Of a DNA stretch of 64,000 nt, positions 1 to 64,000 are shown one piece after another. The stretch spans positions 1 through 64,000 of the forward strand of contig QPGO01000187.1 of NCBI GenBank assembly GCA_008632985.1. The letters are read 5' to 3'. This stretch comes from Psammoneis japonica (taxonomy: Eukaryota). Numbering within the stretch: the first letter of the stretch is position 1; each line of letters begins with the position of its first letter. The notes under the pieces are model-generated. The model made no database searches, had not been told where the DNA came from, and saw only the letters and a program-made list of their open reading frames with translations. The position numbers and the translations under genes were made by a program.

Positions 1-649
1 GCTCAAAATAACAAACGCACCATGGCAATTATGAAGGGGTGGATTGTTTCTTTATTCTATAAGGTAGTTACAAGCTAGAAATATGTGACTTATTTGCCTG
101 CATTGTCAGCCAATACAATAAATTTTGAGGGTGAGAGCTAATGCACCGTGCACAAACAGCGAACCAAGCCTCAAAAGTACAGTGGGCCAGCTAGAGAGTT
201 TGCGTCAATAAGAAGAACTAGCTTTACTATTTATCATGGGAAAGTAGATTTTATTTCATTGGGGTAAAAAGTCTCCATTGCTGTTTTAGAGTGACTAGCA
301 TTGGTTTGGCCGTTGCAGCCTTCATGCATGCCCGCCTCTTGACAATCTGTTTTATTCTGAGATTGTGCAATGAAAAGACCTATGTTTACAATATTCCATC
401 ATAAGAGAGAGCTTATGAGCTTTCCTTGGCCCTTTGAAGCGATCAGGTAAGTGAAAGAGGAGCCAACAGAAAGACACTAACGACGACAACGAACGACGCC
501 ATTTTGATGCACTGTCGTCTGGTGGTATCGTTGATGGAGTGCCGTGCTTTCTGTTTTGTACTGCTGCTGTGTACGAATGTACGTGCTTGGCTCTCGGGTA
601 GTTCCTACGTAAAAAGTGTACCGGGCTATCTCCGGACCGCCCTCTTAAC

Positions 650-1032
650 TCGCACCAGACATTTCAACATCAAGTATTTTTACATCACTGACCTCATCAA
701 GAGAGGAGAACTTGAGATTAAGTTCTGCCCAACGGACAAGATGATGGCAGATTATATGACCAAACCTGTGGTTGGTAAGAAGTTCATTGTTGATCGTCAA
801 GCCATCATGAACATCCAAGTGCCTGAGATGGTCAAATTTGGAAATGGTAAGAATCTTGTCATTGGTCAGCAGGAGTGTGTTGGAAATGGTGAATTAAAAG
901 TTCAAGCACCGAAATTAGATAGCGCGAAGAAGACGTATGCGTCAGCGCTCATGTGCTCTACGTGAGGCACTGAAACTGCCGATGGAAGCAGTCATTATTC
1001 TCTTTTAACTCTTAGAAAGTATTGTGATAACA
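650..1032 (+). mobile_element. Ty1/Copia LTR retrotransposon 3' remnant (RNase H C-terminus, PPT-like tract, probable 3' LTR from 878)
   Basis: Translation RTRHFNIKYFYITDLIKRGELEIKFCPTDKMMADYMTKP is the canonical Copia RNase H end. It is followed by CAGGAGTG|TGTTGG (LTR start TG at 878). The LTR end at ...TAACA (1032) is a guess. Confidence 0.75.
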
Positions 1033-3999
1033 AGCTTGTCTATTTTACCCTCAGGATCAGACCTTAGAGGACTGAGGAGGCTCTGGAATAGTCACCAGAA
1101 GGATAAATTTCAACACGGGGATTCGGAATTTGTCGCAAATTTTTCGATGTCGCAAATTTTTCGATTCGGCAGCTTACGACGTTACAGAAGAGAAAGGTCA
1201 CCAAAGCAGATAAACTCTCCAATACACAGAAGAGACGAGCATACTTATTTCCAAGAGGCCACGCCCCGGAAGGCCTTGTTCGCGTCCAGGCAGCTGATTG
1301 TTGTCATGATTCACCACGAATTAGAAGACATGGAACTCTGTGCATCCAAGAGACACTGTCAGGAAACTTCAGAAGGTAGCCAAGACGATATATTCGATCA
1401 AGAGCAACTATAGGAAGCAAAACAAGGTCAAATAGGCTCAACAGTGCGCCGCGCGAGAAAACATATTTTGGCGCCGATGTTGTCAACGTGTCCTCAGGAA
1501 GCTCGGTTTGAAGTCAGAGAGGACGTGAACGCCTGTTGCAATTGGTCTTATAGTTTTTGTAGAGTTCAAGATTACCATGTAGGGTGATAGCTAAACAAAT
1601 TGACAAGTCCACGAATTTCTTATGTTCGGCTTTCTGGAAATGCCTTGACAAATTTTAATAGAGTTGCTCGGTTGTTTTGATGTGTTGAAACAATTAGGCA
1701 AAGTTCTAATTGTCATTTCAAGTGGTAAAGTCAGAATGAATTCATTCTGAGGGCCGGAAAAACATTCGAATGTTCGATACTTTATCTTAGAATCACCCCC
1801 AATTTATCATTTTCTATTTCGACCATTTAAATCGTTGGAAAACTCTTTTTCTTTACTCTTTAGCCATCTATTTTTCTCAAAAAGTTGAAAAAGTCGATAA
1901 GGCTTCTTTTGTCATCAGACGGTTCAGATGCTTTTATCCGTTTAGTGAGGGCGCGCGCAAAAACCCCGGTGTGACATCCGGATTTCTTTTTACGGCTACT
2001 TTGTTCGACATTACCAACACACTTACGATATAACATAACGCCACATTATTATTCACCTTATAGCTCTGAAGAGGTTTCAATAGAGAACCAACGGCAAAGC
2101 ATTTAGTCTATGAGAGATACAGCTGATACAAGCATGCGGGTGTGACACCCGGGTTTTTCATTTTGGCATATATCAAAGAGATTATGATTATCTATCATCG
2201 AACAAAATGCACCCGGCTGTTTTGCGCCGTGACTAAACGCGACAGTGCCCTAAGATGGACATTTTCCTGCAGCTCCTCAATTACTCTTAAAAGGGCTCAC
2301 CGGTGTTCTCGGCTAGGGTTGGGGCTAGAGCCCGTTCACATTCTATGTGTCCTGAATCGCCCCGTCGAAAAATGTTGGTGATCTTTTACTGGCTGGCGGG
2401 TCAAAATAAAGCGCACGATAAGGCATCTAAATAGATTAGCATTGTTAGCAGATTTTTTGTTCATGTTGTGTGTTTTGTTGAGACTGAATATCATTGTCGT
2501 CATTTCCTGGACAAAAACATCATTTATGCAGTATGACAGAGACCGGTTTCCCATGAATGTAACGAAGTTAATTGTTTTAGTTTATGAATCTCTATTCTTT
2601 TCTGAAAATATCACGGAGACCTTTTTTTACTTTTTAGATGGTTTCTTTTGGATTTATGGTGTGGATTGCAACCTAGAAATTTGTGATTTGTTTGCCTCAT
2701 TTTTCAGCCCTTGCCACAGTTTTAGTGTGCCAGTAGACAACCAAACATTGTACTCTGTGATCTGGTTTTTGAGCCATTTTTGTTGTTCAACCCATTCCAA
2801 TGACTTGTCGGTGGCCCTACGAGTGCCTTGCATTTCTCCATTCAGCGGATATGATTTTTTAAACAAACCAACAACTAAATTATAAAGTATGCGCTGCTTT
2901 TTCTTGGACAACCCACTGCACTCTGAGCTTTTAGGAAGTAAACAAAGTAACCACATTTACCTTGTTCTTTTACACAACAACTTATGAGCTATTCTTGGCT
3001 CATTTTGTTGTTAAATCCAATCGACCGACTTGTCATGTAGGCCTACGAGTACGTTTTAAGGATGAATCTACGTGCTGCGGTCTAATTTAAAATAACTCGT
3101 TTTTCCCACACTTCATTGTTATTTTGACCTGCCTCGGAGACCCCCCAAGCACTTATGCGTTCGTCAAGCCCTTCTCAGGGCTATTACACTAGCATAAGAG
3201 CTGCACATTCAAAGCTTCAAATGCCACTTATTGGAGATTAGCCGTAGCTTTCTGGGAAAATCCGATAAGTGGCATTTGACTGGCTATCGATAAGGGAAAA
3301 GTCGCGCATGCTCACAACCATTGTTTATGCATTTTATGGTGTCTTTGAAGCGGACAAAGTTCGAGCTGTCGCCGAAATTCTATTTTTGGCGAACGCGTGT
3401 ATTTAGTGCAAGAATCCGGGTTATTTTTTTATAAAAATTATGAGCTCCCAAAAAACAGACCGTAGCACGTAGATCCATCCTTAAGCTATTCACGAAGAAA
3501 AATAAGAACACAGATTTTGCGGGACACATCACTCCCTCCAACACGAGCCGAGCGAACGCAATTGAAGCTGTCATTTTTCATTTGTTTGTACTGTATTCTT
3601 CTCTTGACAAGGTCAATGTCCCCTTTGTTTTCAGAGGAGTTTTTTTTAAAACATCGTAGAGGTCCGAATAGAAGTTTCAGCGGAAAACGTGGCTTAGAAA
3701 AGCGTGAGCATTGCAGTTCCGATCCATGTTTGGCAATGGAGCGCTACAACATTTGAAGCCTTGGTAAATGTGAACCATTTCTTTTGCTTTCATTTGCTTT
3801 TAAGCGGTGCCATAAATGGAAGTTACACATTGCTCCTTTTAGTCAACGTAAAGTCAAATAAGATGCTACCGCAGAGGAGTTGGAGTGATGAAAAATCAAT
3901 TCAGCGATCAAAGCACCTGAACTTTGAAGTTAAAGATAATATAGACGCCCTCAATTGTGTTGCAGAAGTCACAACAGTGCTTGAGTACGCAGTTCAGTA

Positions 4000-4511
4000 A
4001 TATGAAGATGGTCTTAGCCATTTTTTGCAATTTGCCTGGGATAGACATTTTTGTGAGGCTTTGTTTAACGCAGCAGGTTATGTAGATATCTATTATGATT
4101 ATTGTCCCGAAATTCGGAGCATTGGACTGGGAGAATGTTTGTTCGGAGCTCAAATATTAATTATCCAATCATCATTGTAACCATATTTTTCTGTGGTGTG
4201 TGTTGGTATGAGGAATTCAGTAATATGAAACCACATCACAAAAAGTTGGACTGGGTGAATGTTTGTTCGGAGCCGAAATATTATACAATCATAATTGTAA
4301 CCATACCGGTATTTTTCTGTAGTGTGTTGGTTGGTATGAGGTATTCAGTTATTACAAATCATCATTGAGACTATATATTTTTCTGTAGTGTGTTGGTTGG
4401 TACTGGTATGAGGAATTCAGTAACATGTTGTATGAAAATGGCCTTAGCCATTTTTGGAATTTGCCTGGGATAGACAATTTTTTATAAGGCTTTCTTTAGC
4501 GCAGCTGGAGG
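4000..4511. repeat. Patchwork of short direct duplications of the 3' end of the adjacent FG-GAP gene
   Basis: GGACTGGG(T/A)GAATGTTTGTTCGGAGC...ATTGTAACCATA occurs at ~4123 and ~4249 and in the gene at ~4619. 4000-4125 resembles 4420-4560. Confidence 0.8.
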
Positions 4512-6980
4512 TTATGTAGATATCTGCACTATGCTTATTGGCCCAAGATTCGGAGCATAGTTCCAGTCAGATAGTGACACATTTTGCTTTATGCCATTGG
4601 ACCACGTCACAAAAAGCTGGACTGGGTGAATGTTTGTTCGGAGCCCAAATATTATACAATCATCATTGTAACCATATTTTTCTGTAGTGTGTTGGTATGA
4701 GGAAATTTCTTTGAACTGATTGTAAGCATTTCCGTCACATTCTCCTTCCAAAATTAGTGTAGCACCTATGCCACATGCATTTCCTTTACCAGTGTTCTTT
4801 GAAGATGCACAGGAAAGTTTGAATGAGATGAAACGATTGTTCCTCTCACTGTCAGATGGAGCATTGTAGAAATACCGATTGTAACCAAATTTGTAGGAAG
4901 TAACCATATCAACAAATCCATCATTGTTCAAGTCTACTGTAGAAAGTCCAGCAGCCTGTAATGGGATGCTGCTCTGTTTCCCCTGCTTATATTTGCAAGC
5001 ATGCCGCAAGTAGTCCACCTTGCGCATTAACTTGCAAGAATCTGCCAAATCATCTTTGGCAAACTCAGCCAGAGTGCCATTCGCAATGTCTCCAAGTGCT
5101 CCAACTGCATTGCAGTCATCCTGGAGGTTCCAGTCCTTTTTATCACTTCCTTGGGTATAAAGGAGAAACTTCGCCCCTGGTCGGTCACACATTACCAGGA
5201 GCTCTTGCCTGCCATCATTGTTAAGATCCAAAAGGCGGACAGTTGATCCACCTTTGCACTCGACCGGAAATTCTATGACAAAATTAGCTTGAGTTGGTAG
5301 CGTTCCCGGTGCACGATCTGTCGAAAAGAAAAAATCCATTTTGTTTTGGTACATAATGACAAGATCTGCCACCAAGTCGCCATCGAAATCACCCGAAACC
5401 ATGCTTCTTGCGTGGCAGTCATTATCCCCACTCCAGGAACCATGAGGGCAGCGGTCTGGTTGTTTATCGTTTGGACTCAGATTTGAAAACTTTGTTGAGA
5501 TTTCTTCCATTCGTTGAAGGGAGTGGTTGTACTTGAAGACTGCAAGGGAACCGACAGGCCTTGTGCTACAAAATTCTCGTATTTCCTTAGTAAAAGGGCC
5601 CAGATCAGGATATTTCGGATCCACACCAGGACTTGCACGCTGTGGATAACAAAAACCACGGCTCAAAACAATCTCATTTGCAATTCCATCACCATCGGCA
5701 TCGGTCAGAATCATGGATGACGTGTATTCTCGCATGCTAGTGTCTTCTTTCCATGTTCTGTTGCCTTGATTGATCAGCAGCACACCGGGAATAATTGAAT
5801 TTGTGACCGGACGATCCATAAGGCAAAAAATGTCAATCAGCCCGTCCCCATTTGCATCAAACATGTAATTCACTCGATTTCGTCCAAGAGGCATTTCCAC
5901 ACCTGCACGTCTCGCGGCAACGCGGCCTCCACGAAAAATTGTGGTCGGTTCGCCAGTGACTTGGTCCACCCCCCTTTCTCCCCACAGCAAAAGATTGTCC
6001 CGTGTGAGCGCATAATCCCTTTTCATTTCTTCACCTTTTCCTCCACCCGACGCAATCATGATATCCAACACTCCATCGCCGTCGAGATCCAGAACATTTC
6101 TACCATGAGCATCAATGTCACCAGGATCATCTTCGATAATGATGCGGTGTGGAACGGGTTTGAAAAAGTAGTCCGCTTTCTTGTCGTCTTCGTTGTTTGG
6201 AACGCTTTCGGCAAGCTCAAAAATGTTCTTGTAGTCACTCTTGTTTTTGATGTTGTGGAAATGCATCGAGTTGAACAGATCCAGCACACCATCTCCATTT
6301 AAATCTACAAAAAGAGGACTGTCAAAGTATCCATACGGTTTTCCCGAGTGTTTCCACTGATCAAAGTATGGATCCTTCAAGATGGATCGAGTCACATCTC
6401 GAAACTTGACACCGACCGAGCAGGGTTTGAAACAAAAGTAACAATAGGAACAGTTTCGCCATGTACAAACATTGCCGTGCTGTTCATTGCTAGCAACCGC
6501 AGCAATGCACTCGTCGTCGCATCGTTTGATGGTTTCACAAAACGCGCATCCTGTGCACCCCTCCCACGTTCGGCACACGTCCCAAACACGATTCTTAGCC
6601 TCACATTGTGCAATGCACGGAAGCTTGAGTTGATTTTGAGCATGACTCTTTTTCAAGGCATCTGCTCCACTTTTGTTGCTCTCCATGGTTGTTTCTGGAT
6701 TGTGCTTCGAAATAACGGCGGTGCTGGTGTTGACGTTGCGACCTGAGGAACTTGCCATGCCACTGCTGTTCTGCGGCAAAGATTTGGATCGTTTCTGCAT
6801 AACATTTGTCCACCATGTACCAATCACAAGTGTCAAGAACAAACAGAAAAACAGTCGGCGTTGCGATTTTGCTTCGTGAACTGCCGTTCTGCTGCTGTTT
6901 GCTGCTTCTTGGTCCTCGGTGGCTACACCTTCATAATGACATCTCTTTCTCAACATCTCATCGCTTTTTGAAGATGCCAT
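4512..6980 (-). CDS. FG-GAP/VCBS-repeat, CRTAC1/ASPIC-UnbV-like protein with N-terminal TM anchor and Cys-rich region
   Basis: Repeated DxDxDG motifs (DLNGDGVLDL, DLDGDGVLDI, DANGDGLIDI, DFDGDLVADL, DLNNDGFVDM), a C-terminal NACGIGA...IIFGL...VTWSNG ASPIC/UnbV-like segment, and hydrophobic LFFCLFLTLVIGTWW. ATG at 6980 chosen as start. Confidence 0.8.
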   Translation of the reverse strand: MASSKSDEMLRKRCHYEGVATEDQEAANSSRTAVHEAKSQRRLFFCLFLTLVIGTWWTNVMQKRSKSLPQNSSGMASSSGRNVNTSTAVISKHNPETTMESNKSGADALKKSHAQNQLKLPCIAQCEAKNRVWDVCRTWEGCTGCAFCETIKRCDDECIAAVASNEQHGNVCTWRNCSYCYFCFKPCSVGVKFRDVTRSILKDPYFDQWKHSGKPYGYFDSPLFVDLNGDGVLDLFNSMHFHNIKNKSDYKNIFELAESVPNNEDDKKADYFFKPVPHRIIIEDDPGDIDAHGRNVLDLDGDGVLDIMIASGGGKGEEMKRDYALTRDNLLLWGERGVDQVTGEPTTIFRGGRVAARRAGVEMPLGRNRVNYMFDANGDGLIDIFCLMDRPVTNSIIPGVLLINQGNRTWKEDTSMREYTSSMILTDADGDGIANEIVLSRGFCYPQRASPGVDPKYPDLGPFTKEIREFCSTRPVGSLAVFKYNHSLQRMEEISTKFSNLSPNDKQPDRCPHGSWSGDNDCHARSMVSGDFDGDLVADLVIMYQNKMDFFFSTDRAPGTLPTQANFVIEFPVECKGGSTVRLLDLNNDGRQELLVMCDRPGAKFLLYTQGSDKKDWNLQDDCNAVGALGDIANGTLAEFAKDDLADSCKLMRKVDYLRHACKYKQGKQSSIPLQAAGLSTVDLNNDGFVDMVTSYKFGYNRYFYNAPSDSERNNRFISFKLSCASSKNTGKGNACGIGATLILEGECDGNAYNQFKEISSYQHTTEKYGYNDDCIIFGLRTNIHPVQLFVTWSNGIKQNVSLSDWNYAPNLGPISIVQIST

Positions 6981-6999
6981 TGTTGTTGCTGTGGCTGTG

Positions 7000-9900
7000 G
7001 TCTTGCTGAAACGAATGAAAAGATGCATCCAGGGACAGCCTCGGCGACGGAGGGCGACGACGACTCGCGATCGACAATGACCGTGTTCGCAGATGCGCCG
7101 TCGCGCGCGCAGAGCGTAAAATGATGGTCTGTCCTGGTGCATTTCGTGCTCGGCGATGACGGCGGCATGCAACACCGGTGCGTGGTGGCGGTTAGCGAAT
7201 CAATGGCAAAAGCCACGTTCGGAAGTGTGCGGTTTTGTCAATGCGAGAATGAGCATCATGATGATCATGAGGGCAACCCATCTTTGCCTGTGGGGATCGC
7301 TTTTGCCCCGCGCATCTTCTCGCCAAACCAGCGCCAGATTTTTTCTGTCACCTTGGTTTGACAAAAACACAATGCCGCCTTTTGGTGGGTGCTGCAACAC
7401 TCAACACAAATGGCAGCAGCAACAACAACAACACATGACAATGAGAAGTGCAGAGAGGAGGAGCTGAGCTTGGAAACTTCCTTCTTTGGTGATTTTCAGA
7501 CCAACCTGATGACAGCTTGAGAGCTGGGAGAGTGGGCTCTCACAGAGCCACCTCCTGTGCCAAAGCACCGGCAGCAGACACAGGGTTGGCAGCAATGGAT
7601 GAGGAGGCAGGCATGGATGAGGTGGCAGTCATGGGCATGAACTCCAGAATTGCACTGCTGCAGTGGTGTCAATGGCAATGGCACTGATGTGTCAGGTGTC
7701 AGACCCAACTGGGCAATTCAGCCAATGGGAACGGCAACAACTTTGCTTCAATGGTGGACAGGCACATGTGATGCAAGCCAGCAAGCACATGAACTGGGCC
7801 AGTGGGCACAGACATGGCAGAACTGGGTGTGGCAGCAAGGGTCATCAGGCCACGGGTGTGGTGGCCACACAGGAAGAGCAGAAGGACCAGGATGAGGGCA
7901 ATGACATGCAGCTGACATGCTGGGCATGGCAGATGTGGAAATGACAACAACAACAGGTGTGGCCATTGCATGGGGTGCATTGTTCCTGCAATTGACTCAC
8001 TGGGGTGTTGGCAGCAGCTTTGGCATGCAAACGCAGTTTTCTGTTTTTTTGCTGTTGAACTTGGTCGTGCCAACTAAACTCCACCCAAAACAAACTGAGC
8101 TGGAGCAGCATTGTTTCAAAGCATGGCATGTGGGCTGTTGGCCAAGCACAGGCAATGAGTGTGGCAACACCCAGACATTCATCATGGAATGAATGTGATG
8201 CCCGTGTGGTTGCTCATTGTGCAGGCACCAACTGACAAATGAGGTGTCCAATGTCTCAACCCATTCTTGGAATCACTTGAACCAGCAACCCAAGTGCCAG
8301 TGGTGAGATGTTGCACTGCATGAACAGACCCAAAGTTGATGAGGAATTGCTTGTCAGTTGCAGATCAAATGCCATGGTTTGGGGTGGACATGGATCACTC
8401 ACTCATTGGCCCAAATCAGTTGAGAGCATTTGTCGTGCCAGCACACAACAACCCTCATGACACTTGACATGGACTTGGCATCAAGGCAGACAAAGCACTC
8501 ATCCCCTTCAACGCCACAGGGATGATTGCATCTTTTGAGTCCAGTTTGCCAACTGACTGGGAAGAAAACAACTTGCCCATTGCCTTGCTTGCAGGTGACA
8601 CCTGAAACACTGCGGAGAGTTGGGGACATGAGCTTTCTGAATTGGGCTCTTGAACAGGCAGAGATGCAAGTCAGCAGCAGAGGAGATCACACTGACATTG
8701 CACCTTTGGATGTGCATTTTTGGGGCATGTGTTGGTGTCATTGGCAGCTTGTGCTGAGGATGACAAAAAGGCTCACAGGTTGCTTGAGACATTGGTGGCA
8801 CAAAATTCGATGAAATGAGAACCGTGAAAAAGTTGACAAAGCTGGCAGAGCTCTGTTTGCTGGCTTGAAGTCATGGCAGACAGTGGTCTGTCCTCAAGAA
8901 AGTTCCAAGATGATGCTAAAAACCCAGCTCTCCAGCAGATGTGAGTGTGTGCAAATTGTGCATGCAGTGGTGCAGGACTTGCCACCACAAATGTCCTTCA
9001 GCAAACATGGTGGGCTGGGAAGAAGAGACTTTTTCTTCTTTCCCTGCATGGTTCTGGACAACTCACTGCTGCGTTGCCATTTTTTCCTGTGCATTTTTCC
9101 ATGTCAGGCACAAACAACATGCTGGCATGCATGATTTGTCACACTTGAAAGTTGCCACTGCAGAAAAAAATTAACTTTTTCACAGTTGACAGCAGAGGAA
9201 CCTGGGTTGTCAACAGGAGGACAGCTTGTTTTGGCTCCAGAACTCTCATGTTGACAGGCATGTGCACAAATGCCATGGATGATGGGCCTGGACTTTCCAG
9301 CAGAAGAGCCTTTTGGCAAGGTGTTGACAAGAAGAAAATTGAATCATGCGGAAACCAAGCCTCTCTGTGGTGGCCAGGCAATGTCATTGCAACAACTGCA
9401 AGGTGGTTGAAGAGTGCAGTCTAGAGCTGGTGTGATCATTGTGTTGGGTCACATTTTGTGCCACAACAGAGCCAGAAGTGTGAAGAGACAGGCTCCAAAC
9501 ACTGCAAGAAGAAAAAAAAAGTGACTGACAAAACCATTGAGCTCAAGGTGCCATTGGCACCCTCAATTGTTGAGAAAGTCCCAACAGCTCATCAGCGTGT
9601 CACACAGCTCAACAAATGCATGACAGTGGTTTCTTGACTGGCATCAAGCACAAACAACCAGAAAAAGAACTGGAGCTGAAGACAACCCAGATGCCCAGCT
9701 CTGGCCCTCAATCATTGCTGGCAGTGCTGTCAGCACTGGGAGCCTTAGCTCTGCCATGCTGGTGTGCAGCTTGCCTGTGCATCATTGCATGCCGCACACC
9801 CCATGCACTCAGCAACAGCATGGGTGGTCTTGGCAAAGTTGTCCTTGCTGGCAGCAACATGCATGGCATCCTTCAGATTGCTGTGCACCTCCACAAACTT

Positions 9901-12780
9901 GGAAGCACCACCTCTGTGGTGGTTCTTGTTGTGCCCATTGTGCGGCATGTGGGTGGGTGATTGTTTGCATGCAGACAAAGGGGCTCATGCAAATGGGCCT
10001 GTTCATGACTCCATGTCCAGGTGGACAATGAGCTTCACAGGGACCACTTCTTGTCACCAAAGTGACAACCTGTTGCATTTTTTCTTTGGGCATTGAGCAG
10101 CAGCACCAATTGGCAAAAACTGTTTTTCTAAGCTCTGGTTGCAGCCCCAGTCACATGGCTTTAATTCAGTGTGCCAGATGTGATGGCAGCCATGAAGGAT
10201 GGGGCAGCCACATCTCTCAGTTTGCAATGAAAGCAACACTCTCATTTGCAAGCCATGTCTTCCATGGCAGCTGCTGCCTTGACGTCTTCACACTTGAGAT
10301 TGGAGGGGCCAGGTTGGGAGCAGTCAATGGTTTGGTTCAAGCAAGATCTAAGAAGCTGGTTGAACAGCACTTGCTCAATGGGATGCATGAGGAAGCCTTT
10401 GGGTGAGAGGAACCACATCAGCCTCAGCCTCTTTGGCTTCTTCTTTCTGTTCCACAAAAACATCAAATAATTTTAAAGCAGTGGACTTGGGCTTGGCTGC
10501 ATTGGTGTTAACACCCAGAGCAGAGCAGGCCATGTTGGCATCATCAACACTCAAGGTGAAAAAGGAATTTGCAGCAGGCTTGCAAGAAAGAGCCTCATCA
10601 TCACTGGCAACTTGTTTGTTTGTGTTGAGCTTTGGTCCCACCAACATTTTTTTCTTGACTTTGGCACAAAGGCAGTGACATCATCTTCATCACTGCCAAG
10701 GAAAGTGATGAGATTGTTGGGCAAGAGCCACCTGGAGTCATGTCCCACTTTAAAGAGTGTTGGCATTTACCACATGCATTTTTGGCAGTGGCCTTGTGAG
10801 GTGTGGGGCTGTGTCATCACTGCCACCAAAGCAAATGCTGCAAAAAAGAAGGAGAAGAAGGAATGTGCAGTAATTGAGGTGTGTCAACAAGCCACAGAAA
10901 AGCATTGCACACAAAACACAATGATGCTCACTGCCTGAAGGTCAAGGAGGAGATGCATCATGTTAACTGACATTTCCACCCCCTTGCTCACATGTGATGA
11001 CTTGAGTGCCAACGCCAAAGCCACATGTGACAAGCAGAAGTAAAACAAAGAAGGAAAAAATGGCTGAAAACTTGGGGCAACAATGGCAAATGTGCCATGT
11101 GTTCTTTCTCTGTGGAGCTGTTCCCAAGAAGAAGAGGAAGGAAAGGTTGCTCACAAAGCCACCAGTTCTTTGAGGCTGTCAGGCAACAAAGTCACGGCCA
11201 TTGGCCAGCACCATTTTGAGCTAGAAGAAACACACAGAAAGAGTTGCAAATTTGTTTGATGATGGAGCACATCTTGCAAAGACAACAAGATCTGCAAGAA
11301 GATGTGCAAATCAGGTTCAGATGCACACAAAAAAGGAAATGATGGATTGTTGCTGCACAGCATGAAGCTGGAGGCTCTCTCTCCTGGGAAACAAAAGCAT
11401 GCTTTGCATCTGACACTGTCCACCTCAAGGAGAAGCAAGGCCACAAACTTGACAAGACCTTGAAGGAGATGAAGGGCAAGCTTGGGAAAAAAAGGTGCTT
11501 GCGCCAAGGTGAGCAGTGTGGGACATGGGATCAGCCTGCTTGACAACTTTCAGGGAGGCTGATGTGAAGCTCACCCCCTCATTCAGCTGGCCAGGAGGAC
11601 AGAGCTGAATGAAGCAGCCAAAACATGCAGTTCTGCTTGGGATTGAAGAAGCAACATGATTTGTCTTGCACTTGGAAATTGAGAGCTGGTGGGCAGAAGC
11701 TCCCTGATGGTTGGAAAGCAAAGGCAAAGCAACAGGAGATGCAACAGGATTGTGCGCCCTTGCAGGATTGACAGGGTGCCTGATGAATTTGTGTCACTGT
11801 CCCTCCCGCGGCATTCTGCAAACCACTGGATGTGTTCAAACATGGCAAGAGCCCACAAGGCCAACATGGGATCTAGAAAGCACAACATTTGAGCCAGGGA
11901 AAGGAGAAGGAGTGGCTCACCTGCAATCAGGCATCACTTTCTCCAAGAAGAGCAACAAGTTGTGGCCATTTGTGATTTGGAAGGGTGTGCCAGTGAGTCT
12001 GCCACATGCAAGAAACACCACCACATTGTGTGCAAGACAGCTGGTTGCAAAAAGGAAGACAGGTTTGACAACAAGCACTCCTTTGAGACAAGAGTGCAGT
12101 GGCAGTGTCAACAATTGCCAAATCTTTGAGTGAGCTTGCAAATGATGTGTTGGGCTGTGTTGCCCTTCCTGGCATTGGGGGTCATTGATTCAGAGGGAAG
12201 GGAAAAAGGAGGGGCCGGCCCCACAGTCACACCCTTGCTCATGATGGGCACTCAAACCAGAGAGTTGAAAGACAGGGTGGCTCTGCTCCACAAGCTGCTC
12301 TAATGGCAAGAAGAATTGTTGCACCCAAAGGACATCCTCTTGACACACCTTGGTTGACAAAATGTGGGAGGCACCCTGTCAAGAAGATCATGTCCATGAG
12401 ATGAGAGAAAGCACACTGGAAGCCTCCCCTGTTGACACCCCCAGCAGCCCAGCTGCTCTGTCCAGGCAGCTCACTGCACAGTGGACAGTACAGGCCTGGG
12501 AAAAGGTCCCAGAGGAAGTTGTGTGCAAGCTCGTTTTGGTTGCTGGCTTGCAAAGATCCAACTGTTGAGAGCAGCCTGACCTGCACAGCCACTCTGCCAA
12601 GGCTGAAACAGCAGCAGAGTGCAGTGTGGTGGGCAAAGATGTGGTGACTGTATTCAAGCAGTTGGAGGATTTTGATGGAAGCAGCGTGGAGTGTGAGGAG
12701 GAGGATCAACTCTGCAGCATTCCTGCTTTGGCTCATTGGCAGAAAAATCGATCCTGCTGGGTTGTTTGCAGCTTACAGCA
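7000..12780. repeat. TpA/CpG-depleted decayed repeat domain
   Basis: TA almost absent. CG almost absent from ~7400 onward. Dense short Cys/His/Trp-rich, Tyr-free ORFs in all frames. Confidence 0.85.
11200..12720 (+). pseudogene. Degenerate pogo-type (Tc1/mariner, DDE_1) transposase
   Basis: Fragments KLWPFVIWKGVP (cf. KLPPFVIFKG) and SRQLTAQWTVQAWEKVPEEVV (pogo C-terminal WV..AW helix) in the expected order, broken by frameshifts. Confidence 0.6.
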
Positions 12781-12893
12781 CCGTACGACGTACAGCACAA
12801 GTGCATAAACTTCTTGACGACAACTTGTCACGTGTCACGATGAGACGCAGAGAGAATCATCAAGTGTAGTGGAAGAGCTAATAAAAAGCAACA

Positions 12894-14264
12894 ATGAGAA
12901 CCTTCTCCAGTGCGTTACTTATCCTAGTACTCTCTTTTTGGAATCCAAGAAACGCGAGGGGAGCATCACGACCAAGAGGGAACGAAAAACAACAAGCCGA
13001 CGACATTGTGGTACTCGAGAAACGCTATCATGACACGGCTCGCAAGATTGAAGCGTGGCAAGAATTAGAAACCAAAGAATGCGCAGCTACTGCCGCCAAT
13101 GATGTAGACGCAACAACTCCATCCAACATTGAGGGAATCAAGCATCTTCCATCCAAAGAAATGATTGGTGTAGAAGAAGATATGCTGCACTTGTGTGCCA
13201 CGGTCGCTGGTGGTGTATATGAAGCTGCGTCGCGGCGAGACTTTGAGAAGCTTTTGGAAGAGTCCAATATCCGAGACATGTTTCCAGACTTGACGGTACG
13301 CTTTTTTCAAAATGGAGTCACCTTTGGACGGGATTTGTTGTCGGAGCGATTGTCTTTGAATGCTCCGACATTTGTTGGACTCATTACAGGATCAACGCTC
13401 GTTTTGGGTTGGCGAGGGACAGTGACAATCAAAGACATCATTGCCGATGCCAACATTGATTCCGTGTCACCATGGAACAAGTTGCAGGGACTTGGTGTTC
13501 AGAAAGCATATTATGAAATGATTAGGGATGTCTATCTCAAAAAGCACGCCACGGATATCGTCAATTACGTCAATGGAAAGTACAGCAAGACGCCAAATCG
13601 ATTCAAAAGGGATGGAACTCCCATAACTAGAGTTCTTCTGACTGGGCATTCTCTCGGAGGTGGATTAGCTCAGGTTGCACACCTTTGTATGAGAGCTCCG
13701 CCGGATCATCGTGGATCGTTTTGGACTAAACTTGTTGGAGCGTTAAAGGACGTGGATGTCAAAACCATTGCAATCTCTGCACCCATGACAACAGTCTTGG
13801 ATGAGCCTTCCGAAGATACTCTGAGCTTTTTACAAGACTCGATTGAACCTTTTATGCGCAATGTTGTTTTTAACGCTGACGTTGTACCGAGAGGATACTC
13901 GGATGTTGAGTTTATTGATGACTTTTTGAATGCCTTTCTGGACGATGCAACCAAGGCGTCGTCTGACGTTGCCGATCAGTTTGCCAGATCCTTTGTCAAT
14001 TTGCATTTGAGTTTCTTTAAAATGAGAGGAATGATGGAACAAGCCAAGCTCTATCGACATGTCGGCAAGCTCATTTATTACGATACCCCGGACTCTGTGC
14101 CGGTCTTGTATGTGGATAGTTCAGAGGAAGCAGATGAGAAGATACGGTTTCGAAGCTTGAGATATGGACCCAAAACCAAAGTGGCAGATACCGCCTTGGA
14201 AAATCACATGGTGTTGGTTTCTGGACCGGGACTTGTAGCAAGCCCCGCCACATCTGCGAAATAA
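12894..14264 (+). CDS. Secreted class 3 lipase
   Basis: 456-aa ORF with signal peptide, LGWRGT lid motif, VLLTGHSLGG nucleophile elbow, DVVP acid and a C-terminal His (ENH). Confidence 0.9.
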   Translation: MRTFSSALLILVLSFWNPRNARGASRPRGNEKQQADDIVVLEKRYHDTARKIEAWQELETKECAATAANDVDATTPSNIEGIKHLPSKEMIGVEEDMLHLCATVAGGVYEAASRRDFEKLLEESNIRDMFPDLTVRFFQNGVTFGRDLLSERLSLNAPTFVGLITGSTLVLGWRGTVTIKDIIADANIDSVSPWNKLQGLGVQKAYYEMIRDVYLKKHATDIVNYVNGKYSKTPNRFKRDGTPITRVLLTGHSLGGGLAQVAHLCMRAPPDHRGSFWTKLVGALKDVDVKTIAISAPMTTVLDEPSEDTLSFLQDSIEPFMRNVVFNADVVPRGYSDVEFIDDFLNAFLDDATKASSDVADQFARSFVNLHLSFFKMRGMMEQAKLYRHVGKLIYYDTPDSVPVLYVDSSEEADEKIRFRSLRYGPKTKVADTALENHMVLVSGPGLVASPATSAK

Positions 14265-14441
14265 ATTGGAATTGTAATGTTGCAACCGCTACTTATAGTA
14301 GATCGGGAATATCGAGTATCAACCCACCCCCCTGGGCAATGCAATTAAGAAGAGTTCATGCCAGGATCAAGACTCACGGAGGAACCGAATAAGACTTTAG
14401 CCATTTAACTCAAAACTATGCCATAGTCCAGTGCATTTCCC

Positions 14442-17400
14442 CTATTCCTCAAGTTTCTCCAGCTCCAACAGAGCATCACGTTCAAACTGCAGAAGCGTCG
14501 CTTCTTGTTGAACTTCTGTGTCAGCAATTTCATGGCTACACTTTTCATATGGGAGCAATCAGAAATATTATAGGGGTCCTGCAAAGCACAAAGGACATTC
14601 TAAGATCCTCTGATGTGGCTAGTGCGCTAGTGCTGCCTCTACGTTGCGAATGCTTCCCACTTCTCGCTCTTTCAGTGCCACAGGATCTGATGCTCGTCTT
14701 AGCTGCGAAGATGGCCTGCACCACTTGGGCCTTCGTAGTGCTTGATGGTCACTCCACAGTCCATTTCATCAACACAATCGTTTCTTACACGCTGAACTTT
14801 TGGCACCTATAGCGGCGCTCATTGCATCCCATCTCAGCGCAGCGGCCACCGTTCATCAACGCCTTTGAAAACGTCTTGAATGAAGGAGGTGACCCCTGAG
14901 ACACGTCGCATATTCGCGATACGTTTCCGGCTGCTCACGGGATGGTACAGAGGTCTCCCACTCCTTTCATGAACGTACAACATTTCTGCCAAAATAGAGC
15001 CTCGTTCTGGCTGCGACTGTCTGGCTAACGATCCGGATCCTCGATGCTTTCAAGAAGACGACCTTTGAGTTGTTCGGCAGGGTCGTATGATGCACCGGAA
15101 AAACGGAAAACATGCAGCTGGATCCCCGGAAGTGGCACGAACAATGCGCATACATACGATTGACAATTAAGCGAACCGACCGTACTTAGTATTCGCTATA
15201 TGAGAAATAATCAAATTACTCTTACGCAGAACTGTCATCAGCGCTTTGGTCCTTACCAGATCCGTCGTCCTTGACAGAAGAAATCGACGATTCTCCAAAC
15301 GCAATTTTGGAGTCGGACAACAAAGCCCATTCTGCCAAGTAAACCCACTGCCAGTAGCAAAAACTGTTTCTTTGTCAGTTTTTGGAACAAAGTTGGTGGC
15401 GGAAAGAACGAACCGTTTGCTCCCTGTTCAACTTCGGCGTCCTCGTTTCCGTCTCTTCCCTTTCTACAAGCAAAGCAGCGCGTTTCGTTTTTCTTATTAA
15501 TCACGTGGCATGAGTCACACGACCAGCTCTTTCCGTCAGCAAGAAATATATCATTCCATGCCTTCGCGCCGTCCGCTGTCTCATGCTCTGGTGTACTAAG
15601 TGCGGCATTCGGGCTCCACGGCTGTCCTAACGGGTCGTTCCTCGAAGAAGTTGAGGTGTCAGCGACTGACTCGTCGCTGGAGGAGGAGGAATCGTCGCTT
15701 TGCGGCTTGTCATTCGCACCGAATATTGTCTTCGACCTGGATGAAGCCCCACCTTTTCGCCACGCAAATCCACTTCCTTCGAATGGCGAGTTCCAATCCG
15801 TTTTCGGGGTGTTGCCGGTCACATTATTTGAAGCTAAAGCGAAAGGCGATTTCTCATCAATGGCATCCGCTGGCGCCGACGAAGACTCGCTATCAGCATC
15901 TTCTCTGCTACACTTACAGGCAAAGCAACGAGTATCGCCTTCCTTGTTGATTACCTGGCAAGAATTGCAAGCCCAGCTTTTTCCGTCTTCAAGGAAAAAG
16001 TCATTCCAAGATTTCACGTTGTCCGCTGACTCTTGCTCGCGTGCCGTCGTCACCGCGTTTCGCCAGGATGGCTTTGACTCATCTTTGATAGAAGAGGGGA
16101 GATTGCCTCTAGGTGGCTTCTCTTTCACGCCAAACACAATCTTCGAGTTGGCCGATACCGCGCCTTTCCCCCATGTAAATCCACTGCCGGAGAATACGGA
16201 TTCTCTATCCGTTGTGGGGGAGAAGGCGGGAAATGGGAAGGAAAAGCGGCGTGGGCGTCACTGGTCGTGGATTCCGCTGCTTCTCGTGAATCCCTTCATT
16301 GTCATCGTCTCTGTTGCTCTTACAAGCAAAGCAAGTCGAGTCTTCTTCTTCATTAATAACCTGGCAAGAGTTACATGACCAGGTGATTCCCTTCGTTAGG
16401 AACACGTCACCCCACGAAAGCGGTTCTGTGTCATCAGTAAGTTTCGAATCCGTTACAGGCTGGGGATAGCATTCAGCGACGCCGTGGCCTTGTCGCAATT
16501 TATCGAAGCATCTGCAATTTGTCCGCAGACTTCATTGTCCTTAACCGTGCCATCGCCGACAACATCATATGTTGCTTCAGCGCTTGCATCAATCGAGGCA
16601 ATTTCGGTGCCACATTCATCTAGTTGGGCATTATCTGCAATTCGCTCCGTCCAGGTTTTGTAATGAGTGCTTGAGTGTTCAGTCGAACATTCTTTCTTCT
16701 TGGACTCTTCGTTTTTGATTCGCCCGAAATATCGTCGGTGCATTTTTCAAATGTGGTCACGGTTTCAGATTTGCCCGCTACGCCATAGTTTGGCGCAAGT
16801 GATAACGAAGCATTTCCAACATTGTCCTGGACTACTTGGAGACTGCATGCATCGTTTGTGACAGGGGCATCACTCCCGTTGCTTTCATAAGCAATAGCCG
16901 ACTTCGTGCACTCGATTTCTCCTTTTTCGCCTTTATCCACATTGTCCAAGGCCGTGCATGCCGATGGTTTCAAAGACAATGTAGATCCACCTGTCATTGG
17001 CTTAGTCGTCATCTTGATTGAAGACGACACACTTGCATCAAGTGCAATGTCGACCGCATCGTGCTTGACTACACTTTCGCTGCCAATTTCCTGTTTCGAT
17101 GTTGGTGCAAGGGAAGGCGCTGGCTTCGCCGCTCTTGATTCTGCTGCGGGTAAGAGGGAGGACAACGGTGCAGGGGGGTCAATATTTTTTTCAAACATCT
17201 CGGGCGCCGGAGGTTTCTCAGACGTCTCGGTTGCCGGGGTCGAATCCTCCTTCGATTCTTCTTGGTCCATCGACCGCAGTGGAGAATGCAAGAGACTGTT
17301 CTCTCGTGACTCTATGACGTCACTGTCACTGGCGGCGGCACCATGTGTATCCGATGGCTTCGCCGAGGAAGAGATGGGCTTTGCTTCAGGCAGATCAGTA

Positions 17401-18992
17401 TCACTGGTAATGCTTGCGGAAGACATTGAAAGGAAACTTCCACTCGTTTCTACACTGGCACAACTGGGTCGGCTGAGCTTTGCTTCAGTCAGATCTGTCT
17501 CGCTGGTGTCGCTTGTGGAAGAAATTGAAAGGAAACTCGTTTCTACACCGGCACCACCAGGTCGGCTTTCCCAAGGAGCCGACTTGGCGAACTCGATTTT
17601 TCCTTTCTCTTCTTCACCCACATCGTCTAAGTTCGAGCATGTAGACGACTTCGAAGGCGAAGAGGACCCACTTGCTGCTGGCTTGGCCGTCTCGCTGATA
17701 GAGAGCGATTCGCTTTCGTGGACTTCGCTGTCCACCACGTCGGCCTCGATTGCACTTTTCTTGTTCATTTCCTCTTCCTTTGTCGGTGTAACGGATGCTG
17801 ACGGTTTCTTCTCTCTTGATTCTGCCGCTGGTCTGTGGGAGGACAACGATTTGAGGGAATCAATGCCGTTCGCAAACATCGCGGGTGCCCGTGGTTTCTC
17901 AGACGCCTCGGTTGCCAATTTCGAATCCCCCTTCGATTCTTCTTGGTCCATTGGCCGAAGTGGAGAATTCAAGAGGCGCTCTGTTTGTGACTCTACGACG
18001 TCACTGCCTCCCGATGACTTCGCCGAGGACGGGACGAGCATTACTTCAGGCAAATCTGTCTCACTGGTGTCACTTGTGGACGACATGGAAAGGAAGCTTC
18101 CACTCGATTCTACACTGCCAACACTCGGTCGGCTTTTCCAAGAGGCCGGGGTGCTCTCGATTTCTCCTTTCTCGTCTTTGTCCATGTCGTCGAAGCTTGT
18201 GCACGCAAACGAGTTCGAAGGCGACACGGTTCCACCTCTTGTTGTCTTTGAATCAACCTGAATGTTGACACCTGGACGCTCGACTGCATTTTCGTTGTTT
18301 CTTTCCTGTTTCCTTGTCGGTGAAATGGAAGTAGCTGGCTTTGTTCCTGTTGATTCTGTCGCGGATCTGAGAGACCACGACGGTTTGAGGGGATCCACGT
18401 CACTTTCAGCGGTCTCAGTCGCCGGGGTCAAGTCTGCCTTCAAGGGTTCCTTGTTCATCGGCCGTATTGGGGAATGCAAGAGACTATCGCCTCGTGACTT
18501 TAGGACGTCGCTATCACTGGCGGCGGCATTCTGTGTATCCGATAGCTTCGACGGCGACGGAATGTGCGTCTCTTCAGGCAAACCTGTCTCACAAATGCTC
18601 GGCCGGATGACGTCGCTCGTCTCTTCTAAAGCGAGATCAGAGGTGCTTCCAATGGGTTCTCTTGGTTGCGCACTGGCGCCAACTTGCTTGGAGACAAACG
18701 ATTCGGCTTCTTTCATGTCGCTTTCAGGTTCTGAGGAAGAAGATCCCCCCTTGGTGTCCGCTTCCGGAGTTTTCAAAACGGACAGAGACGGACACTCATC
18801 GTTTCGTTCTCCGGCAGAGACGTTATCGGCCGTATTTTCTGTGGTATCAAAGGAGCTGTCACCAGCTCCAGCAAGCGGCAAAGACGAGTTGTTGTCGTCG
18901 TTTTCGAATGCACTCTTGGCCGCTTTACTAGCACTTGACGTCTCCGCAATAACAGCATCAGACACAGACAACGCTTCCTCTTCTGTGCTCAT
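14442..18992 (-). CDS. Large Ser/Glu-rich low-complexity protein with three RanBP2-type zinc fingers (split by frameshifts and probably introns)
   Basis: W-x-C-x2-C-x3-N-x6-C-x2-C at ~16320-16385, ~15910-15975 and ~15460-15525. Internal repeats LL(H/N)SP(I/L)R(P/S)M and SFLS(M/I)SS. Last coding frame ends ...LELEKLEE* at 14442. Exon structure uncertain. Confidence 0.65.
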
Positions 18993-20642
18993 ACGCCACA
19001 GTCAACTATTGTGACAGGCTCCAAAGGGCAATCTTTGTCGTCAGTTTCCACGGAGGCGATCCTATCCAGAAATTGGATTCCCTTTACAACCTTCCCAAAT
19101 ACAACGTGCTTTCCATTCAAGCTTGGCAAGGCGCGAAGAGTGAAGAAGAATTGACTAGAGTTTCGGTTCGGTCCACTGTTGGCCATGCTAAGGAGTCCCT
19201 TTCGTTGTGTTGCATGAAAGCTTCGTCTTGAAAATTCCCCCACAGATCCACCTTTTCAGAGTTTGGTGCAAAGATTGATTCGCCTCCGGTTCCATTCGCC
19301 ATTGTGAGTCACCACCTTGTATGCAAAAATTTGGAACAATACGGTGAAAGGTACTATTCTTGAAAAAAAGAGGCTTGCCTTTGCGTCCAATTCCACATTC
19401 GCCAGTGCAAAGCTTCCTAAAGTTCTCACATGTCATGGAGACCTTGTCTTCAAAGAGCTGCATGTGAATTGTCTCTTCTTGGTCCGTGCCAATTCGAATC
19501 TTCATCCAACATACGGTGCCCTCTCCCTGAGGAGGAGGATATTTGGAATCATACTTGTCTCTTAGCTTTGAGAAGAGCAACTCTTCTCGTCCCTTGTATG
19601 ACGCCAGAGTAGAATCAACCTTATCAAGCTTGGACGGATTGTGTTTTTCATAAAACTCAATCAATCGACTGCGGTATTGGCTGGTTTCAGCACCATCGTC
19701 TTCTATCGGTTTCTCATAGCTTGATCAGACGTCAATCCAAAAGACGGGGTTGAAGAGCTAGCCGGATCAACACTAGCAAAAGGTGAAGGAGTGGTCGACA
19801 ACGTGCTCTTTCCGAACAAAAAGGGCGTATGCGTCAGTGCAGGTTTCTGATCAAGTCCAAACAGTCGATTGGAGCTATCGCATCCTTTGTTTCTTCTCTT
19901 GCTTTCTGAGAAGTCACTCCAAAAGATGGGATCGTCTGTTTGCCGTCATTTCGATCAAAAACAGCAAGGGTGAAGGGGTAGCCGTCGTAAATGCGCTCTT
20001 CCCAAACGACAAAGCAGTGGACGACTGTTTCTGGATCCCACTGGCTAATCCAAAATATTAGTTGCGTTTTGCGAAGCCTCCTTGTCCTGGTTGTCGTTCT
20101 TTCTCGGCTCACCGTTTGCGGGCAAAGAAAATGAGCTCTCAGACGAAGCAACAGCTTTGGTGTATAGTTCAGACTTCTTCTGAATCAGTTCGTTCAGCTC
20201 TTGACTATGTACTGGACTCTCTATTTGAGGTGGGGCATGGTTCTGGTGAATGTCTAAACTGGTCGCAGTTTTCGTTGTCGGATCTTTCTGTGATTTCTGC
20301 TTTCTTCTCGTCAGCTTGGGAGTATCGTAAAAAAATACTTGTTTTCTCGTTTTGTTCGAGCAGGCTTTGAGATGCCAGAAACAGCAACGGGTGAAGCTTC
20401 CTTTGTACTAGTTGGTACTGCACCGCCGCCATTGCTCTTTTTGGTACACACTGATGCATCTCTACTTGCACTACAGAGACTGAGTGTGGTGAAGCAGCGA
20501 CACGCTGAGACGTTCGTTTTCGTGATTGTTCCCATCTCCTTTGAGCTGCCTGAAACCACTGCAACTCTGATTTTGATTTTGGAGATGACAAAGTTGTTGA
20601 GGCCTCGTCGGTAGGTGTATTAGGAGAGAATGCCGTCGCCAT
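18989..20642 (-). CDS. Cyclophilin-type peptidyl-prolyl isomerase with long N-terminal extension
   Basis: [60 protein letters not shown] and VTIVDCG spread over three frames. Preceded by an [10 protein letters not shown]...YKGREELL module. Confidence 0.8.
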
Positions 20643-20739
20643 TGTCGTTCGCTGATCGTTTGCAACAAGAGCAGAAATTATAATTCCAAACTATCGGATT
20701 GGGATCCAGGATGATGATGGACAGACGGACTATCGTATT

Positions 20740-20835
20740 GGGACGTACGTACGTACGTACGTTACGTTCGTACCGGTACTCGTACGTCCGTACGACTGCT
20801 TCTACGTACGTACGGACGGACGGACAATATTACTG
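20740..20835. repeat. (TACG)n-like microsatellite upstream of the cyclophilin gene
   Basis: GGACGTACGTACGTACGTACGTTACGTTCGTACCGGTACTCGTACGTCCGTACG...CTACGTACGTACGG. Confidence 0.8.
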
Positions 20836-21249
20836 TACAGTACTCTCCCTCGCCTCTCGATCGCTCTCGCTCTCTCGCTTCGGCTCTCCCTTTGCTTTGT
20901 GATTTGTGATCTTTTTCGCATTTCGTTGCTTCGTTCCAACTTCTGCTCTGTACCATGTACCATATGCTGACAAAATGCCGTGGATGCACTTATTGTACCG
21001 GTACGTGATAAAGCGGGCTCGGCTGCCGCACCAGCAAAAGAGGGACGCAACATCATCCACTATGTATGGACAGGACACGCATAAGAAATGCACTACAAAC
21101 CTTACTATGTATGGACAGCGACCGTTACAATTCAGCCCTTCTCTACAGGCCGCACAATCATGTTTTCAATCTAGTACATCCTTGGGCAAAGAATGAATAA
21201 ATGCATCATAAATCGTACCTCTCACGAGGGCTCTGCATGACTAAGGCAC

Positions 21250-21888
21250 CTAAGGAGCCAAGAAGGCACAGATGTCGACGACGGGCCTCTTGCCTTCATA
21301 GTCAACAATGGTGTACTTCACTGTTTCTGATTCTTTCTCAAAGGTGACAGTGCCACCCTGCACTTCATACATTCCATACACTTGGTCAGGGATTTCTTCG
21401 ACGTAGCTTGTCTGCCCGGAAGGACGGAGGAGGACAAAGTGACCATGGAATTTGAATTCACCGATTTCACCTGCAGGCGGTGGATCTTGGAGATGGCCAC
21501 CTTTCCCTTTGCCGATGTACCCATCCCCTTCTACCAGCGTGCAAGGGTCTTCGACAGGATTCATAGGATCCCATGCATCGCTCAAGCGATAGTACCCAGC
21601 ATCGGCTTTGACGCCAACATCTTTCCCTTCAAGCGCCGCTGCTGCGCTATCTGGCCTCTCCAAGCCATCTCCAAAAAAGCCTGCGATAGCGACAGGAAAG
21701 TCACAAAGTGCAGGTAAATCACTCCCGTCAGGGAAGACTATAGGTAGAACCAAAACATTATCGTTGTCGCACGACATAGTGTCTTCCTTAACCCGACCAT
21801 GAAGATGGCGGCTGTTCTTTTGGGCCATGGCACCCGTCGTACCAAGAACACCCAAGAGGGCAATGAAGGCAGAGAGATTGAGCTTCAT
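21250..21888 (-). CDS. Secreted hypothetical protein
   Basis: Signal peptide MKLNLSAFIALLGVLGTTGAMA, ordinary composition, open frame of ~212 aa. Confidence 0.7.
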   Translation of the reverse strand: MKLNLSAFIALLGVLGTTGAMAQKNSRHLHGRVKEDTMSCDNDNVLVLPIVFPDGSDLPALCDFPVAIAGFFGDGLERPDSAAAALEGKDVGVKADAGYYRLSDAWDPMNPVEDPCTLVEGDGYIGKGKGGHLQDPPPAGEIGEFKFHGHFVLLRPSGQTSYVEEIPDQVYGMYEVQGGTVTFEKESETVKYTIVDYEGKRPVVDICAFLAP

Positions 21889-22499
21889 GATTATAGTGTC
21901 GTTCGGGTTACTTGTCTCGAGTCTGCAAAGCACACACACACAACAGGAGCATGAGCAATTCTATTGGAACCTTTGAACGAGAACAAGAGCGCAAAAATTA
22001 CACCGCCGTTCTCCACCTGCCAGAACGACCTACCACCCGAGCTTCACGTCAAGTGGCACTTACCTTTCACCAACAAGTGGCTAAAATATATGAATGTTTT
22101 TGAGTTGAAAGCTAGTATCTGTGTTTTTGCTGTTTGTGTGTTGCTTTTTATGACGGGAAATGTAGCGAGCAATCGTGGCTCTGTTCAAAACTACGTTGAT
22201 CTTAACTATCTCATCGTTCTTCGGGTTCTCATCTCCGATTTTGTACCAGCGAGTCGTTCAAAGCTACTTTGATTGCAATGTTCTTCAGAATTCTCATCCA
22301 TTGCAATGCTCGTCAGAGTTCTCATCTATTGATGCCATTGATGCCTCATGTCAATGGGTAAAACGTGACTGCATTGAAAATTGTGAACGCAATGTCACGC
22401 AGTGATCTCTGAACACGCGAAAGGCGCTTCGCAAAATAAACTGGACACTGGTACGTAGAAATCGTGTACAACTTGTACCAAGCTGAACTCCCGGGACCC

Positions 22500-25400
22500 A
22501 TTCCTTTTTTGGGCCCAAGAAACCCACAAACACGACAAATCCGCAGTGGTGCCAAAAGGAGACAAATCGACAGCCAGTTGCTGTTCTTACAACCCCATTG
22601 TTCAGCTAAAATGCAACGATGACACTGTGCCAATAAAACACAAACATCAGCACAAGGTAAAAATCCAAAGCTGTTCATGCAGGTGCAATTGGTTTGTTGT
22701 TTTCAACCCTGCACTTTGATTTTAAATGCTCAACTAAAGTGCCTCCTCATTGTTGGCAGATTGCAGTTGCAATGACCCAATGCGGGTCCACAACACTGAA
22801 AAATTCCCACTCAACCCTGCCCCTCTTTGCTGTCACAGCAGCACCACACGAATGTCTGTGCTCGTGTTTGTGTCCCGTGCATTGGACACTTCCATGTGTT
22901 GATTGTTGCAGCCATTTGGCGGCATCACTGTGACATGCCATCAAGGTTGTGGCCCAACCAAGGCAGTGGCAGGGCAGGGGGGAATCTCTGATTCCTTCAA
23001 GACAATGCAAAATGCAGTGGGGTTGGGAGTTTTCATGCCTTGTTGTCTCACGTGCTTTCCAAGTGGTGGCATCTGAAACAATTGTTGGAGAAGGAGCTGA
23101 GCCAATCAAATCCCAGAAAAGCAGCATGAAGCACATCAAGCACAGCAGAAGACAGGGAGATGTTGGGATTTTTCAACTGAGGATCTTGAAGAGACAAATC
23201 AAACAATGAAATTGTGTAAAAAATGCGAAGAATTTTGGATGTGCACGATGCACACTGTGGGCAAGCTGCTCTCTGCCAACAGTTTGTCAATGGCAGAGAA
23301 GTTTCTTTCATGACCTTGCAGACCCCATGACCCATGTGTCAATGGAGAGCTTGTGATGAGCTTTCAAATGTGCATTGCTTCAAATTTTAGTCACACCCCA
23401 AGTGAATTTGCTGTTGCTGTGATGGGTTCACCGACCGCACATTTCCCGCATTGTTTTTTAACACAATCAGCTTGTCTTGTGGTGTCCTGCCACACAACCA
23501 ACAACTGAAACCCATCACTCATCTCCTCTTTTGGCAATTGCAATGTGGGCAATGGCATCAGCAACTCTCTTCCCCTTTGCCGCTTGTGCATCTGGTGCAT
23601 GCAAATGTCACCATGCTTGTGCGCTTGCCAAGCTTCCTTGGCCATTGCCCGCCCCTCTCTTTGCCCTTGTCTCCTCACTGCTCTCCACACCACACTTCCC
23701 ACTCCTGTTCCCCAGCCCCTTCACAAGGCACCCCTCATTCTCCCAAATTGTCTTCATGGGCTGGCACATCTTCAATGTGTCTCAGACAATTCATTCGCTG
23801 GAGATCCCTTTGTTGCAAAGAATCCCATGGGTGAGTCTCTGTTCCATGCTTTGGTGTGTCCACTCTAAACTTTTTTGGGTCATCATCTGCCAGGTTGATG
23901 TGAACATGACATGTCAAGCAACTGTTGTGACAATTGTTGTTCAACAAAGTGTTCCATGTCATCATCTCTGGCGAATCTCCAATTGGACAAAAGCCACAAT
24001 TTTTTGCATCATTTTCATCCATGTGCATGCCTCCAATTGGCAAGAGCCATCTCTTGTGGTGATCTTTTTCTGCATCCACTTCATTGTTTCCTTTGTCATC
24101 ATCAAGAATGATGCATTGCAGCAGAAGTGTCAGTCCTTCCTGTGTGCCCCCCCTTGCAAAACTTCTCACACACTCCTTCACAATTTGCTTGATCAGTTCT
24201 GTTGCACAGACAGAGGGTGAGAGAGCTGCAGATCTCATTGTGTCATTTTTCCCCTTTGTCACCACACTTGGCAAGGTGTGGGTTTTCAGCAGTGTGACAA
24301 TCAATGTCAGGCAGAGCATTTTCATCAATGTAGTTGACAGCACTCTTGAGGAATTTGTGCAATGCTTTGAGGGAAACTCTTGTTTCATTGGCAACAATGG
24401 ATTGCAGCTTGTCTTCAAAAAGGCATTCACCAATTCCTCAATGGGCCGGAGGACATTCTGTGATTTTCAATCTTCTTTGTGGTGGCATCTCCCAGTTTCT
24501 TGATGTTGGTGAGTGATTCATTTTGACAAAGCACCCCAGCCTCACCTGTCAAGTGCAACCAGAATGGGTTGGGTTTCACACCCTTGACTTGCCTTGTCTT
24601 GCTTTGCATTTTTGATGGAAAATGTTAGGAATGGAAACAAGGATCTTACCAGAGCATGCAAACAGCTCCAATGAGACCCCATGTGCCCTTCTTGTCTGTC
24701 ATCTTGCTTCTTAATGGCACACTCCCACAGCACATGCAGACCTCTTTCTCATGTTCAACATTCAGCACCTTGACTTTCTCATCACCACAGGTTCTGTTGT
24801 CTGCATTGTGTCAAACATGACAAAGCAGTGACATGCTGACAAGTTGCCAGAATAAAAAAAAGACAATGGGGCACACCAGGTTCTTGCCAACATCAAGTTT
24901 CCCACTTTCATCCAGTGGGAGCTGAAGCCTGCAGCACACTGTCCCTGCTCCAATTCCACCAATCGCACACTTCTTGTGTGTCTCATCTCAATGCAACATT
25001 TGCTTTGCCTTCAATTTGGGCACTTTGTTGGGATTCCTTCAATCTGGTGTTTCCCCATTGGCTCTCTTCTGAGCCTTGATCATTTCCAACTAGATCAATG
25101 ACTGACAAGTCCAGTTGTGCCACCCTCATGACCATGGAGAATTGGGATCTCTGCTCCCCTTTTTCATCTTTTTGACTTTCTGCACTTTTCCTCTCATCCA
25201 CTTGACCAAACTGTAAACAGGCCTTTTTGCAAGAGCATCCTCTTTTGCTCATGATGGTGCTTGTTACAAACTGGCAGCATTGTCTGAGGCACCAAAAGCT
25301 CACTTTGGAGATTGTTGGCAATAATCTTGGCCTCTGGCGAGTCTGTTGACAAAATTCAAGGTCAACCAAGAGGTGCACCTGTCTTGATTGTGTCACCCTT

Positions 25401-26686
25401 GCATTCTTTGCATTTTTCATGGAGGTGCGTTGCGCAAGATGTTGTTGATGTTCAAAGCAGGGGGGTGTGCCAAGGTTCTTCTTGATTGCAGGTGTCACTC
25501 CATTCTGACTGTCCCATTCCTCCTCAGGAGGCATGTCAAGAAGCTCAACAAAAAGACAAGCTGTGGCATGTCACCAAGCTTTGTTCACATTGATGACACA
25601 CCTTTGCAGTGATCATCACACAAAGCTTGTTCAATGAGATGTCATCACTCACAATCTTGATTCCATTTTCTCATGGATGATGGTCATCATTGGGTTTGCC
25701 AGCTGCACTTTGCAGCACTTGCACATTGTTTTTAGATTTAGTTGGCACCCCAAACTCAACCAAGATCTCTTCAGGAGGTTGCTTGTGCTTCTTGTGAGAC
25801 TCAACAGGTTTCTTGACAAGCTCAGATTGTTTCCTTTTGGGCAGAGTTGGTTTGTGGTTCACCACTGCAAGAACTGCCACTGGCAGTGTGTGGAAGCATG
25901 TGGTTTGATTTTTGTTTTGTGTTCTGGATGGGGTTGGATGAAGATGGAAATCAATGCATTGTGGCCACCACATGGGGCCACAAAAGGAACAACCCAATTG
26001 AAACCAGCAATGCTTTTCACACAACAAACAATCACTTGACAATTTGTCTGTTGCACTGCTCAATTGCACCCATGCCTTTCAGCAAATCAGCACACTCAGC
26101 CCACATGTTGGCCCTCCTGGTAGATTTTGTCTTCCAATCCTCAACATCATCTTGTTCAGGGTGATCCTCAGATGGCCACGTGCCTCACTTGCATTGCTTG
26201 GTTGTCTGGGTTGACAAATCCTTGACCAACAAGACAAGGAGGATTTGCTCTTCATGAAAATCCTTGATGAAGTCATGGAATTCTTTGCACTCAGGCTCTT
26301 CTCCCATCACTGCAGTGCACAAGGCAGGATGCTTCTAGAGTGCAATGATGTGAGCAACAAATTGGCCAAAGATCCTGAGAAAGCCATGCTTTGCAAGGTT
26401 GGGTTTTGTGTTGGGGTGCCTCTTGGGAGGATCTAATTGTTCAGCATTGAAACAGGACATGATCCATGTGTCCTTCCCAGAGAAAGGATTCAATTCCCTG
26501 GGCTTCTTGGAGGCAGCTGGCTTCTTGGCAGATTCTTCTGATCTGTCATTGGAACTTTTGGCAGATTCTTCAGATTCAGCATTGAAATCAGGCTTCTTGG
26601 CACATGTGGAAGCTGCCTTCTTAGAAGTGTTAGACTCAGGCTTCTTGACAGCAGCAGCTGCAGCACTGGCAGCAGCTCAGCACCAG

Positions 26687-26718
<32 letters not shown>

Positions 26719-27170
26719 CCACCACCAGCAGATTTTTTTTTTTTTAAGAAGCACTGGACTCAGGCTTGTTGTTGTTGGTGGCAGCTTGGCCTGCTTCTTG
26801 GAAGAAGAACTTTGCAGCAACATGGCCGATGGATTTGTCAAATGGTCTTTGTCATTAGAAAACAGCTGCACACAGTCATCACTGGGGTGGCTCCAGCGTC
26901 CAAGTCTCTTCACAAGTTTGTCAGAAACAACACGCGGGACAATCTTAGGAAGCGATTTCGATGCTTGAGTGCCTCCATTGCGTTCAACGAACGGCACTTG
27001 TGCCATTGTCGTGGTGTTGTTCCATTGTGTGCTGAGCAGAGGCAGTGCCTCAGAATAATTTGTCGGAATGCAGAAAAGTTTTCAAGGTGCTGGAAATTTA
27101 AGAAGGTGCTGATAACATCCTTTCTTTTGAAGTGCTGATTTTTAAAGGTGCCAAGTGCAAATTTATGCAC
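22500..27170. repeat. TpA/CpG-depleted decayed repeat domain, element family not recognised; includes a (CAG)n tract at ~26685-26730
   Basis: Near absence of TA and CG. Only Tyr-free, Cys/His-rich short ORFs. Confidence 0.8.
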
Positions 27171-27397
27171 AGGGCCCTCTACCTCTACCGTAGAGTACCG
27201 GTAGACTGAGAGGAGTAAGGTAGAAGATAAAGATATCATAGCGTATAGATAGTCGTAGCATGTAATTGTAAACACAAATCGTTCATGATCGCAAGATCTT
27301 TAAAAGTCATTTGAAGAATGCATGGAACGAAAAGGCTAAAGTGACAAGAAGGAAGCGTGCTATCTGTTTGGACTGCAGTCTCGACTGGTTGGGTCGA

Positions 27398-28776
27398 TCA
27401 GTCCTTCTTTCTACTACCGGTACCCGTACCGGCATCCACGGCTGCTCGTTTCGTTGGCGGACAAAGGGAAGCAAGTTGTCGTTGAAGTTCCACAATACCC
27501 CCACCAAACGAGGGAGACTTGCTTTTCGTTCTGCCACTACTTTTACAACCACTCGTGAATCCAGCGTCTCTAGAGCTTGTCAATGCGACAGGCAGCATTC
27601 CCTTTGGTTCACGTTGGAGGCAGTCCAAAAATTGTTCCTTGACAGACACCATTCTCGCTGCAAGTTGCTCTTGTGAGACTAAATCACATTTGGTCAATAC
27701 AATTTGAATCGGAGGAAGAGTGAGCTGTTTCGGTTCCTGCGACGACAAGTAGTAATCGGATTCAAGTTTGGACCAAAAGTCCGCATCCGCTTTCTTGATC
27801 CCATGGCGTGCGTCCACCAATAGCAAAATTCGTTTCAACTCTTTTCCGCGTTGTAAAAAGTAATGCTGTACCAAATCGTGTTGCCATTCGGACGCCTTTT
27901 CGGGTGATGTAGCAAACGCAAATCCATAACCGGGCAAGTCCACAATCATGAGCGCACATCTGTAGTTGTTTTGCTGTTTGTCCACCATTTTGGAAGTAAT
28001 CTGGTACCACGTGATTTGTTTTGTTTCACCAGGTCGATCCGAGGTTGTTGCCTTTATCCCTCTTGGAAGTGGCACATTGTTGTTGTTGGTCCGTCGTTGA
28101 CTACCTTCCTTCTTTATTTTGAGTCTGTCTTTCAACTCTGCACCATACACGAGAGCGTTCAAAAGCGTTGATTTCCCTACATTTGATCTACCAATCAAAG
28201 CCTAGAGATATATTGGAGTACACATCAACATTGTAGTTGAGACGGAGGATCTGGATCAACAAAAGCAAGAAGAACACAAGCATGATTGCCTTACCACTTC
28301 TGGTAGTCCAGCGGTGCTTTTTGGAAAGCGATCCATGGTGGACCCCGCAACAGAAAGCACCTTTACCGTCTTGTCTGTCACTCGATACTTTCTATTATCA
28401 TTCTTGTTGTCTTGGGAAGGCAAAGAGTGTGAGCGTGTTTTCATTTCATGTAATGATGTGGAGACACCTTTTTCACACAGATAACATTTATCTTACCATT
28501 TGGTTTCGATCTTGTAGCAAAGGGTGGGGGTGGAGGTACATCATATCTCGCCTGTAATGGCTCATTCAGTCGTTTCTGCCTACCTTTTTTCCGCTTACGA
28601 ATACCCATTCCAAGTGATTCAACATGTGAAAGCGCTCGAGGATCCACTCTGTCAATTGATTTCTTGCTCAAGTTCCTGACGGCATTGATAGCTCCAAGGG
28701 ATGAACAGCGTGGTCTTTGGGTATTCAATTGGCATGTCAAGTTAGATATAACATGCAGCATTGTTCTTCTGTGCAT
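27398..28776 (-). CDS. engB: EngB/YihA/YsxC ribosome-biogenesis GTPase, probably organelle-targeted, with two introns
   Basis: LPEV..IGRSNVGKSTLLNAL (G1), PGETK (G2), VDLPGYGFA (G3), LVDARHG and VLTKCD (G4). GT-AG intron 28202-28294 and a second donor at 28496. Confidence 0.88.
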
Positions 28777-29409
28777 CTTCTTCTGAGTCTCCGACACAAC
28801 AACAGCAAATAATGACAATACAGTGATCGTGAACGAAAAGGAAATGTTTTCTTCCCTTGTAAGGAAGCGTGCGTCGAACTGCCTACACTTGCACCGGTAG
28901 TTAGTGCGTTAAAGTAGTAGACTATCGACGACGCATCACGTTTTCAGGGGGTCTTGAGTCGACATGGTGGGCTTGCGGGGCGGGCGGGCATCCGCAGTCC
29001 GCAGGCATCAGCAGGCAGCAGGCAACACTAGAGTGTTCTTACCGACCCGTACGGGACCCTTTTTTCCGGGTCTCTTTTTGTATGACGTCATCGTGCGAAT
29101 ATAATAGCGCCACCTGACGTCACCGCACCTGTAAGTCGCCATGAGAACCCGTAGAAAACGCCATGTCTTACAGCTACAGGGGGGAAACATAACCTGCTGT
29201 ATCTGTAAGCGGAATGATTTCCGCTCGTACAAATTCTACGTGATTTCCCCGTGCACCGTCGCTTGCGGGTCGAATCATCAGAACTCCGAAGAAATGATGT
29301 GTGAGAAGCAAATCCCGTGACACCTCTCTCGCGACAAAAAACACACATCAACGCATTCTCACGATACTCTAGTCATAACAAGCCATAGCATCCATACAAC
29401 ACATCTGTC

Positions 29410-30461
29410 ATGCCTGGTGGACAGCCACAGAGTCACAAGTTGTCATGGGCATTGAAAGAGTTGAAAAAGAAGGAGAGATCTGGTGGCTCCGGTGGCGCTG
29501 ACGGGGAAAAAAATGCGAGCGGTGCTGGTGGCATTTCTGCGCTCGATGTTGACAGGCCAGCCCCGCATTTGACCATGGATGGAAAAGAATCAACTCTTGT
29601 GGAAATAACAAATCTCCCAATCGATCTTACGGAGGATGAAAAAGTTGACATCATCAACAAGGAGAAGGGAGTCACGAAAAAGCCGAAGCTTCCAAACTTG
29701 CTGGCTCCTGAGAACGAGGCCTTGTTGCGTGATCTGCTGCAAATCATTCAAGCAGCAAAGGCAAATCGGTGTGTCAAGCACATGTCCAAAAATGCAACCA
29801 TATCTTCAATCTGGCAGCCAATCATGGACGAGTTCTATGACCCACCTGACGGCCCTGCACGTGGCTGCGCCAAGCCAGATGGTGAGCATGCGGCGCGCAC
29901 CTTCAAAGAAAAGTGCTGGAGTGTCATGAAATCATTGGCGAATTTTGCCAAACAGAAGAAGGAAGAGGATTGCTCCCCGTGTGAGGTGTCTGCATTGTTC
30001 ATGTGGAACGAGCAGCAGGAACAGTCAACAAAGACAAAGAGACCAAGTCGGAAGCAATGGCCTTGCAGAAGGAGAGGGCAGCTGCAAATGCTTCATGTGA
30101 AGCAAAACCAAAGCTTGAGCCCCCACCTCCATTCACAAAGAAGCGCCCAGTCCCAAGTGTAGCTGTCAATCCATCTGAGAGGCCTGATGGTGCCGGGGGA
30201 GCCGAGGTCAAAGGACCGTGTGCTGGATTTGGAAAAAACTCAAGACAAGGCAGACGAAGTCTTGAGTGGCATTGAAGCTTTTTTCCATCCAAGGAAGAGA
30301 TTGGAGAACTCAACAAGCGCAAGAAGAGGAAGCTTCAGCTTGATACAATGGCGTCTGTGGCAACAATGATCACGCAGGGCAGGGATGCGGGTCTCGACGT
30401 TTCAAGGTTTGAAAAGCATTTCAAGCACCTGCAAGACGAGTTCTTCGAAGACCAAGCTTGA
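29410..30461 (+). pseudogene. Harbinger accessory ORF (possibly Myb/SANT-like DNA-binding), frameshifted
   Basis: Long charged ORF inside the TIRs with IWQPIMDEFY, convergent with the transposase. Tyr-depleted. Domain call is an inference from the element architecture. Confidence 0.5.
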
Positions 30462-30573
30462 AAGAGATGAGGCTTTGCTTAGCACAAATTAGGATACATG
30501 TTACATGTCGCCACAACAACTTCAGAGCCATTTAGAAAAAAATCTATGGCCTCTCACAGTGCATGCTAAGCAT

Positions 30574-31665
30574 GACGACCCCGCAAAGTTGCGCGCCAAA
30601 TTCCTAGTGCGTTAAAATGAGCTAGGCGTTGCTCCAGAAGCAGTGGGAATTTTGCAACAATAAACAGTGTTAACGTCATCTAAAGAACGAGAGCTTTCTA
30701 AATGGTGTCTTTTTTATTTCTGTGCCCCTATCAGATCCGAATCGGCGTCGAGATATCCAGACGACCCCGCAGTTGCGCGCCAAAATCCTGGTGCGTTTTG
30801 CTTAAATGGGCGTGGCTTTAAAAGTACTTAGAATTATGGGACAATCAATGGCAGTAACATTATCTACAGAACAAGAGCTTTCTAATGGTGTCTTTTTTAT
30901 TTCTATACCCCTATCAGATCCGAATCAGCGTTGAGATATCCAGACGACCCCGCAGTTGTGCGCCAAAATCCTGGTGCGTTTTGCTTAAATAGGCGTGGCT
31001 TTAGAAGTACTTAGAATTATGGGACAATCAACGGCAGTAACATTATTTACAGAACGAGAGCTTTCTAATGGTGTCTTTTTTATTTCTATACCCCTGTCAG
31101 ATCCGAATCAGCGTTGAGATATCCAGACGACCCCGCAGTTGCTCGCCAAAATCCTGGTACGTTTTGCTGAAATAGGCGTGGCTTTAGAAGTACTTAGAAT
31201 TATGGGACAATCAATGGCAGTAACATTTTCTACAGAACAAGAGCTTTCTAATGGTGTCTTTTTTATTTCTATACCCCTATCAGATCCGAATCAGCGTTGA
31301 GATATCCAGACGACCCCGCAGTTGCGCGCCAAAATCCTGGTACGTTTTGCTTAAATAGGCGTGGCTTTAGAAGTACTTAGAATTATGGGACAATCAATGG
31401 CAGTAACATTATCTACAGAACGAGAGCTTTCTAATGGTGTCTTTTTTATTTCTATACCCCTATCAGATCCGAATCAGCGTTGAGATATCCAGACGACCCC
31501 GCAGTTGCTCGCCAAAATCCTGGTACGTTTTGCTGAAATAGGCGTGGCTTTAGAAGTACTTAGAATTATGGGACAATCAATGGCAGTAACATTTTCTACA
31601 GAACAAGAGCTTTCTAATGGTGTCTTTTTTATTTCTATACCCCAATCAGATCCGAATCGGCGTCG
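30574..31665. repeat. Tandem array of ~6 x 183 bp inside the Harbinger element
   Basis: GACGACCCCGCA recurs at 30574, 30760, 30943, 31126, 31309 and 31492. Units are nearly identical. Confidence 0.95.
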
Positions 31666-31758
31666 TTCAGGAAATAGAAGCGCTAAGAGTTTCGCAACAA
31701 TGTATGACATAAAGATAAAAGAAGCTACATTCTATGCTGAGTTTGTAATAACACAGAT

Positions 31759-33395
31759 CTAATGTAAATTTAAGTAGTTTTGAATTGATGGTGGATCGAC
31801 ACCAAATGTGCCGATCGCACCAATCTGGTTATGGTTGAAGCACGTGTAACAATTTGTGAGCAAGAAAGACACGCGAAGCTGCTCACAAGCATACGGTGTT
31901 TCACAGCATAGCTTGAAAGGACAAAACGTCCTACAAATTCGAAAGACATTGGATACAATACCATAGCTCCACTCTACCGTGATGCGCACTACCTTGAGCC
32001 GATAATTTTCGAGCACCTGAATGGGCGTGAGTGGAGCTAGCCCGTTGTGGCCGGGGCGATGCGCATGAATGACGCATTGTTGTTGAGCAAATCCCCGGTC
32101 CGCACACACAGCACACACCATGCCATTTGGAAAGTAGCCTTGCTGAATGTCCAGCAAGTGTTGGTTCACGGCTGACAAGTGCTGCAAATCGGTGTCAGCT
32201 CTGGCAAACTCGAATGACACAAAGAGCAATGAGAGTGTGATGAGCAGCCACGTTTTGCAGGAAATGCAAAGCACATCGGCAATGCACGACTGTGTGCTTG
32301 CCTGCGAGCTGAAGTGGGACCCCACATGATGCTCAAGCCATTTGGAAAAGTTGTTGTGAGTGTCTTTATGCCGTGAATGTGCTTGCACCCCGTGTGCACC
32401 GATCGCTGAATGTTGTCTGCGTCAGGGCGACGCGGTGCATCCACCCAGTCCTCAACTGGCCCTGTCCCTGGAGCATTTGTTTCAAACATTGAACAATCCA
32501 CAAAGCCAAAAATGTTGAATTCCCCTGGTGGACAAACAAGACCGGGGACGTTGTGCACTTGAGCAGTGTCCGGGTCAGTCCAAGTGGCCTGTTGCTTCAG
32601 TTTTCGCTCTGTTGCTCTTGCAAACAAGGGAAAGTCATCAATCCACCTTTCAAGACCTTGTTGCCCAAGCATGGGAGCATGTCCATCATCAAGACACATC
32701 AAAAACCACCGGCATCCATGTGACCACCGAGTCAAATCCCTGCCTCCAAAGTGCTCATCCACCAACACGGTGTTGTCGAGTCCAAGTGCCACCTCAGTCA
32801 AGGAAAACAAAAACAATTCCTCACCAGTGAATTGGCAATGATGCCCATGAGCACATGGCACAAGAACCAAATCGGGCAGGTCAAACAAAACATGCAATTG
32901 TCGCAACTGATCCACATCAAATCGTGTCGTCCGCTCGGCGTAGTTGTCAGAGCATTCATCAATTCGTCGGTTGTGAGGCAAGACAAAATCAGCAGCACGA
33001 TGCTCTTCCTCGCATGTCATGTCACCAATTGCTGCATTGCAATCTGCCCAAATGTGAGCCACATGATGACATGCAAAAATGCCACCCAATGTGCACGCAA
33101 GAGCAATGCCAAACGGATCGTCCGCATTGCCAACTTGTTCTGGATCCAACAAACAACCATTGTCCTGGTTGAAAACATCAATTCTGGGCACAATTGAAAG
33201 TGGAGTGAGAGTTGCAGACCATTGAACAAGTGATTGAACAGAACGCGTCCAGAACACCTCTGTTCTCCTTAGCGCTGACACTCCTCGAGCATTGAGAGAC
33301 CTGTCCCTCATGTTTCTGTTGGTGAGCCGCCGTGGCAATTTGCGGCGGTGTCCATGGTGAAGTGGACGTGGTTGTCTTGGCATGATGTGCATCAA
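31759..33395 (-). pseudogene. Harbinger (DDE_Tnp_4) transposase, mutated and frameshifted
   Basis: IFGFVDC (D1), GCKHIHGIK (ancestral GYK), CADRGF (D2; ancestral YAD) and RITVEWSYG (E). Two overlapping frames. Confidence 0.85.
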
Positions 33396-33909
33396 GAGTG
33401 CAACAATGATGCGACTGCAAAAGTGTTTCTTTACCTTGGTGGATGAGAACCCGCAACCCCATCGTCAAAGCATCAAAGCCGCACCCGCACAGGTTGAGCT
33501 GATCGGCTGCAGCACCGGGCAGGCGAATCATGATTGAGTCGAGTGGTGAAACACGAACGGATCAGAACCCGAGACCCATGACCCATGCGGGTCGGCAAGA
33601 ACACTCCACTTTTACGGCCCGCAGCTGAGCATCCTGGGGGGCGTCTTTGGAAGTGAGATCGTCGAAGGCGGTCTGATCGCCAGTGCGTTTGGGGTTTTTT
33701 CCAGTGCAATTTGTACGCACAAGAAAACACGCACCGCAGGATCTGTCCAGAGGTCCCAAACACCCAATCGCACTGATTGACAGACTGTTTTAGCACAAAT
33801 TCTACGCAACTTTCTTCGACAGTCTCACTTCCAAAGACGTCCCCCAGTCCGGAATCAGGAATTTGAGAAATTCCGCGGACGTAACGGACCAGATTCCGAT
33901 GGGACACTA

Positions 33910-35250
33910 GAATGCACAAATTGCATTGTGGCATCTGTGGGCACCTGTTGCGTGCTGTGAGAACAAAGTTGTTGAGAGCCTGAAGGCAACAAACCACAGC
34001 CACCACAGAAACCAGACCCAGGACAAGTGCAGCAGCAAGTGGCACAGGAAACCCCAGAAGACTTCCTTTTGGCAGCGCTGGTTTGTCAACTCAACACTGG
34101 CTCCCAAAAAGAGTCACAAGCACTGTGTTTGGTGCACTTGGTGCCAACCTCCATTTGGCCATTTGAAGCAGGAAGCCTGCATTGTGAGAGAGGCAGGGAA
34201 GGTGGGTTGGGTGCCACAGGCCGAGGTGGTTGCCAAGGCAGAGGTGACAGAGGCCAAAAGTCTTGCTGCAACAAGAACAAGAAGACCAACCCCAAGAAAA
34301 GCTTCAAGCCAGAAATGAAGTTTCACCCATCACCAAGGAAAAGATCACTGGCCATGCACAGAAAGAGCACGATCAAGGCATCTGCCTGGCAAAGTCCTCA
34401 GAGGACATGACCTGTGTGGACTTTTTGACAAAGAGAGTCCCACACCAGAGATGGCAACAACAGCAGTGCCAGCACCAAGCAGCACAGATTGCCAGACACA
34501 GGTCAAAGAGAGAGCTTGAGAAAAAAAACTCACGTGGATTGCACAAAAATGTCCAACAACAGCAGCGCAGCAAAGCCAGCTGCACTTTGCTTGAAAGAGT
34601 TTCACACACTTGCATCATCTTGTCCAATGATGCTGTGCAAGCCTTTCTCAAGCTCAGCTGCTGTGCAGTCTTTTGCAAAATGATTTTGGCACGTTTTGGT
34701 TTGGCAATCAAACCCATTGGATGTGTTGCAGGAAGAGCTTCTTTCAAAGGAAAAGACATGGTGGGAATGCAAGATCATTTGGTGCATCACACGACATGCT
34801 CTTGTTTGCTTTGGGTCAAACCCACCATCGCATTGTTCACTTTGCTGCAAGAACAGAGTCAACCAACTCAAACGAAATGCTTCCAACGTGGCCAACCTGC
34901 TTTTCATGTGGCTGTTTTGAAGCTGAAAAGAGTGCCACAAATGTCCATTCATTTCCACCCAACTGTCCCCACTTTCCCAATGGCCAAGTCTTTTTTGAGA
35001 AATCCAATGCTGTCCAATGACATGGTGCAAAGATTGCTCACAACAGCTTCGTGCTTGGCTGTGAAAACAAGTGCAAGAGATGTGTCACTCCAACATGAGA
35101 CTTTTGTGGCATCCTTCGAAAGAGTTGTGGGCTTTGAATTGCACATGCTGATGAGAGTGTAGTTCCACAGTTGTTGGTTCTCTTGGATGCCATTTCAGTT
35201 GGCAACTGCCTCTGCTCGATGAGAATCGATTGGCGCTCTGTTGGTGTTTG
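33910..35250 (+). repeat. TpA-depleted decayed repeat, possibly including a Copia gag 5' remnant
   Basis: TA nearly absent. RGGCQGRGDRG...KKSFKPEMKFHP is reminiscent of diatom Copia gag N-termini (weak). Confidence 0.45.
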
Positions 35251-35346
35251 AAACACGAGCTTACGTCACAATCAATCACGAGTTGGTGGCAGTTACAGTC
35301 GACTACTTCGACTCGATACGGCACTTTTTATTGTAGCCCTACGGTA

Positions 35347-35662
35347 CCGTGATTATCATAGAAAATCTGTGCCACAGATTTTGGTTCAAAATTAGTACAG
35401 ATTTTCAAGGATTCCGGAGAAATAGATACAGATCCTCAAAAAGTATAGATTTGCACTGATTCTGCTAAAACTGGATTTGGGTTTTCTCAGATTTGAAGAA
35501 CCCCTTCCCAGTTAGGCCTGGCGCGTTCTACGTAGATCCTACGTACATTTGCGCTGGGGTACAGATTCCAGATTTCCGTTCAGAATAGGTACAGATTTTC
35601 TAAAGCCCTGAAAAATAGGTACAGATTCTGATTTTGGCACAGATTTTCTATGATAATCACGG
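35347..35662. mobile_element. 316-bp Tc1/mariner/pogo-type MITE
   Basis: Perfect 27-bp TIR CCGTGATTATCATAGAAAATCTGTGCC flanked by TA on both sides. Internal ACAGATT repeats. Confidence 0.88.
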
Positions 35663-35803
35663 TACATAGTCCCTGTGACAAAAAAATGCCGGAATGAAGC
35701 CGGAAGAACCACACGCACAAAAACGCAGTTTCCTGTTATTTTGTCGTTGTCAAAGATCAAGTTAAGCAATAATACACCTCCCACAGTATAGGACGATGAT
35801 TCA

Positions 35804-38800
35804 ATGAGCGACCCAGATTCGAGAGACGTCGTCTTGTTTGCGCTGTCAAGGGCTCGGCTCATTAATTTTGTAGACGGCAAATCAACCATCGAGTGCCACG
35901 ACGGCGGGGATCATCCTTCAACAGCAGCTGTTGTTCTCGACGAATGCGTCGGCGGAGGGGTGGCCAACGTTGATGCCTTTGTACGTGGCTACAGCAGCGT
36001 TGAAGAAGGGGCCAACTATGTCGTTCTACCCGATCTCGATAGAAGGTCTGTATTCACCGAACTCCATCCTGACGGCTTGGCCGCGGCGAGAAAAATTCTC
36101 AAGGACGTTTTGGGGTGGAAATTCTATACAGCTCATCCCAGCTTTCTTACTACTGCCAACCAAGAGGATGTGCGCACCCTTAAAGATCATTCCTTTCCTT
36201 TTTTATTGTCGGATGTCAGCGTCCCACCATCAAATTCCTTCTCGCCCTACGTCAGAAACATTTATTTTGATGAGAGCACGGGCCTTGCAATCATGTGTGC
36301 CATTAGTTTAAGGGGAGATTCCTTTCACCTTCCGCTGGTGGACACTTTGCGGGGTCTCACACAATACATTGCAAAGGTGAACCGGGAAAATGGTTGTTAT
36401 TCTAATAATGGAAACGATGATGGCAGTGTGAATGGTGGTGACGGCAATCCTCCGGGATGCTGGATTCCCGTTATTGTTGTCTTTTCCACTGATCGAACTG
36501 GCTTTGCGGAATACTTTCAAGCCATTACATCCTCTGATAATCCGGACGATATACCCGCGCTAATGGTAGATGGCATGGGTACGATGAAGAATTGTATTCC
36601 ACCCCACCCGGGTCTTGAACAATAACACCTGGGTCGTCAGTGGCCGCTTTGTAGACACCACCATGTACCAACATTTGAAACTGACTCGATCCAACAATGG
36701 TGAAGATCGGCTAAGCTTGTCCGGTGTTGAGCTTGTTGAACGTTCACTGGAAAGTCTTCCGGAAGCATGGAAGGATGAAACGTATCGGCAGCATGTACAA
36801 GTTATAGGAGACATGGTCGATGAGGCTATTGCCAACGACAGTGTCATTGGTTACACCGGTGCCGTGCCGGAGGTTGGTACTGCTTGTCGGAATGGGGAAT
36901 GCCCTACGGGGAATCTCGTGACTGATGCATTTCGATGGAAGGCAGAGGCACATGTTGGCTTTATGAGATCAGACAAGCTTGGCTTGCATGCTGGTTGGGA
37001 GGCTGGACCGGTGACGACGCTTGATGTCTGGAAAGCCTACCCATCCGCCGACAATCTATGTCAAGGAGTCATGAGCGGCGTTTCTCTTTTCAAGTTAATG
37101 GAATACTCAACACGCGTTGCGGAATTCCAAGGCGACAAGGGAAGCCGATTGTTGCAGGTGTCGGGCATGCGGGTCATCTACAATGCAAACCTTCCAAACG
37201 GCGAATCGCGCCTCATGGACTTGGACATTTGGAATGAGACTCTTGGCGAATATGAACCCGTGCAGCGTTTGAGCCTGTACCGATTTGCTGCCCCCAGTCG
37301 AGATTGCACGATGAAAGACCCCTTCCCAGCGCTTACCGGTGGCGACTTTGTCATGGATGGGGAAATTCCCGGCAGCAGTGGTGACGAGTCTGTACTAAGC
37401 GTTGTCGTTGAGTTTTTGGCGACCAACCACAATGGTGGTACCGCTCCGTACGACACCAGCCTTCAGGGTCGCCTCGTGAACGACACTTTGTTTACTGCAG
37501 AGGACACTCTAAATCTTGTCGAGACACCAGATAGCTGCAATGCGACGTCATTTTTCGAGGACTCGATACAAAGCTGTAGTCTCTGCCCAACGACGAACAA
37601 TGTGGTGTGGGTTGGTTCCTCCGCTAAGTTTTATGGCGAAACAAAGTCCGCCCGTGTGGAAACAAAGACGGCAGCGTTGGTGAATGGCGTTACTTTCCCT
37701 GTCAATGTCGGTCCGAGGAGCCTTCCGTCGTTTTTGAATATAACACAGGCCACATTGGATGGAGAGGAACTCGGTAATGTCTTTGCTGTACAAGACACTC
37801 TACTGCTCCCAAGTCTGGCAAGACTTACCATCACCTACGAAGTGTCGGCCAAGGATCTTGAGCCTGGCACTGTCAAGGAGCGCGTCGCTTTTGGCATTTT
37901 TGACGGAGGCACGTTCGTAGGCTGCGAAGGAGCGGATGCTTCTTTTGACGTGGTCATGTATGTGGATCCTCAACCCGAGATGAACTACCTGGGAAACGCT
38001 CGATACGCGGGTTGGGCGCTGGCAGGTATTGTGCTCTTATCAGTGACCTTCTTGGTCACTTGGGTCAAACGCAATGACTACATTCCGGTCGTGCGAAAGA
38101 TGCAGCCTCACTTTCTGTATGCCCTTTGTGTTGGAATCGGAATCATTTCCTGCTCGTTGATTACTCTAAGTTTTGACGATCAAATCGTGCCAACGGACGT
38201 TTGCAGCGGCATGTGCATGGCAACAGCTTGGCTGTCGAGCTTGGGATTCACAATGTCGTCCGCAGCTCTCTTTTCCAAGCTCTTGCGAATCAACAAGTTG
38301 CTGAACGCGGGGAGTTACGTGCGGCGAACGGTCAAAGTGAAGCATGTGATTTTGCCGGGGTCAATCATGCTTTGCGTCAATATCGTTGTTCTCTTGCTGT
38401 GGACTACTATTGATCCACTGACGTGGCAACGTCGTTCTCTCGAAGGTGAAAGGTGGAACACATATGGGACATGTAGAAGCAGCGGTACTGCTGGGAAAGT
38501 GTTTTTCGGTCTGACCATTGCAGTCAACGCCGTAGCTTTCCTAGCTGCTGTCTGGCAGGCGTTCAAGGCTCGACACCTTCCCAGTGAATTCAGCGTAAGC
38601 AAGTATGTCGGCATTGCCGTCTTTAGCTGGTTGGAGCTCCTACTGGTCGGTGTACCGGTCCTCTTCTTGATCGATGATGACAACACCCTTGCCAGATACA
38701 TTCTTCGCGTGGCGGTGGTCTTTGTGGTTTGCGCCAGCATGCTTTGCTTAATTTTTGTCCCCATTATTTGGAGTGTTCGGAAGTACTTGGTCGAAGGCGA

Positions 38801-39305
38801 CAGTGACGACGCAGTGTCCCGTTCTTCTTTAAGCCGTTCCCCCTTTGCAAGCCATCACCGCATTTATATTTCCGGTTTGAGGGAGAGCGCTGCAGACGAA
38901 AGAAGTTGCACAGATTTTGCGGCGGATATAGACAAAGAGAAACCAAGTCGTCAGGACGCGGAAGGCACTAGCAGCAGCCATTATGTGCCGAGGGCCAGTT
39001 TTCCTATCAGCAGCAGCTCTGTCTCATCTCATTCCGACACACCGAACCCTTTTCCTGAAGCAGCATCTGAGGTGACTGCGGGCGAATCTAAAAGATCTGG
39101 CGATGAGATGAAGACGGATTCTCCTCCAACTTGCGCAGCTTCGTCTCCTCCTACAATAGCGGTGAACAATGTGGATATTGAGAGCAGCAGTGCAGCCAAT
39201 TCCGAAAGAATTATGTCTGAGGTCCATCTAGAGAGCAACGATGCAGACCATTCCGATGCAGTGTTGTCCGAGACAGATCTAGAGAGCAACAGTGCAAACG
39301 ATTGA
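35804..39305 (+). CDS. Class C (GABA-B-like, 7tm_3) GPCR with 5'-nucleotidase-like ectodomain; frameshift near 36580-36605
   Basis: CRNGECPTGNLVTDAFRW...YPSADNL...GVSLFKLMEYS...LLQVSGMRVIYN matches the 5'-nucleotidase C domain. Seven hydrophobic segments with VVRKMQPHFL, ALFSKLLRI, DPLTWQR, ARHLPSEFS and IFVP. Confidence 0.85.
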
Positions 39306-39794
39306 CAAGCGGTGGTTCCTTGTTTCTCTACCTGGTAGTTGGCTGTGACGAACGCTCGGCCGATTTTGTGCTACTGTCCGTTTGATCGAACGCTCGATGG
39401 AATGCATACGGATGGATTGAGGAGTGCAACGATTGGAAGAATGCATTTCAGAACCGCCCGTCGCCGTCATGGTCGTCGCTTTTGAAAAGGCGATGGATCT
39501 TTGACACATGTTAACAATGTAGTAGTTCTAAATGCTGCTTCCATTGGATTCTCGCTACCTATTGTCGAGGCGGGAACATTCATCACCTGATGACTTTGCT
39601 GCAGAGCTTGCGCATGGAGCTAAATGCATGGTGTGTGAAAGTAGGAGCACCAGATCGCAAGTCGGGTGTTGCACCGGGGCGCGACAGAAATCGACAGTGG
39701 GATGTGTTCATGTATTTTTTTATTATGAAGAAAGCACGACTAAAGCGAATGAAGGCATGTGATGCTACCATAACCATACTCTGTCCTTGAATGA

Positions 39795-41662
39795 TTACGT
39801 CTCTCCGCTCACTTTGTTCAAGAGTAGATTGAACACATTCATTCTTTGAAGTTGTTGAAGGTTTCCCGACTGAACAATGGTCATTCCAATGGAATAATCG
39901 CCCTCTTCAAAGCGAAACATACCAAGGTTGTGCATGCGACTGTCCTTGTTAAGAAGGGAAATCTTCTTTTGTTCCCCGACATGAAACTGAACCATGGTTC
40001 GTACGGGAACCCCTTTTGTAGTGCGAAGTATCACATTGTATGTACCGGACTCGAGCACACGAACCTTCAGATCCTGAGTGGCCCCAACCTCTTCGAAGAA
40101 TGTATAAAACCATGATACTCTGTTCCTACCCTTGAAGCGATGCATATAACACATCTCCAAGTATGGATGTTCAATCCCTGGAAGCCCAATTACTTGGACT
40201 GGGTTCGACCACGAGTGCGTGTCATGGCTTACATTGTGCAGCACAGAATAAAATCTGTTTTCCATTTGAAGAAACTTCTCAGGCAGGACCGTTTGAAGGT
40301 CGTTCTCTTGACCGGGATCACTCGAAAGGTCGTACAAACTCCATGCACCTACTTCGTTGACGACCACCCAGTGACCTGAAACGAGTGCGCATTCCGACTT
40401 CTCCAATCGAAGAGAATGCTCCTTAGTGAAGCGGTAGTACCAGCCATCTGGAGCTAAATGATTAGCAGGTATTGCAAGCTTTGCAACAAGGTACTCACGG
40501 TCTTGCGGCCAGCCGGGGTTGTCTTGAAAAAGCAAGCCCTGGAAACTTTGGCCGTCCAAGCGTGGCACACCAGTTTTGTTTTTGTAACGTTGGTAATGCC
40601 CGGCCAACTGGAGCAACGTCGGAAAAATGTCATACACAATGGTCATGTCTTGGACAACTTTGGCGTTGAGTCTTGCCGGACAATAAAAGGAGAGCCGGTT
40701 GCGAACAGCGTTCTCCCAACCGGTTGCCTTCTGAGCTCGCAAACCAGTCGGATTGCGTGCCGCCCATTCTATGTCATTCATTTCATACCGTTCGCCAGTT
40801 GGCTTGAAGTTCCATCTGAGTCCTGAGAAAGGAGCCTTGTTTTTGGAGTGGGGCCGTTGTCTCCAAAATAAATTACTATGGTATTTTTGGAGAGATGATA
40901 CCGCTCCAGTGCTTCAAGAATTCGCCCAACTTGGACATCCATTTGCTCAAGCATGCCAAGGAGCATAGCATATGATTCTCCGATTCCTTTTTCAATGTAC
41001 TTTTCTTGGAGTTCCTTTCGGCATAGCCACGGCTCATGTGGCTGTGCGTAAGGAATGTATAGAAAGAATGGTTCGTCCTTGTTGCGGTTTATGAAACGGA
41101 GAGCTTTGTCTGTGACGCGCTCAACCTGCCAGCCTGGCTCAATACCATGAGGTATACCGTTGTGAGTAAAAGGGGCGTTAAAGTGTTCGTATTTGCCCCG
41201 GTCGCGAAGTTCTTCACCTGCCAGATCCCATGTTTCGTTGAAGCCACGTCGATGGGGTAATTCAGCATCTGAGGTGCCCAGATTCCATTTGCCAACCATG
41301 CCAGTAACATATCCGGCATCTTGTAGGGCCTCTCCAAGCATGTACTCATTCAGATGTGGTGCATCTCTCCCGAAACCTACCCCAACTGTTCCCGTGCGCA
41401 GAAAGTGCCTTCCTGTCATCAGCTGGGACCGAGTCGGAGCGCATGCGGTTCCCGTGTAGAATCGGGTGAATTGCACCCCATCTTTCATTAGCTTGTCCAA
41501 GTTTGGTGTCTCCAGCGGCGGCTGGCGAAAGCCATAATCATCCATACCCTGATCATCTGTCATGATGAGGATGAAATTAGGCTTCGTCTCGTCTTGTGCG
41601 CTGGAAGAAGCGAGGGATACCAGGAGGAAAGCCAAAGTGTAGTGCGTGAACATATTCATCAT
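39795..41662 (-). CDS. Secreted formylglycine-dependent (S1) arylsulfatase; one frameshift near 40825
   Basis: Signal peptide, PNFILIMTDDQG, CAPTRSQLMTGR, GKWNLG, PHEP, GDNG, KATGWEN..R and LYDLSSDPGQ. Confidence 0.9.
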
Positions 41663-42064
41663 TCTTTGGTTCCAAGGTCATACGATAGGAGTGCCTGATC
41701 TATTCCTGAATCTATTTGTAGACTTTTGGTTTGTATCACTTGATGATCTATCGTTTTCTTGATTTGTATCGTGTTTTGCCTTTCGTCTTGTTCCGGGAAG
41801 GGTTCGGTTTTTCGAAGTTGAAAGTGCGGTTGTGCTACAGTAGATTAGACTTTGTACAGTACTGTACATAGAGTCTCTAGGTGGTGGAAAATGTCCGAAA
41901 TCAATGAAGGTCAGCAATGGCTGTTGACAAAACATGACATTTATTGAATTATATTTATGAAAAGAATGACTTAAGGCTTTCCACGTTAAATGAAATTAAC
42001 ATTTAAGGCAGCAAGCCCCTCGTTTTTTTAGCTCGAATCTTCTTTTGCACCACTTCCTTACAGA

Positions 42065-43790
42065 CCTCCCAGTTGGGAGTGACCCAAACAGCTCGTGATC
42101 GTCAGCCAAAAAACTGTTTTGCCACTTGCAGCACAACAATCATGGTGACTTTAGATGACACAGGTGAGTGCAATGGAGATGGGGCCCTCCTGCTCTCTTG
42201 CCACATTTTCGACAACAAGCGCCGTGACTGTCATGCATGGCTGCACTGCATTTCTTTCTGCATCTCTGCCACATGCATTCGGACAATCAACCCAACAAGT
42301 GTAAGAAAGAAAAAATGCAAGACAAAAAGCAGAAGAGAAGTCAAGGTGCAAGGCCAAAAACAAAGGACAGAAGAGGCTTTTCGCGCACTTTCACCCAAGG
42401 CCAAGATCGATCTGGATTTTTTGGTCTCTGATGCCCGTGCAGATTTGACTGAGTTTGTTGCATGTGCCAAGTCTCATGGTGACAAGCTTCCCATGACAGA
42501 CTCAGATTCACCATGGGCAAAGTCTCAGGGTGGTGCTTCTCCACAACACCATCGAATGGCCTTTTTCAGGTGCTGACAGTGTGCAGCCAGGGCTTGGCTT
42601 CCTGTGGTGTGGTCTGCCCGTCATGTGCCACACTGCATTTTTGCTGTTGCATGCTGTCACATCTCATGGCATGCATCACAGTCTGGGGTGGCATGTCTGG
42701 GCAGCTGTTGTCCAAACAACCACATCTTGGAATTGCGCTGGAGCGGTTTTTCAATCAGCGCAAATGGGAAATTCTTCAGAAAAATTCAGCGAACAATGGA
42801 CAGACTCTGCTTTTTTCCATGAGTTGAAGCTGCAGTGACAAGAACCCAATGTGCAAATGGTGGAAGTTGTGGTGCCGACCAACAGAAACAAAGCTGTTGC
42901 TGAGAAACATGCACCAACAAGATGTGTGCAATGCACGCGCAACAACCTCTGTCGACCTGTCTTCTGTTTGTGCTCTGCTGCTGTGGCTTTGACACACTGG
43001 TTCTTGTGGAGGTCTGAGACAACAAGGAAAAGGGAAAACTTGGCTTCAGAAACAGCACAGCAGTCTCAGCATTGTGAGACTCAGATCCCTGCACAAACAG
43101 CCACACAAGATGGCCATCACATTTGGCAAGGGAACAAGCTCTGCTGTGGCATCTGTGGCGAAGTTGGCTCTCTCCACAAATGCGTGCCTTGGCAAATGGA
43201 GAAAGGAATGTGCGTGCGAACCCACCAGTGGAAGCAAATGTGGAACAGCTGCAACTGCAAGAAGAACACATGCCCCAAGCATCCTTGCCATTGAAGCACA
43301 TTCAAGATTGCTTGAGATCTTTGAGTGTGCTCCGCCTTGGGGCTCCTCGAGTCTTTTTCTTTCGAAGAAGTGTGCAGCTGTGTTTTTTTTTTGTGGTGCG
43401 GCCAATCACAAAACAGTTGCTGCACTTGCATGAAAACAGAAATCCTGTTGGTGGGGTCATGTTTTTGTTTGACATATGTTGTGAACTTTTACAACAGACT
43501 CTCTCGACTCTTTCTTTCCAATGACTTTTTTGCCAAAATGCTGGTGTGTCGCAGCTTGCAACTTTTGACTGCTCTCTTTCTTTCTGGGCTGCAGTCAACC
43601 ATTGCCACGGCAGTTTTCTGTCTTGATGACACAGCAAAGAGAAGGCCACCAGTGGTGCGTGCTGCTGCTCTTGCTGCAAGAGCAAGGCTGTCATGGTCAA
43701 ATGGCGTCAAATGCCGAACGAACTGTTGTTTCCGGGGGCTTTGAATGTCCTGACGCAGCAGGTCAGACGAGAAAGATCGCGATCTTTTCT
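42065..43790. repeat. TpA-depleted repeat; 42130-42860 has an inverted homologue at ~47020-47480 and ~49015-49185
   Basis: ALSPKAKIDLDFLVSDARADLTEFVACAKSHGDKLP (+) versus ALSPKAKTSVDFCISDACADLRKFVACTKSRGDKFP (-). Shared GGACAATCAACCCAA...TGCAAGACAAAA. Confidence 0.85.
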
Positions 43791-45184
43791 TTGCAAATCA
43801 AACTACCGGTATGAATAGTAGATTTTGGCGCACCATTGGCTGCTTGTGTCAAAGGACATGTGCATCCAGATCATGTCCAGATGAACATGATTCTTTATCG
43901 GTCGAGTCTCTGGAAGTGTGTGCTCATACCTGGTGGGTCAACGTGCCTCATAACTTGCCCTGCCAGTAGGTGTCTTTGTCAGTTTTGACATCTACCGTCC
44001 ACCATGCACCATGCACCCACATCGTACGCTCGGAAGACCAAAAACATCTCGCCAGGGCTTCATGAGCTGCCATTCCGGAGGTTCTTACAGACATATTCGA
44101 AGTGTAAAATTCGAGGCAAGTTGAAGTCAAGGAGGGAAGATCGCGAGAGCACCAGCATTAAAAGTTCGACGGAAAAGACATTGGCATACGCGTGTCGACG
44201 ACCCCTGGCAAGGTCCCTTGCTATGTTGATCGTGATAGAGTATACATTGAGCCGATGGCTTTGTCCTGATTTACTCAGAAGCCCACAACCAAAGGGCCTT
44301 ATTTGCCAGCATACGTCACAAGTGATGCTTTCATTGGCGTCATGATGTATGGTCGACGTCTCCGGTTAACAAAGATTCTGTCGATGTTGTTCAAGCAAGA
44401 AAAGCCCTTCGACTTCTGTTGATTATTGAGCCGTGCTGAGTCAAAGACAGATTATTATGCCGCCTCATTCAAGCACTGACGACAATGTGGGGTGAATACG
44501 CAATATCTAATCCAGGACAAAAATGATTTTGCGAGCAAGTGTCGGATATGTACGGTATGGTTCGTATACGGGTACTCAATGGAGTTTTCTCTCTACTACT
44601 ACAAGTAGCTGTCGTACCACATTTGTACTCCGTCGCTCGCAGCAATCGAACACAAGACGCAAAATGACGCGCCGAATGCAAGTTCTTTGATAACGAACGC
44701 TCGATTGCGCCACTAAACAGGATCCTATGGTCAGAGTAAGGTACGCATGTTTATCCAGAAAGACGAGACCGGAAATACCAAGACAAACATTGTTGTCACG
44801 AACGATTGAGTACTACACAACCGTTATCGAGTAAAGGAAAATCGCCTCAAGCACTCATTGAGACGATTTGTGTGATGGGAGCGCTACGTCGTCATTGGCA
44901 ATGCATCGTTTGCCCATGATTAATAGGACATTTAGCGTCAACTGTATCTCGTTCGCGGGTGGAAAACATTGGTACCACATTGAATAGTCCGATAATAATG
45001 TGCACTATTTTTTTTTCAACAACTAACAATCGCAAATCCACAGACCCTAACCGAGTGGGTCATACTCATCAATCTCCAACTTTTACGTTTCCTCATCTTC
45101 ATTACCGTTCTCGTCCTCCTCCTTGTTCTCGGTGACACCATAATCATTCATTTCTTCTGCTTGTTCCATAAGCTTCGATACAAA

Positions 45185-46153
45185 TTATTCCATGCCTTTG
45201 CCCTTTGCACCGCTGGAGTATGCGCCTTTGCCCTTTGAACCGCTGGAGTATGTGCCTTTGCCCTTTGCACCGCTGTAGTATGAGCTGCTTCTGCCGCCCT
45301 TACCTCCCTTCTTGCATCTGTACTTTTTCGGGCGACCAGTTAACGTCTCGAAAATAAAATCAGCAACTGACTCGGCTCCCAACCTAGTGTAGACATCTGG
45401 GGCATCTTTGGGAAGAGCAACTCTCCCAAAGGAGGTTAATCCAACCTGGAAATCTTTTGACCCATCAGTAGCACCACCTGCAACGAAAAGAGGACCGCCA
45501 CTATCTCCAAAGTATACACCTTTATCCGTCTCAAGCGCACACATCATTTCGTCAGTAATGACAGCATTTCCACCCCACTCCGTTTGGCAATCATCATTTG
45601 GAACATATCCAATAGACACAGTCTGAAGAATTGCTGGGAAAGTGCCGTCTCCAAGATCGCCGAGGCCAATAGCATCAAGTGGGTCACCATTCTCAAGCTC
45701 AGATGGATGACAGCCATCATCATAGGCGACAGTAGGAAGGCATGAAGGATTGCTCAGATGGAGCAGCTGAATGTCATAGGGTGAATCAACCACACCGAGT
45801 GTATAGTCAGGGTGGGTGTATACTTCAGCGACAGTCCTCTCGTCCTTGTCTTGTCCACCATTTCCAAATTGAACGCCCAGATCATAGGCGCCAATCATGA
45901 CCAGATCGCCAACGGCAAAGTCGCAATGAGCTGCAGTTAGTACCCATTCAGGATGAATCAATGTCCCTCCACAGGATCCCGCACCCATAATATAGGTGTA
46001 GTAAGGGTAGCGTCCCGGAACAGCATCGTTACCACCTATGACTTTCTGCAATCCCCTCTCGCGGAGTTCTGCCAGGCGGTCGTCATTCGTCGCAGCTGCC
46101 TTGGAGAGGCAATGGGAGAGAATGAGGAAGGCAGTGGCATGGAGCAACTTCAT
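45185..46153 (-). CDS. Secreted trypsin-like (S1A) serine protease with K/G/S-rich tail
   Basis: Signal peptide, K|VIGG activation site, CGGTLI, LTAAHC, DIQLL and GDSGGP. Three 30-bp C-terminal repeats. Confidence 0.92.
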   Translation of the reverse strand: MKLLHATAFLILSHCLSKAAATNDDRLAELRERGLQKVIGGNDAVPGRYPYYTYIMGAGSCGGTLIHPEWVLTAAHCDFAVGDLVMIGAYDLGVQFGNGGQDKDERTVAEVYTHPDYTLGVVDSPYDIQLLHLSNPSCLPTVAYDDGCHPSELENGDPLDAIGLGDLGDGTFPAILQTVSIGYVPNDDCQTEWGGNAVITDEMMCALETDKGVYFGDSGGPLFVAGGATDGSKDFQVGLTSFGRVALPKDAPDVYTRLGAESVADFIFETLTGRPKKYRCKKGGKGGRSSSYYSGAKGKGTYSSGSKGKGAYSSGAKGKGME

Positions 46154-49100
46154 GGTCTTCACAATATCGATGCAAAGGAACAAAGCAGATTTTGTGACCA
46201 GTCGAGAAGTCGGCCAAGATGAAATTGTGAGCAAAGAATGAAGCGAACCAAATTGCGTTGCGTCTTTTAAAACAAGCAAGAAGATTATTTGAATTTTTGA
46301 AGTTGGTGGCATTTTTCGTGACAACGTAAGACAGCACTGTGGACAGAAGCTCATTTGAGTTTTATCCATAGATATAAATGCCGATAGATTCAATAATTCG
46401 ATAGCTCATCCATGCTATTGAGCAGTTAATGCATTCATTCCAGCAGAAATTTGTTCTACCACATTCGCTTGTTCATTTAAAATCCTAACGAATGGATAGT
46501 TTTGAACTACATTCCAAATTTCTAAGTAAAAATAAAATTTCTCATATGTCCTTCATGTGCATAGATGAAATAATTATTCTTTCAACGGTTCCCCAACGCA
46601 GTTCTTTTGCTTCTTCGATTGAAGTGGCCAAGACACTTTTCAATTTTCTCTCAAGGCCATGAAAAGACTTGAAGGGGTAGCATGAGGTGAAAAATGCCCG
46701 ATTTTTTTTTTTCTGCGCGCATTTTGGTGAAAATGATGGTGAAGAATTTGCCGTGCTCACTCGCAGCTCATGGAGCTCTGTGCGCAACGCACTGAGCTTG
46801 ACTGCGGGACGTTGGCTGCAAAGTTCTGCACACACTTGATGGGGTGCATGTGGACCTCACTTCTTGAAAATGGCGGCATCTTGCATTGGAGCACAGAGCC
46901 TGCATTGGCTGGTGCGGCCATTGTCCCGAGACATGTGGTTGTGCACCATGCACGCCAGCAACACACTGAGGATCGATGACCTTGGCAGCATGTCTGGGCA
47001 GCTGCTGCCCAAACAAATTTGGCCCATTTGTGCACTGGGTTTTTGTTGACACAGCTTCAACTTATAAAAAAACCGCACAGCCTGTCTGCTGTTCACCAAA
47101 ATTTTCCCATTCGCGCTGATTGAAAAACCACTCCACTCCAGTGCAAGCACGTGATTGTGTTCAGACAGAGCAGCTGCTCTCAAATGTGCCCCCAAGACTG
47201 TGACGCACACCATGACATGCAACATTGTGCATTGGCAAAAATGCAAACCACACAGAAGCCAAGCCCTGGCCGTGCAGCACCAGCTCCTCAAAAAGCCATT
47301 TGACAGTGTTGGGCGGAGACTTGGAAAAACATCCTAAGATTCTGCCAGTTGTGAGTCTGAGTTGCCACGGGAAACTTGTCGCCACGGGACTTGGTGCAAG
47401 CAACAAACTTGCGCAAGTCTGCGCAAGCATCAGAGATGCAAAAATCCACACTGGTCTTGGCCTTGGGTGAGAGTGCAAAAAAGCATTCTGCCCCCCCCCC
47501 CCCCCTTGTCTTCTGCCTCACAGTTGGACGCTTGGTTTGGTTTCACCCATTTGGATGGCCAGGGTGCCAAGGGGGAGTTGCCTTTCCCTTTTGGGGAACA
47601 CCCAGGAAATTGGGATGATTTTGTGGGAAGGAACTCCTGAAAGAGGTCAGGGGAGGGGGAACAAAAAATGAGTGGATTGCGGGAATTTAGGATTGTTTTG
47701 ATTTAGGCTCATGTGCTTTTAATCTTGTGTGGTCGAATCCAGATCAGCTCCAGCACATCATGCGGCACTCTGGATTTGGAGCTCATTGTTGCCATTGCAT
47801 CATGTGGATGAATCTGCTTCTTTCACTGCTGCTGTTGATGCCGCTGCTGTTCTCCATCTCCAAAAGCTCCACATTGACAGAGGCCCATTGCGCGGTTTGT
47901 CAGATCATCTCGACCAAGCACTCATTGATCATCCATGGCACCAAGGTTGCTGGTTCACAAAAATGGCATGAGGAGTGTGACTTGAACCAGAGCCAAGCAC
48001 ATGACAAAGGCGCTTTGCTTGCAGTGCCATGATCTGGCAAAATTTTGGGTGGAAGGAGAGAGCGGATGAGTGAGAGCAACGCCTTTGAAGAAAAGATTAA
48101 AACAATCACACTCACCTGCACGGGACCAATCTTAGCTGCATCATGAAAAAACAGTGTGCCACAGTGCTTGGCTCCATGTGGACAGGAAGCTTGGACATCG
48201 CTTGGCATGGTTCTGGGAGATCTTGGCACCGCAGGTCTTGACGTGCATCCTCTTGATCTTTCAGAGGTGGGCAACAGCTTTCATCATGTTGAGCCCTGTG
48301 CATGACTGCTTGCACCAGCCACACATCCAGCTGTGTCCTCAGATGTGAGCTTGTCATCCCAGACACTTGTGATTTCTGGGAGCTCCTTTTTCTCTGTGAC
48401 AGCAGCGACATCGCTGTCGACACTGATGCAGGCATCATCCTGCTGCTCTTCATCACTCATGTGCCAACATGCATTTTATGAGAGAAAGTGAAACCCTGCA
48501 ATGTGAGTGGCAAAGATGATGGTGTGCGAAACTGAACAAAAAAGATGTGGGTGAGCATGCGAAGCAGAAGCATGATTGAAAAGACACCAGACGCACATCT
48601 CAACAAAAAACATGCCTGCACCGGACACGCAGCATCAAAAAGAAAGGTGTGGCATCAATGTGACAATGAACATGTTCTGAACCAACATGGTGCAGCAACA
48701 AAAAAGGCACTGCAGCTGCAGAGAAGCCAGCACAGCTGTCAATGTGTTGAGTGAACGGTGCTCCAAACTGCTGAGTGCAATGCCCTGGAATCTGCAGGTG
48801 ATGCACCATGATGTCAGTTCACAGAGGGGAAGCATGGGGAATTGCCAATGTGCAATTTTTTGTTCATGTGTTGAACATGTGTGCAATGAAGCATGATTCA
48901 TGGTGATTCCCTGAGAACTCACACTTCCTGCAGAAAACAGGGGAAAAATGTGGCAACCCCGGGGAGTTTTTGGGAATCCCACGGCAAAACCAAACTGAGT
49001 CTTGACAACTTTTTTCTGCTGTTTTGTCTTGCATCTTTTTTTCTTGCATTTGGGTTGATTGTCCAAACACACCTGGCAGAGACAGAGAAAGAAACACAGT

Positions 49101-49479
49101 GCAGCCATGCACGACAATCATTGCTCATCTTGCATGACATGGACGCACGCAGACACCATGGAAGAGTGACTTTTGGCAATGATTTTCAAAATCTCTTTGG
49201 CCCCAGTCTGTTCAAAGTTTTGCATTGTGCGTGGGTTTTGTCCATGGGGCTGAGCACCCTGCTTCATTGGTGTCTGAACTAAATGTCGGTGGGTCGAAAT
49301 GTGTCAAGCCAAGTCATTCTTCTGAAGTTGCTGACAAAGAGGAAAGTCAACATTTTCCATTCAAACAACATAAAAAAATGTGTGATTAAACATGAAAACA
49401 GCAACGGAATGACAATTGCACTTGAGTTGAATGGAGAAAATGCCGGGACAAAAAATTTTGTCCCGCGGGTGTGGAGAAA

Positions 49480-49810
49480 GTTAACAAGGACAGTTGCGCA
49501 CATGACCTTGGTGTTTGTTTTGCTTTGAAGAGGGCAGTCATTCCATTGGAGTGACCATTGTTGAGTCAGGAAACCTTCAACAACTTCAAAGAATGAGTGT
49601 GCTCAACATGCTCTTGAACCAAGTGAGTGGAGAGACACAATCATTCAAGGACAGAGAACGGTTGTGGTTGCATCACATGCCTTCATCCACTTTGTTCATG
49701 CTTTCTTCACAATGAAAAAATTCACATGAACACACTCCACTGTCAATTTCCACAATGCCCCGGTGCAACACCTGACTTGCGATCTGGTGCTCCTGCTTTC
49801 GCACACCGTG
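49480..49810 (+). pseudogene. Inverted, mutated copy of the sulfatase 3' end and downstream sequence (39625-39955)
   Basis: FEEGSHSIGVTIVESGNLQQLQRMSVLNMLLNQVSGET versus the gene's FEEGDYSIGMTIVQSGNLQQLQRMNVFNLLLNKVSGET. The downstream non-coding sequence also aligns. Confidence 0.9.
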
Positions 49811-50199
49811 CCCCACTTGCTTTTCCTCAAGGAGGAGCTGGAGCAACTTTTGCACTTGTGGTTGTCATGATGGAGATTTGGTTTGCAAATCTTGTGACGC
49901 ACCACATTGATGGTGGCAACAGATCAATGTCTGGCCAGTGTGACTGTGCTGGCACTTTGATCAATGTCAACCAACACCTGGAGATCCTGCCCCCTTTCTG
50001 ACAACTGACACTTCTTCTCAAAAAATGCTGGCAGCTTTGAAAACAGTGTCAGCGACTCTTGTGTTTCTTTCCAACAAAACAGACAAAACCTTGGGCCATC
50101 ATTTGAGCAGGAAAAATGGCAAATCAATGGATGGGAATGTTGGCAAGACGTTGTGCCTGTTGCTCCTCCACATGCAATCTCAGATTGATGTCAACATGC

Positions 50200-51420
50200 T
50201 AGAGCAATGCCAACTGTTGGCAAGCACATTTGTTCCACCTCATGCATGTTCAATTTCATCACTGGCCATTCTTCACACAAGACAAAAGAGAATGGATTAA
50301 AGCTCAAAATTCTGCCATGCTTCTGACCACATTGCAACACACAGCCCTTTTTGCCAATTGATTGGTGTGTCACCAAAAACTGCCCCCAGCATCTGGCAGA
50401 AAATGTGGTCCATTGTCGGAGATGAACTGGTCAAAACAAGTGCACCATTGACTCCCCTGAAATCAAGAAACTCATGCAATGAGACAAGGGTTGAAACAGT
50501 TTGGCATGGAGGTGGCATTGGCATTGATGTCAGGTTTCACACTCAATTTCACATGGACTCAAACTGGTGCAAGCTGCTGCATTCATGCAGATCTCATCTT
50601 TTTCTCCCCTGTTTTCCTCCTTTTTTACAAAATGTGAGCTGAGCACAGATCATTTTCATTCAGGACAAATGAGGCGGTCAAGACACTGTCATTGTCTCAT
50701 CCACAGCTTCCCAAAACAATGCTGTGGCTGCCATGCTTTTCACCCCATGCTCCTTGTCATGACTGCAGTGCATGTGCAGTGTCTTGTTTCTTGATGCTTC
50801 TGCACTGATGCAGACTCTGATCATCTCTCATTTTTGGAAGCGCTGCAATGCAAACACTCCCAAACCAGCCTTCTTTTGACAGGAAAGCTCGACTTCAAAG
50901 TGGCCCCTCCAGAGATCTCGGGACTGAAGCAGCAGCAAAAAGTGGCAAGTCAACCTGAAGTCTGCCTCACTCCAGATCATCCTTGAAGCTGCACATTCCT
51001 TGCAGCTCAATGCGACAGTGCACCCTCTCATGAAGTCTGATGCATGAGGCCTCTTCATGCTGAAGGTGCGTGTGCCGTGGTGCCAACGACTGGTGGCTCC
51101 AGCTGCCTGGCTGAGGTCACCTGCAAACACTGCATTGATGCCTCTGTGTGCTTTTTTCAAGTTTGCTTTCAATGTTGCCAGATTGCTGTGCAGTTTTTTT
51201 AGTCTCTTTTGCACGTGAATGACACCTCATCAACAACCAACGGATGGCAGATGTTGCTCCAGCCACTTTGAACTTGTTTTTTTGCAGCTTCTTTTTTCTG
51301 GTGTGAATGTGCAACTGTGTGGACAGTGTCACCTTTGAGGATGGTGGCATCAACTCCAGTCATGGCAGTGACAGCAATGGTGCATGTCGTGAACGGTTGC
51401 CACAAACGAAAGAGAGCTGC
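50200..51420 (-). pseudogene. Degenerate Pif1-like helicase (Helitron-type remnant)
   Basis: IAVTAMTGVDATILKGDTVH (motif Ia/Ib), LVVDEVSF (Walker B) and GINAVFAGDLSQ (motif III) in the correct order. Confidence 0.7.
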
Positions 51421-51571
51421 ATTGTCTCTGCCACTCAAAAACACAAGATGGAAACTGCTGTGGATTGATTGCAGCATCACAACTGTTGTGTGACGGTCAA
51501 CGAGTGCCAATTTTGCGGGGAAATCCATGATGCGTGTTGTGCGCATTGAAATAAAGTGACAACGTCTTTCG

Positions 51572-54500
51572 GGCAATCGTCCAGCTGCGCAGGCAGCTCT
51601 TCATGAACTGTGTGGGAAATGTGCTGGAACTTGTGTAGAATCCCACAACGACACAATTCCATTTCTGTGACGACAAGCAGAAATGAACGGTCCAATGTGG
51701 TGCAAGTTGCACAACGACACGAAAGAGGGAATCCTCTTCATTTCCTTCATTCCACTCAAATGATCCCGATTTGGCATGTCGCACCGTAAGAAACGGCCAT
51801 GCACATTGCACTTTGATGTGTTTCGGCATGGCAAACATCATGGGGCAGACGTGTCTTGCATGTGTGATCTCTTTCTGTCCCTGTCACAAAGAGTTTGACG
51901 CACTGGTTTGGTTTCCTGGGGGGCTTTGGTTGCAACACACGGTGCAAACGGTTGCGTGCATCGACTGGTGCCTCGATTGCTGTGCGGTGCGGGTGACATC
52001 TGAATGGTCGACAACGCCGCTGAGGTAAGTTCTTTCTGTGATTTTTCATTTTATGTCGTTTTCCCATTCACTAAAGATCATTGTTGCGTTTTGTTGCAGC
52101 TTGAAAAGTGGATGCATCGTCTCGTACGGTCGATTGTGGCATCTGTTTTTATGGCATGTTTTTCAAGTCGTTGGCGCCGCCAGAGCGTGTGTGTCTAGGA
52201 GCTTTGTGCTCCATCTCACTCTGCATCCTTTGGCGCACCTGTTGTGCATGTTAAGACAGACTTGTGATGCTCTTGACATCCTTCTTTGGGTCTTGTTCGG
52301 CGCATGATGACGGCATGTCATTTTTTGGGCGTGTCAATTTCTCAAAAGTGTGTGCCGTGGAAACAAAACGATGCGATGGAGCCTCGGGGACACTTGTGAT
52401 GGTGGCATTTGTCACACAGACTTCACATGCTCCAAAGAAGATAATCACATGAGTGCATTGTGATTGATTGAGTTTTAGAGTCGTTTTGACGAAAGTCATG
52501 CACCTCATGGGCCCATTTTTTTTTGCATCTCGTCCATGCAAGGTGGCAGCATTGGCAGCGCAGTCTGTAGACTCGCCAGCACCATTTTTTATGTCTGATC
52601 TTGAAATGGTTGCTTTTGATGTAATTGTTGGCTCAGGTGGCATTGCTGTGGCAAGGCAGTTGGCATGGGAGTCGGTGGTGCTGGATCAGCTGGTTGGCGC
52701 AGGGCGTGTGTGGTGTTGGAGCAGCTGTGTGTGTGTGTGAAGGGGGGATCAATTCAAAAACTCGGGATCAATTGTAACACCAAAAAGAGGAGGAAAGGGG
52801 GAGAACAAAATGTGGTGATCACAGGGCTGCTGTGCATCTGTCGTCGTTGAGTTCTCCGCCACCAATTCAGGAAAATGGACCGCAGCTCAAAGGGTCATGG
52901 GGAACTCCAATCATGGAATGGACAAATTGAAAGGGTGAAAATGTAGAGCTCATTGCACTTCAAAATGTGACATTGGTTTTACTGCAAAGAAGGCGTGCAT
53001 TTGCACTCGGCTGATTTTTACACGGTGAAGTGCGGCAAAAGCGAGAAAAATGCTGTTTCACGTTCTCTCTGACTTGAGGGTCAGTTGACATGGTCGATGC
53101 CTCATCAGAGATGTGAGACTTCTGCTGTTGACATTGGTCACTGTTGACATCATAAAAGCCGCAACAACATTCCAAGAAATGCAAACGAGTGCATCGTACA
53201 AAAAATTTGAAAATTTTCAGTCGTCACTGTTCGTCTGGCCATCGCACGTGCGCTCTGAACCCACCACGCCCTCTCTCTCCCCTCTCCTTTTCCTCTTCCT
53301 TTTTTCATAAACTCGGAGCTACCTGTGTGACCGGACATGTGCCCTTTCGGGCAATCGTCCAGCTGCGCAGGCAGCTCTTCATAAACTGTGTGGGAAATGC
53401 ACCGGAACTTGTGTGGAATCCCACAACAACACAATTCCATTTCCATGGCGACAAGCAGAAATGAACGGTCCAATGTGGCACAAGTTGTGCAATGACACGA
53501 AAGAGGGAATCCTCTTCATTTCCTTCATTCCACTCAAATGATCCCGATTTGGCATGTCGCACCGTATGAAACGGCCATGCACATTGCACTTTGGTGTGTC
53601 TCGGCATGGCAAACATCGTGGGGCAGACGCATTTTGCATGTGTGATCTCTTTCTTTCCCTGTCATAAAGAGTTTGACACACTGGTTTGGTTTCCTGGGGG
53701 GCTTTGGTTGCGACACACGGTGCAAACGGTTGCGTGCATCGACTCGTGCCTTGATCACTGCGCGGCACGGGTGACATCTGAATGGTCGACAACGCCGCCG
53801 AGGTGGGTTCTTTCTGTGTTTTCTCATTTTATGTCGTTTTGTTGTTCACCAAAGATCATTGTTGCGTTTTGTCACAGCTTGAAAAGTGGATGCATCGTCT
53901 CGTACGGTTGATTGTGGCATCTGTTTTTATGGCATGTTTTTCAAGTCGTTGGCGCCGCCAGAGCGCATCCGTTTAGGAGCTTTGTGCTCCATCCCACCAT
54001 GCATCCTTTGGCGCACCTGTTGTGCATGTTAAGACAGACTTGTGACGCTCTTGACATCCTTCTTGGGGTCTTGGTCGGCGCATGATGACGGCATGTCATT
54101 TTTTGGGCGTGTCAATTTCTCAAAAGCATGTGCCGCGGAAACAAAACGACGCGATGGAGCCTCGGGGACACTTGTGATGGTGGCATTTGTCACACAGACT
54201 TCACATGCTCCAAAGAAGACAATCACATGAGTGCATTGTAATTGATTGAGTTTTAGAGTCGTTTTGATGAAAGTCGCACACCTCATGGGCCTTTTTTTTT
54301 GCGTCTCGTTCATGCAAGGTGGCAGCATTGGCAGCGCAGTCTGTAGACTTGCCAGCACCATTTTTTATGTCTGATCTTGAAATGGTTGCTTTTGATGTAA
54401 TTGTTGGCTCAGGTGGCATTGCTGTGGCAAGGCAGTTGGCATGGGAGTCGGTGGTGCCGGATCAGCTGGTTGGCGCAGGGCATGTGTGGTGTTGGAGCAG

Positions 54501-56901
54501 CTGTGTGTGTGTGAAGGGGGATCAATTCAAAAACTCGGGATCAATTGCAACACCAAAAAGAGGAGGAAAGGGGGAGAACAAAATGTGATGATCACAGGGC
54601 TGCTGTGCATCTGTCATCGCTGAGCTCTCCGTCACCAGCTCAGGAAAATGGGTTGCAGCTCAAAGGGTCATGGGAACTCCAATCATGGAACAGACAAATT
54701 GAAAGGACAAAAATGTAGAGCTCATTGTGCTTCAAAATGCAACCTTGGTTTTACTGCAAAGAAGGCGTGCATTTGCACTCGGCTGATTTTTACACGGTGA
54801 AGTGCGGCAAAAGCGAGAAAAATGCTGTTTCACGTTCTCTCTGACTTGAGGGTCAGTTGACATGGTTGATGCCTCATCAGACATGTGAGACTTCTGCCAT
54901 TGACATTGGTCACTGTTGACATCATAAAAGCCACAACAACATTCCAAGAAATGCAAACGAGTGCATCGCACAAAAAATTTGAAAATTTTCAGTCGTCACC
55001 ATGTGTCTGGCCATCGCCCGTGCGCTCTGAACCTGTTGTGCCCTCTCTCTCCCCTCTCCTTTTCCTCTTCCTTTTTTTCATAAACTCGGAGCTGCCTGCG
55101 TGACCGGACACATGCCCTTTCAGGCAATCGTCCAGCTGCGCAGGCAGCTCTTCATAAACTTTGCAGGAAGTGCACTGGAACTTGTGCAGAATCCTGTGAT
55201 GACACAATTCCATTTCTACAAAGACAAGCAGAAATGAACGGTCCAATGTGGCACAAGTTGTGTGACGACACGAAAGAGGGAATCCTCTTCATTTCCTTCA
55301 TTCCACTCAAATGATCCCGATTTGGCATGTCGCGCCATAAGAAATGGCCATGCACACTGCACTTTGATGTGTCTCAGCATGGCAAACATTGTGGGGTGGA
55401 CGCATTTTGCATGTGTGATCTCTTTCCATCCCTGTCACAAAGAGTTTGACACACTGGTTTGGTTTCCTGGGGGGCTTTGGTTGTGACACATGGTGCAAAC
55501 GGTTGCGTGCATTGACTCGTGCCTTGATTGCTGCATGGCACGGGCAACATCTGAGTGGCCGACAATGCCGCCGAGGTGGGTTCTTTCTGTGTTTTCTCAT
55601 TTTGTGTCGTTTTCCCATTCACTGAAGATCATTGTTGCATTTTGTTGCAGCTTGAAAAGTGGATGCATCATCTCGCATGGTTGATTGTGGCATCTGTTTT
55701 TATGGCATGTTTTTCAAGTCATTGGCACCGCCAGAGCGTGTCCGTTTAGGAGCTTTATGCTCCATCCCACTCTGCATCCTTTGGTGCACCTGTTGTGCAT
55801 GTTAAGACAGACTTGCGACGCTCTTGACATCCTTCTTTGGGTCTTGTTCGGCGCATGATGACGGCATGTCATTTTTTGGGCATGTCAATTTCTCAAAAGC
55901 ACATGCCGCGGAAACAAAACGATGCGATGGAGCCTCGGGGATGCTTGTGACGGTGGCATTTGTCACACAGACTTCACATGCTCCAAAGAAGATGATCACA
56001 TGAGTGCATTGTGATTGATTGAGTTTTAGAGTCGTTTTGACGAAAGTCGCACACCTCGCGGGCCTTTTTTTTTTGCGTCTTGTTCATGCAAGGTGGCAGC
56101 ATTGGCAGCGCAGTCTGTAGACTCACCAGCACCATTTTTTATTTCTGATCTTGAAATGGTTGCTTTTGATGTAATTGTTGGCTCAGGTGGCGTTGCTGTG
56201 GCGAGGCAGTTGGCATGGGAGTCGGTGGTGCTGGATCAGCTGGTTGGCGCAGGGCGTGTGTGGTGTTGGAGCAGCTGTGTGTGTGTGAAGGGGGGATCAA
56301 TTCAAAAACTCGGGATCAATTGCAACACCAAAAAGAGGAGGAAAGGGGGAGAACAAAATGTGATGGTCACAGGGCTGCTGTGCATCTGTCGTCGCTGAGT
56401 TCTCCTTCGCCAATTCAGGAAAATGGATTGTAGCTCAAAGGGTCATGGGGAATTCTGATCATGGAATAGACAAATTGAAAGGATAAAAATGCAGAGCTCA
56501 TTACACTTCAAAATGTAACATTGGTTTTACTGCAAAGAAGGCGTGCATTTGCACTCGGCTGATTTTTACACGGTGAAGTGCGGCAAAAGCGAGAAAAATG
56601 CTGTTTCACGTTCTCTCCGACTTGAGGGTCAGTTGACATGGTCGATACCTTATTAGAGATGTGAGACTTCTACTATTGACATCGGTCACTGTTGACATCA
56701 TAAAAGCCGCAACAACATTCCAAGAAATACAAACGAGTGCATTGTACGAAAAATTTGAAAATTTTCATTCGTCACTATTCGTCTGGCCATCGTACGTGCG
56801 CTCTGAACCTATGTATTACGCCCTCTCTCTCCCCTCTCCTTTTCCTCTTCCTTTTTTTCATCAACTCGGAGCTACAGTACCTACGTGACCGGACATATGC
56901 C
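51572..56901. mobile_element. Head-to-tail trimer of a ~1.77-kb non-autonomous TIR element (51572-53343, 53350-55116, 55123-56901)
   Basis: Three alignable units with imperfect TIRs (GGCA...TGCC). The 8-bp direct repeat GTCTTTCG flanks the array (51564-51571, 56902-56909). Six-bp spacers CTTTCG and CTTTCA lie between units. Confidence 0.85.
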
Positions 56902-56960
56902 GTCTTTCGTTCAACAATTGAAATTCAACGAAGAACAGCAACGTTATTACAAGCCCCACA

Positions 56961-57971
56961 ATGCTGCTACAACCGTCAACAAGTCCTGATTTGTGGGATA
57001 AAGTTGTGGTTGATTTGGAGGAACAAGGAGGAATGGCGGTAGTAAAGGTTCCAATGATGTTGGAAGAGGTGCACAGACGAGGCTTTGAAGCAGCACGTAA
57101 GGAGTTATTGCAGAGCCCTCCACTGCAGTTTCCACACTTTTGTATTCCTCCAGATGCAGACTCGGCTCATGTTACTGGATATCATGAACCCTCCACCAAT
57201 GGGAGTATGAGTCGGTACAATGCCTATCGAGAAGGGTTTGTCTTTTCAGATGGCAACCTTTTGGATCTTAGCGATGAGCAATTTCGAACGTCTATGGAAC
57301 TCTTGTTTCAGTCAATGCATGACTGTATTGCTCAGCAAACTCTAAGTGCCATTGAACGTAAACTGGAATTACCGGTTGGTTGGTTTCAAGAGGAAATGGG
57401 ACCGACACATGACCACAGCCAGTGGCATGTGAAGCAATTCGTAACCCCATCTAAGAAAAACGAGAGCGAGGAGACGCAAAGAAGAAATAATATTCAAGAC
57501 AAGGACGACTCGGAGGAATTCATATGGCTACCAATGCATACAGATCCCTCATTAATTTCCGTTGTTCTGCATGATGCGCCTGGAATACAAAAAGGAGGCA
57601 TGGGGTTGGAAATATATCAAGCTTCCTCCACACACAAGAACAAAAAGCGAGAATGGGTGGAGGTCCCCCATCACGGACACTGCGTTGCTACCATTTTAGT
57701 AGGAAGCGTCCTTTCCTACATGATGGGGAGTAATCAATTATTTTCATCGGCAAAGCATCGCGTCGTGTACTCTCCAGAGCACAACAATCGAATGGCTGCT
57801 ACTTTGTTTGTTCGACCGCGACCCACAGCCATGCTGCAAGTACCACCGTCACCTCTGCTTACCCATGTCGTATTGAAGAAGCCTACCGACTTTCATACAT
57901 GGTGTACACGTGTCGCTAGAAACTATCAAAAGAAGCAAAAGAAGACTAAAACGACCCCAGCAAAGGACTAA
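56961..57971 (+). CDS. 2-oxoglutarate/Fe(II) dioxygenase (IPNS/DIOX-like)
   Basis: HTDPSLIS (HxD), GLEI, SAKHRVV (distal His) and RMAATLF (2OG-binding Arg). Confidence 0.88.
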   Translation: MLLQPSTSPDLWDKVVVDLEEQGGMAVVKVPMMLEEVHRRGFEAARKELLQSPPLQFPHFCIPPDADSAHVTGYHEPSTNGSMSRYNAYREGFVFSDGNLLDLSDEQFRTSMELLFQSMHDCIAQQTLSAIERKLELPVGWFQEEMGPTHDHSQWHVKQFVTPSKKNESEETQRRNNIQDKDDSEEFIWLPMHTDPSLISVVLHDAPGIQKGGMGLEIYQASSTHKNKKREWVEVPHHGHCVATILVGSVLSYMMGSNQLFSSAKHRVVYSPEHNNRMAATLFVRPRPTAMLQVPPSPLLTHVVLKKPTDFHTWCTRVARNYQKKQKKTKTTPAKD

Positions 57972-58108
57972 TCGACCCACCCTATCACAGGCCGCGAAAA
58001 GAATCCGAGTTGGTGCCGTAGCCCTTTTTTACTAGCACAGTCAAAAGATGTGTCAGGATATAGCAACGGTTTTATGGACTTAAATTCGCAACCAAAGAAG
58101 TTGGCAGT

Positions 58109-61100
58109 CTATGGCCACCAGGAAATGACACTGCAAACATCTGTTCCAATGGCGGAAACCTTGCTCTCAGAGTCCGCTAGGCTCGACCGAGCCATCCTCA
58201 GGATCTTCTCCTTGTGAGGTAGCAGCGCCTCTAGCAAAAGCTCCCTATCCAAGCTGCTTTGGGTCCCAGTGCTGGAATATGCAGCAGACTTAGTCTTGTT
58301 AGGACCAGCGCGACCCACGAGTTCATACAATAGCTTTAATCCGGCATATCTGTGGCAACGGGAAGCCGAACTGTGAGTCAAAGGAGGCAGCTGCAATGCT
58401 TTTTCTCAGATAAAAGGAACTTACCTTACACGCCAGAATTTCCGATCTTTCAGAGCCTGGGCAGAGCAATCAAGAAGAATCGAGATCGTTTCGAGCTTCC
58501 TCAACTCAACCAAGTCACACTTTGCGACCAACACTGAAGCTGCGAGTACGGATGACTCTCGCACAGTCCATGCAGCTTGTTTCTCGCCGCCTGCACTTTG
58601 CAGCAGCTTGGACAGTTCAAGAACCGACTCAAACTTCGTACACTCAGCTTTCCCGTCTTTCGATCCTATCCCTTCCCACATTGCTGACGCAACACAATCA
58701 ATCGACCTCGCCACGATGACGGGTGGTTCCGCGTCGTGCCTCGTCGTGGTCGAACCAAATTGATTTTCCGTGTCAATAACGCCGACCAGTCTTGTCGAAA
58801 CCAAGTTGTAAATGCGAGGGAGGTAAAGTGTACCCTCTGAGGAATTCAAGCTATTTAATAGATCAGACAACCCTTTCAATGAGGCAGCTCTGTACGGAAG
58901 AACTTCAGAAGAAAGACCAGATGACGACTCGGCGATATTCGGCATTCCTTGTTCTAGCAGTGTTCTGCATAAGCCATGAAACGTCAACACACTAGATTTC
59001 TCGTCAAGCAGCTGCACCTCCATTTCGTCGTCTGTGTTAGGCGAGCTTATGTCGCCAAGTATGTTGTCGCAATCCTGAAAGTCGATGTCAGTAACAGATT
59101 TCTCAGGAACCTCGCTCTCAATTTCCGACGTATTGTCCATTAAACTTGACTCTTTGATAGGTTCGATATACTCTTCACCAATTTTGTTTTGTTCTTCAAA
59201 CCAACAATCTCCAACAAAGAGATCGTTCTTCGATACAGCACTCGACACAAGAAGAGGAGTCCATGGACATATCGACTCACTGCCTCTTTCCCACCCCATG
59301 GCGAGACCGCTGGAAGGTCCATCGCCGCTGCCAACCGAAGTCCATTTCGATGCCATCTTTACGCAAGCATTTACAACTTCAGCCTTTCCCGACCAAATTC
59401 TAGGTCTGTTGATAAGAGTTACGCAATGCACCAGCGCTATATTTGCAGCTTGTGCCCTGCGCTTTGCTCTGGAGATTCGATTGCTATCTATCTTTTCAAG
59501 AGAACTGCCATCGACAGTTCTAGGCGCTGGAGCGAGAACGTTCATGTCAGTAAGTTCGGCCAGTGCAGCACAACCAGCAATTCTCCTTGACCAAGATACA
59601 TCTTCAAGGGCGTCAACACAAGCGCGAACCAAATATGGAAGTAACTTCTCTTCAAGATGGACGCCAAAGTCAGCAGAACGAACCGATCCCATTTTTGAGG
59701 AATCATTTGCTGTTGACCCTCCTTCTTCCCATACTTCCTTCCACAGTGAAGCTACCTTGGCATCCGAGTCTCGCTGGCCGAGAAATGCAACAGGCAGCAC
59801 ATTTCTGCACCATATGTCGTTCACCCCCCCATCAGCAAACTGCGAAGTAGCACGCACCGCAATTGCACGGATCGCCGAGGCTGCCGCTCGTCGAGCAGCA
59901 GGATCATCGTTGTTGCCTTGTGCCCCATTGTATCTCTCACAAGTTCGAAGTGCTAAGGCTCGCACCGTGGGCCCAGGAGAAAGCGCAGCAATGTTTCCCA
60001 AGGCATGCGCCATTTTGTCACGAGCACCAAGACCGCGTTCACGTTCGCTTGCAAAGTAAAGTGCCCGAAGTAAACGTACCGTCGGGTTTGTCGAGGACTG
60101 CCCGGAAAATTTGAACGCACCTGGGCAGGCAGCACATAAAGAAGACACAGCGTCAGCAGCGGCTGCTCGTGTTGCAAACCCAGCTCCACAACGAAGCGCC
60201 GAATCGAGCTGCGGTATTACCGCTTTTTGTGTACTAATGTCAGTAGACTTCGTCATGTCAAGGCATTTTGTCAACGCTCCTGCAACTGGGCCGGTCTGAG
60301 CCATCTGCAAACGTAGGCGTTCGAGTCGATCATAAGCTCCTTCTCCGGATGAAGCCGACGTTTCACCAGCCGTCCTCACCTGAACATAGTTCAGAGCAGC
60401 TGGTTCCAGTCCAGACATCGCCATCAACAAAGATCCGATTAACTCCGGCAGAACCGCCTGTAACTGTTGTGGACGCACCGCGTCGATGACGCCAACAAGA
60501 CACGATAGGCATACGCCCGTTGCTTCTGCACACGCTTGGTTCAGACCATGTCTCACAAGCCACCGCAACGCAGTTGCTGCTGCCGCTGCTGCGTCACGGT
60601 CAAACTTCGAAAACAATTCCTCAGTCGGCGCACTGGGTGAGTCTTTTTCGCCTTTTGTTGCTGATGGATCGCACAAACGGATGGTTAGACTCCGGACACT
60701 GCGGGCTAGTGTCTCACCGCTATCGCGAACATTAGAACGTACGTCGTCCATTGCCCGCATGGACGTTCTCCACAATCGCAATAAGCGGATTGCAGCAGTT
60801 GTAGCTGCACCTTTGGCTGGACTTGCAATGTCTTCATCGTCGAAAATAGCCCCCCCTCCTCCTAAATCCTCCCACGAACGACCGACGATTACGTCCGCTA
60901 GAGCTGCACAAGCGCCAACCCGCGCTCTCCAAAGTTTATTGGATGCATCGTCGATCAATGCATCTATCGTAGATGTTAGGTGTAAGGTAATCGCCAGCCT
61001 TGATTCTGCCCCGCCGCCGGTAAGTCCCACCCACAACGTTGACATTTGTTCACGGGTTTGCTTGTTTGGGTCGTTGCACGCACGCAGAAGCCTTGGAATC

Positions 61101-64000
61101 AACGCCTGCAGATGAGGACGTAACGCTTCACGGATTTCAGAGGCATTTCTTTGATTTCCGACTATTGACTTCTCTCCCAAGAGAGAAGCAGCGCTGTATC
61201 GGTCACGGCGGCCCTCCGTGAACCACAGTGGATGAGATACCGAAAGCAACATTAATGCATAAAGAATGTCGGGTCTGCCCAAAGCCACAGCAGCTGATGC
61301 CATCTCTCGGTATGCGCCCAACGCAGCTTCCCCAATACCTGAGGCTCCTCCAACTTCAGTTTCCATGCCAAAAGATTCAACCATCGATGGTGTGGACGTT
61401 TCTCCACTGCCGCGGTCGCTATCGTTTCTTCGATGTCGCTCTGCTGCCTGGGCGGAAGTCTCCATCATCGCACTCCCACCGTAATTCGTTGTCTGTCCAA
61501 AAGCTCTTAGGAGTTGATCATTTAAAACAGGCGACACACGTTTATGACTCAACGTGACCGATGTCGACACCGAATCAGCAAGGCCTTGGCATGCAGCAAG
61601 ACCGAGACAGCAGCTTTCTCTTGCGAGTTGCTTAGACTTTGGAAAAGCCAACAAGAAGATAAAGGCCGACTGGATTTCTTCGAGCCTTCCGATAAGCTCG
61701 TATGTGAACGCCCGCTTTGTCATGCCATCGCTGCTGTTTACCTGAGTGCAAACAGCAAACAATAAAGGTGAGCAACAATTGGACTCAAAGCCAAACGAGG
61801 AATCCCTTGCACCGCCTACCATTTTCGCAGCACGGCCAACCAGAGCAAGGAGTGCCGAAGCACAGGATGTTCGCTTGTGAGGGCTTGAGGAAGCCATTTC
61901 CCTCTTGAGAAGAATGTACAGGACCTTGTGAAACGAAAAAAAAAACATTTGAGTCACTCCGAGGCTTGTTACAAGTGTGCCGAAATTTCTGCAGCTCTTA
62001 CCTGTTGGTGTGGTGGAAGATTATTTGAGAAGTCGTCATCGTACTCCTCTGGCCATACAGCAGATTCAGACGTCCACACAGCGCCCGGCGGGCTGAAGGC
62101 ATCAGCATACAACGCAAGAGCTTCACCAGTTACAAGCGCAAGCTCTTCGTCCTTTCGAAATGAAGACGACCCAAGCAAACTGAACAACGCATCCAAACTA
62201 AATCAAGCAAACATCAATGAGGATACAGACGCATAATTCATTGGAAGCACAGCTACGTGTACATAGCGCTCACCATTGAATTCTAGACGGGCCAAGTTCC
62301 ATTGCTTCATCAAGCCCTGCAGTAGAAGTGACACAACCTGCGCCAGAGGTAGTTGCCGCGAGCACCATTCCGGTCGCTTCGGCCAGAGCAGATGCCCTAA
62401 CGGGGTCTGTGCTGTCGCCATTTCCATACTTTCTAATTGCGCGATTAAGGTTCGTGAGCGCCGCAGCGCTACAATTGTAAAGCTGCTCGTTCAAGATGGG
62501 TGCATCGAAACCTTCATAAGAGAGCGCGATGACGAGACTTTGAGCGCAGGCATTGCCAATAACTTCGTCAGAATTCAACGTCCCGAGACCAAGGCATGTC
62601 ACAATGGTCTCCGCAAGGTTCCAACATGACTTGATTACTTCTCCTTTTGGTGCTGCTTCAGCGGTGTTGCTTTCTTGCGCAGCTTTCAAGCGAAATGCTC
62701 GGACACAGCTTGCTCCCAGAAAAGCTGATCCGTGCACTTCCCCAACCATGAACAAATTACTTCGCATGTTTGTGAGTTTTCCAGAACACAGATCCATGGC
62801 TCGCGTAATCTCGGAATTCATTACCCAGTCATAGAGACTGCAAGAATCGTCGTTTCCTCTTCCACCGCACCATAGCTCGTAGTCCTCATAAACGTGGCCA
62901 CAAGCTTCGGCGAGGTACCTCCGTGCCTTGGATGAAAATGCTGAAACTGCAAGGCTCTCCATATTTCTCAAGCTAAGGGATGATTTGTTACTCACAATCA
63001 TTGATCGAGCAAACCTTGACGTTGACAAGCATCCAGCTAAACACACGGAGCCTTGGTCCAGCAAATCTATCGACTCGCGTCCTGTCCCTTCTCGGGCGGA
63101 TACAAAAAGCACTAATGTGTCGGCTAATGCTTGGAAATAAGTATCAACCGAATCATCTTCACCGCCATACAAGTCATTGTACAGACAAATGAGACCAAAA
63201 TTTAACGTTGCCGCCTTGCCCGCATGTGAGAAATCAAGGTATCGTGGTCTCCATGACGAAGTCGACACGCCGTTATCGGTAGCAGGCGTTTTTGATTCAA
63301 ACACAAGCGTGACAAGGTCACGAAAGTCTGGTAGAGAGGGAGATGCATTCCTTGGTGGAGTCTCGACTCTTGCGCTTCCTTCCGTGGACAGCCCTAGTCC
63401 TTGCATGGCAATACTCGAAGCTGTCACGTCAGGGTCACCGGTCAAAAAACACAAGAGATGACAGGCCCTCGGCAAATCCAAAGCTTTTAAAAGATCTGTC
63501 GCCCACCTAGCAGCAGCGACTCTTGAGGCCTTTGGTTGTGAAGTTTGTGCTGCAGTCCAGAGGAGGGGGAGCAAAGCATTCGAGAGGATTATTCTGTTGT
63601 TGCCGGTGTCGTTCGTAGAAGCTACAGTATCCTCTCCAATGGGATGAGAATCAGAGGTAGTCATGTCACTCCAAGGATTGGATGTGGCTTGCGCATCAAC
63701 ATCCATTGCATCCTCACTTTCTGACGTGGGGGCAGGTGTATCAGGTGATGACTGACCAAGAGAATTTCTGTTGTACACCCGACAGTAGGAGGCTAGAAGC
63801 GCATCTAGGGCAGCCACGGCTCTTGGTCTCAACGTTTCGACTTCATTGGATGTACATCCAAACAAAAGAGCGGCCGTTTCAATCGAAACAGCCATTGTAC
63901 CGGAAGTGGTGTACCCCGAATTGTTGGAGGGAGCGCCACAGGTAAACACACCACCTTGACGCGCCGTTGCATAGTTCGACCTGCAAACAGCACAGACAAT
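58109..64000 (-). CDS. ECM29: Proteasome adaptor ECM29 (HEAT repeats), 5'-partial
   Basis: YREMASAA, LIPRLLRACNDPN...MSTLW, LWRARVGACAAL, RAMDDVRSNVR and MSGLEPAALNY. GT-AG introns 58350-58424 and 61925-62001. Frame break near 62270. Confidence 0.88.

What the first reader, a model, noticed from the sequence alone, without database searches (positions are those of the whole stretch)
7000..56400. Repeat-domain-restricted TpA->TpG/CpA hypermutation: a RIP-like genome-defence process acting on A:T pairs
Seen: six blocks (~7.0-12.8, 22.5-27.2, 29.4-30.5, 32.0-35.3, 42.1-43.8, 46.7-56.4 kb) nearly lack TA and are flooded with TG/CA, while intervening genes and spacers have ordinary TA. The blocks hold unrelated sequences (pogo, Harbinger, Helitron-type helicase, a TIR trimer, a host-gene fragment), so this is not one family's composition. 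Known: CpG loss by 5mC deamination is expected in diatom transposons (DNMT5-type CG methylation), and fungal RIP converts CpA to TpA, creating TA. The process here runs the opposite way (A>G at TpA on either strand). Inference: a DNA-level mutator targets silenced chromatin and destroys Tyr codons and TIRs. Candidate mechanisms are a TA-preferring adenine deaminase of the TadA/ADAT fold, a mutagenic base modification at TpA, or Pol eta-type WA>WG error-prone repair patches as in somatic hypermutation. No responsible enzyme is visible in this window.
Basis: partly seen in the sequence, partly recalled or inferred. Interest (0 to 1): 0.93.

Follow-up and report, generated by a model that had tools for sequence, protein, structure and literature searches.

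The report
TpA-erasing hypermutation in diatom transposon islands
In this diatom, intergenic islands of dead transposons have had nearly every TA (and many CG) dinucleotides converted to TG or CA where they sit, the same mutation signature recently caught in the act in an unrelated alga, so it looks like a wider DNA-editing process aimed at silenced foreign DNA.

Summary
Seven stretches (24,038 bp) hold 126 TA where about 931 are expected from the window's background (o/e 0.079 against 0.584). CG is also low (0.357 against 0.927). The TG+CA surplus (about 1,691) matches the two deficits (about 1,610).

Direction and place are shown by four polarised comparisons:
- A copied fragment of a host sulfatase gene.
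- Three tandem copies that resolve the same ancestral TA as TA, TG or CA.
- The last 510 bp of copy 3, which lies outside the domain and keeps its TAs.
- A PIF/Harbinger transposase whose 7 Tyr-consensus columns now read 3 Cys, 3 His, 1 Trp.

Contigs of a separate read set reproduce the blocks at single-copy depth, so a basecalling artefact is unlikely.

The window is from a diatom. The same TpA>TpG/CpA signature was shown in mutation-accumulation lines of Bigelowiella natans (bioRxiv 10.64898/2026.01.13.699255), so this is a new member of a very recently described kind, not a new category.

New here: saturation, co-occurring CpG decay, sharp domain edges that cut through a transposon and a repeat, no dependence on homology, and an RTAY-over-YTAR context preference. 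The enzyme is unknown. Pol eta-type WA mutagenesis is disfavoured.

The parts
7075..12634 (.). Block 1: TA- and CG-depleted island between the FG-GAP gene and the lipase gene; content unidentified
   Evidence: TA o/e 0.05-0.15 and CG o/e 0.0-0.22. No Pfam domain in its ORFs.
22785..26481 (.). Block 2: TA- and CG-depleted island; content unidentified, with only weak transposase-like leads
   Evidence: TA o/e 0.05-0.10 and CG o/e 0.04-0.15. No sequence homologues for the 252-aa ORF. The language-model search gives only weak RAG1/Plavaka/Transposase_21-type leads, below the recognition threshold.
29757..30345 (.). Block 3: short TA-depleted stretch
   Evidence: 4 TA in 589 bp, o/e 0.12; CG o/e 0.48.
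30574..31663 (.). 183-bp satellite array (about 6 copies) that is not depleted: a repeat outside the mutated domain
   Evidence: TA o/e 0.88-0.89 and CG about 1.0 in windows 30501-31500.
31762..32140 (-). 3' part of the PIF/Harbinger transposase gene, unmutated, with its Tyr codons kept
   Evidence: DDE_Tnp_4 match, E 8.8e-07, profile positions 71-142, at about 31909-32139. TA is dense up to 32135.
32141..35154 (.). Block 4: TA-depleted island holding the 5' two thirds of the same Harbinger element
   Evidence: 10 TA in 3,014 bp (o/e 0.05); CG o/e 0.51.
32169..33464 (-). Degraded PIF/Harbinger transposase reading frame (432 codons, 1 Tyr)
   Evidence: 572 homologues at E<=0.001. Of the 30 members of alignment A1, 18 carry DDE_Tnp_4. 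The 7 Tyr-consensus columns read 3 Cys, 3 His, 1 Trp and 0 Tyr.
39626..39952 (.). Source copy: 3' end and downstream flank of the host sulfatase gene (ORFs 39795-40913 and 40778-41677, minus strand), unmutated
   Evidence: Pfam Sulfatase, E 7.6e-46. 12 TA and 14 CG in the aligned 333 columns.
42180..43669 (.). Block 5: TA-depleted island, same repeat family as part of block 6
   Evidence: 3 TA in 1,490 bp. Inverted similarity to 47024-47476 and 49014-49120, with 12 aligned CA-against-TG steps.
46713..51922 (.). Block 6: TA-depleted island
   Evidence: 20 TA in 5,210 bp (o/e 0.06); CG o/e 0.35. Contigs of run X1 reproduce 4,044 nt of blocks 5 and 6 with 3 differences.
49481..49811 (.). Inverted, mutated copy of the sulfatase gene fragment inside block 6
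   Evidence: 85% identical to 39626-39952. Of the 12 host TA, 9 became CA/TG. Of the 14 host CG, 11 became TG/CA. No site runs from host TG/CA to block TA.
51566..56909 (.). Tandem trimer of a 1,775-bp unit, partly depleted; the domain ends inside copy 3 at about 56400
   Evidence: Site patterns (CA,TA,TG) 12 and (CA,CG,TG) 5. Copy 3's tail keeps 24 TA where copies 1 and 2 show 19 TG, 16 CA and 8 TA.

Best explanation
Intergenic islands of dead mobile DNA in this diatom nuclear genome have undergone, where they now sit, a context-specific hypermutation. It turns A:T into G:C at TpA (TA to TG or CA, either strand with equal chance). Ordinary CpG-to-TpG/CpA decay is superimposed.

Shown:
- The direction of change.
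- That it happened in place, after duplication, and independently in each copy.
- That it is confined to domains with sharp edges. These stop 250-900 bp short of neighbouring genes, and two of them cut through a transposon gene and a tandem repeat.
- That it does not need a homologous partner.
- That TA is lost faster than CG and at least about 30 times faster than other sites.
- That the tetranucleotide matters: RTAY goes first, while YTAR and TA next to A-runs last longest.

Inferred:
- The domains are silenced chromatin.
- The process is the one measured directly in Bigelowiella natans.
- The agent is an enzyme working on DNA. The most likely candidate, at about 0.35, is an adenine deaminase of the ADAT2/TadA kind, whose natural tRNA target A34 always follows U33.
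- The CpG loss comes from 5-methylcytosine deamination.

The confidence given below is for the process as described. The identity of the enzyme is much less certain.
For: 1. Mass balance: a TA deficit of about 805 plus a CG deficit of about 805, against a TG+CA surplus of about 1,691.
2. Host sulfatase fragment against its copy in block 6: 9 of 12 TA became CA/TG, 11 of 14 CG became TG/CA, and no site reverses for TA.
3. Trimer: 12 sites read (CA,TA,TG), 5 read (CA,CG,TG) and 22 read CA in some copies and TG in others.
4. In the last 510 bp, copy 3 keeps 24 TA. At those sites copies 1 and 2 show 19 TG, 16 CA and 8 TA in 48 comparisons. Of the 16 sites mutated in both copies, 8 agree and 8 disagree, as expected for independent events.
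5. Rates in that tail: TA bases differ in 37 of 88 comparisons, CG bases in 13 of 90, and other bases in 21 of 788.
6. Tyr test against 29 homologues: 0 of 7 Tyr columns kept (3 Cys, 3 His, 1 Trp), while Phe is kept in 11 of 13, Leu in 12 of 16 and Cys in 4 of 4. Tyr makes up 0.2% of the ORF against 5.0% of the homologues.
7. Context of the 126 surviving TA against 1,311 background TA: RTAY 9 against 380, YTAR 51 against 223, chi-square P = 3e-13.
8. TG and CA are equal in number and not in runs (runs-test z between -1.7 and 2.2).
9. Run X1 contigs at word depth about 58-64, the same as over flanking genes, match the blocks. For example, a 2,142-nt contig over 49446-51587 has 1 difference.
10. 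The same signature, TpA only and A:T>G:C, was measured de novo in B. natans lines (231 of 302 mutations in two viral inserts), together with 124 TpA-depleted clusters (Results and Discussion read).
11. The window is from a diatom: named ECM29 homologues are Thalassiosira, Amphora and Bacillariaceae at 47-53% identity and Triparma at 42%.
Against: - No methylation, chromatin or usable expression data exist for this window, so 'silenced chromatin' is inference.
- No whole genome is held, so genome-wide extent and candidate enzymes could not be examined.
- The library type of run X1 is not on record, and it may come from the same sample as the assembly. It is therefore not a fully independent confirmation.
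- The only diatom with mutation-accumulation data, Phaeodactylum tricornutum, shows a GC>AT bias and no TpA hypermutation in the passages read. The process is thus not general to diatoms, or it sits in uncallable repeats.
- Whether A or T is the base attacked cannot be told from double-stranded outcomes.
- The protection of ATAA while ATAT, ATAC and ATAG are nearly gone does not fit simple additive single-strand neighbour effects. That fits a reader of double-stranded DNA at least as well as a single-strand deaminase.
- Only one block has an identified transposon.
Confidence: 0.8

Rival explanations
1. TpA in these domains carries a heritable base modification on the palindromic TA step, for example an oxidised thymine of the 5-hydroxymethyl/5-formyluracil kind made by a JBP/TET-type dioxygenase, or a modified adenine. 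The TA-to-CA/TG change is then the collateral mutability of that epigenetic mark, just as CpG decay is collateral to 5-methylcytosine. It would not be a dedicated mutator.
For: - Both self-complementary YpR steps (CG and TA) decay in the same domains into the same products.
- Outcomes are strand-symmetric and unclustered.
- The tetranucleotide effect is non-additive between strands, as expected for an enzyme that reads double-stranded DNA.
- From recall, not from a call: 5-formyluracil mispairs with G, and dinoflagellate 5-hydroxymethyluracil is enriched at TpA.
Against: - No report of 5-hydroxymethyluracil in diatoms was found. The 15 papers holding both terms concern dinoflagellates in the 10 listed.
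- No such enzyme is in the window. The 2OG-Fe(II) oxygenase at 56922-57971 matches PF03171, not the TET/JBP family.
- TA loss is saturated even where CG is barely reduced (32141-35154: TA 0.05, CG 0.51), so the two marks would have to be set independently.
Confidence: 0.25
2. Error-prone repair patches: Pol eta-type synthesis recruited to heterochromatin writes A>G at WA motifs, as in phase 2 of somatic hypermutation.
For: The A:T>G:C transition bias, and the preference for a T before the mutated A, overlap with the WA motif (motif recalled).
Against: - AA/TT are not depleted in the blocks (o/e 1.25/1.23 against 1.14/1.19).
- AG/CT are not enriched (0.95/0.97 against 1.03/0.92).
- Near-complete saturation of TA, with other sites diverging only 2-3% in the same segment, is not what patch synthesis would leave.
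Confidence: 0.04
3. Artefact: modified bases at CG and TA in these domains were systematically miscalled during long-read basecalling or polishing, and the real DNA still has TA and CG.
For: Palindromic sites modified on both strands would be miscalled as TG on one strand and CA on the other. That reproduces the pattern, including random TG/CA choices between repeat copies.
Against: - De novo contigs of run X1 (657,387 contigs, 140.7 Mb, word depth about 58-64 at single copy) carry the same TA-free sequence. There are 3 differences in 4,044 nt of blocks 5 and 6.
- X1 differs from the window by a few SNPs and indels elsewhere, so it is not a copy of the assembly.
- The Harbinger frame also has a frameshift and ordinary substitutions.
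- The same signature was measured with Illumina in B. natans.
Confidence: 0.03
4. The elements arrived already TA-poor, either as an intrinsic composition of the families or by transfer from a TA-poor donor. Nothing happened in this genome.
For: Most block content has no identifiable relatives.
Against: - A fragment of this genome's own sulfatase gene is mutated inside a block, while its source is not.
- Adjacent tandem copies differ by independent TA>TG and TA>CA events.
- One Harbinger gene is half mutated and half intact.
- Homologous transposases have 5.0% Tyr.
Confidence: 0.02

Closest known systems
TpA-specific hypermutation of integrated giant-virus and virophage DNA in Bigelowiella natans (Mettrop et al., bioRxiv 10.64898/2026.01.13.699255; outline, Results and Discussion read, supplements closed)
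   Same: - TpA>TpG/CpA only, on either strand.
- Confined to particular regions of foreign or mobile DNA.
- Long-term signature of TpA depletion with CpA+TpG gain in clusters.
- Clusters enriched for DDE transposase and reverse-transcriptase domains and for unannotatable ORFs.
- ADAT2-type adenine deaminase proposed as the agent.
   Different: - A different supergroup branch (diatom, Stramenopila, against chlorarachniophyte, Rhizaria).
- Here the loss is near saturation (o/e 0.03-0.12, against Rho 0.45 for their viral insert).
- It is joined here by CpG decay.
- Targets here are transposon islands, a host-gene fragment and a tandem repeat, not viral inserts.
- The rate was not measured directly here.
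- The RTAY/YTAR context effect and the edges internal to elements are not reported in the text read.
Repeat-induced point mutation (RIP) of Neurospora and other fungi
   Same: Regional, saturating transition mutagenesis that ruins mobile elements and leaves a dinucleotide signature.
   Different: - RIP changes C to T, mainly at CpA, and so creates TpA. Here TpA is destroyed.
- RIP mutates both members of a duplicated pair and is triggered by homology. Here the source copy of a duplicated fragment and one of three tandem copies are spared.
- Mutations of one RIP round run on one strand. No strand runs are seen here.
CpG decay by deamination of 5-methylcytosine in methylated transposons (diatom DNMT5-type CG methylation; PMC9998398, passages read)
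   Same: CG>TG/CA in transposon-rich regions. This accounts for the CG half of the signal.
   Different: It cannot touch TA. TA loss is faster and more complete than CG loss in the same DNA.
ADAR and APOBEC editing of viral and repeat nucleic acids in animals
   Same: Deaminase-driven hypermutation used against foreign sequences. ADAR prefers U before the edited A (as quoted in the preprint).
   Different: - ADAR acts on double-stranded RNA. Here a DNA transposon, a gene fragment and adjacent tandem copies were changed in place.
- The 3' neighbour favoured here is T/C and the least favoured is A, not the G recalled for ADAR.
- APOBEC changes C, not A.

Membership tests
TpA hypermutation as described in Bigelowiella natans | Changes are A:T>G:C transitions that fall on TpA, giving TpG or CpA | tested here: met
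   Host fragment: 9 of 12 TA became CA/TG. Copy-3 tail: 35 of 48 comparisons are TG/CA. Tyr columns read Cys or His in 6 of 7. CpG transitions occur as well, which the preprint does not report.
TpA hypermutation as described in Bigelowiella natans | Confined to discrete regions of foreign or mobile DNA, with the rest of the genome ordinary | tested here: met
   Seven stretches with sharp edges, and flanking genes at TA o/e about 0.5-0.6. One stretch holds a Harbinger transposase. The content of the others is unidentified.
TpA hypermutation as described in Bigelowiella natans | Directly measured de novo rate about 1,000-fold above background in some lines | not testable with these tools
   No mutation-accumulation data. 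The indirect estimate here is at least about 30-fold over other sites in the same 510 bp.
TpA hypermutation as described in Bigelowiella natans | Same enzyme or pathway | not testable with these tools
   The enzyme is unknown in both organisms, and no genome is held for this window.
Fungal RIP | C>T at CpA, raising TpA | tested here: not met
   TpA o/e is 0.079 in the blocks, and CpA/TpG are raised, not lowered.
Fungal RIP | Triggered by sequence duplication; all copies hit | tested here: not met
   The source copy 39626-39952 is intact. Copy 3's tail and the 183-bp satellite are spared.
5-methylcytosine deamination (CpG decay) | CG>TG/CA in methylated DNA | tested here: inconclusive
   The change itself is seen: 11 of 14 host CG became TG/CA and CG o/e is 0.357. 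Methylation itself could not be examined.
Pol eta WA>WG mutagenesis | A mutated after A as well as after T | tested here: not met
   AA/TT o/e 1.25/1.23 in blocks against 1.14/1.19 in background; AG/CT not raised.
ADAR-type RNA editing fixed by reverse transcription | Passage through an RNA copy | tested here: not met
   Adjacent tandem copies and a DNA transposon were changed in place, with a domain edge inside the element.
PIF/Harbinger transposon (content of block 4) | DDE_Tnp_4 transposase | tested here: met
   PF13359 at E 8.8e-07 on 31762-32421. 572 homologues of the upstream frame. 18 of the 30 members of alignment A1 carry PF13359. Terminal repeats and target duplication were not examined.

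The most novel reading that the evidence does not exclude
Diatoms and chlorarachniophytes share an old, chromatin-guided DNA-editing defence. It reads the double-stranded tetranucleotide RTAY and deaminates adenine (or oxidises thymine) at TpA in silenced mobile DNA, working beside cytosine methylation. If so, A:T-directed genome editing of selfish DNA is a widespread eukaryotic system, on a par with RIP and APOBEC.
Probability: 0.35. Interest if true: 0.88.

Novelty: new member of a known kind. Interest (0 to 1): 0.66.

Why it matters
A mutator aimed at A:T pairs in selfish DNA was unknown until a 2026 preprint on a single rhizarian alga. Finding the same signature, saturated, in a diatom suggests that it is widespread at least in the SAR lineages. 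It also gives a second, independent system in which to look for the enzyme.

The details seen here narrow the search. Targeting is by domain and not by homology. The edges stop short of promoters and can cut through an element. RTAY is preferred and TA next to A-runs is protected. The process is independent of the degree of CpG decay.

Practical consequences:
- The loss of TAA and TAG stops fills these islands with spurious open frames (8.1 ORFs of 70 aa or more per kb, against 5.2 in background), which will be predicted as orphan genes.
- Tyr-free, His/Cys-rich 'proteins' in databases may mark the process in other organisms (P0288 and P0289).
- Transposon dating by divergence will be badly inflated.

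Tried and rejected
- **Whole genome:** not held, so there is no genome-wide profile, no copy-against-consensus spectrum and no search for deaminases.
- **Pfam on block ORFs:** 219 of 222 ORFs of 70 aa or more were scanned; the three at 6900-7237 that overlap the FG-GAP frame were left out. Only DDE_Tnp_4 was found. The 50 longest at E<=1 gave nothing transposon-like. pogo and Helitron remain unconfirmed.
- **Block 2:** the 252-aa ORF has no homologue. The language-model search of the opposite-strand ORF gave only weak transposase-like leads, with recognition 1833, below 2300.
- **Relatives in other DNA:** Single-protein scans of metagenome contigs with P0288 and with the window's frame found no locus.
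- **RNA:** no RNA holder is listed for the stretch. Run X2 of the same sample covers only gene parts of 41000-60999 and not the blocks, but its kind is not on record, so nothing is concluded on expression.
- **Taxon:** sulfatase homologues gave no taxon.
- **Strand-coordinated mutation runs:** none.
- **Nucleosome-scale spacing of surviving TA:** none.
- **Earlier findings of this scan:** nothing relevant.
- **Literature:** no paper holds TpA, CpA, TpG and diatom together. Two hold diatom, transposable elements, dinucleotide and TpA, and neither is on this subject by title and abstract. Eight hold diatom with RIP, of which 6 are listed; the one whose passages I read (PMC9998398) discusses only DNMT4 and RID relatedness.
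- **Supplements:** the bioRxiv supplements of the B. natans preprint are closed, so its per-site table could not be checked for flanking-base preferences.

Full report
**1. Observation**

One-kilobase windows show that TA observed/expected falls from 0.5-0.8 to 0.00-0.15 in discrete stretches. In the same stretches TG and CA rise to 1.6-2.2.

Segmentation on TA density places the stretches at 7075-12634, 22785-26481, 29757-30345, 32141-35154, 42180-43669 and 46713-51922. A weaker stretch over a tandem trimer runs to about 56400.

| Measure | Blocks (24,038 bp) | Background (32,356 bp) |
|---|---|---|
| TA count (o/e) | 126 (0.079) | 1,311 (0.584) |
| CG count (o/e) | 504 (0.357) | 1,675 (0.927) |

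The chance of so few TA is 3e-242.

The books balance. About 805 TA and about 805 CG are missing, and about 1,691 extra TG+CA are present. G+C hardly moves (48.5% against 47.3%), because the two conversions cancel.

Edges are sharp. Outside a block, TA recurs every 10-100 bp. Inside, gaps reach 1,252 bp (33908-35160) and 1,173 bp (42302-43475).

TA loss is near saturation everywhere (o/e 0.03-0.12). CG loss ranges from 0.06 to 0.51. The two losses are therefore separable.

**2. Is the sequence right?**

No whole genome is held. One public run of the same organism, X1, holds 79% of the sampled words of 46700-56600.

Its own contigs lie on blocks 5 and 6 at word depth 58-72 for most pieces (39.6 for one), close to the depth over the neighbouring genes (59). 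They show 0-1 differences per piece: 482, 383, 474, 563 and 2,142 nt with 0, 1, 0, 1 and 1 differences.

The library type is not on record, and the run may come from the sample behind the assembly. However, 657,387 short contigs at about 60-fold word depth are what accurate reads give. A basecalling artefact from modified DNA is therefore unlikely, at about 0.03.

Seven single-copy differences between X1 and the window were checked, six inside blocks and one (43765) about 100 bp past the end of block 5. Four are CG in X1 against TG/CA in the window. Two are TA in the window against CA in X1. One is something else. The numbers are small, but they fit processes that are still running.

**3. Direction and place of the change**

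*a. Sulfatase fragment.* The 3' end of the host sulfatase gene (39626-39952; Pfam Sulfatase at E 7.6e-46 on the adjoining frame) has an inverted copy, 85% identical, inside block 6 (49481-49811).
- Of the 12 TA in the host copy, the block copy has CA at 6, TG at 3, TA at 1 and a transversion at 2.
- Of the 14 CG, 11 are TG/CA.
- No site has TA in the block copy and TG/CA in the host copy. Three sites have CG in the block copy and TG/CA in the host copy.

*b. Tandem trimer.* Across the three copies of the 1,775-bp repeat (51566-56909), 12 sites read CA, TA and TG in the three copies, and 5 read CA, CG and TG. Another 22 read CA in some copies and TG in others. Only an ancestral TA or CG that was resolved separately in each copy explains this.

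*c. Tail of copy 3.* The domain ends inside copy 3. Its last 510 bp, just upstream of the next gene (ORF from 56922), keep 24 TA.
- At those sites copies 1 and 2 show 19 TG, 16 CA, 8 TA and 5 other or gapped states in 48 comparisons.
- Where both copies are mutated (16 sites), they agree 8 times and disagree 8 times. That is the 1:1 ratio expected of independent events.
- In this segment TA bases differ in 37 of 88 comparisons, CG bases in 13 of 90 and all other bases in 21 of 788.
- After correcting for saturation, TA is lost at least about 30 times faster than other sites, and several times faster than CG.

*d. Harbinger transposase.* Block 4 holds a 432-codon frame (32169-33464, minus strand).
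- It has 572 homologues at E<=0.001. In the 30-sequence alignment A1 (this frame plus 29 homologues), 18 members carry the PIF/Harbinger domain DDE_Tnp_4.
- At the 7 columns where most homologues have Tyr, the window has 3 Cys, 3 His, 1 Trp and no Tyr.
- By contrast, Phe is kept at 11 of 13 columns, Leu at 12 of 16, Gly at 14 of 19 and Cys at 4 of 4.
- Tyr makes up 0.2% of the frame against 5.0% in the homologues.
- TAY>TGY and TAY>CAY are exactly the predicted single steps.

**4. What defines a target**

*Not element boundaries.* The same Harbinger gene continues, after a frameshift, into 31762-32140. There TA is dense, Tyr codons survive, and Pfam still recognises DDE_Tnp_4 (profile positions 71-142 at about 31909-32139). 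The edge at about 32140 therefore lies inside the transposase domain.

*Not repetition or homology.*
- The adjacent 183-bp satellite (30574-31663) has TA o/e 0.88.
- The tail of copy 3 is spared.
- The source copy of the sulfatase fragment is intact.

*Position relative to genes.* The domains fill intergenic space and stop 250-900 bp from flanking ORFs: 12634 to 12885, 35154 to 35792, 41677 to 42180, 46405 to 46713 and 56400 to 56922.

This is what a chromatin domain bounded by active promoters would give. Chromatin itself was not observable here, so this reading is inference.

**5. Clues to the mechanism**

- TG and CA products are equal in number and are not in runs. This is unlike one round of RIP or of APOBEC/ADAR editing, although repeated rounds would blur any runs.
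- AA/TT are not depleted and AG/CT are not raised. This speaks against WA-directed Pol eta synthesis.
- The surviving TA are far from random:
  - RTAY makes up 9 of 126 survivors against 380 of 1,311 background TA.
  - YTAR makes up 51 against 223.
  - ATAC, ATAG and ATAT are almost gone (relative survival 0.06, 0.06 and 0.24). TTAA, CTAA and CTAG persist (2.8, 2.4 and 1.8).
  - A is enriched at the three positions after a surviving TA.
  - Chi-square P = 3e-13.
- ATAA survives (1.45) while ATAT, ATAC and ATAG do not. Additive neighbour effects on two independently attacked strands do not produce this. It hints that the agent reads the double-stranded site, or that A-tracts are shielded.
- In the polarised events, R-TA-R contexts give CA 30 times and TG 18 times. 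This is a weak trend towards TAY over TAR.
- Double-stranded outcomes cannot tell A>G from T>C.

I rank the possibilities as follows:
- **Enzymatic adenine deamination in DNA** by an ADAT2/TadA-like protein, about 0.35. From general knowledge, not from a call here: these enzymes' natural target A34 always follows U33, and the bacterial target reads UAC.
- **A mutagenic modification of T or A at the palindromic TA step**, about 0.25.
- **Other agents**, the remainder.

CpG loss is most simply 5-methylcytosine deamination. Diatoms methylate transposon CG through DNMT5, and many carry RID-related DNMT4 enzymes of unknown function (PMC9998398, passages read).

**6. Comparison with what is known**

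A full-text search found a 2026 preprint (bioRxiv 10.64898/2026.01.13.699255; I read the outline, Results and Discussion; its supplements are closed). It reports the following for Bigelowiella natans:
- In mutation-accumulation lines, 231 of 302 nuclear point mutations fell in two integrated viral regions.
- Nearly all were A>G or T>C, and all of those were on TpA.
- The rate was about 1,000-fold above background, and only in some lines.
- The genome also has 124 TpA-depleted, CpA+TpG-enriched clusters, enriched for DDE transposase and reverse-transcriptase domains.
- An ADAT2 homologue is proposed as the agent.

The window is not from that organism. Named homologues of its ECM29 gene are diatoms (Thalassiosira, Amphora, Bacillariaceae, 47-53% identity) and Triparma (42%).

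I found no paper that describes this signature in diatoms. The Phaeodactylum mutation-accumulation study reports a GC>AT bias and no TpA effect in the passages read.

The finding is therefore a new member of a kind described only months ago. It extends the process to a second major lineage. It adds saturation, coupling with CpG decay, domain-not-homology targeting and an extended sequence context.

**7. Verdict**

The claims of repeat restriction and of novelty need correcting, and Pol eta is disfavoured.
- Confidence that this is a real, in-place, domain-targeted TpA>TpG/CpA process is about 0.8. The enzyme is unknown.
- Interest is 0.66. The process is striking and mechanistically open, and here it is unusually clean, but it is no longer unprecedented.

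Noticed in passing
window blocks 7075-12634, 22785-26481, 32141-35154, 42180-43669, 46713-51922: CpGs that survive inside the blocks are clustered. Their pair distances peak near 150-210, 330-360 and 510-570 bp (z up to 7), which the background lacks. This may be nucleosome-scale phasing of CpG methylation or decay. Surviving TA show no such spacing.
   Followed up: partly
window 4512-7199 (minus strand, FG-GAP repeat gene): TA o/e climbs from 0.15-0.27 at the gene's 5' end, which abuts block 1, to 0.76 at its 3' end. NTA codons are almost absent from the first 1,500 nt, while CpG stays normal. This may be spill-over of the TA process into synonymous sites of a live gene. Other flanking genes show no clear gradient.
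   Followed up: partly
proteins P0288 and P0289 (public predicted proteins, source unknown): Among the 150 best Harbinger-like hits, P0288 has 0% Tyr and 13.8% His+Cys, and P0289 has 1.2% Tyr. Both show Cys/His at the family's conserved Tyr columns. The same process has probably acted on elements in other sequenced DNA. Their source could not be looked up.
   Followed up: partly
window 30574-31663: An array of about six 183-bp units (93% identical between neighbours) has normal TA and CG and sits between two depleted stretches, next to the unmutated end of the Harbinger gene.
   Followed up: no
window 56922-57971 (plus strand): A 2OG-Fe(II) oxygenase gene (PF03171, E 6.6e-08) starts 13 bp after the end of the trimer and about 520 bp after the domain edge. 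It is not of the TET/JBP family by Pfam, so there is no evident link to the mutation process.
   Followed up: no
window blocks as a whole: Loss of TAA and TAG (168 in all, against 1,164 TGA, both strands) leaves 8.1 stop-free frames of 70 aa or more per kb, against 5.2 in background. Gene finders will call orphan genes here.
   Followed up: yes
window 16620-19001 (minus strand): A 793-codon frame with internal repeats at offsets of about 560-1,200 bp (the longest aligned pair at 681 bp), no Pfam match and no Tyr codon in 2,100 nt. TA o/e is 0.12-0.5 with normal CpG. This is probably a low-complexity host protein and not part of the phenomenon.
   Followed up: no
window 51566-56909, run X1: X1 contigs join across one or two units of the trimer (53324 to 56882, 54074 to 55893), and word depth there reaches 400-800 against 58 at single copy. 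The unit is therefore multi-copy in the genome, or the array length varies.
   Followed up: no

Follow-up and report, generated by a model that had tools for sequence, protein, structure and literature searches.

Loss of TA and CG in a displaced copy of a sulfatase gene end suggests that local hypermutation goes by the place of the DNA

The 3' end of a sulfatase gene occurs twice within 10 kb of the window studied here (the whole stretch of DNA that was analysed, 64,000 nucleotides), once in the gene and once in a domain depleted in TpA and CpG, and TA and CG have been lost only in the latter. The locus thus constitutes a natural experiment performed on the same host sequence. The contrast between gene and copy, a tandem unit cut by the border of the domain and a spared repeat outside it together suggest that local hypermutation is decided by where the DNA lies, rather than by what the DNA is, where it came from or how many copies of it exist. 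The best reading of these data, and one that we hold with considerable confidence, is a region-bound process producing transitions at TpA (and CpG) in situ. Local hypermutation at TpA has been described once before, in a 2026 preprint in which the choice of target was left open.

The sulfatase gene end and its copy

With positions 49000-50500 as a query, BLASTN against the window aligned 49481-49811 with the reverse-strand segment 39952-39626 at E = 1.4e-92, the identity being 84.99% in 333 columns. The features involved are the following:

49481..49811, forward strand: copy of the sulfatase 3' end identified by BLASTN, with about the 51 last codons, a stop codon now reading CAA and about 170 nt of 3' UTR
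39626..39952, reverse strand: matching segment of the gene (the "parent"), with 155 nt of CDS, the TAA stop at 39795-39797 and then 3' UTR
39795..41677, reverse strand: sulfatase gene, spread over two frames, ORF 40781-41677 (signal-peptide-like start) and ORF 39798-40913 (C-terminal part)
46600..56400, no strand: TpA- and CpG-depleted domain holding the copy, its borders sharp at the 200-bp scale

The identification of the parent as a sulfatase, made in the preliminary description of this DNA, was confirmed by the match of ORF 40781-41677 to the Pfam Sulfatase family (PF00884; score 157.2 bits, gathering cut-off 25, E = 7.6e-46). The two sulfatase frames (40781-41677 and 39798-40913) overlap and, because every contig at the site has one additional A behind 40811, an indel of the assembly or of the strain probably explains the frameshift in the window. 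Seven homologues, 39-48% identical to the query ORF, could be aligned at the C-terminus up to its end; the homologues looked up were metagenome-derived. A protein search returned no shorter proteins matching residues 200-372 of the C-terminal ORF, and no other sulfatase remnants were found beside the copy when the sulfatase ORFs were compared with the window by tblastn. In each of two sediment-metagenome runs, only four 151-base contigs fell on the stretch, too little to serve as an outgroup.

Gene and copy differ by 47 substitutions (40 transitions and 7 transversions) and two 2-bp indels in the pairwise alignment. The copy is non-functional, its stop codon being lost and 2 bp inserted. All the changes previously listed from inspection of the sequence were present in the alignment. 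In gene positions, those at TA comprise GTA>GTG at 39920, TTAT>TCAT at 39896, CTAC>ATGC at 39828-39825, ACGTAA>ACACAA in the stop region, where TAA reads CAA (39798/39797), TTATG>TTGTG at 39771, CATAATAA>CACAATGA at the TA-change sites 39725/39721, and CTACT>CTGCT at 39642. Changes of CG to TG or CA lie at 39938, 39867, 39807, 39692 and 39664 as well as at six other CG sites, and GAATG>GAGTG occurs at 39884 and 39838. One of the two latter sites, corresponding to a Met>Val replacement, possibly records a change on the side of the gene.

The differences at these dinucleotides are one-sided. The gene segment contains 13 TpA and 14 CpG, the copy 1 and 6, respectively. Among the 12 aligned gene TA, nine face TG or CA on the side of the copy, two carry a transversion and one is retained, while 11 of the 14 gene CG read TG or CA, one reads AA and two are retained. 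In the reverse direction, no TA of the copy faces TG or CA in the gene (9 vs 0, p = 0.004), whereas four CG of the copy face CA or TG, an asymmetry (11 vs 4) that is not significant alone (p = 0.12). Bases were changed at 11/24 positions within gene TA and 13/28 within CG, against 23/275 (8.4%) elsewhere (Fisher p = 7e-6 and 1e-6, respectively). At the non-domain density of the window (39.5 per kb), 13 TA are expected in 331 bp, and the probability of finding one at most is 3e-5. The fragment had been called hypermutated, and this concentration of changes at TA and CG, together with the one-sidedness at TA, supports the term. Transitions at A:T pairs are represented by both types (13 A>G and 11 T>C from gene to copy).

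The other member of the pair was described earlier as untouched, which the alignment does not show. The comparison is one of gene and copy alone and by itself carries no polarity. Four reverse CG sites, three TG/CA double differences between gene and copy, and two of the nine amino-acid differences, at which the homologues match the copy and not the gene, imply either that the gene itself has changed in places or that the copy came from a different paralogue. The contigs of the organism include several sulfatase copies with an identity of at least 80%, the depth of the sulfatase CDS is 6-15x single-copy, and variant letters common to 3-7 contigs occur at listed sites from 39951 to 41225. Moreover, one contig match reaches 39724 within the 3' UTR and the bin 39302-39702 has a depth of 2x single-copy; some sulfatase copies appear to extend into the 3' UTR, and the source gene of the copy may be another paralogue.

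The alternative that best survives is that another sulfatase paralogue, or another copy of the fragment, served as the template and already bore most of these bases; the differences would then represent divergence between paralogues rather than mutation of this copy in place. Copy depth, common variants, the match reaching into the UTR with its doubled bin, the 8.4% divergence outside TA and CG, the double differences and the two residues shared with homologues are all in line with it. We nonetheless consider it unlikely. A functional gene that held a single TA in these 331 bp and read CAA instead of a stop would resemble none of the gene regions of the window (rho(TpA) 0.4-0.7), and the composition of the copy is that of its surroundings over 10 kb. 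In addition, the two listed paralogue contigs match only as far as the stop (39790 and 39797), whereas the copy continues to match for another 170 nt. Divergence between paralogues could cover some of the 23 changes at other sites, but not the asymmetry at TA.

The match is one of three that are collinear, 39626-39952, 42213-42341 and 42365-42860 corresponding to 49811-49481, 49132-49008 and 47493-47024. The second and third of these are related repeats whose order and inversion match those of the sulfatase fragment. From their arrangement, an inverted duplication of the whole gene followed by decay would be a possible origin of the copy, although tblastn recovered no further sulfatase remnant near it.

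Depleted domains and repeated units

Five depleted domains were found in the window, with rho(TpA) of 0.03-0.2 against 0.4-0.7 in genes. Wherever rho(TpA) was below 0.15, rho(TpG) and rho(CpA) reached 1.6-2.0. In the older domains TA occurs at 4.0 per kb compared with 39.5 per kb outside, an approximately 10-fold reduction of TpA, and rho(CpG) there goes down to 0.02. Four further features enter the analysis:

42200..43800, no strand: second depleted domain, directly upstream of the sulfatase gene and containing the repeats 42213-42341 and 42365-42860
47322..49480, no strand: multi-copy genomic repeat adjoining the copy, with a contig depth of 4-15x single-copy
51566..56909, forward strand: tandem triplicate of a unit of about 1780 bp, 92-93.6% identical, with the domain border (about 56414) inside the third copy
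30574..31665, forward strand: control tandem repeat of six units of about 183 bp, non-coding and outside the depleted domains

In the domain holding the copy (46600-56400), TA numbers 0-3 per 200 bp versus 4-15 outside, rho(TpA) is 0.04-0.22 (typically about 0.05) and both rho(TpG) and rho(CpA) are 1.4-2.0 (typically about 1.8). Its borders lie 200-500 bp upstream of the starts of the flanking genes, and promoters (41800-42000 and 46400-46600) have 15 TA per 200 bp. One contig, identical to the window, extends from 49446 past 50500, and from 49728 on the depth is about 1.2x single-copy; the bin 49327-49727 has a high depth, and diverged extra copies of the fragment are possible there. A Pfam scan of 100 domain ORFs, out of 117 ORFs of at least 90 aa, gave no match at the curated cut-off; 16 of the other 17 ORFs were scanned separately, 31484-31759 lying outside the scan. 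The sole element-like match was to DDE_Tnp_4, in another domain. No recognisably foreign or viral DNA was found by Pfam among the ORFs of 46600-56400, where decay may mask its origin. The window also includes an ECM29-like ORF.

Purifying selection on the gene had been admitted as a contributor to its contrast with the copy, and the UTR of the parent was examined for TA loss. The 3' UTR retains 8 TA in 169 nt (rho 0.66), so that selection at the protein level does not account for the contrast. A broader alternative is neutral decay of a dead fragment, in which methylated CpG would decay while the loss of TA would reflect chance or a genome-wide bias held in check by selection in genes. In its favour, no context-dependent mutation is commoner in methylated genomes than that of CpG into TpG or CpA, and the copy is non-functional. 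However, non-coding DNA outside the domains retains its TA, as seen in the UTR of the gene, in the promoters and in the repeat at 30574-31665. Neither the one-sided loss of TA in the pair nor the low probability of so few TA in the copy agrees with neutral decay, which we judge very improbable.

The tandem triplicate supplies the polarity that the gene/copy pair lacks, the tail of the third copy beyond the border serving as an unmutated outgroup. From alignment column 1300 on (about 56414, beyond the domain), copy 3 has 24 TA against 7 and 5 in its sisters. Of its 35 TA sites, 11 are retained in both sister copies, nine read TG in one sister and CA in the other, and nine have the identical derivative in both; the sister copies thus lost TA independently and in place. 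Polarised A>G changes in copies 1 and 2 affected 20/87 sites (23%) at TpA and 1.4-3.7% in the other contexts (8/581 or 1.4% after A, 22/588 after C, 7/448 or 1.6% after G). A "WA-type signature" had been read into the changes outside TA; the rate at ApA equals that at GpA, and this reading is not sustained. Polarised C>T changes reached 15/238 (6.3%) at CpG compared with about 1% at CpC (3/327) and CpT (4/350).

The same dinucleotides dominate the variation among the three copies, with 147 of 196 variable columns falling within steps that read TA, CG, TG or CA in all of them. There are 22 sites at which TG and CA alternate with no TA or CG left in any copy, and two other in-domain repeat pairs add 17 TG/CA double differences. 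As regards the flanks, RTAY is nearly absent among the surviving TA and YTAR is over-represented; the changed base of the RTA motif was T>C in 30 cases and A>G in 18, a difference that is not significant.

Repetition does not appear to be the trigger, since the tandem repeat at 30574-31665 retains TA and CG, with 10-16 TA per 183-bp unit and normal TpA and CpG. The preliminary description had proposed that targeting follows the chromatin domain and not homology. As regards place over repetition, this is upheld by the control and by the spared outer tail of the third tandem copy; as regards chromatin, what is seen are sharp borders in the sequence, which may coincide with borders of chromatin state.

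If RNA or single-stranded DNA had been edited before insertion by a processive deaminase of the ADAR or APOBEC kind, the fragment would be a hyper-edited retro-copy. The combination of CDS end and 3' UTR could represent a partial retro-copy, and ADAR prefers U before the edited A, according to the Discussion of the preprint on Bigelowiella natans (bioRxiv 10.64898/2026.01.13.699255). No poly(A) tract was seen downstream of the copy, and both change types coexist in the pair. The changes show no strand coordination either, A>G and T>C being interleaved in the three tandem copies (permutation test of adjacency, p = 0.57, 0.72 and 0.87). These copies diverged in place, and one of the duplicated units straddles the domain border. 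A retro-copy edited beforehand is accordingly as remote a prospect as neutral decay.

Least probable of all is a sequencing artefact, in which TA and CG would be present but modified and base-called as TG or CA. Modified bases cause systematic miscalls in nanopore assemblies, and a random choice of TG or CA at each site would mimic the pattern. Nevertheless, exact-31-mer contigs from a public run (platform not on record; depth 40-72) agree with the window to within 0-1 differences per 474-1055 bp, with 0, 0, 1 and 0 differences for 42830-43311, 47855-48328, 48304-48866 and 49446-50500, respectively. Noisy reads would not yield such contigs, and the copies also differ by indels and transversions.

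A region-bound process and its candidate chemistry

Under a region-bound process acting in situ, a piece of the sulfatase gene comprising the end of the CDS and the 3' UTR would have landed in a silenced, repeat-bearing stretch, and the same process would have altered it after insertion. Mutation in place would convert TpA into TpG or CpA at about 10-15x the rate of other A:T transitions, and CpG into TpG or CpA at about 5x background. Any DNA within the borders would be a target, whether repeated, single-copy, foreign or host-derived, and the process would end within a few hundred bases of the starts of the neighbouring genes. In the long term the domain would be stripped of TA and CG while TG and CA doubled, and the copy would have followed suit.

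Two candidate chemistries can be considered. Deamination of adenine in TpA of DNA, by analogy with what has been proposed for B. natans, is the stronger of the two, although we would favour it only tentatively. A mispairing modified base, set symmetrically on TpA (for example an oxidised thymine such as 5hmU or 5fU) and combined with 5-methylcytosine at CpG, seems to us rather doubtful, and some other chemistry takes up the rest of our expectation. The decay of CpG may be a process separate from the loss of TpA, given that the B. natans preprint reports hypermutation at TpA only.

A more general proposal, to which we give somewhat less than even credence, is that of a TpA mutator aimed by position within a silenced chromatin domain, and not by foreignness, repetition or homology. 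Such a mutator would hit any DNA there, host pieces included, would halt at active promoters and would be coupled to the decay of CpG. TpA and CpG, both self-complementary pyrimidine-purine steps, would carry heritable symmetric base modifications, whose decay would make heterochromatin rich in TG and CA. The matched pair and the borders at about 46600 and 56400 lend themselves to a direct comparison of modified bases, marks on chromatin and rates of de novo mutation. The enzyme could also be approached through the joint decay of CpG and through the flanking bases, RTAY being the first to disappear and YTAR the more durable.

Comparison with known systems

A literature search on dinucleotide hypermutation, genome defence and transposable elements retrieved, besides the B. 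natans preprint, only fungal RIP, CpG decay and RNA editing. The closest system is that of the chlorarachniophyte B. natans, in which Mettrop et al. (April 2026; bioRxiv 10.64898/2026.01.13.699255) interpret hypermutation as a defence against invading viral DNA. In the mutation-accumulation lines of that preprint, two integrated viral regions gained 231 mutations, of which 230 were A>G or T>C, all of these at TpA; the rate was close to 6e-7 per site per generation, and 124 clusters poor in TpA and rich in CpA and TpG were counted in the genome (bioRxiv 10.64898/2026.01.13.699255). De novo rates of about 1e-7 to 1e-6 per site per generation, with activity limited to some of the lines, characterise that system. 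The likeness to the window includes A:T>G:C transitions from TpA to TpG or CpA on either strand, discrete nuclear regions affected while the rest is normal, a long-term footprint poor in TpA and rich in CpA and TpG, and the presence of DDE-endonuclease domains among the affected coding sequences. In B. natans the process acts on single-copy DNA and is not repeat-induced; in the window, the spared repeat outside the domains and the near-single-copy depth from 49728 on would agree with this, while the high depth of the bin 49327-49727 leaves room for further diverged copies of the fragment. If the window does not belong to B. natans, the system would be more widespread than the single species in which it was measured.

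There are also several differences. The changed DNA is here a fragment of a host gene located 10 kb away, and nothing viral was recognised in the domain by the Pfam scan of its ORFs. Depletion is near saturation (rho 0.03-0.1), compared with 0.45 in the NCLDV region of B. natans, and CpG is lost as well, whereas the consulted part of the preprint reports TpA only and the word "CpG" is absent from it. The borders are resolved here to about 200 bp and cut a duplicated unit, and there is an effect of the flanks (RTAY nearly gone, YTAR surviving).

RIP in fungi resembles the process considered here in that DNA which is duplicated or lies outside genes is degraded by transition hypermutation, with a lasting footprint in its dinucleotides. 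The preliminary description set it apart. RIP acts in the opposite direction, turning CpA into TpA and so raising TpA, whereas here TpA falls 10-fold and no TG or CA of the gene became TA in the copy. RIP also needs a duplication and hits both partners, while the gene partner keeps 13 TA, the control tandem repeat and the part of the third tandem copy beyond the border are spared, and in-domain DNA matching a single unique contig is affected.

Decay of methylated CpG by deamination of 5-methylcytosine, which leaves unmethylated CpG islands behind, shares with the present case the conversion of a self-complementary dinucleotide into TpG or CpA in silenced DNA, with genes and promoters spared, and judging from the sequence the CpG part of our results fits it directly. 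On the other hand, TpA decays faster (23% vs 6.3% per base in the polarised set), and cytosine methylation gives no account of TpA.

In dinoflagellate DNA, repeat elements are enriched in 5-hydroxymethyluracil, a modified thymine produced by a TET/JBP enzyme, and older work cited in the Discussion of the same article assigns it a preference for TA and TC dinucleotides (PMC11572971). This base might account chemically for T>C at TpA; the consulted passages report no hypermutation (PMC11572971). Unlike the preference for TC described there, the window shows no TpC effect (A>G after G, equivalent to T>C before C, 1.6%). Its gene layout, with genes on both strands and long uninterrupted frames, is likewise unlike that of a dinoflagellate.

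A mosaic of TpA-depleted domains

By dinucleotide ratio (rho), the window is a mosaic of gene regions, with rho(TpA) of 0.4-0.7 and rho(CpG) of 0.7-1.2, and five depleted stretches, with rho(TpA) of 0.03-0.2, rho(CpG) of 0.02-0.9, and rho(TpG) and rho(CpA) of 1.4-2.0.

Depleted domains, located by dinucleotide rho
about 7000-13000, depleted domain
about 22500-27000, depleted domain
about 32000-35000, depleted domain
about 42200-43800, depleted domain
about 46600-56400, largest depleted domain, holding the sulfatase fragment

In the 18.7 kb of older depleted sequence formed by 7300-12600, 22900-26900, 32000-35000, 42200-43800 and, from the largest domain, 46700-51500, 75 TA survive versus 1487 in 37.6 kb outside, a ten-fold loss. 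The borders are abrupt, passing from 4-15 to 0-3 TA per 200 bp (200-bp resolution), and fall 200-500 bp upstream of where the flanking genes begin (sulfatase, trypsin-like protease and 2OG-Fe(II) oxygenase). CpG loss is uneven at similar TpA loss (rho(CpG) 0.02-0.2 at 8001-12000 and 23001-27000, and 0.6-0.9 at 32001-34000 and 51001-56000), which fits either a TpA decay several times faster than that of CpG or a separate, not always present CpG decay. The sole recognisable mobile-element protein in any domain is a DDE_Tnp_4 (Harbinger/PIF-type transposase) match (E = 8.8e-7) in ORF 31762-32421 (-), at the edge of the 32000-35000 domain.

The sulfatase gene and its embedded fragment

Embedded some 2.9 kb deep in the largest domain is a duplicated 3' end of the sulfatase gene, hereafter the copy.

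Sulfatase sequences compared
39795-41677 (-), sulfatase gene
39952-39626 (-), gene segment matching the copy
49481-49811 (+), copy

The two segments align over 333 columns with 84.99% identity (E = 1.4e-92; local BLASTN of 49000-50500 against the window), and this is the one strong match of that query besides itself. The gene carries a Pfam Sulfatase domain in ORF 40781-41677 (-) (E = 7.6e-46) and a weak SGSH_C match in ORF 39798-40913 (-), which ends in a TAA at 39795-39797, so that the duplicated piece comprises the final 155 nt of the CDS, the stop codon and ~170 nt of 3' UTR. The reading frames of the two ORFs differ and the ORFs overlap; since one extra A behind 40811 is present in all contigs covering that spot in two public runs (two in run X1, three in X2), the frameshift probably reflects a single-base indel, of the assembly or the strain, and the gene is probably whole, as one uninterrupted frame of ~620 codons. 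Seven database homologues, 39-48% identical to the query ORF, align up to the very C-terminus, and the duplicated coding part is genuine sulfatase sequence. Searching the window with the sulfatase ORFs (tblastn) revealed no further sulfatase remnants near the copy. Between 38500 and 40254, outside the domains, the single-copy X1 contig and the window disagree at 6 of 1755 bases, transversions included; X1 may therefore derive from another haplotype or strain than the window's assembly.

Three matches also lie in the same order, inverted: the sulfatase 3' end, 42213-42341 and 42365-42860 correspond to 49811-49481, 49132-49008 and 47493-47024, respectively. They may be what remains of a larger segmental duplication in inverted orientation, from which most of the gene was deleted and into which 1.5 kb was inserted, or may reflect the chance neighbourhood of a multi-copy repeat.

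Copy and gene differ by 47 substitutions (40 transitions and 7 transversions), among them every one listed in the preliminary description, and by two 2-bp insertions in the copy. From gene segment to copy, TpA falls from 13 to 1 and CpG from 14 to 6, while TpG+CpA rises from 55 to 75. Only one of the 12 aligned TA of the gene is kept, nine being TG or CA in the copy and two showing a transversion; likewise, 2 of its 14 CG are kept, 11 are TG or CA and one is AA. In the reverse direction, gene TG or CA corresponds to copy TA at no site (9 vs 0, p = 0.004) and to copy CG at four (11 vs 4, p = 0.12). Changed bases make up 11/24 within TA and 13/28 within CG, against 23/275 elsewhere (Fisher p = 7e-6 and 1e-6). 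The reading that TA- and CG-directed transitions fell on the copy inside the domain, and not on the gene, holds. Purifying selection had been proposed as a contributor to this contrast, and a look at the parent's UTR for TA loss had been recommended; the gene's 3' UTR part retains 8 TA in 169 nt (rho 0.66), so selection on the protein cannot account for the survival of TA on the gene side.

The pair was also aligned with the seven homologues, an earlier recommendation whose outcome is divided. Nine of the 41 aligned residues differ between copy and gene; the gene agrees with the homologue majority at four (Asp, 5/7; Phe, 6/7; Leu, 5/7; Lys, 7/7) and is weakly backed at a fifth (Asn, 1/7), the copy matches the plurality at two (Val, 3/7; Glu, 3/7), and the remaining two are uninformative. 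Polarity is only partly accessible within the pair; change lies mostly, although not wholly, on the copy's side, and the gene cannot be called untouched, as it had been. The Met/Val site, one of two GAATG>GAGTG changes cited earlier for a WA signature, may have its older state in the copy.

The direct source of the copy may, alternatively, be a sulfatase relative other than the window's gene. The sulfatase CDS has several genomic relatives of at least 80% identity, with depth 6-15 times single-copy and variant letters shared by 3-7 contigs. The match of the two listed paralogue contigs ends at the stop codon (39790 and 39797); one contig of the second run matches down to 39724 and the bin 39302-39702 stands at double depth, so some relatives may share part of the UTR. 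Depth is also high in the bin 49327-49727, much of it from a multi-copy repeat ending near 49480, and diverged further copies of the fragment may lie behind another part. Such a source could explain some of the 8.4% divergence seen outside TA and CG, the four sites with CG in the copy and CA or TG in the gene, and three double differences, but does not explain a single TA in a fragment where 13 are expected.

A tandem triplicate cut by a domain border

Loss in place can be polarised in a tandem triplicate, the third unit of which is cut by the domain border at about 56414.

Tandem units of ~1780 bp (92-93.6% identity)
51566-53343, copy 1
53344-55116, copy 2
55117-56909, copy 3

Singleton differences among the units comprise 176 transitions and 18 transversions, and 147 of 196 variable columns fall in TA/CG/TG/CA steps of all three. 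Before the border copy 3 has 11 TA and copies 1 and 2 have 15 and 13; beyond it, copy 3 has 24 TA, and the corresponding stretches of copies 1 and 2 have 7 and 5. The border lies about 500 bp upstream of the 2OG-Fe(II) oxygenase ORF 56922-57968, the upstream region of which seems to have a copy within the unit.

The 35 TA of copy 3 have fared differently in its sisters: 11 are TA in both, nine are split between TG and CA, nine have the same derivative in both and seven show other patterns. Because TG and CA are each one transition from TA and two from each other, the split sites show that TA was ancestral and disappeared independently, in place, once the unit had been duplicated. TG versus CA differences with no TA or CG remaining occur at 22 sites among the three units, and two other repeat pairs with both members in domains have 3 and 14 such double differences.

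When copy 3 serves as the outgroup, A>G occurs at 20/87 sites after T, 8/581 after A, 7/448 after G and 22/588 after C, the CpA figure being inflated by TG/CA double differences; the target is TpA, and the WA-type signature proposed earlier is not borne out. C>T occurs at 15/238 sites before G, 3/327 before C and 4/350 before T. As the TpA rate is 10-15 times background, a fragment ~8% diverged elsewhere is expected to lose nearly all its TA, as the copy has.

Flanks matter as well. YTAR (CTAA/TTAG, TTAA, CTAG) makes up 45 of the 75 surviving TA versus 264/1487 outside (Fisher p = 4e-15), and RTAY 3/75 versus 421/1487 (p = 2e-7); per-lineage loss in the polarised sets amounts to 9/12 for RTAY, 40/67 for mixed flanks and 4/12 for YTAR. 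A three-base preferred target, RTA (equally TAY) on each strand, is possible; the YTAR excess could equally stem from new TA arising mostly in YTAR, which these data do not separate from RTA targeting.

Repetition is not the trigger: outside the domains, at 30574-31665, a tandem array of six ~183-bp units, 87-93% alike, retains 10-16 TA and 7-12 CG per unit (transitions to transversions 25 to 17). Depletion also appears to extend along single-copy DNA: beyond 49728, where depth is ~1.2 times single-copy, rho(TpA) is 0.04-0.05, and one contig is identical to the window from 49446 to beyond 50500. Contigs built from exact 31-mers (depth 40-72) show 0, 0, 1 and 0 differences from four domain stretches; the domain sequence is not peculiar to this assembly. 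Place, and not homology, determines mutation, and the core of the preliminary description holds in this respect, "chromatin" being its inference from the sharp borders.

Candidate chemistry and precedents

A>G changes are interspersed with T>C changes along every tandem copy, with no strand coordination (permutation p = 0.57, 0.72 and 0.87), which speaks against a processive deaminase acting on RNA or single-stranded DNA. The literature searched for loss of TpA in connection with transposable elements, hypermutation or genome defence yielded fungal RIP, CpG decay and RNA editing, plus one preprint on Bigelowiella natans (bioRxiv 10.64898/2026.01.13.699255, April 2026). According to its available text, two integrated viral regions of 186 kb and 25 kb, the larger single-copy and silent, hypermutate in some mutation-accumulation lines only, at ~6e-7 per site per generation, a rate roughly 1000-fold that elsewhere in the genome; of 231 changes, 230 were A>G or T>C, all of these on TpA, and the genome holds 124 TpA-poor, CpA+TpG-rich clusters. 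A process of this kind is already on record. Its authors propose an ADAT2-like adenine deaminase in defence against foreign DNA. Oxidised thymine would be a second candidate chemistry: in dinoflagellates, 5hmU from a TET/JBP enzyme has been shown to be enriched on repeats (PMC11572971), with a preference for TA and TC in older work cited in that paper's Discussion, whereas our polarised rates show no TpC effect. TpA being self-complementary, sequence alone cannot say whether T or A is the altered base.

The locus adds a host-derived target beside its unmutated counterpart, borders at ~200-bp resolution, one cutting a duplicated unit, CpG co-decay with TpA, and a flank preference; the preprint text, as available, has no "CpG", host-gene fragments or borders. 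If the host is other than B. natans, it would be a second host of the TpA hypermutation process.

Among the window's other genes, one 905-codon frame at 36588-39302 (+) combines a 5'-nucleotidase C-terminal domain (residues 98-235) with a family-C seven-transmembrane receptor domain, 7tm_3 (residues 477-725); as a ligand-binding head, the former is unusual in this class of receptor.

Follow-up and report, generated by a model that had tools for sequence, protein, structure and literature searches.

Loss of TpA from putatively silent islands of a diatom genome, as recorded by a tandem triplication across an island border

The comparison of three tandem copies lying across the border of a TA-poor island, in the 64,000-nt stretch of diatom DNA analysed here (the window), points to a mutational process turning TA into TG or CA, whose direction, dinucleotide context and restriction to islands are, in our opinion, very probably correct. 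The array also suggests that the targeting is positional: the upstream DNA of a host gene became a target once duplication had put copies of it in the domain, while the border copy next to the gene start remained untouched.

The tandem array and the polarity of its changes

The island holding the array (46572-56430; like the other islands and the array units, given without strand) has a TA o/e of 0.04-0.22 per kb bin and a sharp left border at 46571/46575, and embeds single-copy parts (read-contig depth ~60) and dispersed-repeat parts (depth 500-700). BLASTing the region against itself, together with a MAFFT alignment, revealed three head-to-tail units. The non-coding c1 (51566-53343, 1778 nt) and c2 (53344-55116, 1773 nt) lie within the island and have 22 and 18 TA left, respectively; c3 (55117-56909, 1793 nt) crosses its border. 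The part of c3 within the island (55117-56430, alignment columns 0 to about 1316) has 11 TA in 1314 nt, and its last ~480 nt outside (56431-56909) have 24 TA in 479 nt and keep the ancestral TA and CG, the onset of TA being sharp at 56431 after a TA gap from 56172. This end of c3 is the upstream region of a 2OG-Fe(II) oxygenase gene (56961-57971, + strand; PF03171, E = 6e-8), which lies directly downstream of the array and has a normal TA o/e of 0.65. The identity of the units is 93.2% (c1-c2) and 91.4% (c1-c3), and 92.3% in the two-unit offset alignment; 196 of the 1772 ungapped columns are variable, 177 by transition, and 147 of the 196 belong to variable pyrimidine-purine (YR) steps.

An earlier note on this DNA had claimed, from four triplets of sites, that one ancestral TA had become TG in one copy and CA in another. 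The four triplets are real, c1, c2 and c3 reading TG (52919), CA (54691) and TA (56467) in column 1353, TG (52968), CA (54740) and TA (56516) in column 1402, TG (53126), CA (54898) and TA (56674) in column 1560, and TG (53338), CA (55111) and TA (56896) in column 1782, with all four TA in the c3 end beyond the island. The claim is supported, but it underestimated the scale of the process, which is window-wide, island-restricted and extends beyond four sites. The state set {TG,CA,TA} occurs at 12 of the 435 aligned YR steps, with TA in copy 3 at nine and in copy 1 at three of them, a pattern that chance would by no means produce. The other patterns lacking CG include {CA,CA,TG} and {CA,TG,TG} (22 steps together) and {TA,TG,TG} and {CA,CA,TA} (13), and TA is intact in all three copies at 11 steps; among those with CG are {CA,CG,TG} (5), {CG,CG,TG} (19) and {CA,CG,CG} (13).

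A 4-state likelihood model, in which the tree was taken as a star and each class had a single rate, gave YR-step rates per branch of 0.517 per path for TA>TG, ~0 for TG>TA (and for the reverse change TG/CA>TA as such), 0.12 for CG>TG and 0.017 for TG>CG. Relative to the background transition rate (transitions at 30 of the 902 non-YR columns, ~0.011 per site per branch), TA>TG/CA is ~47 times and CG>TG/CA ~11 times faster, the decay of CG being about four to five times slower than that of TA. The root of the array would have had ~67 TA, and each copy lost ~64% of its TA against a background divergence of ~1% per branch. Removing TA hypermutability from the model lowered lnL from -1003.03 to -1045.28 (42.3 units worse, 1 df, p = 4e-20), and removing CG hypermutability cost 16.3 units (p = 1e-8). 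The model supports the antiquity of TA at the mixed sites, with a TA-root posterior of ~1.0 for (TG,CA,TA) and of 0.76-0.95 at the TG/CA double differences with no intermediate. The single rate per class has to be read together with the 11 steps at which TA is intact in all copies and with the higher survival of TA in the TTA/TAA contexts (47% vs 21-29%, ~twofold), which imply that the rates are heterogeneous.

The idea that the copies were struck independently and on either strand is also in agreement with the data. At the c3 3' end (partition B), where TA is kept in c3 and both c1 and c2 have changed, the latter agree at eight steps and disagree at eight, which is the 1:1 ratio expected of independent coin flips; over the entire array, c1 and c2 agree at 19 of the steps decayed in both and disagree at 21. 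The YR-step branch of c3 is 1.76 times as long as that of c1 in partition A and 0.14 times in partition B. Adjacent decays took the same or the opposite direction in 24/18, 23/23 and 15/16 cases, with no strand runs seen among them, so that a processive single-strand deaminase is not favoured.

Islands and spared DNA in the window

About seven TA-poor islands account for 25,134 of the 64,000 nt (39%) of the window. Their TA density is 5.1 per kb vs 40.0 outside, their TA o/e 0.03-0.1 vs 0.57, their TpA/ApT ratio 0.089 vs 0.62 and their (CpA+TpG)/(ApC+GpT) ratio 1.89 vs 1.29; their GC content is unchanged (0.46-0.50) and their borders are sharp to ~10-100 nt. Two islands are poor in both TA and CG: 6935-12774, with an apparent break at 10349-10965 where the few TA are all in TTA/TAA contexts, and 22659-26622 (20 TA, 22 CG, 435 TG and 445 CA in 3964 nt). 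The island at 32039-35294, embedding a transposase relic, is TA-poor and still fairly CG-rich (13 TA and 108 CG in 3256 nt; sharp borders at 32038 and 35294/35304), and that at 42060-43804 has four TA in 1745 nt (sharp borders at 42059 and 43804). A possible small island at 29396-30480 (six TA and 39 CG in 1085 nt) is of unsure status, since it overlaps a 254-codon open frame, for which no Pfam match was found. The 50 island open frames other than the relic gave no significant Pfam match and one weak sub-threshold hit, and the islands of the window yielded no viral genes.

Exons, introns and gene-adjoining upstream regions are spared. The genes (6126 codons) have a TA o/e of 0.43, 0.53 and 0.48 at codon positions 1-2, 2-3 and 3-1, respectively, with no extra TA loss at the synonymous codon junctions, and a stretch of the ECM29 intron keeps 13 TA in 312 nt; host upstream DNA was hit once it lay inside the island, as in c1 and c2.

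The polarity read from the array is in agreement with two observations made outside it. A Harbinger/PIF-type (DDE_Tnp_4 family) transposase relic (32169-33464, - strand), with 572 relatives at E<=0.001, of which P0124, P0127 and P0128 contain PF13359 (DDE_Tnp_4), has one Tyr in 432 residues vs 28 in P0124. Tyr is present in at least half of 70 relatives at seven columns; there the relic reads TGY four times, CAY twice, Ser once and Tyr never, that is, Cys or His codons at six of seven; all the control columns are retained (Phe 11/11, Trp 2/2, Cys 3/3), and so are six conserved Arg CGN codons, the CG o/e of its island being 0.65-0.76 while TA decay is nearly complete. Moreover, a segment of the array's island (49481-49811, + strand) has a paralogue in normal DNA (39626-39952, minus strand; 85% identity over 333 nt), and at nine steps TA in the normal copy is matched by TG or CA in the island copy, with no case of the opposite (p = 0.004).

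No islands of such kind were found in 18 loci of other diatoms; the process may thus be lineage-restricted, or those gene-dense contigs may be devoid of silent DNA.

Proposed mechanism and alternative explanations

These data would be explained by the following scenario. The window is nuclear DNA of a diatom, in which a tandem triplication at the edge of a putatively silent, transposon-derived island would have formed three 1.78-kb units. In the islands, TA becomes TG or CA site by site, the two strands being hit with equal odds and each copy independently of the others; the 480 nt at the end of c3, beyond the border, have kept TA and CG, and the same sequence in c1 and c2, now inside, has lost both. 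Targeting would depend on the position in a silenced chromatin domain rather than on where the sequence came from or on repetition itself. The agent might deaminate adenine in 5'-TA-3' on either strand, giving inosine, which is read as G, in line with the proposal made for Bigelowiella natans; we advance adenine deamination tentatively, as a candidate that could well prove wrong. The accompanying CpG decay would represent the usual deamination of 5-methylcytosine, acting on this silenced DNA as well. With similar reserve, it can be speculated that DNA editing guided by chromatin domains removes TpA from the silenced DNA of diatoms, as a genome defence with a chemistry opposite to that of fungal repeat-induced point mutation (RIP); it would be shared with Rhizaria and hence possibly old within the SAR clade.

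The same process might have another agent, namely a heritable base modification at TpA (a thymine in oxidised or glycosylated form, for example 5-hydroxymethyluracil, or N6-methyladenine in the palindromic TA), whose mispairing or mis-repair would give T>C or A>G in parallel with 5-methylcytosine at CG. TA and CG are the two self-complementary pyrimidine-purine steps, which would allow symmetric maintenance, they decay within the same sharply bounded domains, and a single-site, strand-random decay devoid of runs is what the spontaneous decay of a mark would leave; 5-hydroxymethyluracil in dinoflagellates does prefer TpA. However, TA is nearly gone from the relic's island where CG persists, so that two marks would need to be laid down independently, and the titles among the matches listed in the literature on diatom 5-hydroxymethyluracil concern dinoflagellates; we consider such a mark rather unlikely, albeit worth keeping in mind. 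A homology-triggered process, with DNA marked for mutation by its very duplication as in RIP, appears improbable. Repeats do make up the array and parts of the islands, and the DNMT4 enzymes of diatoms are relatives of RID, the RIP factor of fungi, according to PMC9998398. Nevertheless, the chemistry is opposite, since RIP makes TpA and the islands lose it, as their composition indices indicate; the c3 end is as duplicated as the c1 and c2 ends, yet it was spared; no TA is left at 49753-51420, a single-copy stretch of the island (depth ~64-67); and a 183-nt x 6 tandem array outside the islands (30574-31663) retains its TA (TA o/e 0.89, CG o/e 1.07).

CpG decay alone would require that the mixed sites were once CG, with one change each in c1 and c2 and two in c3 (CG>TG>TA). 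The decay of CG is real here, as the patterns containing CG and the 16.3 lnL units attest, but an ancestral CG, already disfavoured in the earlier note, has a root posterior of 0.000 at (TG,CA,TA), the rate of TG/CA>TA is ~0, and the pattern {CA,CG,TG} is found at only five steps. A uniform decay of ~0.2 per copy predicts less than one fully decayed mixed step, against 22 observed; the c3 end retains CG lost in the other copies and is thus the least changed copy, not the most; TA is lost window-wide rather than gained; and in the relic Tyr codons became Cys or His codons while Arg CGN codons persisted. We regard this explanation as very improbable. Hardly more credit can be given to a sequencing or assembly artefact in which base modification would lead CG and TA to be wrongly called TG or CA, at random in the long-read consensus of each copy, although it would likewise yield strand-symmetric, coin-flip calls limited to modified domains. 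The Logan contigs of run X1 (exact 31-mers, depth ~60), possibly deriving from the window's own source sample rather than from an independent isolate, cover 46000-49178 and 49446-51587 (5.3 kb of island) with six substitutions in total, which excludes a consensus artefact and weakens the case for a basecalling error. Five of the six substitutions fall at YR steps (TA>CA two, TG or CA>CG three). The island TA still present there number 23 at most, and two of them are changed, vs four of ~5000 other positions, a mere hint of an elevated de novo mutation rate. In addition, strand-discordant calls resolved column by column should also give CG and TA, both of which are nearly absent, and the Tyr>Cys/His pattern and the asymmetry of the paralogues would require an identical artefact in every read. 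Lastly, it seems barely conceivable that TA and CG were removed from the non-coding DNA by selection or by biased gene conversion. TA is mildly under-represented in most genomes, and here even non-island DNA has a reduced TA o/e, but a loss of ~64% of TA per copy is too fast for weak per-site selection when the background is ~1% per branch, GC-biased conversion would favour CG, which declines, and TA is kept in introns and upstream regions.

Comparison with known systems and implications

The diatom islands look like a newly met and more extreme case of the TpA hypermutation of silent integrated viral DNA described in the chlorarachniophyte B. natans (Mettrop et al., bioRxiv 10.64898/2026.01.13.699255). 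According to that preprint, two silent viral inserts acquired 231 de novo mutations, of which 230 were A>G or T>C, all at TpA, the TpA-depleted genes were enriched for DDE endonuclease and reverse-transcriptase domains, and an ADAT2-like deaminase was proposed. The two systems share TpA>TpG and TpA>CpA on both strands in discrete regions of an otherwise normal nuclear genome and, as a long-term footprint, clustered TpA depletion with an excess of CpA+TpG, DDE-endonuclease genes being among those depleted. They differ in the host, a stramenopile here and a rhizarian there, and in the depth of depletion, far greater here over 39% of the window than the Rho of 0.45 given in the preprint for an NCLDV insert. 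CpG decay accompanies TA loss here, whereas the term CpG does not occur in the preprint; the B. natans process targets viral inserts, whereas the islands of the window contain one Harbinger-type relic and, judging from depth, dispersed repeats; and the evidence is comparative here, whereas the preprint reports mutation-accumulation lines. The array adds to the B. natans picture that host DNA is affected once it lies within an island.

In RIP, C becomes T with CpA as the main target, and both TpA and AT-rich DNA arise. The process suggested here resembles it in that transitions are concentrated in a dinucleotide context, transposons are ruined, and sharply bordered blocks of distinct composition are left behind; unlike RIP, it removes TpA by A>G/T>C at constant GC, both composition indices going in the opposite direction, and a dependence on duplication is not supported here. 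The decay of CG to TG/CA on both strands is like the 5-methylcytosine-driven CpG decay of vertebrates and plants, methylation being presumed here; transposon methylation does occur in diatoms, as reported in PMC9998398. Such decay accounts only for the slower half of the pattern, and can neither remove TA nor turn Tyr codons into Cys or His codons. A>G changes with T/U immediately 5' of the edited A are in agreement with the 5'-U preference of ADAR/ADAT-type adenosine deaminases mentioned in the B. natans preprint (bioRxiv 10.64898/2026.01.13.699255); these enzymes are known mainly to act on RNA, and their action on diatom nuclear DNA would be hypothetical.

The one earlier description of targeted TpA hypermutation known to us is that 2026 preprint (bioRxiv 10.64898/2026.01.13.699255), and our literature search retrieved none from diatoms or any other stramenopile. 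Its saturating signature over ~39% of a 64-kb diatom window suggests that the process is widespread among marine protists and able to shape a large share of their genomes. Since diatoms are genetically tractable, candidate deaminases or base modifications can be directly tested. The relics of transposons and viruses in such genomes would be disguised, with Tyr read as Cys or His and TAA/TAG stops removed, so that gene finders will call long false open frames in the islands, and composition screens based on TpA/ApT and CpA+TpG can map silent DNA with no need of epigenomic data. The triplication represents a natural experiment in which position and sequence origin can be told apart as rules of targeting, and it yields context preferences and relative in vivo rates, the TTA/TAA contexts being half as sensitive as the others.

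Polarity and rate of change in the tandem array

Self-BLAST of 50001-58500 delimited three head-to-tail units, namely copy 1 (51566-53343), copy 2 (53344-55116) and copy 3 (55117-56909), with identities of 93.2% between copies 1 and 2, 91.4% between copies 1 and 3, and 92.3% in the alignment at a two-unit offset. The array was not detected by Tandem Repeats Finder because its 1.78-kb period exceeds the 500-nt limit of that program. The units harbor neither open frames longer than 149 codons (stop to stop) nor Pfam matches among their frames. Rfam at gathering thresholds returned 0 matches and ARAGORN 0 tRNAs. Each unit possesses an intron-like stretch (52026-52100 in copy 1, GTAAGT ... TTGCAG, with GTGGGT in copies 2 and 3), and a spliced transcript may in the past have included the unit, or may include it even now. 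In the public sequencing run X1 the word depth reaches 500-700 where the final ~250 nt of a unit meet the initial ~750 nt of the one that follows, and likewise over 48919-49752; hence, these parts represent dispersed repeat families.

The comparison of the three copies revealed 196 variable columns out of 1772 ungapped ones (177 transitions, 18 transversions and one three-state column), including 66 adjacent pairs, and 147 of the 196 lie in variable pyrimidine-purine (YR) steps. The earlier note had cited four triplets with TG in copy 1, CA in copy 2 and TA in copy 3, all of which were found where it had placed them (columns 1353, 1402, 1560 and 1782) and represent only a minor part of a far more extensive pattern. 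Indeed, when the 435 aligned YR steps were tallied by their set of states over the three copies, TG was found in all three at 152 steps, CA at 122, CG at 42 and TA at 11, the mixed sets being {CG,CG,TG} (19 steps), {CA,CG,CG} (13), {CG,TG,TG} (11), {CA,CA,CG} (7), {CA,CG,TG} (5), {CA,TA,TG} (12), {CA,CA,TG} (14), {CA,TG,TG} (8), {TA,TG,TG} (8), {CA,CA,TA} (5), {TA,TA,TG} (3) and {CA,TA,TA} (3).

A four-state Markov model (CG, TG, CA, TA), allowing single transitions only, was fitted to the ordered patterns on a star tree with free root frequencies and branch lengths. The rate per branch was 0.517 for TA>TG, and equally for TA>CA, about 0 for TG>TA, 0.12 for CG>TG and 0.017 for TG>CG, with about 67 of the 435 steps being TA at the root. 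The log-likelihood fell from -1003.03 to -1045.28 without TA hypermutability (p = 4e-20) and to -1019.31 without CG hypermutability (p = 1e-8). At the (TG,CA,TA) steps, TA is the root state with a posterior of about 1.0, in agreement with the previous claim that TA is the ancestral state; at TG/CA double differences without an intermediate, this posterior is 0.76-0.95. Since transitions affect 30 of 902 non-YR columns, i.e., about 0.011 per site per branch, TA changes at ~47 times and CpG at ~11 times the background rate. The direction of the process is TA>TG/CA, and a slower CpG decay runs parallel to it.

The TA steps were hit independently, site by site, as had been proposed from the sequence: at the inferred TA steps lost from both copies 1 and 2, the two have the same state 19 times and different ones 21 times. 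TTA and TAA are partly protected, with 47% of TA kept in these contexts vs 21-29% with other flanks, and they embed 10 of the 11 invariant TA steps of the array; which strand is struck is not decided by the flanking bases. Among the lost TA of 51566-55116, copy 1 leans to TG (28:15) and copy 2 to CA (18:29) (Fisher p = 0.013), which could reflect either chance or a copy-wide strand bias.

The cited triplets are grouped in the last ~480 nt of copy 3, where TA density jumps at 56431 (11 TA in 55117-56430 vs 24 in 56431-56909) and the ratio of the copy 3 to the copy 1 branch length is 0.14. At the steps of this partition where copy 3 has TA and the other two are changed, TG/CA or CA/TG occurs eight times and TG/TG or CA/CA eight times; at columns 1504, 1569 and 1633, copy 3 retains CG and the other copies show TG/TG or CA/CA. 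The low amount of change and the retained CG and TA imply that the end of copy 3 is the least changed copy of this segment rather than a gainer of TA. The ATG of a 2OG-Fe(II) oxygenase gene (56961-57971) follows it at a distance of 52-530 nt. As a whole, the observation from which this analysis started is confirmed, and its interpretation, that is, an ancestral TA struck independently on either strand, is supported.

TA-poor islands and the DNA that is spared

The per-kb counts revealed a bimodal TA landscape, in which blocks with a TA observed/expected ratio (o/e) of 0.0-0.16 and TG and CA o/e values of 1.6-2.0 alternate with DNA whose TA o/e is 0.3-0.9. These islands extend over 6935-12774 (5840 nt), 22659-26622 (3964 nt), 32039-35294 (3256 nt), 42060-43804 (1745 nt) and 46572-56430 (9859 nt), with a further possible one at 29396-30480 (1085 nt). 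In a count in which the first island was still split at 10349-10965 they embed 25,134 nt, 39% of the window, and have 5.1 TA per kb vs 40.0 outside. We rejected that break, since its few TA are all in TTA/TAA contexts. The TpA/ApT ratio is 0.089 in the islands and 0.62 outside, and (CpA+TpG)/(ApC+GpT) is 1.89 and 1.29, respectively; in the islands, near-normal values were obtained for the remaining twelve dinucleotides, TG and CA are about equally frequent, and the GC content is unchanged. The loss is confined to sharply bounded blocks abutting gene upstream regions: TA occurs at 35160, 35262 and 35294 and then about every 10 nt from 35304, and it is dense as far as 46575, the next one being at 46678. 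The CpG o/e (0.02-0.76 per kb bin) varies among islands and the loss of TA is near complete in every one of them; therefore, TA loss is faster and can occur without CpG loss.

TTA, TAA or TTAA-like contexts account for most of the TA surviving in the islands (e.g., 10460-10970); of 78 with both flanks tallied, 35 are preceded by T and 31 are followed by A, which hints at an agent with a flank preference. TAA and TAG stops have been erased together with TA (e.g., 34248-35159 and 23462-24217), and this generates long spurious open frames of up to 304 codons without homology, by which gene finders would be misled. No significant Pfam match was obtained for the 51 island open frames that reach 120 codons or more, the weak match to ABCC10_N (E = 0.007) being below its cut-off.

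Exons, introns and gene-adjacent upstream regions are spared. In ten frames embedding 6126 codons, TA o/e at codon positions 1-2, 2-3 and 3-1 is 0.43, 0.53 and 0.48, and CG o/e is 0.86-0.97; no additional TA loss was detected at the synonymous 3-1 junction, and the genes are spared and not merely under selection. The ECM29-like frame 58421-61957(-) has relatives that are 55-69% identical, the named ones belonging to Thalassiosira and other diatoms, and the other frames of the window encode typical eukaryotic domains. The window is accordingly diatom DNA; a dinoflagellate-like origin, which had been envisaged on account of the link between TA and hmU, was rejected because diatoms are the closest named relatives of the ECM29 protein. 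Frame 62270-63949(-) aligns with residues 487-824 of an ECM29 protein 1979 residues long (E = 4e-15) and therefore represents an upstream exon of the ECM29-like gene; the two frames are separated by 312 nt that include intron-like GT...AG stretches and contain 13 TA and 17 CG. Moreover, a control array of six 183-nt tandem units in normal DNA (30574-31663), 88-93% identical to each other, retains a TA o/e of 0.89 and a CG o/e of 1.07, so that tandem repetition alone is not the trigger. At 18 metagenomic loci around ECM29 homologues (42-59% identity in 17 of them, with a weak eighteenth match of 35%), no 500-nt bin had a TA o/e below 0.28, although these are gene-dense contigs with little bearing on the silent DNA of relatives.

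Two further frames of the window deserve mention. The 896-residue frame 36615-39305(+) joins a 5'-nucleotidase C-terminal domain (89-226) to a class-3 seven-transmembrane receptor domain (468-716), an unusual pairing of ligand domain and GPCR. The 790-codon frame 16620-18992(-), with internal repeats of 68-71% identity at 16896-18592 and no Pfam match, probably encodes a repeat-containing protein.

Concerning a basecalling artefact, which the earlier note had doubted, run X1 contains 81% of the words sampled from 48000-57900. Its Logan contigs (word depth about 54-72) match the window at 46000-47505 with three substitutions, at 47491-47873, 48304-48866 and 49446-51587 with one each, and at 47855-48328 and 48842-49178 with none. 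The six substitutions, from window to contig, are TG>CG (two), CA>CG (one), TA>CA (two) and one outside YR steps. This match excludes an artefact introduced by the consensus or polishing steps of the assembly; run X1 may be the assembly's own sample, hence not an independent isolate. A second run, X2, covered only 7 of 30 bins and a third, X3, none.

The transposase relic and a paralogous segment

The island 32039-35294 carries a 432-codon open frame at 32169-33464(-), which has 572 relatives at E<=0.001 in a representative library. Pfam detected nothing in the frame itself even at E<=1, and its assignment rests on its relatives P0124, P0127 and P0128, which contain a DDE_Tnp_4 domain, the mark of Harbinger/PIF-type transposases. 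The frame was aligned with 70 of the 151 relatives retrieved, namely those with 250 or more residues, taken from the best downward. In seven columns at least half of these 70 have Tyr; the residue of the relic there is Cys in four (TGC, TGC, TGT, TGC), His in two (CAT, CAC), Ser in one and Tyr in none. The control residues are kept (Phe 11/11, Trp 2/2, Cys 3/3, Gly 14/17, Arg 7/10), and six of the seven kept Arg are still CGN codons. The 432 residues include 1 Tyr, 25 His and 21 Cys, as compared with 28, 16 and 7 in P0124. The homology ends near residue 388, ~40 residues inside the DDE_Tnp_4 domain of the relatives, so the catalytic part is missing or frame-shifted. No convincing terminal inverted repeats were found at the borders of this island.

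A second comparison is offered by the island segment 49481-49811, which is 85% identical to 39626-39952 (opposite strand, normal DNA): island TG/CA faces normal TA at nine steps and the reverse at none (p = 0.004), the corresponding CG counts being 11 vs 5. The shared ~330 nt belong both to a 328-codon open frame without a Pfam match (39795-40781), located in normal DNA, and to a roughly 10-copy island repeat; a gene may have captured a fragment of a transposon, or the other way round.

Possible mechanisms and known systems

The process is dinucleotide-specific and strand-symmetric. The islands may correspond to silenced, transposon-derived chromatin, and the targeting would be by position. 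An agent acting on either strand could have deaminated the adenine of 5'-TA-3', a mechanism that we advance tentatively and with less than even confidence. The absence of same-strand runs within the copies (adjacent decays same/opposite 24/18, 23/23 and 15/16) argues mildly against a processive single-strand deaminase. The alternative, to which we give a somewhat lower probability, is that T or A carries a mutagenic modification at the palindromic TpA; error-prone repair synthesis, as a third possibility, is weaker still.

Fungal repeat-induced point mutation (RIP) is similar in outline; however, its chemistry and composition indices are opposite to those of the window, where a dependence on duplication is also unsupported, and we reject membership in this system. 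According to passages of PMC9998398, the DNMT4 enzymes encoded by diatoms are related to the RIP factor RID; this kinship is a lead, not evidence.

Full-text literature searches found no report of TpA hypermutation in diatoms or other stramenopiles, and the finding is a new, unusually clear case of a targeted hypermutation described once before. According to the main text of a preprint on Bigelowiella natans (bioRxiv 10.64898/2026.01.13.699255), in which the words "diatom" and "CpG" do not appear, two silent viral inserts take 231 of 302 de novo nuclear mutations, 230 of the 231 being A>G or T>C, all at TpA. The same text describes 124 clusters of TpA-depleted, CpA+TpG-enriched 1-kb windows, reports an enrichment of DDE-endonuclease and reverse-transcriptase domains in TpA-depleted genes, and proposes an ADAT2-like adenine deaminase as the agent. 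The P. japonica window shares with B. natans the mutation signature and its regional restriction, whereas it differs in the host and in the depth of the depletion; moreover, CpG decay accompanies the loss of TA, and the array shows that host DNA is struck as soon as it is part of an island.
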